The notes under the pieces were generated by a model, which saw nothing but the letters and a program-made list of their open reading frames with translations, made no database searches and had not been told where the DNA came from. The translations under genes and the position numbers were made by a program. This document shows positions 1-64,000 of a stretch of 64,000 bases of DNA, in pieces. How positions within the stretch are numbered: the first letter of the stretch is position 1; each line of letters opens with the position of its first letter. The DNA is taken from assembly GCA_002269645.1 (NCBI GenBank), contig NIVC01000969.1, forward strand, positions 62,001-126,000, read 5' to 3'. Source of the stretch: Macrostomum lignano. Lineage: Eukaryota.

Positions 1-578
1 TCTCTTCCTTCCGCCCATGAGATTAGAAAAGACCCTCTCCCTTCCTTCTCATGAGATTAGAAGACTCTCTCCCTTCTCGCCCATGAGATTAGAAGATTCT
101 CTGCCTTCCCTCTCATGAGATTATAGAATTCTCTTCCTTCCGCCCATGAGATTAGAAAAGACCCTCTCCCTTCCTTCTCATGAGATTAGAAGACTCTCTC
201 CCTTCTCGCCCATGAGATTAGAAGATTCTCTGCCTTCCCTCTCATGAGATTATAGAATTCTCTTCCTTCCGCCCATGAGATTAGAAAAGACCATCTCCCT
301 TCCTTCTCATGAGATTAGAAGACTCTCTCCCTTCTCGCCCATGAGATTAGAAGATTCTCTGCCTTCCCTCTCATGAGATTATAGAATTCTCTTCCTTCCG
401 CCCATGAGATTAGAAAAGACCATCTCCCTTCCTTCTCATGAGATTAGAAGATTCTCTCCCTTCCCGCCCATGAGATTAGAAGATTCTCTCCCTTCCCGCC
501 CATGAGATTAGAAGATTCTCTCTCCTATCCCACCCATGAGATTAGAAGATTCTCTCCCTTCCCACCCATGAGATTAGA
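1..578. repeat. Tandem repeat with 129-bp higher-order period built from four ~32-bp subunits (core CATGAGATTAGAAGA); probably continues left of the window
   Basis: TCTCTTCCTTCCGCCCATGAG recurs at 1, 130, 259 and ~388; the core recurs about every 32 bp. Confidence 0.9.
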
Positions 579-916
579 GTCCTGTCATAGCAATTCGTTA
601 ATCAGTTTCGAATTGATTCATTTCAAGCATGGATAAGAGCCGCCACTAAGACACGAAGTAGAGAAAATTAAAAAAAGACCTCCAGCTAAGCCCCGTGCCC
701 GGGGGCTGCATCGAAATTGAGCTCTTTATTGGGGGGAGTCGCTTTTAGATAAAGCGTTGCGCAATCGGCCCCTATTAGACTGACTCCATCTGCCCCATCA
801 AATAGGCACGAGTCTGCCGCCACTGCCCCCCTACTTGAGGATTGACTCGGTTGCCAACCATCTTGCCGTCATGGATACTTGAGTGGGGAGTTTGAATAGA
901 TGCACTGGAGGGCAAC

Positions 917-2000
917 GAGTCACTGTGAATATTGTGACTGTGTGATGTATAGTGACTGAGGCTGGCACTGACTCACTGTGAATAGTGTGACTGTGTGATG
1001 TATAGTGACTGAGGCTGGCACTGACTCACTGTGAATACCGTGACTGTGTGATGTATAGTGACTGAGGCTGGCACTGACTCACTGTGAATACCGTGACTGT
1101 GTGATGTATAGTGACTGAGGCTGGCACTGACTCACTGTGAATACCGTGACTGTGTGATGTATAGTGACTGAGGCTGGCACTGACTCACTGTGAATACCGT
1201 GACTGTGTGATGTATAGTGACTGAGGCTGGCACTGACTCACTGTGAATAGTGTGACTGTGTGATGTATAGTGACTGAGGTTGGCACTGACTCACTGTGAA
1301 TACCGTGACTGTGTGATGTATAGTGACTGAGGCTGGCACTGACTCACTGTGAATACCGTGACTGTGTGATGTATAGTGACTGAGGCTGACACTGACTCAC
1401 TGTGAATACCGTGACTGTGTGATGTATAGTGACTGAGGTTGGCACTGACTCACTGTGAATACCGTGACTGTGTGATGTATAGTGACTGAGGCTGGCACTG
1501 ACTCACTGTGAATACCGTGACTGTGTGATGTATAGTGACTGAGGTTGGCACTGACTCACTGTGAATACCGTGACTGTGTGATGTATAGTGACTGAGGCTG
1601 ACACTGACTCACTGTGAATACCGTGACTGTGTGATGTATAGTGACTGAGGCTGGCACTGAGTCACTGTGAATACCGTGACTGTGTGATGTATAGTGACTG
1701 AGGTTGGCACTGACTCACTGTGAATACCGTGACTGTGTGATGTATAGTGACTGAGGCTGACACTGACTCACTGTGAATACCGTGACTGTGTGATGTATAG
1801 TGACTGAGGCTGGCACTGAGTCACTGTGAATACCGTGACTGTGTGATGTATAGTGACTGAGGTTGGCACTGACTCACTGTGAATAGTGTGACTGTGTGAT
1901 GTATAGTGACTGAGGCTGGCACTGACTCACTGTGAATACCGTGACTGTGTGATGTATAGTGACTGAGGCTGGCACTGAGTAACTGTGAATAGTGTGACTG
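917..2000. repeat. 53-bp minisatellite, ~20 copies (GACTCACTGTGAATACCGTGACTGTGTGATGTATAGTGACTGAGGCTGGCACT)
   Basis: Unit starts at 970, 1023, 1076 and onward; near-identical head-to-tail copies with no spacers. Confidence 0.95.
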
Positions 2001-2794
2001 ATTGTGATACCATGAATACCAACTTGTCAGTGCCTTAATAAAGGTTTTGACAGGAGGGAATTGTAAAAATGCCTGAAGTATCTTACTACTGATTTAACTT
2101 TAGTATTGAAGGGATGTTTTTAAGCTTTTCGACGATATTTCTTTGCACTGTATATTCCTTAATTAATAATTCATGACTGGCAAGGGGCTGTCATGCAGAC
2201 AGTGTTATGACGTAGGTGTCCAGATGGTCCAAATCAAATTTATCAGATTAGAACGAACCTATTTTTTGAATTACTGTTTAAAAAAAGCAGAGATGGAAAG
2301 CGGCTCTGTAATATTAATGAGAGTAGGATAGAGGGGGACTGGGGGGGGGGTACGAACTGTGAGGCCTCAATATGAGAGGCAAGTGAGGGATATGGGAGAA
2401 GTTCACCGCAGCCCGTGAGGACAGGAGTTTAACAAGCACTCAGGCGGTCGCCCGGGCTTCCACCTCCCCTTTCACTTTCCGGGTTAACGGGGAGGGGGAA
2501 GTCAGGGGTGAGTCATTAGGACGGGCGAATGGAGAGGTTGGAGAGCAAGTCTCCCCTTTGCTCTCGCGTGTTCGCGTGGTTTAGATAGAATAAAGCAAAC
2601 CGGATTATCTCTGCTGAGCTCCTTTGCCAATGGATTTTGCATCCACCCCTAATTCTATTCCTGTCTGCAAAATGAATCAAAGGAAACCAAAATAAGCCTC
2701 TCGTCTCCTTCTGGCTAATGCTTTGTGCTTGTCAGGAGTTCGGACGCTCTATTTAATCTGAGTAGCTCTTTGGCTTACTTTTGACTGACATAAA

Positions 2795-3429
<635 letters not shown>

Positions 3430-4297
3430 GACTGCCATACAATAGGATAGTTTTTTCTTGACTAAACGACGCAGTAAAAACTGAATGTATTTGAAATGAA
3501 AACGAAGTGGACACAAAGCCCTCTTCAGCTGTGTATTTATGACATTAAATGACATTAAATGGATGTGAATTGTGTACCAAAAGTGCATCACTTGCTATCA
3601 CATGATGATTTGCAATTGGCTTACTAGAGAGCCGCATCGCGCGGACACAAATAAACTATTTATTGATATTTAAAACACGGACCAGGTCGTGTAAACATGA
3701 AATAATAACAATGTAGTAAACTAAAAATCCTGTGATGAAAGATTAGACTAGTTGGTAGTACAGTTCTGTGCGACGGCTGGGATAAACAGATGGCAGATAT
3801 AGAATAGAAAAAGTGATAATTGCACCTGCGGGCGCCCTTGACTTCTCATACTGTAGGTGTTAAGTCGAAAATTTCGTGAGCCAGCGGCCTCGCCAAGTGG
3901 CTGGAGGGCCCCGGGCAGACTGCTGCTCAAAGAGGTCGAAATACGGTTGGACAGAAACTGGAGACGAAAGTTGGACCATGATGACGACTGGCCGGCTGTC
4001 AAGGGCGGTGACGGTGCACAAGGACTTCTAACAATTCTTCTAAACCTAAAATCTAAACTAAAATGCCTCCTAGCCAGGGCTCTTGGGGCTTGCTTCTAGG
4101 AGGACTGCAAAATTAACTGCAGAGCAGATTGTCGGGCAAACAGCAAAACAAAATAATGGCTAAAACGAAACTAGAAAACTAAAAAAATAGCTAGAAAAAG
4201 CTGAACCAAACAAGAGAAGGATGCTGATTTAACTTCATCAGCAGCATAGCAACTTGAATTTTCCCTGGATGAATTGATTTAAATTGATGTTGAATCC

Positions 4298-6037
4298 AGA
4301 CTGTCTGTTCTGTGGTTTACAGACTGTCTGATCTGTGGTTTACAGACTGTCTAATCTGTGGTTTACAGACTGTCTGATCTGTGGTTTACAGACTGTCTGT
4401 TCTGTGGTTTACAGACTGTCTGTTCTGTGGTTTACAGACTGTCTGATCTGTGGTTTACAGACTGTCTGCTCTGTGGTTTACAGACTGTCTGATCTGTGGT
4501 TTACAGACAGTCTGTTCTGTGGTTTACAGACTGTCTGATCTGTGGTTTACAGACTGTCTGTTCTGTGGTTTACAGACAGTCTGTTCTGTGGTTTACAGAC
4601 TGTCTGATCTGTGGTTTACAGACTGTCTGATCTGTGGTTTACAGACTGTCTGTTCTGTGGTTTACAGACTGTCTGTTCTGTGGTTTACAGACAGTCTGAT
4701 CTGTGGTTTACAGACTGTCTGATCTGTGGTTTACAGACTGTCTGATCTGTGATTTACAGACTGTCTGTTCTGTGGTTTACAGACTGTCTGCTCTGTGGTT
4801 TACAGACTGTCTGCTCTGTGGTTTACAGACTGTCTGATCTGTGGTTTACAGACTGTCTGATCTGTGGTTTACAGACAGTCTGTTCTGTGGTTTACAGACT
4901 GTCTGTTCTGTGGTTTACAGACTGTCTGTTCTGTGGTTTACAGACTGTCTGATCTGTGGTTTACAGACTGTCTGTTCTGTGGTTTACAGACTGTCTGCTC
5001 TGTGGTTTACAGACTGTCTGATCTGTGGTTTACAGACTGTCTGATCTGTGGTTTACAGACTGTCTGTTCTGTGGTTTACAGACTGCCTGTTTAGTGGTTT
5101 TCAGACTGTCTGTTCTGTGGTTTACAAACTGTCTGCTCTGTAGTTTACAGACTGTCTGCTCTGTGGTTTACAGACTGTCTGTTCTGTGGTTTACAGACTG
5201 TCTGCTCTCTGGTTTACAGGCTTTCTGATCTGTGGTTTACAGACTGTCTGCTCTGTGGTTTACAGACTGTCTGATCTGTGATTTACAGACTGTCTGTTCT
5301 GTGGTTTACAGACTGTCTGATCTGTGGTTTACAGACTGTCTGTTCTGTGGTTTACAGACTGTCTGTTCTGTGGTTTACAGACTGTCTGATCTGTGGTTTA
5401 CAGACTGTCTGATCTGTGATTTACAGACTGTCTGCTCTGTGGTTTACAGACTGTCTGATCTGTGGTTTCCAGACTGTCTGTTCTGTGGTTTACAGACAGT
5501 CTGTTCTGTGGTTTACAGACTGTCTGATCTGTGGTTTACAGACTGTCTGATCTGTGATTTACAGACTGTCTGCTCTGTGGTTTACAGACTGTCTGATCTG
5601 TGGTTTCCAGACTGTCTGTTCTGTGGTTTACAGACAGTCTGTTCTGTGGTTTCCAGACTGTCTGATCTGTGGTTTCCAGACTGTCTGTTCTGTGGTTTAC
5701 AGACTGTCTGCTCTCTGGTTTACAGGCTTTCTGATCTGTGGTTTACAGACTGTCTGCTCTGTGGTTTACAGACTGTCTGATCTGTGATTTACAGACTGTC
5801 TGTTCTGTGGTTTACAGACTGTCTGATCTGTGGTTTCCAGACTGTCTGTTCTGTGGTTTACAGACTGTCTGTTCTGTGGTTTACAGACTGTCTGATCTGT
5901 GGTTTACAGACTGTCTGATCTGTGATTTACAGACTGTCTGCTCTGTGGTTTACAGACTGTCTGATCTGTGGTTTACAGACAGTCTGTTCTGTGGTTTCCA
6001 GACTGTCTACTCTGTGGTTTCCAGACTGTCTGTTCTG
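4298..6037. repeat. 23-bp minisatellite, ~75 copies (AGACTGTCTG[A/T/C]TCTGTGGTTTAC)
   Basis: Direct reading; it accounts for all ORF-track entries between 4335 and 6104. Confidence 0.95.
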
Positions 6038-6553
6038 GTCAAGCAGACTCAGACACCAACATTACCCTAGCCTCGTGGGCATAGGAGAATTCTTATCCTG
6101 GTAAAACTCGTGTCAATATGCTGCTTCGATGCAGTTTACAATAAGACAGACTTTGCTAAACAGTATCTAAATAAAATATAATAGAATATATTGCATAGCA
6201 ACTATTTACAGCAAATAAGCTCGACAGTAAAGCATTAACACAGACTTTTCAACTATAGGGAAACAAGAAACGTTAACAAAACACAATTGCATTGTCAAAA
6301 TAGCAATTGAAAAGACCAATAGATTAAAAAAGTGACATTCAGTTACCGCGACTCCAGCAAGATGGCAAACGGTTGCTAAGGACTCTGGGATGCTCAAAAC
6401 TGCAGCTAGATGATCAGGAAGAGTTCGGGGGACAGTTGCTCGCTTTGTTTAGAGGACAAGCGGTGAGGTAGCCATCTGGAATTGATTAGCTGGGGATGTT
6501 AATATTCAATCGATAATAAACTTGTTGGTTACAGGCCTCAGCTGCTCAAATAG

Positions 6554-7226
6554 TCTAATGATCCCCTCAGGTATTCTAATGATCCCCTCAAGTGTTCTAA
6601 TGATTCCCTCAGGTTTTCTAATGATTCCCTCAGGTATTCTAATGATTCCCTTGGGTATTCTAATGATTCCCTCAGGTATTCTAATGATTTCCTCGGGAAT
6701 TCTAATGATCCCCTCAGGTATTTTAATGTCCCCTCATGTTTCTAATGATTCCCTCAGGTATTTTATTGATTCCCTGGGGTATTCTAATGATCCCCTCAGG
6801 TATTTTAATGTCCCCTCATGTTTCTAATGATTCCCTCAGGTATTTTATTGATTCCCTGGGGTATTCTAATGATCCCCTCAGGTATTTTAATGTCCCCTCA
6901 TGTTTCTAATGATTCCCTCAGGTATCCTAATGATTCCCTCAGGTATCCTAATGATTCCCTCAGGTATCCTAACGATCCCCTCAGGTATCCTAATGATTCT
7001 CTCAGGTATTCTAATGATCCTCTCAGATATTCTAATGTTCCCCTCAGGTATCCTAATGATTCCCTCAGGTATCCTAATGATTCCCTCAGGTATCCTAATG
7101 ATTCCCTCAGGTATTCTAATGATTCCCTTAGGTATTCTAAGAATTCCCTCAGGTATTTTAATGATTCCCTCAGGTATTCTAATGATCCCCTCAGGTATTC
7201 TAATGATTCCCTCGGGTATTCTAATT
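6554..7226. repeat. 21-bp minisatellite (TCAGGTATTCTAATGATTCCC), ~30 degenerate copies
   Basis: Direct reading. Confidence 0.9.
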
Positions 7227-7676
7227 TCGCATTGCCTGCATTGTGAATCAGTATAAAACCTTCCGTTTATGTGTTTATTTGTAAATACATTTATTGATTT
7301 GACTATGTCGCGCAAAGCCCATAGCTTTACCGCAGAATTCAATACCAAATCGCTATCATTTAATCTTTAAATACTTGATCAAGCCAGTAATTTGAATTAT
7401 TCGCCCATATTTTATGGCACTGAAATAAATTCTCTGAAGTGGTCATAAAAAGCCCACTGTATTGCGCAAATGCGCTTTCAGCCGCAGCTCGGCGAGTCGC
7501 AGGGGGTGGCGACAGGATCGCAAAATTTGTGGTAAAAATTTTGCGACTTAAATTTTTTTACGACTGTGGCTTGGCTGCCCTCTCTAGTGCGGCTTTTACT
7601 GCCAGTTAGTTGATAATATGGCCCGGTAAAAGCTCAATTTTTTGCCATTTATATCTGACTAATAAGACTGCAATTA

Positions 7677-8650
7677 ACACTGCTTATCCCTTTGGACACT
7701 GCTTATCCTACTGACTTTCGGATACTGCTTATCCTACAGGCTCTTCGGACACTGCTTATCCTACAGGTTCTTCGGACACTGCTTATCCTACAGGTTCTTC
7801 GGACACTGCTTATCCTACTGACTTTCGGACACTGCTTATCCTACAGGCTCTTCGGACACTGCTTATCCTTCCAGACTCTTCGGACACTGCTTATCCTACA
7901 GGCTCTTCGGACACTGCTTATCCTTCCAGACTCTTCGGACACTGCTTATCCTACAGGCTCTTCGGACACTGCTTATCCTACTGACTTTCGGACACTGCTT
8001 ATCCTACTGACTTTCGGACACTGCTTATCCTACTGACTTTCGGACACTGCTTATCCTACTGACTTTCGGACACTGCTTATCCTACTGACTTTCGGACACT
8101 GCTTATCCTACTGACTTTCGGACACTGCTTATCCTACTGACTTTCGGACACTGCTTATCCTAATGACTCTTCGGACATTGCTTATCCTACTGGCTCTTCG
8201 GACACTGCTTATCCTACTGGCTCTTCGGACACTGCGATTTCCCCAGCTTCGGACACTGCTTATCCTACAGGCTCTTCGGACACTGCTTATCCTACAGGCT
8301 CTTCGGACACTGCTTATCCTTCCAGACTCTTCGGACACTGCTTATCCTACTGGCTCTTCGGACACTGCTTATCCTACAGGCTCTTCGGACACTGCTTATC
8401 ATACAGGCTCTTCGGACACTGCTTATCCTACAGGCTCTTCGGACACTGCTTATCCTTCCAGACTCTTCGGACACTGCTTATCCTACTGGCTCTTCGGACA
8501 CTGCGATTTCCCCAGCTTCGGACACTGCTTATCCTACTGACTCTTCGGACACTGCTTATCCTACAGGCTCTTCGGACACTGCTTATTTCAATGACTCTTC
8601 GGACACTGCTTATTTCAATGACTCTTCGGACACCATAGCTTCGGACACTA
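7677..8650. repeat. 26-27-bp minisatellite (CGGACACTGCTTATCCTACAGGCTCTT / ...CTGACTTT), ~36 copies
   Basis: Direct reading; two length variants occur in runs. Confidence 0.9.
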
Positions 8651-8732
8651 CGATTCCCCGTACCCTTGATGAACCCTGATCATTCGTCATGACACGCAGC
8701 AAGTGACCCACCTGCTCTGTCGCGGGCCCAGC

Positions 8733-10382
8733 TCAGTGGTAGGACATCCGCTCTCCCGGGCCGCACCGCACGATCGGCAGGCGGCCGCACGGGTCCGAAG
8801 CCTGTCGGAGGCAGTTCTGCGGCGGCTGAGGCGGAGGCGGCGGAGGCGGCGGCTGCTGTTCGAGCTGCAACATCTGGTAGTCGAGCTGGTCCCGCACGGA
8901 GGCCAGGGCCCGCAGCAGCAGCTCTCGCCGGTAGAGCTCCAGCTCCCGAGCAAAGAGGCCGCCGCCGACGCCGCCGCCGCTTCTGTACGTCGCCTCGCCG
9001 GCGTCGCGGAAGCGCCGGTCCAGGCTGTCCCGCTGGGCGGCGAGTCGCTGCACAGCCTCCGCCAGCGACTCCTCCGTCGACTTTGGCGACGGCGACGGCA
9101 GCTCGAACTCCATCTCGGAGTCGGAGTCGGTGTCAGCTGGCGAGTCGAACTCGGTACCTTCAGAATCGGAGCGGAGCACCGGGGTCTGGCAGGCGGCGGC
9201 CTCGGTGAGGTTGAGGCTGCTGCCGCTGCTGCAGCTACTGGTGTCGGGCGGTGGTGCCATCATCAGCAACATCTGGCGCCGATCCATGTCCCACCACAGG
9301 CTGCTGGAGTCGGCACCGCTGCTCATGCTCACCGGTGTCACCTCGGCGACGGCCATCAGCTGCTGCTCCTCGGGCACAAAGCCGACGCTGGCGACGCCCT
9401 CAGCCATGATGGACAGCGGCTGGGCGTCGGGGCCGAACGCGGAGTTGTGAATCGCCATGACTTCGGCATCGGCGGCCAGATCTTCATCGTTGCTGGAGCC
9501 GCAGTCCCAGCGCTGCTCGGGTGACTGTTGGTGCGAGCGCTGACGGTGACGACGCTTCTTGAGCACCTTTCGCTTCGATTGAAACTGCTGCTGCTGCTCA
9601 AGAACCGGCGTCGAACTGCCATCGCTGTCAGTGCCAACCAGACTGACCTGCGCCTGCACCGTCTTCAGGCCGCAGTCGCTCGTCCCGAAGTCCTCGAAAT
9701 CCTCAGTTTGGGCCGCGGTTGCAGTGGTCTCGGCGGGCTGCATCGACGGAGGCGCTCGGCTGCCAACTTCCTCAATGCCGGAGATGCCGGAGTCCAGACT
9801 CTTCTGCATCACTCCGCTGTCCTCAATTCGCGGCCGTTTGCGCTCCCTCAGCCAGGGATTGGTGCGGATCTGCGACCGCTTCTTCATCGTGAGCGGCTGC
9901 ACCACAGCGCGGCAGTGCGGGCAGTAGGCCAGCGGCGACTCGTCCTCTGCGCTGAGCAGGTCGCCAGACGAAGCGGACGGGAGCCCCTCATCCGAGCTCG
10001 TGTTGGCTTTCTCGGCGATTCCGGAGCCGCTGGCGGCGTTCCCGGCCTGTCCTGTCGCAGCCACCTTGCCGCTGCGCCCGACGCTGGCAGCTCGGCGCAG
10101 GAACCGCGGCAGCGAGTGGCTCTCCTTCTTCCTCGGTGGTGGCAGCGGAGGCGGCTGCTGCTCCTCCGGCGGCGGCTGCTGGGCCGCTGGCTGCCGAACG
10201 GCAAATACAGCTCGACGCTCGAAGCCCTCGAAGACGAACTCCTCGTCGCCGGTGTCCGCCCCGGCGATGCAGGAGGCTTCGAAGTGTCTCCGCTTCTTCC
10301 GACGGCTGAGGCTTCTGCCAGGCTCTGCTGGCAGCTGCTGCTGCTGCGCCGGCTCCGCCTTCTTCCAGAACTTCCAGCGCAT
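8733..10382 (-). CDS. Uncharacterised 549-aa low-complexity, probably disordered protein (polyQ/P, Ser/acidic tracts, C-terminal amphipathic helix); single coding exon
   Basis: Long GC-rich non-tandem ORF with codon style like the other genes here. An in-frame TGA lies 7 codons upstream of the ATG, and an acceptor-like TTCTCGCAG sits just 5' of that. No family recognised. Confidence 0.7.
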   Translation of the reverse strand: MRWKFWKKAEPAQQQQLPAEPGRSLSRRKKRRHFEASCIAGADTGDEEFVFEGFERRAVFAVRQPAAQQPPPEEQQPPPLPPPRKKESHSLPRFLRRAASVGRSGKVAATGQAGNAASGSGIAEKANTSSDEGLPSASSGDLLSAEDESPLAYCPHCRAVVQPLTMKKRSQIRTNPWLRERKRPRIEDSGVMQKSLDSGISGIEEVGSRAPPSMQPAETTATAAQTEDFEDFGTSDCGLKTVQAQVSLVGTDSDGSSTPVLEQQQQFQSKRKVLKKRRHRQRSHQQSPEQRWDCGSSNDEDLAADAEVMAIHNSAFGPDAQPLSIMAEGVASVGFVPEEQQLMAVAEVTPVSMSSGADSSSLWWDMDRRQMLLMMAPPPDTSSCSSGSSLNLTEAAACQTPVLRSDSEGTEFDSPADTDSDSEMEFELPSPSPKSTEESLAEAVQRLAAQRDSLDRRFRDAGEATYRSGGGVGGGLFARELELYRRELLLRALASVRDQLDYQMLQLEQQPPPPPPPPQPPQNCLRQASDPCGRLPIVRCGPGERMSYH

Positions 10383-11951
10383 TTGAGTCAGCGTGCGGGG
10401 CCCTCACACTGCGAGAATAAGAGGGCATAAGGAAGTACGAGTATAAGCCACAAGAAAGTTGGAGTCAAAAGCTAATCTTCGCTTCGGCTTGCAGATTTCT
10501 GCTCTGGAGATTGGATGACAAAATGTTCAGATATCCCCAAAGGTTCTCTGTTCCTCACTCGACCTGCCTGCGTGTCTAGACAGGGTGGAAGGACAGGCAG
10601 GCAAGGCTGACAACGGGGGAGCGGCTTCTGCTGTCGCTGCGGGATAGAGGGAGCAGATAGAGGGAGGAGATAGAATGGGCCGGCAGGGAGGCGGCCATGC
10701 GACACACTCGTAGGGCTGCTGTATGGGCGATGCCGCGGATGCCGCCAGGGATTGACAGCTGCGCGTTAGAAGCCTGCCAAATGCCGTAGCAATGTAGAGC
10801 AAAGGAAGAGAGGACTGCATGCGCCTCACTGGCCCCAATCATTGTGGCAGCGCAGAGCCTGAGTACGAGTAGACAGAACTATGGCAGATTCCCAATGCTA
10901 AGTACTTTAGCCCAATATAGAGAGTGGAGAGCAGGTTGGTGAGGTGGAATTTCCATTGATCTGGAACTGATGTCGAAGCTCTTCTCTCTCTCTTTTTTCT
11001 AATTTTGGACTGCCTCAGCCCGTGCGGACCCGGATGCAGAGAGAGTCTCGCCCACTTCGCAGAGCGTTTAACTCCTTATAACTTTTTGTACCCTCGTAGC
11101 TTATGAAGTAAAGCATTGAAGGATGAAGGTGAAAGCTTAGGAGAAGGAGGCTGGGATCTTGTAGCTTCGTTGTTCAATGATTGCTAGTCTGCTTTCCCCG
11201 TCAGTTAACTGGAGTTAAAAAAGGCAATTCGCAAATTTCAGAATTCCACAAATTCGCCGGCAAGCTGAACTGGCTGTCCATCTTCCATGCGGGGCAATGA
11301 GGCCGCCATTTTCGGAATCCCCTGCTGGCGGAAGAAATTTGCGAACTTTTAAGAAATGGCCAAGCAAATGGCGAGAGAAAGGCCGAGAGACGGGGCTTGG
11401 CAAGAACTCTTCGCTGACGATAAACAGGTGCGGCCAGGTGTACGAAATCCGCCTCATTACCGACCGGCTTGCGTGTGGCCGCGCAGCTTCCCATGCAGAA
11501 CTTTTTCCCACTTCTGCCCATCCCCGCTATCTTCACCGCTCCTGACATGGGCGAGGAAAAGAGCGACAGAAAAGTATGAAAATAAAGTTTGGGAGGAGGG
11601 AGATTTGCGATTAAGATTCGAGCGGAAAAAATCCCTCATTTTGCGGTGAAGAAGAACCTTGGTCTGCCCGGTCTGCCTGTCCTCTTGTGGCAACAGTTGG
11701 CTTCAAAGCTCTTCCAGAAGAACTTGCACTCTTTTGTCGCAGGGTGCTGTTGGAAAATTCTTGGCTCGCGAGAGTGGAAGGCAAAATGAAAAGCAAACAG
11801 AACGCAAAAAGCGCTAAGCGAGGCAAAACAAATTCCTGGCGGCAATTTTCTGGCGACATTGTTGCTTTTAATTGAAAAGAAGATTTGTTAACTGTGTCCC
11901 AGAGGCGGCGCAAAAGCGCTGCGCATTCACTGGCCGGTTGAACGATTGAAC

Positions 11952-12435
11952 CAGGGGGTCGGCGAACTCCGGCCAAGGCCACAAAGCCTCTCTATCCGGC
12001 CCTCGGGTCCTTTGAACTTCACAATAGCAATCCGGCCCGCTCAGGGTTTGTGTCTTTTCTCAGCTCCTCTCCTCTCCTCTCCTCTCCTCTCCTCTCCTCT
12101 CCTCTCCTCTCCTCTCCTCTCCTCTCCTCTCCTCTCTCCTCTCCTCTCCTCTCCTCTCCTCTCCTCTCCTCTCCTCTCCTCTCCTCTCCTCTCCTCTCCT
12201 CTCCTCTCCTCACCTCTCCTCTCCTCTCCTCTTCTCTCCTCTCCTCTCCTCTCCTCTCCTTTCCTCACCCCTCTCCTCTCCTCCCCTCTCCTCTCCTCTC
12301 TTCTTTTCTCTGCTCTGCTCTGCTCTCTTCTCTCTCCTCTATTCCCTTTGACCCTCTCCTCTCTCCCCTCTGGCCCGCAGTAATGCCACTAGATTTTATC
12401 TGGCTCCTCGGGTAAAAAAATTAAGCCGAGCCCTG
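11952..12435. mobile_element. Decayed non-autonomous hAT (Charlie-like) element with internal (CTCCT)n expansion
   Basis: Left end CAGGGGGTCGGCGAACTCCGGCC; right end AAAAAAATTAAGCCGAGCCCTG (reverse complement CAGGGCTCGGC); subterminal GGCCC(G/T)C motifs typical of Charlie-type ends. The TSD matches only 4/8. Confidence 0.55.
12064..12365. repeat. (CTCCT)n pentanucleotide microsatellite
   Basis: Direct reading. Confidence 0.95.
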
Positions 12436-14707
12436 GATCATTCGAGCGTTCATTACACTGTAGGCATCCAAGACTTCACAAGACTGCAGTAGAGGCTTAT
12501 AACTATTTGGCAGTGTGAAATTTCGGAAACCACAGGGAAATCATGTCTCTGTACTTAAGCATCGGATGCCAGCTAGAATGCTTCACTGCCGGTTGCTTTG
12601 CTTCTCCTAGAAGAACAAGTAGAAACTGAACTGGGCAAATGATAGAACTCCATTCGTCCCTGTAACTAGGCTGGATCAGAATCTTCTCTCTAACTGCTTG
12701 TCAAAAAGCAGATCCGGAGGTAAGAGCCGTGCACTTTTCTACCCTAGAACATCTAGCTGCCAGCATATTGCAGGCTTTCGAGGCACTTATTATTTCTACG
12801 AAGCTGCATGCAGGCTAGCTAGGGGAGGGCTTTCCAGCCAAGGATTCTGCGTGATTTACCGGACGCTAGGGACAACAGCTTCATCATATGCATTTCAGTC
12901 GGGTGGCTGCTGAAAGTCAGGGAAGGAAGAAGAGGAGAAGGGAGAATAATAATTAGTTCTCAAGGTAAGCTCGGGCAGCCTGGCAAGGAGGTTTTTCTCC
13001 CGCACGTCACCAACAGCTTATTGGAATGCGGGTCGCGAACTGATTTGCATGCAGCTGTTTCCATCACCGCTCTCTGCGAGAGTCCTGTAGCTGGGCTAAA
13101 ATCAATGAATCCATATGCCATAGCAGGGTTTGAGTAACAGCTCAAGCGCTGAGTGCGATCCCGTGTTTCTCTTGCTTGCCCACGCCGCTGCAGCCAGGAG
13201 TCTGGGAGTTAATGAGCCGGGCCGCGATCACCCGTGAGCCTGCTTCACGCCTGACCGCTCACAACAGAGAGAGAGAGAGCAATGGAGATTGAGGCTTGTG
13301 TCTTACTAATAGTCGGTTCTTTATATTTGTGAGGCCTCTTTAAGATTGTGTGGAGATCCCCTGCATTGAATTCCGTGTAATAAAATTGAGGGCCACGCTG
13401 GTCGAACGAGAGTCGCACGAGATTCGCTATAGATATTAACCACAGATCCCCATCCCCTGCTGAAAATGCAATTCCCAATTCCGTGACTGGAACGGCAGCC
13501 GCAATCAATCATGAAGCCTCGGCCGAAGCGAGTCGAGCACAATGGTTACAAGTGAGGAGCTCCATCTCTCACTTTCTCTCTCTTCAGGGCTCTGAGCAGA
13601 ATCACTCAACCAGCGCGTGACGCCGCTCGCATATTCGGCTTGGTCAAGCGAAAGAGAGAGGGGAGAAGGGAAAGAGGCTTAGAGGATAAAAACTCAGACG
13701 GACTCACCTGGATGTTGAGAGCTGCCCGTTCTGCTGTTCTTCCCTGACTCGTGGGTCTCAAGCTCCAAGCGTCCCGACCTGCAGAGCTGGACAGGTGCGA
13801 GGATGTCTGCGGTGTCACAGGTTGCTCCCAGGCTTGACCAGTGGATAGGAAATAACGGTTAAAGACTGCAGTGATGGATACAATTTGAAAAGTTAAGCCT
13901 TGGTTTAGCTGATCGGGGAGGCGGGCGAGGGCGTGGTGTTCCCTGCTGGCCGACTGAAATACCTCAGATGAGTCGTTCCGGGTGGGAAGCCTGGCTGCCA
14001 TGCACTCGCTTCCCCTTTCTCTCCGCCAATCCCCCCCTGTCTTTGGCCATCTAGATCTAAGCAAAGAAAGGCTTTGCGGGAAGGAGGAAGGATAGCGATC
14101 AGCCAATCAGAGCCCAGCTGGCTACGCGGGAACAGAACGCACGGAAACTCGAGTGCTTTGTACACTTCCCCTAGGCCGGCCATGCAAAGCTATAGCAAGG
14201 AATTCTAAACCTAGCAAGTCTGGAATAGACACTCACAGAGAGGGAGGAAAAACCGATACCAAATAGGGCCGCCCGAAAAAGGCTCCTCCCTTGCTTCCCA
14301 ACCGTTTTTTGAGCCTGCCTGCCTGGGCCGGCTTCATATCTGGGCCTGTCCATTGTCCAACTTCCCAAAATGTACAGGGGAACCTAGACCTTACACATTG
14401 AAAGGGTTAGTACGAACTGAGGAACGGAGGAACCGAAATCAAGCTGGCGCATGTTTCTGGTGTACGACCCCCCATTAAGACAGCACTAGCTGTCTTTACT
14501 GGGAAGGGCAGGAGAGTTTATGGGGACCAAGCACTATGCCCATAGTACATCCATGTACGCTCACTTGACTCATCACTGAATTACTAGGCCCCATAAGTTA
14601 TGAAGAAGAGCCTCTTTATTGTAAGGGCAAAGGCAAGACACAGAAGACCACTTTGGAGCTGTCTAGAACCTGCGAAAAAAGCACCAAAATTTGACCATTA
14701 AATTGCA

Positions 14708-16081
14708 ATGCCAAGCAAGTGTGCGGCCTTCGGTCGGTTGCAAATCAAGCTATGTCTCTACAACTACTTCGGCAGAAATTTCGTTTTAACACAAGTTTCC
14801 TATCAAAGCTGGAGTTTTGGCCAAATGGCTACGCGACCTGTCCCGAGAACCAACTTTTCAACCCACTCAGCATTCCTGAGTCTGCTCTCTGCATTTTGTC
14901 GAATCGGACTTCACCACCGACGATCAGGACTGCAATGCATCTCGGAAAAGGGCAAAGACAATGGAGCCGCTCGCACAAAAAGATGGCTCAAAGAGTATGC
15001 AGTCCCAACGCAGTTTCAGACCATGCCAGCCTACTTTACAAAAAATCCACCAGTCGTGAGGTCAAACAGAGCCACGTCAGTGCGGCGTCATAAAGCAAGC
15101 ATTGCACAGCAGGAGAAGCGAGAGAAAGAATTTTTGCGGGTGAGACTCCCAGTACTCTCGACGATGTGGTAACTCGGTTTGCTACTGAACCTGCACCATC
15201 CGGATTCGCCATTTTTCAATCTGCTGGTTCAATTAATCTCATGCTGATGGCACCTGGTCCACCCCAGACAGTCAAGAGCAGCATCATCGTGAACAATAGA
15301 CTGGAAGTCGCTGTCTACCACGGCAAGCAAGTTGTGTCACCGAAGCAATACGTTCGCATCATTTCGCCGGAGAGCGCTTTTCTAAGCTCCTCTTCTCAGC
15401 TGACGAATCTCATTGCATTTGTTAAGAATGCTGTGGAATCAGACAGTCTTGCTCCGGATCACAAGCAAGCAGCTCTTGAAGAGTCTGGAGCTTCTCCACC
15501 AGCAAGATCACGTGTCTAATGCAGACTCAACTTGCCTCACTTTCTTGATTGAGCAGCTGAAATTGCTGGATGTGGACAAGCATGGTCGGCGATATTCACC
15601 AAAACTGCTGGTATTCTCCAATATTCTATTCTCCGTGAGTTCAGCTGCTTATCAGCGTGTTCTGGAGACAAATTCCTTAGCTCTACCTTCAATCATTCAA
15701 TCAAAACGCAGAGGCTTGTGACGCGGAGGATGGACTCGACTACAGGACTGGGCAACTGCGAATATCTAAAGCTGCGCTACGACACACTTCACGCCTATGA
15801 GACCAACGTAAATCCGGCTGATTGATGAGATTTATCCCAGCAAGCGGGTCGAGATGAGCGGTGGAGAATTGCATGGTCTCACAGAAGCCGGAAATGTTGC
15901 CCAGACTGCTCTGTGCTTCATTTTAAAATCGGCAATGACAAAGTACCGTGACTTGGTCGGAATTTTCCCAATGAGCAACCTGAAGGCTGAGACACTGCAT
16001 AAGTGCTACCTGAAAGTCATGCCGATGCTGCAAAACATTGGATACAACGTCGTGGCCATATGCGTTGACAATGCGGCGGCC
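14708..16081 (+). pseudogene. Decayed, 3'-truncated THAP-domain P-element-superfamily transposase
   Basis: Across frameshifts and stops it reads MPSKCAAFG/GCKS...F*HKFP...KWLR...HS*VCSLHF...LKEYAVPTQF (THAP C2CH and AVPT motif), RRYSP...SAAY...LALPS, then LIDEIY...GGELHG...AQTALCF...YRDLVGIFP...IGYNVVAICVDNAAA (first two catalytic Asp). It ends abruptly at ~16081. Confidence 0.85.
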
Positions 16082-16918
16082 TTCTTATTGTAATCCCAAT
16101 CAATTTTTGAAACTTTACTATTATGCGCTGCCATCTTTGGTTTATTGCATGTTACAAAAAGCCTTTTCGTATGAATCGTGTAAATCGAGATAAATAATAT
16201 ATATAAAAATCGACTGCAATGAAACATAAATCTGCGTCGTTTTTGCGAGTCGAGCAGAATAGTTCTAATATTAATAATGATATGCTTTCAATTTTATTTG
16301 TAGCATTAGTTATTACTAGAGTTATTACTAGCAATACAATTGGAATATAATTGTTCAATAATTTTGTTATTTGCATGCTCATGCCCAAGAAATACGCATG
16401 ATTCACTCGCTGGCCGAATGGGTGCAGTGGAACAGTCGGCCCTATTTGGTATTCAGCCAATTAGAGTGTCCATTCCAGACTTGCTAGGTTTAGAATTCCT
16501 TGGCTATAGCAAGGAAGTGAGAAGAAAGAGAATTATAGAAGGGTTAGAACAATTTTCTATCGCTCACCCACCCCGGGAAGCTCAGAGCTACTTTTGTCAG
16601 GCGCGTGAGTCACTCTCCTGACTGGCAGAGAAACAAGTGCATGTGTACTGCATGCGGCTCATGCAGGAAGGGAACTGGGGCCGGTGGTTGTCTCGGCCAG
16701 ACTGGGTGAGGGGGCGTGAAGGAAGAGAATTGACAGCGGGGCAGAGGAAATTGCACTCTCTAAATTTAATTTGCTAAAGCCATAAAGTGCTGAGGTGAAG
16801 TTCTGTCACTCTTTCTAATCCTGTTCACCTGTCCGTTGCTGGCACAGCAGGGGTGGCATTAGTCATGCGGCCACCATGAGTGAGTAAGTCAAAGTAGGGA
16901 CGCTACACTCTACTCTCT

Positions 16919-17072
16919 TAGAAACGAGCTGGAGACCGGTAAGAAACGGGTTTTAGCGACAGATTTTGTCTATGGTGGAATCCCATTAAGCGCTATGCGT
17001 TCTACAGAGCATACCGAATGCACAGGCGATATGACAGACATTCGTTCCTTACCGACATCCATTTCGTTTCTA
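16919..17072. mobile_element. Candidate small MITE with 30-bp imperfect terminal inverted repeats
   Basis: TAGAAACGAGCTGGAGACCGGTAAGAAACG versus the right-end reverse complement TAGAAACGAAATGGATGTCGGTAAGGAACG (24/30); TA at both ends. Confidence 0.4.
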
Positions 17073-18996
17073 GCAAAATCGATACGCGTCCTTCTAACTT
17101 CAGCTGTGCATAGAGTTCAGAAAAATGAAGTTCAGAAGACTTAAATTCATGTTTTTAGTTTTACTTAACTCAGTAACTCATAGTTGCTGCAATAAGGGAC
17201 TTTCTCATCATCATGTGCATACTGCCACGCACTCGCATACGTGCTGCACCTTGGGGGACGGGCCCTCATTCCGCCCCAATTCTGATGTTATCCTCATAGT
17301 TTTAAAAATCCTTTAGCTTGCAGCATACTCATATAACTGCATAAATTTGCTAGCTGTGCGGGAAAGCTGGACCAGTTCCAATATTATCGATCATTGGTAC
17401 AGGCATGCAAGGATTTTGCCAATGCAAATTTAACACATTGGGAATTGCATAATCAAACTGCCTTCTCAAGTAAACAGGATTAGGCAGGCCAGATGCCCCG
17501 AGTGGGTGACTCATCGCACTGCACAAACCTGCTATTGGATGGGCGGGTCGGTGAAGCTGCCTGCACTGCATCATTCCCGCGCGGCTGCGGAGTCCCAGGG
17601 TTGCACTGATGGAGAGCCTCGGAGACAGCAAAGTGGAGCTCAAGTTTCCCAGAATTTCTCTACCGCCTGCCGCTATAACAGGGATTGCGTAATAGGAATG
17701 CAAATGATGAAGCTGTCAGCCTCTCAGGATAGATCCTCTTGCCTTAAAAGCTCCCCCATCAACTGTCATATAGGCAAGCAATAGCTGGTCAATCAAATAG
17801 CTAAATGCATTGCAGTCAGGAGAGGCTGGATGGGAACCGTGAAGAGAGCAGCGTGTTGGCTTCATAATTCATCATCATCTGAGGTGTCAAATTATCACAC
17901 GAGTGGGATTTTCTCTTGGCTTCATCAGTCAGCGTTGCTGGCCGTGGTGCGGAGCACATTCTGTGGAACAGAAAAATAAGAACCTCATTAGCTGCCCTGC
18001 TTTCTGATGCCTCTCGGGTCTCGCAGTTTTAATGGATATTCTCAAATTCGTCTTCAGATTAGTCTATAACATCTTGCTTTGGTTGAGGATCACCCGGAGC
18101 TCGCGGCTCTGCAGGTTGTCTCTGTCGCCGAAGCATTGAGTATAGAGAGCCCTCCTGCTAGTATGCTAAGGATTGTACAAGCGGAGTGAACGGTAACTAA
18201 ACTTTTAAGGGCAGCATACAGCGCTATGCTCATACGAACCGAGACCAAGAACCCCCGAACCCGAGCCTCGTGCAAGCTGTAAATATAGTTTACTCCGATT
18301 CAATCAAGCCAACTAGAGCACAATGAGCCGAGATTAAACAGCTTTCCACATGTAGAATCGATAGCCGTATGGGGGATAATTGTGCATCAGTATCGTCATC
18401 AGTAAGCAATTCTAACACATACATGCTTTATTCGCGAGCATGAAATTAGAGTCTGAAAAACAACCTGATTACAAGTAGCTAGGCACAGCTGCAGAAAACC
18501 GCGCTAGATCGGGTTGCCAAGGCTTGCTGATCAGTGCACCTGATACCCTCAAACTAGCTGGTCAAAATGCGCACAGCTGGCTGCAGTTCGATTGATGATT
18601 AGTTATTGTTGACTAAGTAAGACAAACAAAGATTGTGTCCTCAAAGTCCTCCAATCCAGCCCAGTGCTGCTGCTCTCCCAGTCTATCCATAGTTCCCTAG
18701 GGCCTCCTACAAAAGCATTTAGATTGCCCAAAAAATCAAAGCGTTGGTTTTTGACAAACTGCTGGTATTCCTCGTCTTTACTAAACTCACTCTGTGGCTC
18801 TACTCAGCGGAATACCCCGGGGAAATTTGCACAGCAAATCAGCTCAGCTGTGCTCAAACTGCATCAAGTTAGCTTTCTGCTGAATCGCACTCAACCTAAT
18901 GATGAGCAGGCGATTCTGTAGAGACAAAATTTGAAACAGTAAGTAATAAAAAAAAGGCAGAAAATTGTTATTTTTAATAACTTGATTTTATAATTG

Positions 18997-19104
18997 TTAC
19001 ATCGAAAAGAAATAACAAGACAGCAACAGAACGACAACAATAAGCCGAGAGCCAAAGTTATGAGTGCCATTGTCCAATGCGTTCGGATCAGCTGCTGACA
19101 CCGC
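18997..19104 (-). other. GPI-anchor-signal-like 35-aa tail (AVSAADPNALDNGTHNFGSRLIVVVLLLSCYFFSM*) in a frame shifted one base from exon 6
   Basis: Small-residue cluster (DNG), polar spacer and C-terminal hydrophobic stretch; AT-rich UTR-like sequence with ATTAAA begins right after its TAA. Confidence 0.55.
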
Positions 19105-20642
19105 CTGCGGACGAGGCGGCGGAACCGGATGTAGAGGCGGAACCGGATGTAGAGGCGGAACCGGATGTAGAGGCGGAACCGGATGTAGAAGCGGAACCGG
19201 ATGTAGAGGCGGAACCGGATGAAGCAGCGGAACCGGAAGTAGAGGCGGAACTGGATGTAGAGGCGGAACCGGACGAGGCTGCGGAACCAGATGAAGCGAC
19301 GGAACCGGATGAAGCAGCGGAACCGGAGTTAGAGGCGGAACCGGATGTAGAGGCGGAACCAGATGAAGCAGCGGAACCAGATGAAGCAGCGGAACCAGAT
19401 GTAGAGGCGGAGGCAGACGACGCGGCAGACGCGGTGCTGAGAAAGCCGAGCCGTTTAAGCGAGATTTCAACGTAAGCCGCGCGGTCAGCCCGGCTCCAGT
19501 CCACCATTCGGTCGGGCTGCGTGGCCAGCAGGACCGACCAGCCTCTCCTGGCGTCGGCCACAGCCGGGCACCGGTTATCAAGGTTGAAGTACAGAACACC
19601 GGAAGCGTTGCTGGACTCGCACGGAAGGGCGTCGCCGATGGCGTAGGCAAACGGAGACTCGGCGGCGAACACGCGAGCGGCCGCGAGAAGCTGACGGCTC
19701 CAGCTGGACTGGACAACGCTGTCGCGATCAAAGCTGCCGTTGTAGACCAGCTGCCAGGCCTGGCCGGAGGCGGTAGTCAGCCGCACCCTGACTAGCGGGA
19801 AAGCCAGCGGCCGGGAGCGGAGCAGCTGCGACTTGTAGAACAGGCCGGGCCGGAGGGCGCCTGCGGGGGCGGCGCTGGCCGGGTAGGTCAGCATGCTGTT
19901 GCTAAGCAGCTCGGCCAGCGTCACCGGCATGTCAGCGGAGGCGATGAGACCGGGCAGCCAGCCGTCGGAGTCGGTGGGCACGGACTTGGCCAGCAGTTGC
20001 AGCGAGTCCAGGTCCTCCATCTCTGCCAGGGCGGAGGGCCGGCCGGAGCGGGCGAACCGGAAGCGCGGATACGGGCCCGGCAGGTCCTCGCAGCCGTCCC
20101 GGTCGGTGAGCACCGCCAGGAGGCCTTTGCGGCTGGCGCATCGGGAACCAGCGGCCGCGGTAGCAGTGGAAGTCGAGGCCGAGGCTGCAGTCGATGACGA
20201 GGCGGCCGAGCGAGTCAGGATGGAGAACAGGAGGCTGGGGAAACGGTCACTGCGAAGGCTCCAGCTGAGTTCCAGCGTCTCCTTCACGGACTCGAGTCGC
20301 CAGGGGAAGCTGGCCACCAAGTTGGCGGAGCTGAAGAAGCTGGCAAAGTCGGCGGCGGCGGTCTGGAAGGTGAGGTAGGCGCGGGTTTCGCCTTCCGAGT
20401 TGCGGAAGAGCAGCTTCACCTGGCTGTAGGTGCCGACTGTGAAGTTCCTCAGCGCGACAAACTGCCGCATCTCGGCAGACTCGGCCAAAGACATCCAGGA
20501 GTACGCGGTGCCGCGCAGCAGCGAGTCAAAGACCTCCTGAACGCGGACGCCGGAGCCAGCGCTGATCGTCAGCAGTGGCGAGAAATTGTCCAAGTTGGCG
20601 AGCTCCTGGCAGCTGGCGAGGGCTTTCTGGGTGCTGACGAAG
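19088..20642 (-). CDS. Exon 6 (last) of the large secreted mucin-like/VWA gene: two tandem extracellular modules plus S/A/G/T 6-aa repeat tract
   Basis: Acceptor CTCATCGCAG|C at 20642 (phase 2, matching the exon 5 donor); open to TGA at 19090-19088. Confidence 0.75.
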
Positions 20643-20702
20643 CTGCGATGAGGTGCGCCAGGGGGTTGAGAGGAGTTGAATGCAATGATCTTAACTAGAC
20701 TG

Positions 20703-21112
20703 CCAATCCAGGCCAACACACAGCCAATCCAGGCCAACACACAGCCAATCCAGGCCAACACACAGCCAATCCAGGCCAACACACAGCCAATCCAGGCCAA
20801 CACACAGCCAATCCAGGCCAACACACAGCCAATCCAGGCCAACACACAGCCAATCCAGGCCAATACACAGCCAATCCAGGCCAACACACAGCCAATCCAG
20901 GCCAACACACAGCCAATCCAGGCCAACACACAGCCAATCCAGGCCAACACACAGCCAATCCAGGCCAACACACAGCCAATCCAGGCCAACACACAGCCAA
21001 TCCAGGCCAACACACAGCCAATCCAGGCCAACACACAGCCAATCCAGGCCAACACACAGCCAATCCAGGCCAACACACAGACAATCCAGGCCAACACACA
21101 GCCAATCCAGGC
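20703..21112. repeat. 21-bp minisatellite (CCAATCCAGGCCAACACACAG), ~19 copies, in intron 5
   Basis: Direct reading. Confidence 0.95.
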
Positions 21113-21141
21113 ACAAGAGCTGGAAACAAGTCCGAACGCAC

Positions 21142-21666
21142 CTGGCCACCTCAGAGCTGTTGGTGCCAGCCTTCATGGACTCAATCTGGGTCTTCAACGA
21201 GGAAATTCTTGCTGCCATGTCGCTGTTGAGCAGCAGCACATCCTGGATGCGGGCTTCCTTCTCCTGCACCATCGCCTCGGAGTTGCTGGCGGCCATGCGC
21301 TTCAGCAGCAGCTCCTGGGTGAGCGTCTGCAGCGACTGCCAGGCCGCGGAAATCTGCGCCTCCAGCGTGGCAATCTTGGAGTCTTCGGCGACCACCTTCG
21401 CCTCCTGGTCGCGTCGCAGGGCTTCCAAACGGTCATCGGCCGAGCCAATTTGCACCAGAGTCTCCCGGAGCAGCGACACCAGCTGGCTCTTCTTCACTGT
21501 GAGGCTCTGCACCCGCTGCTCGAGCTGGCGCACCTGGACCAGGCTGGTCTCGTAGTCCTCCGCGCTGAACGCCTGGCTGCGCATGGAGTGCAGTCTGTCC
21601 AGCTGGTCCTGCAGCCGCTGCACCGTGGCCTTGTAGTGCGACACCATGCGGCTGCACAGCTCCAGC
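21142..21666 (-). CDS. Exon 5: coiled-coil segment
   Basis: Acceptor AACTCCAG|G (phase 2) and donor GCCAG|GTGCGT (phase 2); heptad-rich text (VQRLQDQLDRL...LEAQISAAWQSLQTL). Confidence 0.75.
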
Positions 21667-22036
21667 CTGGAGTTCACCGGCAAACATCCGGGTGGGATTT
21701 CAACTGAGTGGGATTCCATTGAGTGGGATTACACTGTTCAGGATCTAGTTTTAGTACCGGGTTGTACTGTCTCCCCAAACTAAAATGTTTTTGCAAAGCT
21801 AAACAAGAGGCCACAGGCAAGTAAAGTTCTTGGATGAGAGAGCTAGTACTTCATTCCGCATCATTGAGCAGGTTCCGAAATTTCTGCACTTTACGAGAGG
21901 ACTGAAAATGTGGAAAATCCCTGATTGTAAAGTTTTGGCTCTCGAAGGAAAGCATTGAAAATCTTGACATAATGGGTTTGGTAGTGGATAAGCTTTGGTT
22001 TCGAGTCAAATTCAGATTAGTTGTTAGGTCAGCCAA

Positions 22037-22470
22037 GGTCATCAACAAGTCAGTAGGTCAACTGGGGGTCATCAACAAGTCAGTAGGTCAACTGGGGTCA
22101 TCAACAAGTCAGTAAATCAACTGAGGGTCATCAACAAGTCAGTAGGTCAACTGGGGGTCATCAACAAGTCAGTAGGTCAACTGGGGTCATCAACAAGTCA
22201 GTAGACCAACTGAGGGTCATCAACAAGTCAGTAGGTCAACTGGGGTCATCAACAAGTCAGTAGGTCAACTGGGGTCATCAACAAGTCAGTAGGTCAACTG
22301 GGGGTCATCAACAAGTCAGTAGGTCAACTGGGGTCATCAACAAGTCAGTAGGTCAACTGGGGGTCATCAACAAGTCAGTAGGTCAACTGGGGTCATCAAC
22401 AAGTCAGTAGATCAACTGAGGGTCATCAACAAGTCAGTAGGTCAACTGGGGGTCATCAACAAGCCAGCAG
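22037..22470. repeat. 29-30-bp minisatellite (GGTCATCAACAAGTCAGTAGGTCAACTGG[G]), ~15 copies, in intron 4
   Basis: Direct reading. Confidence 0.95.
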
Positions 22471-22481
22471 ATCAGCCTCAC

Positions 22482-23137
22482 CGAATCTGCTTGCTCTCGA
22501 ACTGGTATTGCAGAGTCTCCAGGCTCTCCTGCAGCTGGCTGATGCTGGCGTACACGCTGTACAGCCAGGCCTCGTACTGGTGCACCGAGTCCTGCAGGTA
22601 GCGCAGAAAGCCCTGCCGGATAGCCAGGCTGCTCCTGGCCGAGTTGCACTCCCGGTAGCACTGCGGGAACAGCAGCTGGACGCCTCTGGTGGACAGCAGA
22701 TAGTAGGAGCTCAGCTCAGCCAGGTTGCCTGGCGTGGAGACAAAGCCGACGGCCTCGGAGTGCAGCGCCGGGTTCCACGTGGAGCTGAGACTCAAGAAGT
22801 AGGCGTTGGTGCCGGTGGGCAGCAGCGAGGCCGCCTCCTTCAGGCTCCGACCGCTGTTTGTGACGCTGTCGGTGATGACCACAACGTTGCGGCGGGCATC
22901 AGGGCGGCTGACCTGATGCAGCATAGAGGCTGCAGCCGCCACCGCCTCGCCTGTGGCCGTGGCCGAGTCCTCGTCGTAGCGCAGCAGCAGCAGCCGGCGG
23001 AAGAAAACGTCCACAGTCGGACACTCGTCCGGGTTGATGACGCGGAGGACGCGGCCGCTGTAGAAGACGGCGCCGAACTGGACAGCTGCGGGCCCGTAGC
23101 TCAGCTGGCTGGCCAGGCGGGCCATGAAGGAAGCAAC
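22482..23137 (-). CDS. Exon 4: body of the von Willebrand factor A domain and start of the coiled coil
   Basis: Acceptor TCTCCCAG|GTT (phase 0) and donor ATTCG|GTGAGG (phase 2); VWA hallmarks VQFGAVFYS, TATGEAV, RRNVVVITDS. Confidence 0.85.
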
Positions 23138-23198
23138 CTGGGAGACGGTGCGATTAGGTGTTGTTCAGTGAGGGTTCGGTGAGGGACGGCGAGGGATT

Positions 23199-23590
23199 GG
23201 CGAGAAATGACACGAGGGTTCGGCGAGAAATGGCAAGAGGGCTCGGTGAGAAATGGCAAGAGGGTTCGGCGAGAAATGGCAAGAGGTTTCGGCGAGAAAT
23301 GGCAAGAGAGTTCGGCGAGAAATGACAAGAGGGCTCGGCGAGAAATGACACGAGGGTTCGGCGAGAAATGGCAAGAGGGCTCGGTGAGAAATGGCAGGAG
23401 GGTTCGGCGAGAAATGGCAAGAGGTTTCGGCGAGAAATGGCATGAGGGTTCGGCGAGAAATGGCAAGAGGGTTCGGCGAGAAATGGCAAGAGGGTTCGGC
23501 GAGAAATGGCAAGAGAGTTCGGCGAGAAATGGCAAGAGAGTTCGGCGAGAAATAGCACGAGGGTTCGGTGAGAACTGGCATGAGGGTTCG
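23199..23590. repeat. 23-bp minisatellite (GGCGAGAAATGGCAAGAGGGTTC), ~17 copies, in intron 3
   Basis: Direct reading. Confidence 0.9.
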
Positions 23591-23873
23591 GCAGGAGTCG
23601 GCGAGTGTGGGGGTCGAATCTCGCGCAGATAGACGGAGACCGGTTTCTGGCTTGTTTGCCTTCGTCAGTTAGCAATAGCCATACACCGTCCCCTCCCACC
23701 AGTCTCAGTTTATACAGACATTTCTTATATGGCGGCATCTTGCAGGTTATACAAGAAATTCTACGATTCAAATCTTTATAATTTATCTACTTTTCTTAGT
23801 AGTCTATATTGAATCTCTCACGGCTGGTGTTTGGCACGAGTCAACAAGGGTTAGACAAGAGTCGGTGAGGGTT

Positions 23874-24070
23874 AGGCGAGAGTCAGTAGAGATTCGGCGA
23901 GAGTCAGTAGAGATTCGGCGAGAGTCAGTAGAGATTCGGCGAGAGTCGATAGAGATTCGGCGAGAGTCGGTAGAGATTCGGCGAGAGTCAGTAGAGATTC
24001 GGCGAGAGTCGATAGAGATTCGGCGAGAGTCAGTAGAGATTCGGCGAGAGTCAGTAGAGATTCTGCGAGA
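23874..24070. repeat. 21-bp minisatellite (GGCGAGAGTCAGTAGAGATTC), ~9 copies, in intron 3
   Basis: Direct reading; shares the TTCGGCGAGA core with the neighbouring array. Confidence 0.9.
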
Positions 24071-24120
24071 GCCGGTGAGGATTAGGGAAATCGGTAGGGA
24101 TATCAAAGCATCAGGTTCAC

Positions 24121-26181
24121 CTGAAATCTGATCTGAAAAGGCGACTTGGCTCGGTTGGTGTCCACAACAAAGACAATGTAGTTCTGGCCGGGAAAGCAGG
24201 CGGCAGCGGTGCCGGTCCATTTCTGCTGCCGGCAGGCGTACTGGCAGCCCTCCGTCAGCTGGGGCAGCTCGCCGCGACGGCAGGTGACCACCGGGGCTGG
24301 GCAGACGCGGTAGCGGCGGAGGCGGCAGCCATCATCCAGTTGGAGCCACTCGGAGCTGAACTCGACAGGAGACTGGCGCCACGGCTGCACAGGACAGCCC
24401 TTTGCGTCCAGCGGAATGGGAGTGGATGAGCTGGTGGAGCCTGAAGACGAGGTCGAACCAAAAACAGAGCCGGCAGTTGAAGCAGAGCCGGCAGTTGAAG
24501 CAGAGCCGGCAGTTGAAGCAGAGCCGGCAGTTGAAGCAGAGCCGGCAGTTGAAGCAGAGCCGGCAGTTGAAGCAGAGCCGGCAGTTGAAGCAGAGCCAGC
24601 AGTTGAAGCAGAGCCGGCAGATGAGGCAGAGCCGGCAGTTGAAGCAGAGCCAGCAGTTGAAGCAGAGCCGGCAGATGAGGCAGAGCCGGCAGTTGAAGCA
24701 GAGCCGGCAGTTGAAGCAGAGCCGGCAGATGAGGCAGAGCCGGCAGTTGAAGCAGCGCCGGCAGATAAGGCAGAGCCGGAATTTGAAGCAGAGCCGGCAG
24801 TTGAAGCAGAGCCGGCAGTTGAAGCAGAGCCGGCAGATGAGGCAGAGCCGGCAGATGAGGCAGAGCCGGCAGTTGAAGCAGAGCCAGCAGTTGAAGCAGA
24901 GCCGGCAGATGAGGCAGAGCCGGCAGTTGAAGCAGAGCCGGCAGATGAGGCAGAGCCGGCAGATGAGGCAGAGCCGGCAGTTGAAGCAGAGCCAGCAGTT
25001 GAAGCAGAGCCGGCAGATGAGGCAGAGCCGGCAGTTGAAGCAGAGCCGGCAGTTGAAGCAGAGCCGGCAGATGAGGCAGAGCCGGCAGATGAGGCAGAGC
25101 CGGCAGTTGAAGCAGAGCCAGCAGTTGAAGCAGAGCCGGCAGATGAGGCAGAGCCGGCAGTTGAAGCAGAGCCGGCAGTTGAAGCAGAGCCGGCAGATGA
25201 GGCAGAGCCGGCAGTTGAAGCAGCGCCGGCAGATAAGCCAGAGCCGGAATTTGAAGCAGAGCCGGCAGTTGAAGCAGAGCCGGCAGTTGAAGCAGAGTCA
25301 GCAGTTGAAGCAGAGCCAGCAGTTGAAGCAGAGCCGGCAGATGAGGCAGAGCCGGCAGTTGAAGCAGAGCCGGCAGATGAGGCAGAGCCGGCAGTTGAAG
25401 CAGAGCCGGCAGTTGAAGCAGAGCCGGCAGATGAGGCAGAGCCGGCAGTTGAAGCAGAGCCGGCATATGAAGCAGAGCCGGCAGATGAAGCAGAACCAGC
25501 AGTTGAGCCAGAACCAGTAAGACGGCCAGAACCAGCAGTTGAGCCAGAACCAGTAAGACGGCCAGAACCAGCAGTTGAGCCAGAACCAGTAAGACGGCCA
25601 GAACCAGCAGTTGAGCCAGAACCAGTAAGACGGCCAGAACCAGCAGTTGAGCCAGAACCAGTAAGACGGCCAGAACCAGCAGTTGAGCCAGAACCAGTAA
25701 GACGGCCAGAACCAGCAGTTGAGCCAGAACCAGTAAGACGGCCAGAACCAGCAGTTGAGCCAGAACCAGTAAGACGGCCAGAACCAGCAGTTGAGCCAGA
25801 ACCAGTAAGACGGCCAGAACCAGCAGTTGAGCCAGAACCAGTAAGACGGCCAGAACCAGCAGTTGAGCCAGAACCAGTAAGACGGCCAGAACCAGCAGTT
25901 GAGCCAGAACCAGCAGGCAAGGAGCCGGCAGCAGTAGTAGCAGAGGTTTTAGTGGACGAAAACGAGCTTGAAGACGCCGATGCAGCGGAAGAAGCCGATG
26001 AGGAGGATGTGGAAATGTGGTGGCTCGATTCCATGGCCAGTGCAATCTGTTTGCAGTCAAATTGCTGGCACTGGAGCCACTTGGTTGGCCGGGGCGTCTC
26101 GCGGTAGCCGGCCGGACAGGCTGGACGCTCGGCCGGACAGTCGACGCAGGTGAGGCTGGGGCAGCCGTGAGCGTCAATCAC
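24121..26181 (-). CDS. Exon 3: Cys-rich repeats, ~500-aa S/A/G/T mucin-like VNTR, Cys-rich linker and first strand of the VWA domain
   Basis: Acceptor TTAAACTCAG|GTG and donor TTTCAG|GTGAAC, both phase 0; 2061 nt open; ends [21 protein letters not shown]. Confidence 0.85.
24468..25915. repeat. Coding VNTR: 18-bp units ([12 protein letters not shown]) plus 11 copies of a 36-bp unit ([12 protein letters not shown])
   Basis: Unit lengths are multiples of 3; GTAAGACGGCC recurs every 36 bp from 25517 to 25877. Confidence 0.9.
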
Positions 26182-26271
26182 CTGAGTTTAAGTGGGTTGG
26201 ATGGTGGAGAGCTTTAGGCGTTGCGGGGGGGGGGCTTTTAATAGCGAAGCATTGCTGATTCCAGATTTCCG

Positions 26272-29200
26272 AGGGAGACACAGGTAGACAGGGAACCGAG
26301 AGACACAGGTAGACAGGGAACAGAGAGACACAGGTAGACATTGAACAGAGAGAGAGACACAGGTAGACAGGGAACAGAGAGACACAGGTAGACAGGGAAC
26401 AGAGACAGGTAGACAGGGAACAGAGACAGGTAGACAGGAAACAGAGAGAGACACAGGTAGACAGGGAACAGAGAGAGAGACACAGGTAGACAGGGAACAG
26501 AGAGAGACACAGGTAGACAGGGAACAGAGAGAGAGACACAGGTAGACATTGAACAGAGAGAGAGACACAGGTAGACAGGGAACAGAGAGAGACACAGGTA
26601 GACAGGGAACAGAGAGAGACACAGGTAGACAGGGAACAGAGAGAGACACAGGTAGACAGGGAACAGAGAGAGACACAGGTAGACAGGGAACAGAGAGAGA
26701 GACACAGGTAGACAGGGAACAGAGAGAGACACAGGTAGACAGGGAACAGAGAGAGACACAGGTAGACAGGGAACAGAGAGAGACACAGGTAGACAGGGAA
26801 CAGAGAGAGACACAGGTAGACAGGGAACAGAGACACACAGGTAGACAGGGAACAGAGAGACACAGGTAGACAGGGAACAGAGAGACACAGGTAGACAGGG
26901 AACAGAGAGACACAGGTAGACAGGGAACAGAGAGAGACACAGGTAGACAGGGAACAGAGACACACAGGTAGACAGGGAACAGAGAGAGAGACACAGGTAG
27001 ACAGGGAACAGAGAGACACAGGTAGACAGGGAACAGAGACAGGTAGACAGGGAACAGAGAGAGAGACACAGGTAGACAGGGAACAGAGAGAGACACAGGT
27101 AGACAGGGAACAGAGACAGGTAGACAGGGAACAGAGAGAGAGACACAGGTAGACAGGGAACAGAGAGAGAGAAACAGGTAGACAGGGAACAGAGAGAGAG
27201 ACACAGGTAGACATTGAACAGAGAGAGAGACACAGGTAGACAGGGAACAGAGAGAGACACAGGTAGACAGGGAACAGAGACAGGTAGACAGGGAACAGAG
27301 AGAGAGAGACACAGGTAGACAGGGAACAGAGAGAGACACAGGTAGACATTGAACAGAGAGAGAGACACAGGTAGACAGGGAACAGAGAGAGACACAGGTA
27401 GACAGGGAACAGAGAGAGACACAGGTAGACAGGGAACAGAGACAGGTAGACAGGGAACAGAGAGAGAGACACAGGTAGACAGGGAACAGAGAGAGACACA
27501 GGTAGACAGGGAACAGAGAGAGAGACACAGGTAGACATTGAACAGAGAGAGAGACACAGGTAGACAGGGAACAGAGAGAGACACAGGTAGACAGGGAACA
27601 GAGAGAGAGACACAGGTAGACAGGGAACAGAGAGAGAGACACAGGTAGACATTGAACAGAGAGAGAGACACAGGTAGACAGGGAACAGAGAGAGAGACAC
27701 AGGTAGACAGGGAACAGAGAGAGACACAGGTAGACAGGGAACAGAGAGAGACACAGGTAGACAGGGAACAGAGAGAGACACAGGTAGACAGGGAACAGAG
27801 AGAGACACAGGTAGACAGAGAACAGAGAGAGACACAGGTAGACAGGGAACAGAGACACACAGGTAGACAGGGAACAGAGAGACACAGGTAGACAGGGAAC
27901 AGAGACAGGTAGACAGGGAACAGAGAGAGAGACACAGGTAGACAGGGAACAGAGAGAGACACAGGTAGACAGGGAACAGAGAGAGAGACACAGGTAGACA
28001 TTGAACAGAGAGAGAGACACAGGTAGACAGGGAACAGAGAGAGACACAGGTAGACAGGGAACAGAGAGAGACACAGGTAGACAGGGAACAGAGAGAGAGA
28101 CACAGGTAGGCAGGGAACAGAGAGAGACACAGGTAGACAGGGAACAGAGAGAGACACAGGTAGACAGGGAACAGAGACAGGTAGACAGGGAACAGAGAGA
28201 GAGACACAGGTAGACAGGGAACAGAGAGAGACACAGGTAGACAGGGAACAGAGAGAGAGACACAGGTAGACATTGAACAGAGAGAGACACAGGTAGACAG
28301 GGAACAGAGACACACAGGTAGACAGGGAACAGAGAGAGAGACACAGGTAGACATTGAACAGAGAGAGAGACACAGGTAGACAGGGAACAGAGAGAGAGAC
28401 ACAGGTAGACAGGGAACAGAGACACACAGGTAGACAGGGAACAGAGAGAGAGACACAGGTAGACAGGGAACAGAGACAGGTAGACAGGGAACAGAGAGAG
28501 AGAGACACAGGTAGACAGGGAACAGAGAGAGACACAGGTAGACAGGGAACAGAGAGAGACACAGGTAGACAGGGAACAGAGAGAGAGACACAGGTAGACA
28601 GGGAACAGAGAGAGACACAGGTAGACAGGGAACAGAGAGAGACACAGGTAGACAGGGAACAGAGACAGGTAGACAGGGAACAGAGAGAGAGACACAGGTA
28701 GACAGGGAACAGAGAGAGAGACACAGGTAGACATTGAACAGAGAGAGAGACACAGGTAGACAGGGAACAGAGAGAGACACAGGTAGACAGGGAACAGAGA
28801 GAGAGACACAGGTAGACAGGGAACAGAGAGAGACACAGGTAGACAGGGAACAGAGAGAGACACAGGTAGACAGGGAACAGAGACAGGTAGACAGGGAACA
28901 GAGAGAGAGACACAGGTAGACAGGGAACAGAGAGAGACACAGGTAGACAGGGAACAGAGAGAGAGACACAGGTAGACATTGAACAGAGAGAGAGACACAG
29001 GTAGACAGGGAACAGAGAGAGAGACACAGGTAGACAGGGAACAGAGACACACAGGTAGACAGGGAACAGAGAGAGACACAGGTAGACAGGGAACAGAGAG
29101 ACACAGGTAGACAGGGAACAGAGACAGGTAGACAGGGAACAGAGAGAGAGAGACACAGGTAGACAGGGAACAGAGAGAGACACAGGTAGACAGGGAACAG

Positions 29201-32200
29201 AGAGAGACACAGGTAGACAGGGAACAGAGACAGGTAGACAGGGAACAGAGAGAGAGACACAGGTAGACAGGGAACAGAGAGAGACACAGGTAGACAGGGA
29301 ACAGAGAGAGAGACACAGGTAGACATTGAACAGAGAGAGAGACACAGGTAGACAGGGAACAGAGAGAGAGACACAGGTAGACAGGGAACAGAGGGAGACA
29401 CAGGTAGACAGGGAACAGAGAGAGAGACACAGGTAGACAGGGAACAGAGAGAGACACAGGTAGACAGGGAACAGAGAGAGAGACACAGGTAGACATTGAA
29501 CAGAGAGAGAGACACAGGTAGACAGGGAACAGAGAGAGACACAGGTAGACAGGGAACAGAGAGACACAGGTAGACAGGGAACAGAGAGAGACACAGGTAG
29601 ACAGGGAACAGAGACACAGGTAGACAGGGAAGAGAGACACACAGGTAGACAGGGAAGAGAGACACACAGGTAGACAGGGAACAGAGAGAGAGACACAGGT
29701 AGACAGGGAACAGAGAGAGACACAGGTAGACAGGGAACAGAGAGAGACACAGGTAGACAGGGAACAGAGAGACACAGGTAGACAGGGAACAGAGAGAGAG
29801 ACACAGGTAGACAGGGAACAGAGAGAGACACAGGTAGACAGGGAACAGAGAGAGAGACACAGGTAGACAGGGAACAGAGAGACACAGGTAGACAGGGAAC
29901 AGAGACAGGTAGACAGGGAACAGAGAGAGAGACACAGGTAGACAGGGAACAGAGAGAGACACAGGTAGACAGGGAACAGAGAGAGAGACACAGGTAGACA
30001 TTGAACAGAGAGAGAGACACAGGTAGACAGGGAACAGAGAGAGACACAGGTAGACAGGGAACAGAGAGAGACACAGGTAGACAGGGAACAGAGAGAGAGA
30101 CACAGGTAGACAGGGAACAGAGAGAGAGACACAGGTAGACAGGGAACAGAGAGAGACACAGGTAGACAGGGAACAGAGAGAGACACAGGTAGACAGGGAA
30201 CAGAGAGAGAGACACAGGTAGACATTGAACAGAGAGAGAGACACAGGTAGACAGGGAACAGAGAGAGAGACACAGGTAGACAGGGAACAGAGAGAGACAC
30301 AGGTAGACAGGGAACAGAGACACACAGGTAGACAGGGAACAGAGAGAGAGACACAGGTAGACAGGGAACAGAGAGAGACACAGGTAGACAGGGAACAGAG
30401 ACAGGTAGACAGGGAACAGAGAGAGAGAGACACAGGTAGACAGGGAACAGAGAGAGACACAGGTAGACAGGGAACAGAGAGAGACACAGGTAGACAGGGA
30501 ACAGAGAGAGAGACACAGGTAGACAGGGAACAGAGAGAGACACAGGTAGACAGGGAACAGAGAGAGACACAGGTAGACAGGGAACAGAGAGACACAGGTA
30601 GACAGGGAACAGAGACAGGTAGACAGGGAACAGAGAGAGAGACACAGGTAGACAGGGAACAGAGAGAGACACAGGTAGACAGGGAACAGAGAGAGAGACA
30701 CAGGTAGACAGAACAGAGAGAGAGACACAGGTAGACAGGGAACAGAGAGAGACACAGGTAGACAGGGAACAGAGAGAGACACAGGTAGACAGGGAACAGA
30801 GACAGGTAGACAGGGAACAGAGAGAGAGACACAGGTAGACAGGGAACAGAGAGAGACACAGGTAGACAGGGAACAGAGAGAGACACAGGTAGACAGGGAA
30901 CAGAGAGAGACACAGGTAGACAGGGAACAGAGAGACACAGGTAGACAGGGAACAGAGACAGGTAGACAGGGAACAGAGAGAGAGACACAGGTAGACAGGG
31001 AACAGAGAGAGACACAGGTAGACAGGGAACAGAGAGAGAGACACAGGTAGACAGAACAGAGAGAGAGACACAGGTAGACAGGGAACAGAGAGAGACACAG
31101 GTAGACAGGGAACAGAGAGAGACACAGGTAGACAGGGAACAGAGACAGGTAGACAGGGAACAGAGAGAGAGACACAGGTAGACAGGGAACAGAGAGAGAC
31201 ACAGGTAGACAGGGAACAGAGAGAGACACAGGTAGACAGGGAACAGAGAGACACAGGTAGACAGGGAACAGAGAGAGAGACACAGGTAGACATTGAACAG
31301 AGAGAGAGACACAGGTAGACAGGGAACAGAGAGAGACACAGGTAGACAGGGAACAGAGAGAGAGACACAGGTAGACAGGGAACAGAGAGAGAGACACAGG
31401 TAGACAGGGAACAGAGAGAGACACAGGTAGACAGGGAACAGAGACACACAGGTAGACAGGGAACAGAGAGAGAGACACAGGTAGACAGGGAACAGAGAGA
31501 CACAGGTAGACAGGGAACAGAGACAGGTAGACAGGGAACAGAGAGAGAGAGACACAGGTAGACAGGGAACAGAGAGAGACACAGGTAGACAGGGAACAGA
31601 GAGAGACACAGGTAGACAGGGAACAGAGAGAGAGACACAGGTAGACAGGGAACAGAGAGAGACACAGGTAGACAGGGAACAGAGAGAGACACAGGTAGAC
31701 AGGGAACAGAGAGACACAGGTAGACAGGGAACAGAGACAGGTAGACAGGGAACAGAGAGAGAGACACAGGTAGACAGGGAACAGAGAGAGACACAGGTAG
31801 ACAGGGAACAGAGAGAGAGACACAGGTAGACAGAACAGAGAGAGAGACACAGGTAGACAGGGAACAGAGAGAGACACAGGTAGACAGGGAACAGAGAGAG
31901 AGACACAGGTAGACAGGGAACAGAGAGAGAGACACAGGTAGACAGGGAACAGAGAGAGAGACACAGGTAGACAGGGAACAGAGAGAGAGACACAGGTAGA
32001 CAGGGAACAGAGAGAGACACAGGTAGACAGGGAACAGAGAGAGAGACACAGGTAGACAGGGAACAGAGAGAGACACAGGTAGACAGGGAACAGAGAGAGA
32101 GACACAGGTAGACAGAACAGAGAGAGAGACACAGGTAGACAGGGAACAGAGAGAGACACAGGTAGACAGGGAACAGAGAGACACAGGTAGACAGGGAACA

Positions 32201-35200
32201 GAGAGAGACACAGGTAGACAGGGAACAGAGACACACAGGTAGACAGGGAAGAGAGACACACAGGTAGACAGGGAACAGAGAGAGAGACACAGGTAGACAT
32301 TGAACAGAGAGAGAGACACAGGTAGACAGGGAACAGAGAGAGACACAGGTAGACAGGGAACAGAGAGAGACACAGGTAGACAGGGAACAGAGACAGGTAG
32401 ACAGGGAACAGAGAGAGAGACACAGGTAGACAGGGAACAGAGAGAGACACAGGTAGACAGGGAACAGAGAGAGACACAGGTAGACAGGGAACAGAGAGAG
32501 ACACAGGTAGACAGGGAACAGAGAGACACAGGTAGACAGGGAACAGAGACAGGTAGACAGGGAACAGAGAGAGAGACACAGGTAGACAGGGAACAGAGAG
32601 AGACACAGGTAGACAGGGAACAGAGAGAGAGACACAGGTAGACAGAACAGAGAGAGAGACACAGGTAGACAGGGAACAGAGAGAGACACAGGTAGACAGG
32701 GAACAGAGAGAGACACAGGTAGACAGGGAACAGAGACAGGTAGACAGGGAACAGAGAGAGAGACACAGGTAGACAGGGAACAGAGAGAGACACAGGTAGA
32801 CAGGGAACAGAGAGAGACACAGGTAGACAGGGAACAGAGAGAGACACAGGTAGACAGGGAACAGAGAGAGAGACACAGGTAGACAGAACAGAGAGAGAGA
32901 CACAGGTAGACAGGGAACAGAGAGAGACACAGGTAGACAGGGAACAGAGAGAGAGACACAGGTAGACAGAACAGAGAGAGAGACACAGGTAGACAGGGAA
33001 CAGAGAGAGACACAGGTAGACAGGGAACAGAGACACACAGGTAGACAGGGAACAGAGAGAGAGACACAGGTAGACAGGGAACAGAGAGACACAGGTAGAC
33101 AGGGAACAGAGACAGGTAGACAGGGAACAGAGAGAGAGAGACACAGGTAGACAGGGAACAGAGAGAGACACAGGTAGACAGGGAACAGAGAGAGACACAG
33201 GTAGACAGGGAACAGAGAGAGAGACACAGGTAGACAGGGAACAGAGAGAGACACAGGTAGACAGGGAACAGAGAGAGACACAGGTAGACAGGGAACAGAG
33301 AGACACAGGTAGACAGGGAACAGAGACAGGTAGACAGGGAACAGAGAGAGAGACACAGGTAGACAGGGAACAGAGAGAGACACAGGTAGACAGGGAACAG
33401 AGAGAGAGACACAGGTAGACAGAACAGAGAGAGAGACACAGGTAGACAGGGAACAGAGAGAGACACAGGTAGACAGGGAACAGAGAGAGAGACACAGGTA
33501 GACAGGGAACAGAGAGAGAGACACAGGTAGACAGGGAACAGAGAGAGAGACACAGGTAGACAGGGAACAGAGAGAGAGACACAGGTAGACAGGGAACAGA
33601 GAGAGACACAGGTAGACAGGGAACAGAGAGAGAGACACAGGTAGACAGGGAACAGAGAGAGACACAGGTAGACAGGGAACAGAGAGAGAGACACAGGTAG
33701 ACAGGGAACAGAGAGAGAGACACAGGTAGACAGGGAACAGAGAGAGACACAGGTAGACAGGGAACAGAGAGAGACACAGGTAGACAGGGAACAGAGAGAG
33801 ACACAGGTAGACAGGGAACAGAGAGACACAGGTAGACAGGGAAGAGAGACACAGGTAGACAGGGAAGAGAGACACACAGGTAGACAGGGAACAGAGAGAG
33901 AGACACAGGTAGACAGGGAACAGAGAGAGACACAGGTAGACAGGGAACAGAGAGAGACACAGGTAGACAGGGAACAGAGAGACACAGGTAGACAGGGAAC
34001 AGAGAGAGAGACACAGGTAGACAGGGAACAGAGAGAGACACAGGTAGACAGGGAACAGAGAGAGAGACACAGGTAGACAGGGAACAGAGAGAGACACAGG
34101 TAGACAGGGAACAGAGACAGGTAGACAGGGAACAGAGACACAGGTAGACAGGGAACAGAGAGAGAGACACAGGTAGACAGGGAACAGAGAGAGACACAGG
34201 TAGACAGGGAACAGAGAGAGAGACACAGGTAGACAGGGAACAGAGAGAGAGACACAGGTAGACAGGGAACAGAGAGAGACACAGGTAGACAGGGAACAGA
34301 GAGAGACACAGGTAGACAGGGAACAGAGAGAGAGACACAGGTAGACAGGGAACAGAGAGAGACACAGGTAGACAGGGAACAGAGAGAGAGACACAGGTAG
34401 ACAGGGAACAGAGAGAGAGACACAGGTAGACAGGGAACAGAGAGAGACACAGGTAGACAGGGAACAGAGAGAGAGACACAGGTAGACAGGGAACAGAGAG
34501 AGAGACACAGGTAGACAGGGAACAGAGAGAGAGACACAGGTAGACAGGGAACAGAGAGAGAGACACAGGTAGACAGGGAACAGAGAGAGAGACACAGGTA
34601 GACAGGGAACAGAGAGAGAGACACAGGTAGACAGGGAACAGAGAGACACAGGTAGACAGGGAACAGAGAGAGAGACACAGGTAGACAGGGAACAGAGAGA
34701 GACACAGGTAGACAGGGAACAGAGACACAGGTAGACAGGGAACAGAGAGAGAGACACAGGTAGACAGGGAACAGAGAGAGACACAGGTAGACAGGGAACA
34801 GAGAGAGACACAGGTAGACAGGGAACAGAGAGAGAGACACAGGTAGACAGGGAACAGAGAGAGACACAGGTAGACAGGGAACAGAGAGAGACACAGGTAG
34901 ACAGGGGACAGAGAGACACAGGTAGACAGGGAACAGAGACACAGGTAGACAGGGAACAGAGAGAGAGACACAGGTAGACAGGGAACAGAGAGAGACACAG
35001 GTAGACAGGGAACAGAGAGAGAGACACAGGTAGACATTGAACAGAGAGAGAGACACAGGTAGACAGGGAACAGAGAGAGACACAGGTAGACAGGGAACAG
35101 AGAGACACAGGTAGACAGGGAACAGAGACAGGTAGACAGGGAACAGAGAGAGAGACACAGGTAGACAGGGAACAGAGACACAGGTAGACAGGGAACAGAG

Positions 35201-38200
35201 AGAGACACAGGTAGACAGGGAACAGAGAGAGAGACACAGGTAGACAGGGAACAGAGAGAGACACAGGTAGACAGGGAACAGAGAGAGACACAGGTAGACA
35301 GGGAACAGAGAGAGACACAGGTAGACAGGGAACAGAGAGAGACACAGGTAGACAGGGAACAGAGAGAGAGACACAGGTAGACAGGGAACAGAGAGAGACA
35401 CAGGTAGACAGGGAACAGAGAGAGACACAGGTAGACAGGGAACAGAGAGAGACACAGGTAGACAGGGAACAGAGAGAGAGACACAGGTAGACAGGGAACA
35501 GAGAGAGAGACACAGGTAGACAGGGAACAGAGAGAGAGACACAGGTAGACAGGGAACAGAGAGAGAGACACAGGTAGACAGGGAACAGAGAGAGAGACAC
35601 AGGTAGACAGGGAACAGAGAGAGAGACACAGGTAGACAGGGAACAGAGAGAGAGACACAGGTAGACAGGGAACAGAGAGAGAGACACAGGTAGACAGGGA
35701 ACAGAGAGACACAGGTAGACAGGGAACAGAGAGAGAGACACAGGTAGACAGGGAACAGAGAGAGACACAGGTAGACAGGGAACAGAGACAGGTAGACAGG
35801 GAACAGAGAGAGAGACACAGGTAGACAGGGAACAGAGAGAGACACAGGTAGACAGGGAACAGAGAGAGACACAGGTAGACAGGGAACAGAGAGAGAGACA
35901 CAGGTAGACAGGGAACAGAGAGAGACACAGGTAGACAGGGAACAGAGAGAGACACAGGTAGACAGGGAACAGAGAGACACAGGTAGACAGGGAAGAGAGA
36001 CAGGTAGACAGGGAACAGAGAGAGAGACACAGGTAGACAGGGAACAGAGAGAGACACAGGTAGACAGGGAACAGAGAGAGAGACACAGGTAGACAGAACA
36101 GAGAGAGAGACACAGGTAGACAGGGAACAGAGAGAGACACAGGTAGACAGGGAACAGAGAGAGACACAGGTAGACAGGGAACAGAGACAGGTAGACAGGG
36201 AACAGAGAGAGAGACACAGGTAGACAGGGAACAGAGAGACACAGGTAGACAGGGAACAGAGAGAGAGACACAGGTAGACAGGGAACAGAGAGAGAGACAC
36301 AGGTAGACAGGGAACAGAGAGAGACACAGGTAGACAGGGAACAGAGAGAGACACAGGTAGACAGGGAACAGAGAGAGACACAGGTAGACAGGGAACAGAG
36401 AGAGAGACACAGGTAGACAGGGAACAGAGAGAGACACAGGTAGACAGGGAACAGAGAGAGACACAGGTAGACAGGGAACAGAGAGAGACACAGGTAGACA
36501 GGGAACAGAGAGAGACACAGGTAGACAGGGAACAGAGAGAGACACAGGTAGACAGGGAACAGAGAGAGACACAGGTAGACAGGGAACAGAGAGAGACACA
36601 GGTAGACAGGGAACAGAGACAGGTAGACAGAGAGAGAGACACAGGTAGACAGGGAACAGAGAGAGACACAGGTAGACAGGGAACAGAGAGAGAGACACAG
36701 GTAGACAGGGAACAGAGAGAGACACAGGTAGACAGGGAACAGAGAGAGACACAGGTAGACAGGGAACAGAGAGAGAGACACAGGTAGACAGGGAACAGAG
36801 AGAGACACAGGTAGACAGGGAACAGAGAGAGACACAGGTAGACAGGGAACAGAGAGAGACACAGGTAGACAGGGAACAGAGAGACACACAGGTAGACAGG
36901 GAACAGAGAGAGAGACACAGGTAGACAGGGAACAGAGAGAGACACAGGTAGACAGGGAACAGAGAGAGACACAGGTAGACAGGGAACAGAGAGAGACACA
37001 GGTAGACAGGGAACAGAGAGAGAGACACAGGTAGACAGGGAACAGAGAGAGACACAGGTAGACAGGGAACAGAGAGAGAGACACAGGTAGACAGGGAACA
37101 GAGAGAGACACAGGTAGACAGGGAACAGAGAGAGACACAGGTAGACAGGGAACAGAGAGAGACACAGGTAGACAGGGAACAGAGAGAGAGACACAGGTAG
37201 ACAGGGAACAGAGAGAGACACAGGTAGACAGGGAACAGAGAGAGACACAGGTAGACAGGGAACAGAGAGAGAGACACAGGTAGACAGGGAACAGAGAGAG
37301 ACACAGGTAGACAGGGAACAGAGAGAGAGACACAGGTAGACAGGGAACAGAGAGAGACACAGGTAGACAGGGAACAGAGAGAGACACAGGTAGACAGGGA
37401 ACAGAGAGAGACACAGGTAGACAGGGAACAGAGAGAGAGACACAGGTAGACAGGGAACAGAGAGAGACACAGGTAGACAGGGAACAGAGAGAGAGACACA
37501 GGTAGACAGGGAACAGAGAGAGAGACACAGGTAGACAGGGAACAGAGAGAGAGACACAGGTAGACAGGGAACAGAGAGAGACACAGGTAGACAGGGAACA
37601 GAGAGAGACACAGGTAGACAGGGAACAGAGACACAGGTAGACAGGGAACAGAGAGAGAGACACAGGTAGACAGGGAACAGAGAGAGACACAGGTAGACAG
37701 GGAACAGAGAGAGAGACACAGGTAGACAGGGAACAGAGAGAGACACAGGTAGACAGGGAACAGAGAGAGAGACACAGGTAGACAGGGAACAGAGAGAGAC
37801 ACAGGTAGACAGGGAACAGAGAGAGACACAGGTAGACAGGGAACAGAGAGAGACACAGGTAGACAGGGAACAGAGAGAGACACAGGTAGACAGGGAACAG
37901 AGAGAGACACAGGTAGACAGGGAACAGAGAGAGACACAGGTAGACAGGGAACAGAGAGAGACACAGGTAGACAGGGAACAGAGAGAGAGACACAGGTAGA
38001 CAGGGAACAGAGAGAGACACAGGTAGACAGGGAACAGAGAGAGAGACACAGGTAGACAGGGAACAGAGAGAGACACAGGTAGACAGGGAACAGAGAGAGA
38101 CACAGGTAGACAGGGAACAGAGAGAGACACAGGTAGACAGGGAACAGAGAGAGACACAGGTAGACAGGGAACAGAGAGAGACACAGGTAGACAGGGAACA

Positions 38201-41200
38201 GAGAGAGACACAGGTAGACAGGGAACAGAGAGAGACACAGGTAGACAGGGAACAGAGAGAGACACAGGTAGACAGGGAACAGAGAGAGACACAGGTAGAC
38301 AGGGAACAGAGAGAGACACAGGTAGACAGGGAACAGAGAGAGACACAGGTAGACAGGGAACAGAGAGAGACACAGGTAGACAGGGAACAGAGAGAGAGAC
38401 ACAGGTAGACAGGGAACAGAGAGAGAGACACAGGTAGACAGGGAACAGAGAGAGACACAGGTAGACAGGGAACAGAGAGAGACACAGGTAGACAGGGAAC
38501 AGAGAGAGACACAGGTAGACAGGGAACAGAGAGAGAGACACAGGTAGACAGGGAACAGAGAGAGACACAGGTAGACAGGGAACAGAGAGAGACACAGGTA
38601 GACAGGGAACAGAGAGAGACACAGGTAGACAGGGAACAGAGAGAGAGACACAGGTAGACAGGGAACAGAGAGAGACACAGGTAGACAGGGAACAGAGAGA
38701 GACACAGGTAGACAGGGAACAGAGAGAGAGACACAGGTAGACAGGGAACAGAGAGAGAGACACAGGTAGACAGGGAACAGAGAGAGACACAGGTAGACAG
38801 GGAACAGAGAGAGACACAGGTAGACAGGGAACAGAGAGAGAGACACAGGTAGACAGGGAACAGAGAGACACAGGTAGACAGGGAACAGAGACACAGGTAG
38901 ACAGGGAACAGAGAGAGAGACACAGGTAGACAGGGAACAGAGAGAGACACAGGTAGACAGGGAACAGAGAGAGACACAGGTAGACAGGGAACAGAGAGAG
39001 AGACACAGGTAGACAGGGAACAGAGAGAGACACAGGTAGACAGGGAACAGAGAGAGACACAGGTAGACAGGGAACAGAGAGACACAGGTAGACAGGGAAC
39101 AGAGACACAGGTAGACAGGGAACAGAGAGAGAGACACAGGTAGACAGGGAACAGAGAGAGACACAGGTAGACAGGGAACAGAGAGAGAGACACAGGTAGA
39201 CAGAACAGAGAGAGAGACACAGGTAGACAGGGAACAGAGAGAGACACAGGTAGACAGGGAACAGAGAGAGAGACACAGGTAGACAGGGAACAGAGAGAGA
39301 GACACAGGTAGACAGGGAACAGAGAGAGAGACACAGGTAGACAGGGAACAGAGAGAGAGACACAGGTAGACAGGGAACAGAGAGAGACACAGGTAGACAG
39401 GGAACAGAGAGAGAGACACAGGTAGACAGGGAACAGAGAGAGACACAGGTAGACAGGGAACAGAGAGAGAGACACAGGTAGACAGGGAACAGAGAGAGAG
39501 ACACAGGTAGACAGGGAACAGAGAGAGACACAGGTAGACAGGGAACAGAGAGAGACACAGGTAGACAGGGAACAGAGAGAGACACAGGTAGACAGGGAAC
39601 AGAGAGACACAGGTAGACAGGGAAGAGAGACACACAGGTAGACAGGGAAGAGAGACACACAGGTAGACAGGGAACAGAGAGAGAGACACAGGTAGACAGG
39701 GAACAGAGAGAGACACAGGTAGACAGGGAACAGAGAGAGACACAGGTAGACAGGGAACAGAGAGACACAGGTAGACAGGGAACAGAGAGAGAGACACAGG
39801 TAGACAGGGAACAGAGAGAGACACAGGTAGACAGGGAACAGAGAGAGAGACACAGGTAGACAGGGAACAGAGAGAGACACAGGTAGACAGGGAACAGAGA
39901 CAGGTAGACAGGGAACAGAGACAGGTAGACAGGGAACAGAGAGAGAGACACAGGTAGACAGGGAACAGAGAGAGACACAGGTAGACAGGGAACAGAGAGA
40001 GAGACACAGGTAGACAGGGAACAGAGAGAGAGACACAGGTAGACAGGGAACAGAGAGAGACACAGGTAGACAGGGAACAGAGAGAGACACAGGTAGACAG
40101 GGAACAGAGAGAGAGACACAGGTAGACAGGGAACAGAGAGAGACACAGGTAGACAGGGAACAGAGAGAGAGACACAGGTAGACAGGGAACAGAGAGAGAG
40201 ACACAGGTAGACAGGGAACAGAGAGAGAGACACAGGTAGACAGGGAACAGAGAGAGAGACACAGGTAGACAGGGAACAGAGAGAGAGACACAGGTAGACA
40301 GGGAACAGAGAGAGAGACACAGGTAGACAGGGAACAGAGAGAGAGACACAGGTAGACAGGGAACAGAGAGAGAGACACAGGTAGACAGGGAACAGAGAGA
40401 GAGACACAGGTAGACAGGGAACAGAGAGACACAGGTAGACAGGGAACAGAGAGAGAGACACAGGTAGACAGGGAACAGAGAGAGACACAGGTAGACAGGG
40501 AACAGAGACAGGTAGACAGGGAACAGAGAGAGAGAGACACAGGTAGACAGGGAACAGAGAGAGACACAGGTAGACAGGGAACAGAGAGAGACACAGGTAG
40601 ACAGGGAACAGAGAGAGAGACACAGGTAGACAGGGAACAGAGAGAGACACAGGTAGACAGGGAACAGAGAGAGACACAGGTAGACAGGGAACAGAGAGAC
40701 ACAGGTAGACAGGGAACAGAGACAGGTAGACAGGGAACAGAGAGAGAGACACAGGTAGACAGGGAACAGAGAGAGACACAGGTAGACAGGGAACAGAGAG
40801 AGAGACACAGGTAGACATTGAACAGAGAGAGAGACACAGGTAGACAGGGAACAGAGAGAGACACAGGTAGACAGGGAACAGAGAGAGACACAGGTAGACA
40901 GGGAACAGAGACAGGTAGACAGGGAACAGAGAGAGAGACACAGGTAGACAGGGAACAGAGACAGGTAGACAGGGAACAGAGAGAGAGACACAGGTAGACA
41001 TTGAACAGAGAGAGAGACACAGGTAGACAGGGAACAGAGAGAGACACAGGTAGACAGGGAACAGAGAGAGACACAGGTAGACAGGGAACAGAGAGAGACA
41101 CAGGTAGACAGGGAACAGAGACACACAGGTAGACAGGGAACAGAGAGAGAGACACAGGTAGACAGGGAACAGAGAGAGACACAGGTAGACAGGGAACAGA

Positions 41201-44200
41201 GAGAGACACAGGTAGACAGGGAACAGAGAGAGACACAGGTAGACAGGGAACAGAGAGAGAGACACAGGTAGACAGGGAACAGAGAGAGAGACACAGGTAG
41301 ACAGAACAGAGAGAGAGACACAGGTAGACATTGAACAGAGAGAGAGACACAGGTAGACAGGGAACAGAGAGAGAGACACAGGTAGACAGGGAACAGAGAG
41401 AGAGACACAGGTAGACATTGAACAGAGAGAGAGACACAGGTAGACAGGGAACAGAGAGAGACACAGGTAGACAGGGAACAGAGACACACAGGTAGACAGG
41501 GAACAGAGAGAGAGACACAGGTAGACAGGGAACAGAGAGACACAGGTAGACAGGGAACAGAGACAGGTAGACAGGGAACAGAGACAGGTAGACAGGGAAC
41601 AGAGAGAGAGAGACACAGGTAGACAGGGAACAGAGAGAGACACAGGTAGACAGGGAACAGAGAGAGACACAGGTAGACAGGGAACAGAGAGAGAGACACA
41701 GGTAGACAGGGAACAGAGAGAGACACAGGTAGACAGGGAACAGAGAGAGACACAGGTAGACAGGGAACAGAGAGACACAGGTAGACAGGGAACAGAGACA
41801 GGTAGACAGGGAACAGAGAGAGAGACACAGGTAGACAGGGAACAGAGAGAGACACAGGTAGACAGGGAACAGAGAGAGAGACACAGGTAGACATTGAACA
41901 GAGAGAGAGACACAGGTAGACAGGGAACAGAGAGAGACACAGGTAGACAGGGAACAGAGAGAGACACAGGTAGACAGGGAACAGAGACAGGTAGACAGGG
42001 AACAGAGAGAGAGACACAGGTAGACAGGGAACAGAGACAGGTAGACAGGGAACAGAGAGAGAGACACAGGTAGACATTGAACAGAGAGAGAGACACAGGT
42101 AGACAGGGAACAGAGAGAGACACAGGTAGACAGGGAACAGAGAGAGACACAGGTAGACAGGGAACAGAGAGAGACACAGGTAGACAGGGAACAGAGACAC
42201 ACAGGTAGACAGGGAACAGAGAGAGAGACACAGGTAGACAGGGAACAGAGAGAGACACAGGTAGACAGGGAACAGAGAGAGACACAGGTAGACAGGGAAC
42301 AGAGAGAGACACAGGTAGACAGGGAACAGAGAGAGACACAGGTAGACAGGGAACAGAGAGAGACACAGGTAGACAGGGAACAGAGAGAGACACAGGTAGA
42401 CAGGGAACAGAGAGAGACACAGGTAGACAGGGAACAGAGACAGGTAGACAGGGAACAGAGACAGGTAGACAGGAAACAGAGAGAGACACAGGTAGACAGG
42501 GAACAGAGAGAGACACAGGTAGACAGGGAACAGAGAGAGACACAGGTAGACAGGGAACAGAGAGAGAGACACAGGTAGACAGGGAACAGAGAGAGAGACA
42601 CAGGTAGACAGGGAACAGAGAGAGACACAGGTAGACAGGGAACAGAGAGAGACACAGGTAGACAGGGAACAGAGAGAGACACAGGTAGACAGGGAACAGA
42701 GAGACACAGGTAGACAGGGAAGAGAGACACACAGGTAGACAGGGAACAGAGAGAGACACAGGTAGACAGGGAACAGAGAGAGAGACACAGGTAGACAGGG
42801 AACAGAGAGAGACACAGGTAGACAGGGAACAGAGAGAGACACAGGTAGACAGGGAACAGAGACACAGGTAGACAGGGAACAGAGAGAGAGACACAGGTAG
42901 ACAGGGAACAGAGAGAGACACAGGTAGACAGGGAACAGAGAGAGACACAGGTAGACAGGGAACAGAGAGACACAGGTAGACAGGGAACAGAGACAGGTAG
43001 ACAGGGAACAGAGAGAGAGACACAGGTAGACAGGGAACAGAGAGAGACACAGGTAGACAGGGAACAGAGAGAGAGACACAGGTAGACAGGGAACAGAGAG
43101 AGAGACACAGGTAGACAGGGAACAGAGAGAGACACAGGTAGACAGGGAACAGAGAGAGACACAGGTAGACAGGGAACAGAGAGAGAGACACAGGTAGACA
43201 GGGAACAGAGAGAGAGACACAGGTAGACAGGGAACAGAGAGAGACACAGGTAGACAGGGAACAGAGAGAGACACAGGTAGACAGGGAACAGAGACAGGTA
43301 GACAGGGAACAGAGAGAGACAGGGAACAGAGAGAGACACAGGTAGACAGGGAACAGAGAGAGAGACACAGGTAGACAGAACAGAGAGAGAGACACAGGTA
43401 GACAGGGAACAGAGAGAGAGACACAGGTAGACAGGGAACAGAGAGAGACACAGGTAGACAGGGAACAGAGAGACACAGGTAGACAGGGAACAGAGACAGG
43501 TAGACAGGGAACAGAGAGAGAGACACAGGTAGACAGGGAACAGAGAGAGACACAGGTAGACAGGGAACAGAGAGAGAGACACAGGTAGACAGAACAGAGA
43601 GAGAGACACAGGTAGACAGGGAACAGAGAGAGACACAGGTAGACAGGGAACAGAGAGAGACACAGGTAGACAGGGAACAGAGACAGGTAGACAGGGAACA
43701 GAGAGAGAGACACAGGTAGACAGGGAACAGAGAGAGACACAGGTAGACAGGGAACAGAGAGAGAGACACAGGTAGACAGAACAGAGAGAGAGACACAGGT
43801 AGACAGGGAACAGAGAGAGACACAGGTAGACAGGGAACAGAGAGAGACACAGGTAGACAGGGAACAGAGAGAGACACAGGTAGACAGGGAACAGAGAGAG
43901 ACACAGGTAGACAGGGAACAGAGAGAGACACAGGTAGACAGGGAACAGAGAGAGACACAGGTAGACAGGGAACAGAGAGAGACACAGGTAGACAGGGAAC
44001 AGAGAGAGACACAGGTAGACAGGGAACAGAGAGAGACACAGGTAGACAGGGAACAGAGAGAGAGACACAGGTAGACAGGGAACAGAGACAGGTAGACAGG
44101 GAACAGAGAGAGAGACACAGGTAGACAGGGAACAGAGAGAGACACAGGTAGACAGGGAACAGAGAGAGAGACACAGGTAGACAGGGAACAGAGAGAGAGA

Positions 44201-46427
44201 CACAGGTAGACAGGGAACAGAGAGAGACACAGGTAGACAGGGAACAGAGAGAGACACAGGTAGACAGGGAACAGAGACAGGTAGACAGGGAACAGAGACA
44301 GGTAGACAGGGAACAGAGAGAGAGACACAGGTAGACAGGGAACAGAGACAGGTAGACAGGGAACAGAGAGAGAGACACAGGTAGACAGAACAGAGAGAGA
44401 GACACAGGTAGACAGGGAACAGAGAGAGACACAGGTAGACAGGGAACAGAGAGAGACACAGGTAGACAGGGAACAGAGAGAGAGACACAGGTAGACAGGG
44501 AACAGAGACACACAGGTAGACAGGGAACAGAGAGAGAGACACAGGTAGACAGGAAACAGAGAGAGACACAGGTAGACAGGGAACAGAGAGAGACACAGGT
44601 AGACAGGGAACAGAGAGAGAGACACAGGTAGACAGGGAACAGAGAGAGACACAGGTAGACAGGGAACAGAGAGAGACACAGGTAGACAGGGAACAGAGAG
44701 AGACACAGGTAGACAGGGAACAGAGAGAGACACAGGTAGACAGGGAACAGAGACAGGTAGACAGGGAACAGAGACAGGTAGACAGGAAACAGAGAGAGAC
44801 ACAGGTAGACAGGGAACAGAGAGAGAGACACAGGTAGACAGGGAACAGAGAGAGACACAGGTAGACAGGGAACAGAGAGAGAGACACAGGTAGACATTGA
44901 ACAGAGAGAGAGACACAGGTAGACAGGGAACAGAGAGAGACACAGGTAGACAGGGAACAGAGAGACACAGGTAGACAGGGAACAGAGAGAGACACAGGTA
45001 GACAGGGAACAGAGACACACAGGTAGACAGGGAAGAGAGACACACAGGTAGACAGGGAAGAGAGACACACAGGTAGACAGGGAACAGAGAGAGAGACACA
45101 GGTAGACAGGGAACAGAGAGAGACACAGGTAGACAGGGAACAGAGAGAGACACAGGTAGACAGGGAACAGAGACACACAGGTAGACAGGGAACAGAGAGA
45201 GAGACACAGGTAGACAGGGAACAGAGAGAGACACAGGTAGACAGGGAACAGAGAGAGAGACACAGGTAGACAGGGAACAGAGAGACACAGGTAGACAGGG
45301 AACAGAGACAGGTAGACAGGGAACAGAGAGAGAGACACAGGTAGACAGGGAACAGAGAGAGACACAGGTAGACAGGGAACAGAGAGAGAGACACAGGTAG
45401 ACATTGAACAGAGAGAGAGACACAGGTAGACAGGGAACAGAGAGAGACACAGGTAGACAGGGAACAAAGAGAGACACAGGTAGACAGGGAACAGAGAGAG
45501 AGACACAGGTAGACAGGGAACAGAGAGAGAGACACAGGTAGACAGGGAACAGAGAGAGACACAGGTAGACAGGGAACAGAGAGAGACACAGGTAGACAGG
45601 GAACAGAGACAGGTAGACAGGGAACAGAGAGAGAGACACAGGTAGACAGGGAACAGAGAGAGACACAGGTAGACAGGGAACAGAGAGAGAGACACAGGTA
45701 GACATTGAACAGAGAGAGAGACACAGGTAGACAGGGAACAGAGAGAGAGACACAGGTAGACAGGGAACAGAGAGAGACACAGGTAGACAGGGAACAGAGA
45801 GACACAGGTAGACAGGGAACAGAGACAGGTAGACAGGGAACAGAGAGAGAGACACAGGTAGACAGGGAACAGAGAGAGACACAGGTAGACAGGGAACAGA
45901 GAGAGAGACACAGGTAGACATTGAACAGAGAGAGAGACACAGGTAGACAGGGAACAGAGAGAGACACAGGTAGACAGGGAACAGAGAGAGACACAGGTAG
46001 ACAGGGAACAGAGAGAGACACAGGTAGACAGGGAACAGAGAGAGACACAGGTAGACAGGGAACAGAGAGAGACACAGGTAGACAGGGAACAGAGACACAC
46101 AGGTAGACAGGGAACAGAGAGAGAGACACATGTAGACAGGGAACAGAGAGAGACACAGGTAGACAGGGAACAGAGAGAGACACAGGTAGACAGGGAACAG
46201 AGAGAGACACAGGTAGACAGGGAACAGAGAGAGACACAGGTAGACAGGGAACAGAGAGAGAGACAGGTAGACAGGGAACAGAGAGAGACACAGGTAGACA
46301 GGGAACAGAGAGAGACACAGGTAGACAGGGAACAGAGAGAGACACAGGTAGACAGGGAACAGAGAGAGACACAGGTAGACATTGAACAGAGAGAGAGACA
46401 CAGGTAGACAGGGAACAGAGAGACACA
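26272..46427. repeat. ~20.1-kb satellite: fixed core CAGGTAGACAGGGAACA plus variable (GA)n(CA)m; units 21-31 bp, roughly 750 copies; fills intron 2
   Basis: Direct reading; copy number estimated from length divided by ~27. Confidence 0.97.
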
Positions 46428-46441
46428 GCAGAGCGTCTCAC

Positions 46442-46839
46442 CTGTTGCACCTGTTGTGAGCCGGCGGTGCAATTCGGCAGGGCGGTCCCGGAGGCAACGC
46501 AGGCGGCCGGCAGATCGCGACAGCCGGGCGGGCGGCTCCCAGCAGACGGGCAGGGCAGGCAGAACTGAGCGGAGCAGCCGTCAATGCGGAGGCTGGCCAG
46601 GTGGAACAGGCCAGGCTGACAGTCTGCGGCCTCGAAGTCCAGCTGGCCGCGGCGGCTGCAGCCGGGCCTGGCGGCGCAGGCCTCCTGGTCGCGGCAGGGC
46701 CGGCAGGTCGCCGTCTTGCAGCCGTTGGCGTCCAGGCTGAACTCGGCGGTGGTGCCGGGGCTGCACAGCACCAGCGGCTCCGGGCAGGGGCGGCGGCACT
46801 CGGCGGGCAGCTGAGCCTCCGACGAATTCAGGCGGGCTG
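46442..46839 (-). CDS. Exon 2: Cys-rich repeats
   Basis: Tandem acceptor CAGCAG (46839 or 46836, both phase 1) and donor CAACAG|GTGAGA (phase 0); translates AARLNSSEAQLPAECRRPCPEPLVLCSPG...NCTAGSQQVQQ. Confidence 0.85.
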
Positions 46840-46876
46840 CTGAGCCAGGATTTGCATTCTATTGGCTTTTTGTGAA

Positions 46877-47425
46877 TTCTGTGAATTAGTCCCTGTGAAT
46901 CAGTCCCTGTGAATCAGTCCGTGTGAATCAGTCCGTGTGAATCAGTCCCTGTGAATCAGTCCCTGTGAATCAGTCCCTGTGAATCAGTCCCTGTGAATCA
47001 GTCCCTGTGAATCAGTCCCTGTGAATCAGTCCCTGTGAATCAGTCCCTGTGAATCAGTCCCTGTGAATCAGTCCCTGTGAATCAGTCCCTGTGAATCAGT
47101 CCCTGTGAATCAGTCCCTGTGAATCAGTCCCTGTGAATCAGTCCCTGTGAATCAGTCCCTGTGAATCAGTCCCTGTGAATCAGTCCCTGTGAATCAGTCC
47201 CTGTGAATCAGTCCCTGTGAATCAGTCCCTGTGAATCAGTCCCTGTGAATCAGTCCCTGTGAATCAGTCCCTGTGAATCAGTCCCTGTGAATCAGTCCCT
47301 GTGAATCAGTCCCTGTGAATCAGTCCCTGTGAATCAGTCCCTGTGAATCAGTCCGTGTGAATCAGTCCCTGTGAATCAGTCCCTGTGAATCAGTCCCTGT
47401 GAATCAGTTCCTGTGAATCAGTCCC
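46877..47425. repeat. 14-bp minisatellite (CTGTGAATCAGTCC), ~39 copies, in intron 1
   Basis: Direct reading. Confidence 0.95.
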
Positions 47426-47436
47426 AGCGAACGCAC

Positions 47437-48526
47437 CCGCCATCTCGCAGCTGGCGCACTCCACCTGAAGGCAGCCCCCTTCAGCAGCGGGCGCAGCTCG
47501 GCGGTACTGCCCGGCGGAGCAGGCCACCGCCCAGTCCGGCTGGCTGCCGCAGTCTTCACTCGGTCGGCAGGCCGGCAGGTCGCGGTGTTTGAAGTCGCAG
47601 TCGCGGCAGCTCCACGGCTGGCAGTGTCCGACCGGATTGTCCGCCCTAAACTGGCCGGCCGGACAGGACACCGGCAGGGTGTTGTTCGGACAGGTCTCGC
47701 AAATCCAGTGGCAGGTGGCGAGGCCACTGCTGGAGTCCCGCAGCAGCTGCTTGGCGGGCTGGCGGCCAGGCGGGCAGTCGGGCTTGTTTGCCTCTGTGCA
47801 GCCCGGCGCCGAGCAGCCAGACCGGTCGGCGGTGTCGGGGGTGCAGTCGGCGCACCCGGCCAGCGGACAGCCGGTCTCTGGGTCAGATTCGGTTCGGACA
47901 TACTGGCCGGAGGGGCAGACTGGCTCGGACAGTAGCGGACAGGCGGCACAGGAGGACAGCTGGCAGCCAAGAGAGTCGTTGAATCGACGGAGGAACTGGC
48001 CGGAGCCGCAGGCGGGGGGCTTCGCAGCCTGCGGCGGGCAGCGGCAGCCGTGGCGGAGGCCCATGAGAGCCGGGGCGCAGGGCAGGCAGGCGAGCGACGA
48101 ACAGCCGGCATCCTCGGCCTCGCCCAAGAACTGGCCAGCCGGACATTGGCCGGTAAAGTCGGCCGGCGGAGCTATTGGTGGGCAGTCGAGGCCGCGGCAT
48201 TCGGACCGGTGGCTGGAGGTCAGGCCGCACGGCTGGCAGGCGTCAGCGGGGCATCCAGCCGGGTCGAAGCTGACCTTGTGAAAGTTGCCGGGCGGGCAGT
48301 TGATGGAGCGGATGGTGGGGCAGCGAATCTCCGGGGGCAGAGGCTGGGAGTCGGCGATGATGGGGAAGCTGGGACTCGGAGGCGGCAGTGTGGTCGGGGC
48401 TTGGCCGGCATGAACTGTGGATGCCGGGAGCAGCTGGGCAGCTGCTGGTTGGGACAGCTGGCACAGGGCCAGACAGCTAAGCAGAAGGGTGGCAACGGCT
48501 GGGAGCCGCCGCAGTCTGTGCAACAT
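47437..48526 (-). CDS. Exon 1: signal peptide and Cys-rich repeats of the large secreted mucin-like/VWA protein
   Basis: AAACCATG start; MLHRLRRLPAVATLLLSCLALCQLSQPAAAQ has n/h/c regions; donor GGCGG|GTGCGT (phase 1). Confidence 0.85.
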
Positions 48527-49304
48527 GGTTTGCTGAGCTCAGTGTGATAATTGGGCTTACTATGCAGACTTGACAGTTTCCGATGCCAGCAGTTAAGTGG
48601 CTGTGAGAATCAACCTGAGAGCTTTTCTCTTTATGTTACAAGCTAGGTCTCAGATGCCAGACAAAGGATTTAGCCAAAAGTCTGTTATGAATTTAATCAG
48701 ACCAATCAGAACGCGTAGCGAGCGCGCAGTAGGGGTTCGGCCAGAAAGGCGATGTACTTAAAAACTTTAACCGGGCGTAAGAGATTGATCTGTGTACATT
48801 GATCTCGGCGCTGAGTCATCTCTGCACGCGTATGGCCTTGTTTGTTAACTTGATCTATTTTTAACCAATAAAAGTACACCCGGTACACGCAGAATGGCTG
48901 CAGCTTGTATTCCACACACGTGTATGAGAGTGCCTCTTTATGAGGCCTTGAAATTAGTCGAAAAAAACAAAAAAATCAATACAGTTCAGTAGAGTTTTGT
49001 TAAACATAACATTAATAATTTCACAGGACAGTACAATATTAATTAAGGGTTTTAATATTATAATCACATAGCTATATATTTGACCGTATGATAAATCGAA
49101 ATCAAGATGCTTTAATCGAATATAATCAATTGTCACTGTAGCGTCCCTGCAGGACTGGACACGAGACTGTGGTTGTAGTTTATAATTGTATGACTGGGTC
49201 TGGTCACTTACTAGTACATGGGTCATCGCAGGTAGACTGCAGGTACAGCAGGTACAGTTAGGTGGTATCTGCCTGTTACAAGGTACTGCAATTAAATGGT
49301 TATA

Positions 49305-51670
49305 AATAGGTATCTGTGGACAGCAATCTGTAAAAAGATATCTGTAAACATGTATCTATAAACAGTATCTATAAACAGGTATCTGTAAACAGGTATCTGT
49401 AAACAGGTATCTGTAAAGTAAACAGGTATCTATAAACAGTATCTGTAAACAGTATCTGTAAACAGGTATCTGTAAACATCATCTATAAACAGGTATCTGT
49501 AAACAGGTATCTGTAAACAGGTATCTATAAACAGGTATCTGTAAACAGGTATCTATAAACAGTATCTGTAAAACAGGTATATATAGACAGGTATCTGTAA
49601 ACAGTATCTGTAAACAGTATCTGTAAACAGGTATCTGTAAACATAATCTATAAACAGGTATCTGTAAACAGGTATCTGTAAACAGGTATCTGTAAACATC
49701 ATCTATAAACAGGTATCTGTAAACAGGTATCTGTAAACAGGTATCTATAAACAGGTATCTGTAAACAGGTATCTATAAACAGTATCTGTAAACAGTATCT
49801 GTAAACAGTATCTGTAAACAGGTATCTGTAAACATCATCTATAAACAGGTATCTGTAAACAGGTATCTGTAAACAAGTATCTGTAAACAGGTATCTGTAA
49901 ACAGGTATCTATAAACAGGTATCTGTAAACAGGTATCTATAAACAGGTATCTATAAACAGGTATCTGTAAACAGGTATCTATAAACAGGTATCTGTAAAC
50001 AGGTATCTATAAACAGTATCTGTAAAACAGGTATATATAGACAGGTATCTGTAAACAGTATCTGTAAACAGTATCTGTAAACAGGTATCTGTAAACATAA
50101 TCTATAAACAGGTATCTGTAAACAGGTATCTGTAAACAGGTATCTGTAAACAGGTATCTATAAACAGGTATCTATAAACAGGTATCTGTAAACAGGTATC
50201 TTTAAACAGGTATCTGTAAACAGGTATCTTTAAACAGGTATCTATAAACAGGTATCTGTAAACAGGTATCTGTAAACAGGTATCTGTAAACAGGTATCTA
50301 TAAACAGGTATCTGTAAACAGGTATCTATAAACAGGTATCTGTAAACAGGTATCTATAAACAGGTATCTGTAAACAGGTATCTGTAAACAGGTATCTATA
50401 AACAGGTATCTGTAAACAGGTATCTATAAACAGGTATCTGTAAACAGGTATCTATAAACAGGTATCTGTAAACAGGTATCTTTAAACAGGTATCTATAAA
50501 CAGGTATCTATAAACAGGTATCTATAAACAGCATCTGTAAACAGGTATCTGTAAACAGGTATCTTTAAACAGGTATCTATAAACAGGTATCTGTAAACAG
50601 GTATCTATAAACAGTATCTATAAACAGGTATCTGTAAACAGGTATCTTTAAACAGGTATCTATAAACAGGTATCTGTAAACAGGTATCTATAAACAGCAT
50701 CTGTAAACAGGTATCTATAAACAGCATCTGTAAACAGGTATCTGTAAACAGGTATCTTTAAACAGGTATCTATAAACAGGTATCTGTAAACAGGTATCTA
50801 TAAACAGTATCTATAAACAGGTATCTATAAACAGCATCTGTAAACAGGTATCTATAAACAGGTGTCGGTAGGTCTTGTACGCGTCATTTATTGTGCGAGA
50901 TACACTTGCGCAACAAAAAAAGATAGACAAAAATGAATAATTAAAGCTAAGAGAAGAGAATTAGGACACACGGGGACAAAAAAGAGGAACGCAAAGGTGT
51001 GCAGCGTGGGTCAATAGCGCAATAATTACATCAGTTAGTAATAGTAATTACAAGCGCAAACTCCCATAATAATATGATTATATGTATAGCAGTAGTATCA
51101 ATCAAATATAAACATTGCAAAGTTGACTAACAGGTATCTTTAAACAGGTATCTTTAAACAGGTATCTATAAACAGGTATCTGTAAACAGGTATCTATAAA
51201 CAGCATCTGTAAACAGGTATCTATAAACAGCATCTGTAAACAGGTATCTGTAAACAGGTATCTTTAAACAGGTATCTATAAACAGGTATCTGTAAACAGG
51301 TATCTATAAACAGGTATCTGTAAACAGGTATCTATAAACAGTATCTGTAAACAGTATCTGTAAACAGGTATCTGTAAACATCATCTATAAACAGGTATCT
51401 GTAAACAGGTATCTGTAAACAAGTATCTGTAAACAGGTATCTGTAAACAGGTATCTATAAACAGGTATCTGTAAACAGGTATCTATAAACAGGTATCTAT
51501 AAACAGGTATCTGTAAACAGGTATCTATAAACAGGTATCTGTAAACAGGTATCTATAAACAGTATCTGTAAAACAGGTATATATAGACAGGTATCTGTAA
51601 ACAGTATCTGTAAACAGTATCTGTAAACAGGTATCTGTAAACATAATCTATAAACAGGTATCTATAAACA
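49305..51670. repeat. 13-14-bp minisatellite (AACAGGTATCT[G/A]TA), interrupted by a 270-bp unique block at 50861-51130
   Basis: Direct reading. Confidence 0.92.
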
Positions 51671-51940
51671 GGTGTCGGTAGGTCTTGTACGCGTCATTTA
51701 TTGTGCGAGATACACTTGCGCAACAAAAAAAGATAGACAAAAATGAATAATTAAAGCTAAGAGAAGAGAATTAGGACACACGGGGACAAAAAAGAGGAAC
51801 GCAAAGGTGTGCAGCGTGGGTCAATAGCGCAATAATTACATCAGTTAGTAATAGTAATTACAAGCGCAAACTCCCATAATAATATGATTATATGTATAGC
51901 AGTAGTATCAATCAAATATAAACATTGCAAAGTTGACTAA
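50861..51940. repeat. Direct duplication of a 270-bp block (50861-51130 = 51671-51940, offset 810 bp)
   Basis: Both copies run from GGTGTCGGTAGGTCTTGTAC to GCAAAGTTGACTAA and look identical by eye. Confidence 0.9.
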
Positions 51941-52918
51941 GCGCTGTGCTTGACTATCAGAGAGCATTAAAATAATAAAATAAACGCAGACTTGAGAAAA
52001 TTTCGCCCCCCTCTAAAACGTGACCGACTTTAATGGGACATGTAAAATATAATTAGCTAAAAAAACTGAACAAACAATCAAATATATCAATCAATTAACA
52101 GATAATGACAGCAAGAAAAAAGAGGAGGGTTGCGTAAACAAATTATCTTCTAAAAGAAAAAGGTGAAACAAAAATAGCTAATTAAAAAAAATGTACTCAA
52201 AGATATCTCAGTATCTCGCGTTTTGGATTTGATTTCAAATCGAGAAAAAATAAGAGTAAATTTTAAACACGATAAAAGCAGGGACTACTGTTAGTAAGCA
52301 GGCGCAACAATACAGAGTTTTGGATTTTGTTTTTTGTAACTACAGGCTGTTTTTTCGCCCTTCCCCCAAGGCACAGTGAAGTGTACAGGCCTAAAGATAA
52401 ATAAAGTTAGGGCCGCTGTACACTCCTGTGTTAGTGTGTGCCTGTGCGTGTGACTGCGTACGAATCCTAACTGAAAAACTACAATGAAAACCAGTGCCAA
52501 TATTGTTCTCAGCGTTGCGTCCATGCCTTACTGCTGGTTGGGCCTTGGGATAAAAGCAGCACAGGATGATGGTCCTCAGAATAGATTTTTGACAAACTAT
52601 AAATTGAAATAGAATATACTATATAGCAAGCAGTAATATTATATCCATATTGAATAAAGTGGAGCGCATGCTTCTGTATTTACAGGGTAATTATATCAAA
52701 CTATATTTTTCCAGCTGGTTAAGTCAGACAACAGACAGACAGGTTTAGTTAACACAATGACTGTATTGGGGAGGCAGCCGTATTTTTATAGCAAAATAAA
52801 CACTCTTGCCAAGCTGCTAAGCAATGCAGCTGTAGAGAAATGCGCGTGCATGATTAGCTTATATTAAATTATATAAGTGAGTTCAGGTGCTCATATTGCA
52901 CTAGCAATAAAGGGAATG

Positions 52919-53680
52919 TCAGAGAGCCTTAAGCGACACGTAGCTCTGCAGCTGGTTGGGCAGCGGCAGCTTATTAACCTTGTGCTTCATAGAGTCAGTG
53001 TGCCCCAGAGCCCGTTGGATCTCGTTGCGGCACAGCCGTTTCAAAGAGCGCACGTTGCACTCCTCCCTGTGCAGCCAGTCGGAGAAGTCCTGATCAGCGT
53101 AGATGATCTTGTCCGGTATGATCTGGTTCTCCAACAGCCAGCGGGTGAAGGCCTGCAGGTTGAGCGGGTCGCAGCCGTGCGACAGCAGCAGCTTGACCAT
53201 GGGGATGTCCAGCTTGGGGAACTTCACGGCCATGTGCAACGGCGCCAAGCCGTCCTTGTCGCAGCGGTTCACCTGGGCGCCGTGCTTGATGAGCTTGTCG
53301 GCGATGGCCAGGTGGCCGTGCAGCACGGCGATGTACAGAGGAGTTTTGCCGTTGCGGTCGGCGGCGTTCACGTCGGAGCCGTGGCGCAGCAGCAGGTCGA
53401 CAATGTCGGTGCGGCCGTGATAGGTGGCCACGTACAGCGGGGTCTTCTTGTGCGTGTCCGGCTGGTCAACGTCAGCCTCGGAGCGGAGCAGAGCCTGCAC
53501 AATCTCCAGGTGGCCAAAGTAGGCAGCGATGTACATTGGCGATTTCAGCTCCTTGTTGGGCAGGTGAACATCGGCGCCCTTGGAGAGGAAATAATTGACA
53601 AGCTCGACATGGCCGCGGCTGGTTGCCAGGTACAGCGGCGACCGGCCGTACGAGTCCGTGCTATTGATTGACGCGTTGCC
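52919..53680 (-). CDS. ASB-family protein exon 3: ankyrin repeats and C-terminal SOCS box
   Basis: Acceptor CCTGTAG|GGC (phase 0); repeats GRSPLYLA, KTPLYVA, GKTPLYIA, GLAPLHMA; SOCS box RSLKRLCRNEI...LPLPNQLQSYV. Confidence 0.92.
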   Translation of the reverse strand, partial: GNASINSTDSYGRSPLYLATSRGHVELVNYFLSKGADVHLPNKELKSPMYIAAYFGHLEIVQALLRSEADVDQPDTHKKTPLYVATYHGRTDIVDLLLRHGSDVNAADRNGKTPLYIAVLHGHLAIADKLIKHGAQVNRCDKDGLAPLHMAVKFPKLDIPMVKLLLSHGCDPLNLQAFTRWLLENQIIPDKIIYADQDFSDWLHREECNVRSLKRLCRNEIQRALGHTDSMKHKVNKLPLPNQLQSYVSLKAL

Positions 53681-54207
53681 CTACAGGTAGGCGGCAGGTA
53701 AGTATGCTCAAACTTTCATTAGGATTCCCTTAAAGACGAAGTGGCAATGCGCCTGGCCCAAGGACTACTTTAGTAAAGGGAAGGGAAACTACGGTTCTTG
53801 GAACATTATCAGGCAGGCTTTACCGAAGAAAAAATACATTACGGAGATTGGATTTCATTTGGTCAGCACAAATATTTTTATTGCTTTTGATACGAGTAAG
53901 AAGCAGACACAATGTTCATTTTCGATTCTGGGGCGACGCAAGCGACTCTGGGACGCTTCTTCATCGGGACGCTTCTTCATCGTCTTCATCGGGTAATGGT
54001 TAGCACTGGCCATCTATAGATTGCGAATAGGGAGTGTCTATAAATATAAACAAATCAATTCCTTGGCTGACACAGAGGGAGTCAAATTTTACCGCTAGGT
54101 AGCTAATAGCTACAAAGCCAGGCTCCACTGGATCGATGCAGTCAAACTGGCGCACCTCATAAGGCTGGAAAATCAATGTAATCCAATCTATAATACTTCT
54201 CTCTCAC

Positions 54208-54720
54208 CTGTCCTAATAGGAGCTGAGTCATTGACAGGCAGCCAGTGTAGGCAGCGTGGTGCAGAGCAGTCATGCCCTGCTTGTCAGTCTTGCTGGCTGA
54301 GCTGCCGGCGGCCAGAAGCAGGGCTGCCAAGCCCACTCCGCTGGCGCCCAGCTCGGCGGCAATCATGAGCGGCGTCATGCCGATCTGGTCGGTGTCCTCC
54401 AGCCGCAGCGACTCCGACTTCAGCAGGGCGCCAACTACCGCCTCGCGTCGGTCCTTCACCGCTGAGGTGAGCGCCGTGTCGCCGCTCTCGCTTTTCAGGT
54501 TGACATTGACGCTGGGGAACTGAACCATCTCGGCGGCGATCTGGGCGCTGGCCCGGTGCAGCGGGGCCAGGCCGTCGGTGTCCAGCAGGTTGGGATTGCA
54601 GTCGTTTTGCAGCAGGGCTCGGCAGGTGGCGCGGTACTTCTCAGAGGTCTGCGTGGCTATGAGGTGCAGCCCCGTTTGCAAGTGCTGGTTGCGCATGTTC
54701 ACGTCCGCGTTGGACTTCAC
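54208..54720 (-). CDS. ASB-family protein exon 2: ankyrin repeats
   Basis: Acceptor CGTCCAG|GTG and donor GGACAG|GTGAGA; 513 nt, phase 0/0; QTGLH, GLAPLH, GDTAL, GMTPLMIAA, GMTALHHAA. Confidence 0.92.
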
Positions 54721-54764
54721 CTGGACGGATGGGGGTTGGGTGCTCAATAATCCTGTTGGTGGGG

Positions 54765-57700
54765 ACTAAAGATCTGGGAGGGTGGGGACTCGATCTGGGA
54801 TCTGAGAGGGGGTGGAGACAATCTAGGGATTTGGGAGGGTTGTAGACTCAATCTAGGGATCTGGGAGGGTGGGGATTCAATGTAGGGATCTAAGAGGGTT
54901 GGATACTTAATCTAGGGATCTGGGAGGGTTGGGGACTCAATCTAAGGATCCGGGAGGTTTGGAGACTTAATCCAGGGATCTGGGAGGGTGAGGATTCAAT
55001 GTAGGGACCTAAGAGGGTAGGAGACTAATATAAAGATCTGGGAGGGTTGGGGACTCAATCTAGGGATTTAGGAGGGTTGTAGACTCAATCTAGGGATCTG
55101 GGAGGGTGGGGATTCAATGTAGGGATCTAAGAGGGTTGGATACTTAATCAAGGGATCTGGGAGGGTTGTAGACTCAATCTAGGGGTCTGGGAGGGTGGGG
55201 ATTCAATGTAGGGATCTAAGAGGGTTGGATACTTAGTCTAGAGATCTGGGAGGGTTGGGGACTCAATCTAGGGATCTGGGAGGGTTGGGGACTCAATCTA
55301 AGGATCCGGGAGGTTTGGAGACTTAATCTAGGGATCTGGGAGGGTGAGGATTCAATGTAGGGACCTAAGAGGGTAGGAGACTAATATAAAGATCTGGGAG
55401 GGTTGGGGACTCAATCTAGGGATTTGGGAGGGTTGTAGACTCAATCTAGGGATCTGGGAGGGTGGGGATTCAATGTAGGGATCTAAGAAGGGTGGAGACA
55501 ATCTAGGGATCTGGGAGGGAGGGACTCGATCTAGGGATCTAGGAGGGTGGGGATTCGATGTAGGGATCTAAGAGAGTTGGATACTTAATCTAGGGATCTG
55601 GGAGGGTTGTAGACTCAATCTAGGGATCTGGGAGGGTGGGGATTCAATGTAGGGATCTAAGAGGGTTGGATACTCAATCTAGAGATCTAGGAGGGTTGGG
55701 GACTCAATCTAGGGATCTGGGAGGGTTGGGGACTCAATCTAAGGATCCGGGAGGTTTGGAGACTTAATCTAGGGATCTGGGAGGGTGAGGATTCAATGTA
55801 GGGACCTAAGAGGGTAGGAGACTAATATAAAGATCTGGGAGGGTTGGGGACTCAATCTAGGGATTTGGGAGGGTTGGGGACTCAATCTAGGGATCTGGGA
55901 CGGTGGGGACTCAATCCAAGGATCTGGGAGGGTTGAGGACTCAATCTAGGGATCTGGGAAGGTGGGGATTCGATGTAGGGATCTAGGAGGGTTGGAGACT
56001 TAATCCAGGGATCTGGGAGGGTGAGGATTCAATGTAGGGATCTAAGAGGGTTGGATACTTAATCTAGGGATCTGGGAGGGTTGGGGACTCAATCTAAGGA
56101 TCCGGGAGGTTTGGAGACTTAATCTAGGGATCTGGGAGGGTGAGGATTCAATGTAGGGACCTAAGAGGGTAGGATACTCAATCTAGGGATCCGGGAGGTT
56201 TGAGGACTCAATCTAGGGATCCGGGAGGGTTGAGGACTCAATCTAGGGATCTGGGACGGTGGGGACTCAATCCAAGGATCTGGGAGGGTTGAGGACTCAA
56301 TCTAAGGATCTGGGAGGGCTGGGGACTCAATTTAGGGATCCGGGAGGGTTGAGGACTCAATCTAAGGATCTGGGAGGGCTGGGGACTCAATTTAGGGATC
56401 CGGGAGGGTTGGGGACTCAATCTAGGGATCCGGGAGGGTTGAGGACTCAATCTAGGGATCCGGGAGGCTTGAGGACTCAATCTAGGGATCCGGGAGGTTT
56501 GAGGACTCAATCTAGGGATCCGGGAGGGTTGAGGACTCAATCTAGGGATCTGGGACGGTGGGGACTCAATCCAAGGATCTGGGAGGGTTGAGGACTCAAT
56601 CTAGGGATCCGGGAGGGTTGAGGACTCAATCTAGGGATCCGGGAGGGTTGAGGACTCAATCTAGGGATCCGGGAGGTTTGAGGACTCAATCTAGGGATCT
56701 GGGAGGGTTGGGGACTCAATCTAGGGATCCGGGAGGGTTGAGGACTCAATCTAGGGATCCGGGAGGGTTGAGGACTCAATCTAGGGATCCGGGAGGTTTG
56801 AGGACTCAATCTAGGGATCCGGGAGGGTTGAGGACTCAATCTAGGGATCTGGGACGGTGGGGACTCAATCTAGGGATCTGGGACGGTGGGGACTCAATCT
56901 AAGGATCCGGGAGGGTTGAGGACTCAATCTAGGGATTTGGGAGGGTTGAGGACTCAATCTAGGGATCCGGGAGGGTTGGGGACTCAATCTAGGGATCCGG
57001 GAGGGTTGGGGACTCAATCTAGGGATCTGGGACGGTGGGGACTCAATCTAGGGATCTGGGAGGGTTGAGGACTCAATCTAGGGATTTGGGAGGGTTGAGG
57101 ACTCAATCTAGGGATCCGGGAGGGTTGGGGACTCAATCTAGGGATCTGGGAGGGTTGAGGACTCAATCTAGGGATCTGGGACGGTGGGGACTCAATCTAA
57201 GGATCTGGGAGGGCTGGGGACTCAATCTAGGGATCTGGGAGGGTTGAGGACTCAATCTAGGGATTTGGGAGGGTTGAGGACTCAATCTAGGGATCCGGGA
57301 GGGTTGGGGACTCAATCTAGGGATCTGGGACGGTGGGGACTCAATCTACGGATCTGGGAGGGCTGGGGACTCAATCTAGGGATCTGGGAGGGTTGAGGAC
57401 TCAATCTAGGGATCCGGGAGGGTTGAGGACTCAATCTAGGGATCTGGGAGGGTTGAGGACTCAATCTAGGGATCCGGGAGGGTTGAGGACTCAATCTAGG
57501 GATCCGGGAGGGTTGAGGACTCAATCTAGGGATCTGGGAAGGTGGGGACTCAATCCAAGGATCTGGGAGGGTTGGGGACTCAATCTAGGGATCCGGGAGG
57601 TTTGAGGACTCAATCTAGGGATCCGGGAGGGTTGAGGACTCAATCTAGGGATCTGGGACGGTGGAGACTCAATCCAAGGATCTGGGAGGGTTGAGGACTC

Positions 57701-58395
57701 AATCTAGGGATTTGGGAGGGTTGGGGACTCAATCTAGGGATCTGGGACGGTGGGGACTCAATCCAAGGATCTGGGAGGGTTGAGGACTCAATCTAGGGAT
57801 CTGGGAAGGTGGGGATTCGATGTAGGGATCTAGGAGGGTTGGAGACTTAATCCAGGGATCTGGGAGGGTGAGGATTCAATGTAGGGATCTAAGAGGGTTG
57901 GATACTTAATCTAGGGATCTGGGAGGGTTGGGGACTCAATCTAAGGATCCGGGAGGTTTGGAGACTTAATCTAGGGATCTGGGAGGGTGAGGATTCAATG
58001 TAGGGACCTAAGAGGGTAGGATACTTAATATAAAGATCTGGGAGGGTTGGGGACTCAATCTAGGGATCTGGGAGGGTGGGGACTCAATCCAAGGATCTGG
58101 GAGGGTTGAGGACTCAATCTAGGGATCCGGGAGGGTTGAGGACTCAATCTAGGGATCTGGGAAGGTGGGGACTCAATCCAAGGATCTGGGAGGGTTGGGG
58201 ACTCAATCTAAGGATCTGGGAGGGCTGGGGACTCAATTTAGGGATCCGGGAGGGTTGAGGACTCAATCTAGGGATCTGGGACGGTGGGGACTCAATCCAA
58301 GGATCTGGGAGGGTTGAGGACTCAATCTAGGGATCCGGGAGGGTTGAGGACTCAATCTAGGGATCCGGGAGGGTTGGGGATTCGATGTAGGGAGG
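54765..58395. repeat. ~30-bp G-rich minisatellite (GGACTCAATCTAGGGATC[C/T]GGGAGGGTTG[A/G]), ~120 copies, filling ASB intron 1
   Basis: Direct reading; divergent and homogeneous blocks alternate. Confidence 0.95.
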
Positions 58396-58491
58396 GTAGA
58401 AAAATTGAGAGCCTGGAAGGTTAACCAGAGAAGAAGTGCAGTATCGAACATGCTTCTGTGGCTGGCATAGTTAATCTAACAAACAACTGAC

Positions 58492-58803
58492 CAGCAGTTC
58501 GATAATTTCAGTCCGTCCATAAGTTGCAGCCTGCAGCAGCGGGTAGGTTGGCGCATCGTACACGTGTATGTTGGCGCCAGCCTTCAACAACAGCTTGACC
58601 ATCTGCACGTGGCCGAGTTCGACGGCCAAATTAAGGGGACAGACGCCGTCAATAACCATGCTGGGATCCACATCGTTGGGATAAGAGAACAGATAAGTCA
58701 GGGTTTCAACATTGTTAGAGCGGATGGCGCCGCGCAGCAACCAGGGTATTTGCTGCTTGGAGATCTGCGGCTTGTGGCGGTGCTTAGAGTAGCGCTGGCC
58801 CAT
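58492..58803 (-). CDS. ASB-family protein exon 1 (start MGQRYSK; alternative upstream in-frame ATG at 58839); whole protein ~528 aa
   Basis: Ankyrin text CPLNLAVELGHVQMVKLLLKAGANI; donor CTGCTG|GTCAGT is phase 0 and matches exon 2. No specific ASB orthologue can be assigned. Confidence 0.88.
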
Positions 58804-59755
58804 CTGCCTGGCAACAGCCGCATGTGCAGCAGAATGCAATTTCGAGTAGCAGACATTTGCAACAAGTTTTCGGCTTTTATAAGCTGATTAAATCATATAT
58901 ATTGGATTCATATATTTTATGAGGATATTTATAGATAGAAAAATGCCTGACCCACTACAAAACACCAGCTTTGTCAACTAGAGTTCAGCTTAATTGGCTA
59001 TTTTATCACTGCAACTACCTTGAAAAGTAACACTAAGACTATTTTAACTGCATACTAACCATGACCAATCATTTTAAACTCAGCATTGGTAATGAACAAA
59101 AATGGAATAGGCTATCAAACTCATTATATAGAATATTCTTAGAAGATATTTACCCATATAAAATACTAGACAAGACCACTAGTATAACAGGATAGAAAAC
59201 TCAAATACTATATAATTTTTGGAGACCAATTTTCTAGAAAAAATCTTTTTTATCACAAAGTCAACAATTGAATTTGAGCTAAGACAGTGAAGATAATCAT
59301 TCTTTTAATTTAGCATTGGATAACATGCTATTCTGTTGTAGTTTAGAGTTGTGCATTTAAGTTGTATTTTAAAGATATTAATTTTTAAGCTAAACATAAG
59401 CCTAGATTTTTATTACAAATATAACTGATTCAAGAAGAAACAAAACAAGTTTAGCCTATGCCACTTATGAGTATTAATATAACTATTAAACAAGTATTCT
59501 AAGCCTGTTTTATGTTTAACATAAAAAGTATATTTTAAAATTTGTAACTTATTATAGAAGAAACAAGATAATATATAGCTAATAAAAAGAAATATCATAA
59601 TGAAAATGTTATAATTATATTATCCAAAGTAATTATCAATAAGAAGCCATATTTGAATTTGGATATCATTATTTTCTAATAATTTAAAACATTTTAAATG
59701 ATTAGTCACATAATCATATTATCTCAAACTATGCAATACAAGTCTAGCTGTATAG

Positions 59756-60419
59756 CCATGGTCGGGAAGGTGGCACAGTGTGCGCTGGAACTATTTTGAT
59801 GGCTTTTGAGCACTGTGCGCCGTGCACCATGAAGAAAAGATTTTGTGCACCATGAAGAAAAGATTTTGTGCGCTGCAGTGTGCCATGATAAGGTAAGTCT
59901 AAGGTAAGGTAAGGTAAGGTATTTATTCTACTGTAAGGAATTTATAATAGACAAATTTGAATTTCATTTACGTATTTTTATATTGTGATTTACGTAATTT
60001 ACGTAATTTTATTTTACGAATTATGGAATTAAGCCTGATACTATATATTTTGCAAAGTATAACGAAGTGTAACTATATATTTTTTCAGCACCATGCGCCA
60101 TGTGCCAGGCGCCGCGGAACAAGTTTCTGCCAGGGGGGCAGGACCAAGTTTCCAAAACTCAAGCCCAGACCCTGACTTGGACAATGACCAAAAATTTGAG
60201 CAAAATTATGCTGTTGAACAGTATTTGAGGGGGGCCCCCCCCCAACTCAATGTCAGGGGGGCAGCTGCCCCCCCTGCCCCCCCTGTTCCGCGGCGCCTGC
60301 CATGTGCTCCGCCAAAGCATTTCCAATTTTTCCTTGTACGCCGTGTGCGCCATGTGTGCCAAAAAAGGGCCAATTTGTGCCAGTAAATTCACCAAAAACT
60401 GCCACCTTCCCAGCTATGG
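59756..60419. mobile_element. Older ~660-bp MITE-like element (host of the nested insertion)
   Basis: GCCATGGTCGGGAAGGTGGCA versus the right-end reverse complement GCCATAGCTGGGAAGGTGGCA (18/21); flanks CTGTATAG and CCATATAG (6/8). Confidence 0.65.
60106..60299. mobile_element. 194-bp hAT-type MITE with perfect 16-bp TIR and perfect 8-bp TSD
   Basis: CAGGCGCCGCGGAACA ... TGTTCCGCGGCGCCTG; CCATGTGC at both 60098-60105 and 60300-60307. Confidence 0.9.
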
Positions 60420-61614
60420 CCATATAGTAGGTTTTAATATAATAGATGTTTTTACTAGTAAAGATAGGGGCCTTAGCTTTAATTGATCATAATACATTAA
60501 AATCGTATAAAAAATTCAAATTTCTAAAAAAGAATCTAGCATTTATTTGTATCATTAATAAAATTATTATAAAAATAAGAATATTATAAAAATAAAAATA
60601 ATTTATGGTATAAATATATTTGACAATTTTTATTATTATAGTAGGCTAGGCCTATCCATTTAAATATTAGAATGGCTAATTTTATTGTCTACACTTAAGA
60701 CAAATATGCTTATGCTATCTGGGCTTAAGATTATAACTTAATGTAAACATATAAGTAGTGAATGTGAAAAACTTATTTCTATAATCATTATACATAAGAA
60801 GCAAATTATAGTTATTTTATGGTCATAGGTGCCAGTGGGGGAAATTTCATTTATATAAATATATTTAAAATTATATTAAGTAGGCTAGCTAAAGTCAATG
60901 AAAAGAACCACTAGAACATACCATTGCAATAATACATTTCTATATATTTTTTTAATTTAATAGCCTCTTTATTATTTGAACTGCAAGTTTGTTATTTAGA
61001 TGTTAATTTAGATAGTAAATTTAGATTCTATTTGTTTTATGTGTTGACCATTAAAATAACTGTATTTATATGGTCACTAGGCCTATAGCAAGAACAACTG
61101 CCTATAATTAAAATATAATATAACTATATAATATAGACTGAGTAATTGATACACATGTTTAAGCAGGGATAACATTTTACTATTAGTTTTATTATACAAA
61201 GTTATTTAAAAATCTTTCTTTAAGTAATTGACTTTTAAACTAAAGTACATTACCCATTACCGAATCCACTCATATGCTAAAATATTCGACTACACTGTAG
61301 CACAGAAGTGGAACTGAAGCCTTAAGAAAGCTTCTATTATATCGAATCAATTATTTAAGCCAATTTCAGCTAATATTATTGTAATTTAAAAGTTATCAAA
61401 ACGATAGACGCGTTGTAAGTTATAACAAATTTGACTATATTTTTATGTATAATGCAGGATAATATTTCTTAAACGTCATGAAAATCTAATTTTGTATGTT
61501 TTAACTAAAATAAACTTCTTTAAACAACTAATGTATTTGCTTACAGTGGATACCGCGCGCAAATTGTAGATTTCCATTTCTCAGCATTTTTTCATCGTCA
61601 CTGCAAAGATCACC

Positions 61615-61740
61615 ATGTCGGCCACGACTGCGGGCTACAAGATGTCTGAAAAGCAATATGCTAGCGGCAACTTCACAAGTGATGAAGTTCCGCATGAGAT
61701 TCATGTGAAAATGAGCAAGAAAATTGCTCAGCTTACCAAG
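61615..61740 (+). CDS. FAM184: FAM184 family protein, coding exon 1
   Basis: CACCATG start; HVKMSKKIAQLTK is the recognised FAM184A/B N-terminal signature; donor AAG|GTAAGG. Confidence 0.92.
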
Positions 61741-63001
61741 GTAAGGCAAGGGCTAGCTTTGAAAAATAACATTAGCTCAAACATTGCGCTACTGTTAAAA
61801 ATTCGTTTGCAGGTCTGCGTCACTACAGTTCAATTCTGATTGCAAGCCCATTTTCTGCTTTGAACCTTTCTAAACGCTAATAAGTATTGAACGGGTGTAC
61901 AATCTAAAGCAACACGCGAATACTTAAGTTGTAGTCTTGTAGACTGTGCAATGCAGAATTATGTAGACACTACCATGAAGTATAAGATATGTGAACATAA
62001 ACATTGCAACTCTATTTTATAACAGCAATTCAGCTCGTAAATCGCTTCGCTTTACCAGAAATTTTAAATATTTCTTCCATTTTTACTTTTTGTTGCAAAA
62101 CTTGATACAGAAAATATTGTTCATCTTCTATATAATTTATTAAACATTGAATAGATTCAAAATATTCAATACGCAATTTTTTTTGCTACTTTTAATCACA
62201 ATTTAAAAAATTTATGCTGTTATTCTTATTTACCCAGCAGGGAATTTCAGCCCAAATCATCATAGATCAAGGCAAGATGCGATTTTTATTTAGCTCGTAT
62301 CTTATCACAGAAGTAAAAAGTTCAAAGCTGAAATCCTTCCTACAGTGTGCTTTTCATGATAATCAAATGTTTTCAAACGTCACAGAGTTCTCATCTAAAA
62401 TTGCTTCTTGGCCTTGGCCTCTATTCTCACTAATCAATCGCACGTTGAGCATACATTTTCACTAATAAAACCGTTAGTATAATTCATATAATTAATAAGG
62501 GCAATAACCGAAGGTTGATAATACATAATTTTTAAATTCCTGATCGAAGTATATGTAGTGAGACAGCACCGCAATCAAGTAAATAGTTATTTGAAGCTGG
62601 AAGAAACAGCTAACAAGCGTATGACAAAAATGAACATAGTTTTAAAATATTATATTTAATTTCTTATAAAATTATTTTTTACTTCTTCATTTCTTTGAAA
62701 CTATTGTTAATTTCGTTGATTATTGTTATATTGTTATATTGTTATATATTATTATTGTTATTGATCATTGATTATATAATTTCTTGATTATTTTCAAGTC
62801 AAACATCATTGCTCAATGTTTTCTTTCTCCTCAATCAGCAGAAGCCAATTTCGAATATCCTCACTGCGCATAAAAAATCAGCTGTAACAAATTATAAATC
62901 ACCATGAATAAATAATGGCATGCAAAACAACCAACTCTGGCACAAAGCATTGCTGTGCATTGCTGACTCGGGCACCCGATTGCCTCATTCAACTTCACCA
63001 G

Positions 63002-63292
63002 GTGATCTACGCACTCAATACGAAGAACGATGAGCACGAAGCTCTGGTGGACGCCCTCAAAAAACAGCACGCGGCCGAGCTGGAGAAAGTCCTGGCCAGC
63101 AGCCGGGAGAAGCTGGCCCGTTGCCAGAGCCTCATCGGTCAGGACAGCGAGTACAGGCGGCGCATCGGCCAACTGGAGGGCTCGCTGGCCGAGGCGCAAG
63201 AGCGGCAGGCGGCCAGTCAGCGCGAATTCGCCGACTTCAAAGTTCGAGCTGAGAGCCGCGAAAGAGAGCTGGCGCAGCAGCAGGCGCAAAAG
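63002..63292 (+). CDS. FAM184: FAM184 family protein, coding exon 2 (gene continues beyond the window)
   Basis: Acceptor TTCACCAG|GTG; VIYALNTKNDEHE continues the signature in phase 0; coiled coil; donor AAG|GTTGGC. Confidence 0.92.
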
Positions 63293-63532
63293 GTTGGCTG
63301 GCCTGACTGAATGCCTGGCTTGAAATGCTTGTGAAGCCAGTTGGTTATGGATGTTGAGTTTCCCAAATCCTAGCTAAGGAATCAGGACTTATACAGCTGA
63401 GTATCTCGAAAAAAATCAGGATGAAATCCGTTCATCCCATTTCATGATGGTGGGTGTTGAAAATCGCGAAAATCAATGACGGAATTTAAGCTCCAGAACA
63501 ACCATCGAACTCAGATGTCTCTGGTGAGCACA

Positions 63533-64000
63533 CAATCCTGACACCACAAATCTGACACCATAATCCTGACACCACAAATCTGACACCATAATCCTGACAC
63601 CACAAATCTGACACAATAATCCTGACACCACAAATCTGACACCATAATCCTGACACCACAAACCTGACACCATAATCCTGACGCCATAAATCTGACACCA
63701 TAATCCTGACGCCATAAATCTGACACCATAATCCTGACACCACAAACCTGACACCATAATCCTGACACCACAAATCTGACACAATAATCCTGACACCACA
63801 AACCTGACACCACAAACCTGACGCCATAAATCTGACACCATAATCCTGACACCATAAATCTGACACCATAATCCTGACACCACAAACCTGACACCATAAT
63901 CCTGACGCCATAAATCTGACACCATAATCTTGACACCACAAATCTGACACCATAATCCTGACACCACAAATCTGACACCATAATCCTGACACCACAAACC
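63533..64000. repeat. 14-bp minisatellite with 28-bp dimer structure (CTGACACCACAAAT / CTGACACCATAATC) in the FAM184 intron
   Basis: Direct reading; runs off the window end. Confidence 0.95.

What the first reader, a model, noticed from the sequence alone, without database searches (positions are those of the whole stretch)
18997..48526. Large modular secreted or surface protein: Cys-repeats, mucin tract, VWA, coiled coil, twin module, stalk, (GPI)
Six exons (48526-47437, 46839-46442, 26181-24121, 23137-22482, 21666-21142, 20642-19088) join with canonical GT-AG sites and consistent phases (1,0,0,2,2) into 6285 nt, or 2094 aa. Two junctions rebuild motifs: QQVQQ|[15 protein letters not shown] completes a Cys repeat across the 20-kb intron, and IVFVVDT...FQ|VASFM completes the VWA domain. 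I do not recognise this architecture. It fits a disulfide-crosslinked, O-glycosylated, oligomeric glycocalyx, mucus or adhesive component. The fragmented ORF track hides it.
Basis: partly seen in the sequence, partly recalled or inferred. Interest (0 to 1): 0.85.

Follow-up and report, generated by a model that had tools for sequence, protein, structure and literature searches.

The report
Flatworm gene for large secreted protein
The six proposed exons do join into one real gene of the flatworm Macrostomum lignano that encodes a roughly 2,090-residue secreted, cysteine-rich, serine-rich protein with a VWA domain and a long helical stretch; the public genome record already carries a 2,081-residue gene ending at the same stop codon, and its function is unknown.

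Summary
The six minus-strand exons join through five GT-AG introns into 6,285 nt (2,094 aa) with only the terminal stop. Both motif-rebuilding junctions are real. The 20-kb "intron" is a non-coding 27-nt satellite.

The window is Macrostomum lignano Mlig_3_7 (NIVC01000969.1:62001-126000). A gene already on record there ends at the same stop codon, on the same strand, with a 2,081-aa product. So the gene is not hidden. Thirteen residues differ from the model, at a place I could not locate.

Supported parts of the architecture:
- signal peptide and no transmembrane segment;
- eleven 4-Cys beta-hairpin repeats that match no Pfam family;
- a 540-aa Ser/Ala/Gly/Thr tract without proline;
- a VWA domain with a degenerate metal-binding site;
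- about 220 aa with heptad periodicity;
- about 400 aa of orphan C-terminal sequence, then a Ser-rich tail.

Unsupported parts:
- the "twin module" (no similarity between the two halves);
- the GPI anchor (no hydrophobic C-terminus in frame; a GPI-like tail exists only in the +1 frame).

It is not Mlig-ap1 or Mlig-ap2. None of 12 tryptic peptides appears in the held part of the published footprint data. The most likely reading is a lineage-restricted, oligomeric secreted glycoprotein. Interest is moderate to low.

The parts
47437..48526 (-). Exon 1 (1,090 nt). It holds the ATG at 48526, the signal peptide (aa 1-30, 48526-48437), a Pro-rich linker, and Cys-repeat units 1-7 plus the start of unit 8.
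   Evidence: The most hydrophobic 19-aa window of the whole protein starts at residue 8. The donor is CGG|GTGCGT.
46840..47436 (-). Intron 1 (597 nt), almost entirely a 14-nt minisatellite of 39 copies.
   Evidence: The acceptor CAG|CAG is a NAGNAG site, so a 3-nt alternative is possible.
46442..46839 (-). Exon 2 (398 nt): Cys-repeat units 8-9 and the first half of unit 10 (...CTAGSQQVQQ).
   Evidence: The donor is CAG|GTGAGA. A second donor, CAG|GTGCAA, lies 9 nt upstream.
26182..46441 (-). Intron 2 (20,260 nt): a 27-nt satellite array of about 746 copies (26271-46427). It is pyrimidine-rich on the transcript strand, free of AG, open in all three frames, and non-coding.
24121..26181 (-). Exon 3 (2,061 nt). 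It holds the second half of Cys unit 10 and unit 11. It also holds the Ser/Ala/Gly/Thr tract (aa 542-1083, 26046-24421), which includes 11 identical 12-aa units and about 58 six-aa units. It ends with a 7-Cys segment (24420-24172) and the first strand of the VWA domain.
23138..24120 (-). Intron 3 (983 nt), with 23-nt and 21-nt minisatellites.
22482..23137 (-). Exon 4 (656 nt): the rest of the VWA domain (the whole VWA is aa 1167-1345, 24171-22652 across intron 3) and the start of the helical region.
21667..22481 (-). Intron 4 (815 nt), with a 30-nt minisatellite.
21142..21666 (-). Exon 5 (525 nt): most of the heptad-periodic helical region (aa 1346-1575 overall, 22651-21147 across intron 4).
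20643..21141 (-). Intron 5 (499 nt), with a 21-nt minisatellite.
19088..20642 (-). Exon 6 (1,555 nt). It holds orphan module 1 (aa 1576-1722), a Ser/Ala/Thr linker, orphan module 2 with 4 Cys (aa 1744-1976), and the Ser-rich tail (aa 1977-2094, 19444-19091). The TGA stop is at 19090-19088.
   Evidence: The gene on record uses the same stop coordinate.
18997..19087 (-). Sequence after the stop codon. In the +1 frame it would encode ...DPNALDNGTHNFGSRLIVVVLLLSCYFFSM*, which resembles a GPI signal. In the assembled frame it is 3'UTR. An ATTAAA lies at 18978.

Best explanation
This is a genuine, transcribed Macrostomum lignano gene that the deposited genome annotation already models. It has six exons, and a 20-kb satellite fills its second intron. 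The product is a secreted modular protein of about 2,080-2,094 aa.

The likely mechanism has these steps:
1. The N-terminal signal peptide sends the chain into the secretory pathway. There is no membrane anchor in the assembled frame.
2. Eleven small 4-Cys beta-hairpin modules form a disulfide-stabilised rod at the N-terminus.
3. A 540-residue Ser/Ala/Gly/Thr tract and a 118-residue Ser-rich tail act as extended spacers and are probably O-glycosylated.
4. The VWA domain has an incomplete metal site (D-T-N-R-A in place of D-x-S-x-S). It therefore probably serves as a metal-independent protein-binding module.
5. The Pro/Gly-poor stretch of about 220 residues, with heptad periodicity, zips chains into parallel oligomers.
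6. Two orphan C-terminal modules of unknown fold follow.

The result would be a multivalent, oligomeric extracellular glycoprotein of a matrix, mucus or gland secretion.

Shown: the gene structure, the domain content and the lack of detectable relatives. Inferred: secretion, glycosylation, oligomerisation and any biological role.
For: - Gene model: open frame, GT-AG introns; the Cys unit is restored across intron 2; the VWA match is continuous across intron 3.
- a gene on record ends at the same stop with a 2,081-aa product.
- the contig is M. lignano Mlig_3_7, and that assembly's deposited annotation was derived from RNA-seq.
- Secreted: the N-terminus MLHRLRRLPAVATLLLSCLALCQLSQPAAA|Q has the form of a signal peptide, and no 19-aa window elsewhere exceeds Kyte-Doolittle 1.6.
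- Cys modules: 58 Cys in 474 aa. The core is C-x2-G-x-[FY]-x7-10-G-C-x4-C-x2-C. An AlphaFold model of one unit, using the other ten as its alignment, gives a beta-hairpin with pLDDT 76-85 in the core.
- VWA: PF00092, 48.8 bits against a cut-off of 23.8.
- Helical region: 3 Pro/Gly in 230 aa. The heptad signal exceeds the 99th percentile of shuffles over 1351-1420 and 1491-1560.
- Spacers: composition. The repeats are 36-nt units at 100% identity and 18-nt units at 90%.
Against: - I had no expression data, so cell type and function are untested.
- The on-record product is 13 aa shorter than the model.
- AlphaFold without an alignment gave no usable model of the C-terminal 398 aa (pLDDT 34).
- The Ser-rich tracts lack proline, so mucin-type glycosylation is not assured.
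- The heptad signal comes in segments rather than one continuous run.
- The window's own proteins did not appear in the protein searches. Relatives more than 50% identical to it may therefore be hidden, and 'no relatives' applies only to more distant ones.
Confidence: 0.6

Rival explanations
1. The protein is tethered to the cell surface by a GPI anchor, making it a glycocalyx component. On this reading the true C-terminus is the hydrophobic tail in the +1 frame. The apparent stop at 19088 would then reflect a 1-nt assembly error, or would be bypassed by an alternative splice.
For: - The +1 frame reads ...DPNALDNGTHNFGSR-LIVVVLLLSCYFFSM*. It has small residues (D-N-G) that could serve as an attachment site, a 7-aa spacer and a 15-aa hydrophobic end (Kyte-Doolittle 2.63).
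- AT-rich sequence and an ATTAAA follow it directly.
- Formally possible GT..AG splices from the tail repeats into that frame exist.
Against: - The on-record CDS ends at the same TGA as the model.
- The stretch is T-rich, so all three frames read as hydrophobic there.
- The candidate donors (CCG|GTTCCG) are weak.
Confidence: 0.12
2. It is a component of the duo-gland adhesive secretion (the footprint material) of M. lignano.
For: It shares general features with known flatworm adhesive proteins: large size, high Cys content, large repetitive regions and interaction domains.
Against: - It is neither Mlig-ap1 (5,407 aa; Lys/Arg-rich regions, C-type lectin, vWD/C8/TIL, EGF) nor Mlig-ap2 (14,794 aa; vWD, TIL, LDL receptor domain, TSP-1, 221-255-aa repeats).
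- None of 12 tryptic peptides occurs in the held part of the footprint and tail mass-spectrometry tables. Those files were truncated when stored, so this evidence is weak.
Confidence: 0.07
3. Two separate genes lie on either side of the satellite, and joining them is an artefact.
For: A 20-kb intron is far above the species average of 1.1-1.4 kb.
Against: - Exon 3 starts in the middle of a Cys unit and has an in-frame TAA 9 nt upstream. Its first Met is 50 residues into the exon (aa 546).
- Exon 2 ends in the middle of a unit at a strong donor.
- The joined unit has the family's spacing.
- The on-record product of 2,081 aa needs about 483 aa from upstream.
Confidence: 0.04
4. The satellite is itself coding, and the gene encodes a giant Cys/Ser/Leu-rich repeat protein.
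For: All three minus-strand frames are open for about 20 kb. The exon 2 frame reads straight into the satellite (ORF 26174-46771, 6,865 aa).
Against: - The frames are open only because the transcript strand is 4% A.
- Unit lengths differ in 2-nt steps, only 53% of spacings are multiples of 3, and the frames are used evenly.
- The read-through frame ends 7 nt inside exon 3, out of frame with it.
- The on-record product is 2,081 aa.
Confidence: 0.01
5. This is a decaying or redundant duplicate copy. The sequenced DV1 line carries large genome duplications, so the copy here may have no function of its own.
For: [quoted passage not shown]
Against: The 6.3-kb frame is intact, all splice sites are canonical, and the Cys pattern is conserved.
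Confidence: 0.06

Closest known systems
Matrilins (VWA domains plus a C-terminal coiled-coil oligomerisation domain)
   Same: Both are secreted. Both pair a VWA domain with a heptad region that would oligomerise the chains into a multivalent matrix adaptor. This is the closest analogy for how the protein may work.
   Different: Pfam found no EGF domains here. The helical region is about 220 aa long and internal, whereas in matrilins (from my own knowledge) it is a short C-terminal coiled coil. The Cys-hairpin array, the Ser-rich tracts and the 400-aa C-terminal modules have no matrilin counterpart. The VWA metal site is degenerate.
Gel-forming mucins and the VWF family
   Same: Both are very large, Cys-rich and secreted, with long tandem-repeat Ser/Thr-rich tracts that vary at the nucleotide level.
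   Different: Pfam found no VWD, C8, TIL or cystine-knot domains. The tract is Ser/Ala/Gly-rich and lacks proline. The domain here is VWA, not VWD.
Macrostomum lignano adhesive proteins Mlig-ap1 and Mlig-ap2 (Wunderer et al. 2019, PMC6410801)
   Same: Same species. All are large, Cys-rich, repetitive secreted proteins with no close relatives in public databases.
   Different: The sizes and domain sets differ. No peptides of this protein were found in the held footprint data.
Furin-like (FU) repeats such as those of R-spondin, and the similar TNFR and ephrin-receptor-like Cys repeats
   Same: Both share the short C-P-x-G-x-[FY] ... C-x2-C signature and a disulfide-braced beta-hairpin. A profile of the ten unit cores finds R-spondin-1 FU repeats as its best match among solved structures.
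   Different: The match is not significant (E=0.14; Foldseek E>4). No Pfam Cys-repeat family matches at E<1. The 4-Cys core with G-C-x4-C-x2-C is distinctive.
Integrin I domains and collagen VI/VII VWA domains
   Same: They are the best pairwise VWA matches. The beta-A strand, helix alpha-1 and the Thr and Asp of the metal site all align.
   Different: The pairwise E-values are only 0.05-0.2. The D-x-S-x-S loop reads D-T-N-R-A. There is no collagen triple-helix repeat.

Membership tests
VWA domain superfamily (Pfam PF00092) | Profile match above the curated gathering score | tested here: met
   48.8 bits against a cut-off of 23.8, E=1.3e-12, profile positions 2-139 of 174, running across the exon 3/4 junction.
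VWA domain superfamily (Pfam PF00092) | Complete metal-ion-dependent adhesion site (D-x-S-x-S ... T ... D). This defines the metal-binding subset, not the fold. | tested here: not met
   alignment to the integrin alpha-1 I domain: D-G-S-N-S aligns with D-T-N-R-A. The Thr (SATATG) and Asp (ITDSV) positions are kept.
Gel-forming mucin / VWF-like | VWD-C8-TIL assemblies and a C-terminal cystine knot | tested here: not met
   Pfam finds none of these in the N-terminal 553 aa or the C-terminal 897 aa at E<=1.
Gel-forming mucin / VWF-like | Pro/Thr/Ser-rich tandem-repeat domain | tested here: inconclusive
   there are tandem repeats with 48% Ser+Thr, but the main residues are Ser, Ala, Gly and Thr without Pro.
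Matrilin | VWA domain(s), EGF domains and a short C-terminal coiled coil (architecture recalled from my own knowledge) | tested here: not met
   the VWA is present, there is no EGF, and the heptad region is about 220 aa, internal and followed by 500 more residues.
Mlig-ap1 / Mlig-ap2 adhesive proteins | The published domain sets and lengths (5,407 aa and 14,794 aa) | tested here: not met
   One search compared. This was a comparison of domain content only. I did not hold their sequences for a direct alignment.
Furin-like / TNFR / ephrin-receptor-like Cys repeats | Significant profile or fold match | tested here: not met
   no Pfam hit at E<=1. R-spondin-1 at E=0.14. Foldseek E>4.
GPI-anchored protein | C-terminal hydrophobic signal after a small-residue attachment site, in the reading frame | tested here: not met
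   the last 19 aa of the model have a mean hydropathy of 0.10. The GPI-like tail is in the +1 frame only.
Coiled-coil oligomer | Heptad periodicity of hydrophobic residues over at least 4 heptads | tested here: met
   a constant register with a score above the 99th percentile of shuffles over 1351-1420 and 1491-1560. Oligomerisation itself cannot be tested with these tools.
Secreted protein | N-terminal signal peptide and no transmembrane helix | tested here: met
   The test was hydropathy and inspection; no dedicated signal-peptide predictor was available.

The most novel reading that the evidence does not exclude
The gene founds a Macrostomum-restricted class of oligomeric extracellular proteins. 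It would be built from a previously undescribed 4-Cys hairpin repeat and two orphan C-terminal domains. It would be the main structural component of a flatworm secretion or surface coat, possibly with secreted and GPI-anchored forms.
Probability: 0.2. Interest if true: 0.5.

Novelty: new variant of a known kind. Interest (0 to 1): 0.3.

Why it matters
If the protein proves to be a major component of a flatworm secretion or surface coat, it would add new building blocks to the study of invertebrate mucus, matrix and bioadhesives: a 4-Cys hairpin repeat and two orphan domains. Macrostomum lignano is a model where RNAi and transgenesis can test this directly. As it stands, it is one of many lineage-specific, repeat-rich secreted proteins in a very repeat-rich genome, and the public record already carries a gene model for it.

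A by-product may be of wider interest. Every intron of the gene is filled by its own minisatellite, and the 20-kb intron contains no AG dinucleotide on the transcript strand. That makes the locus a natural test case for how splicing copes with huge tandem-repeat introns.

Tried and rejected
- Homology searches found nothing. These were: a word-indexed search of module 1 and of the VWA region; an exhaustive phmmer search of the C-terminal 398 aa against 1.84 billion representatives; sequence searches of solved structures with the Cys array and the C-terminus (the armadillo hits are a chance QQVQQVIDA match); and a metagenome scan. A first search with the 897-aa query timed out.
It returned relatives at 54-74% identity but not the window's own protein, so that route failed.
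- I could not recover the on-record 2,081-aa model. I enumerated single-intron variants, in-frame alternatives for each intron and 39-nt internal GT/GC..AG segments, and found too many candidates. An exact look-up of the 2,094-aa model and of one 2,081-aa variant found neither in the collection.
I first read this as evidence about the annotated protein. I rejected that reading, because the gate may simply accept sequences made of exact window pieces.
- The AlphaFold model of the C-terminal 398 aa was unusable (pLDDT 34), so I ran no fold search on it. The fold search of the Cys unit was not significant.
- 'Twin module' was rejected.
- A coding role for the satellite was rejected.
- Rfam found no RNA family in the window.
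- A literature search for an M. lignano VWA plus coiled-coil protein found nothing relevant.

Full report
**Origin of the window.** A 549-aa intronless ORF in the window (8733-10382, minus strand) is on record, with an identical product, in NCBI assembly GCA_002269645.1. It lies on contig NIVC01000969.1, and record coordinate = window coordinate + 62000. Papers that cite accession NIVC00000000 identify it as the Mlig_3_7 genome of the flatworm Macrostomum lignano. The neighbouring genes fit an animal genome: an ankyrin-repeat/SOCS-box gene on the minus strand (52919-58839) and a FAM184-like exon on the plus strand (62915-63310).

**Check of the observation.** Joining the six proposed minus-strand exons gives 6,285 nt and 2,094 codons with one terminal stop. 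All five introns are GT-AG, with donors GTGCGT, GTGAGA, GTGAAC, GTGAGG and GTGCGT and with YCAG acceptors.

- Junction 2/3. The N-terminal region holds eleven units with the core C-x2-G-x-[FY]-x7-10-G-C-x4-C-x2-C. The unit made by joining exon 2 (...CTAGSQQVQQ) to exon 3 ([15 protein letters not shown]...) has Cys spacings of 16/5/3. Seven other units have 14-16/5/3.
- Junction 3/4. The Pfam VWA match (48.8 bits, cut-off 23.8, E=1.3e-12) starts 15 residues upstream of the junction and continues through it. A pairwise alignment to the integrin alpha-1 I domain is also continuous there.
- Exon 3 cannot stand alone. A TAA lies in frame 9 nt upstream of it, it starts in the middle of a Cys unit, and its first Met is 50 residues into the exon (aa 546).

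**The 20-kb intron.** It is a 27-nt satellite (26271-46427, about 746 copies). All three minus-strand frames are open across it, but only because the transcript strand is 4% A. Unit lengths are 27, 29, 25 and 21 nt, in 2-nt steps. Only 53% of spacings are multiples of three, and the three frames are used equally. It is therefore not coding. The transcript strand has no AG dinucleotide for about 20.18 kb (5 in the whole intron against 122 expected), so no cryptic 3' splice site competes with the real acceptor.

**Existing annotation.** With a 10-kb flank, the same contig look-up lists a second gene on the same strand. Its range ends exactly at window 19088, the last base of the model's stop codon, and its product is 2,081 residues. 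The annotation deposited for Mlig_3_7 came from a genome-guided RNA-seq transcriptome built with StringTie, TACO and TBONE. I take the gene on record to come from that deposit, although the look-up does not state its source.

Exons 3-6 give only 1,598 aa and cannot be extended upstream. About 483 residues must therefore come from upstream exons, and exons 1+2 give 496. So the gene is almost certainly annotated already as one unit across the satellite. I did not see its exon table. Small alternatives exist:
- a NAGNAG acceptor at exon 2;
- a second donor 9 nt upstream of the exon 2 donor;
- a donor 39 nt upstream in exon 5. That particular 2,081-aa variant is not in the collection.

**Architecture** (residue numbers of the 2,094-aa model; window coordinates).
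- aa 1-30: signal-peptide-like N-terminus. It is the most hydrophobic 19-aa window of the protein, and no other window reaches 1.6.
- aa 31-67: Pro-rich linker.
- aa 68-541: eleven Cys units, 58 Cys. Short 4-Cys units and long 6-Cys units are interspersed. An AlphaFold model of one unit, using the other ten as its alignment, gives a beta-hairpin with pLDDT 76-85 in the core. No Pfam family matches at E<=1. A profile of the cores finds R-spondin-1 furin-like repeats as its best solved-structure match, but at E=0.14. Foldseek finds nothing significant.
- aa 542-1083: Ser 36%, Ala 25%, Gly 20%, Thr 12%, no Cys. The tract is encoded by a 36-nt repeat (11.8 copies, 100% identical) and an 18-nt repeat (58 copies, 90% identical).
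- aa 1084-1166: a 7-Cys segment ending in CFPGQNY, an echo of the repeat motif.
- aa 1167-1345: VWA domain. D-T-N-R-A stands in place of D-x-S-x-S, while the Thr and Asp of the metal site are kept.
- aa 1346-1575: only 3 Pro/Gly in 230 residues. The heptad periodicity exceeds the 99th percentile of shuffles over 1351-1420 and 1491-1560.
- aa 1576-1722 and 1744-1976: two modules joined by a Ser/Ala/Thr linker.
- aa 1977-2094: tail with 49% Ser, ending ...SAGGVSS*.

**What is not supported.**
- The two C-terminal modules are not twins. BLASTP gives E=4.6, and the Smith-Waterman score lies below the mean of 500 shuffles.
- There is no GPI signal in frame. The +1 frame beyond the stop does encode ...DPNALDNGTHNFGSRLIVVVLLLSCYFFSM*, followed by AT-rich sequence and an ATTAAA. 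Its last 15 residues have a hydropathy of 2.63. However, that stretch is T-rich and hydrophobic in every frame, and the only splices that reach that frame use weak donors. The on-record CDS also stops at the same TGA. I keep this as a minor rival that read pile-ups could settle.

**Relatives.** Word-indexed searches of module 1 and of the VWA region found nothing. An exhaustive phmmer search of the C-terminal 398 aa against 1.84 billion cluster representatives also found nothing, as did solved-structure sequences and a metagenome scan.

There is a caveat. A search with the neighbouring SOCS-box gene returned relatives at 54-74% identity but not the window's own protein. The window's proteins, and anything clustered with them, therefore seem to be absent from these libraries. 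The result means that no relatives below roughly 50% identity are visible, not that there are no paralogues. AlphaFold without an alignment could not fold the C-terminal region (pLDDT 34).

**Comparison with known proteins.** It is not Mlig-ap1 or Mlig-ap2, the two characterised adhesive proteins of this species. Their sizes and domain sets differ. None of 12 tryptic peptides from non-repetitive parts of the model occurs in the held, truncated mass-spectrometry tables of adhesive footprints and tails, which is weak evidence against a footprint role. Functionally the nearest analogy is a matrilin-type adaptor, a VWA domain plus an oligomerising coiled coil. Compositionally it resembles a mucin-like repeat protein. 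It fails the defining features of both families: no EGF, VWD, C8, TIL or cystine-knot domains, and no proline in the repeat tract.

**Verdict.** Most of the domain reading holds, but two items (twin module, GPI) do not. The claim that the gene is hidden is wrong, because the public record already has a gene of almost the same length here. The protein is best described as a lineage-restricted, secreted, probably oligomeric and glycosylated modular protein of unknown role. That makes it a new variant of a familiar kind rather than a new kind of system.

Noticed in passing
window 20702-21112, 22037-22474, 23170-23592, 23875-24071, 26271-46427, 46879-47425; also 54771-58393: Every intron of the gene is filled almost completely by its own distinct minisatellite (periods 21, 30, 23 and 21, 27, and 14 nt). 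An intron of the neighbouring ankyrin/SOCS-box gene carries a 3.6-kb array of a 30-nt unit. The window holds at least 15 unrelated tandem arrays.
   Followed up: partly
window 26182-46441 (minus strand): On the transcript strand the 20-kb intron is 81% pyrimidine and has no AG dinucleotide for about 20.18 kb (5 in total against 122 expected). No cryptic 3' splice site can form there, and for the same reason all three frames lack stop codons. Whether this reflects selection or is only a by-product of the repeat unit is unknown.
   Followed up: partly
window 18997-19125 (minus strand, +1 frame): Immediately past the stop codon, the +1 frame encodes a GPI-signal-like tail (DNG, a 7-aa spacer, then LIVVVLLLSCYFFSM*), followed by ATTAAA at 18978. 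Reaching it needs a 1-nt frameshift or a splice from a weak donor.
   Followed up: partly
window 8733-10382 (minus strand): An intronless 549-aa ORF is on record as a gene in the deposited assembly. It is Gln/Pro/Ser-rich and has no Pfam match.
   Followed up: partly
window 52919-58839 (minus strand) and 62915-63310 (plus strand): An ankyrin-repeat plus SOCS-box gene has at least three exons. Its relatives at 54-74% identity come from metagenome and sequencing-run assemblies. The first recognisable exon of a FAM184-like gene lies further on.
   Followed up: partly
window 25522-25917 (minus strand): Eleven copies of a 36-nt coding repeat (the 12-aa unit [12 protein letters not shown]) are 100% identical at the nucleotide level. 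This implies either very recent expansion or an assembly effect. The copy number is likely to vary between individuals.
   Followed up: no
window 46836-46839 and 46442-46451 (minus strand): There is a NAGNAG acceptor (CAG|CAG) at exon 2 and tandem donors (CAG|GTGCAA CAG|GTGAGA) at its end. These allow 3-nt and 9-nt isoform differences and may account for part of the 13-aa gap to the on-record product.
   Followed up: partly
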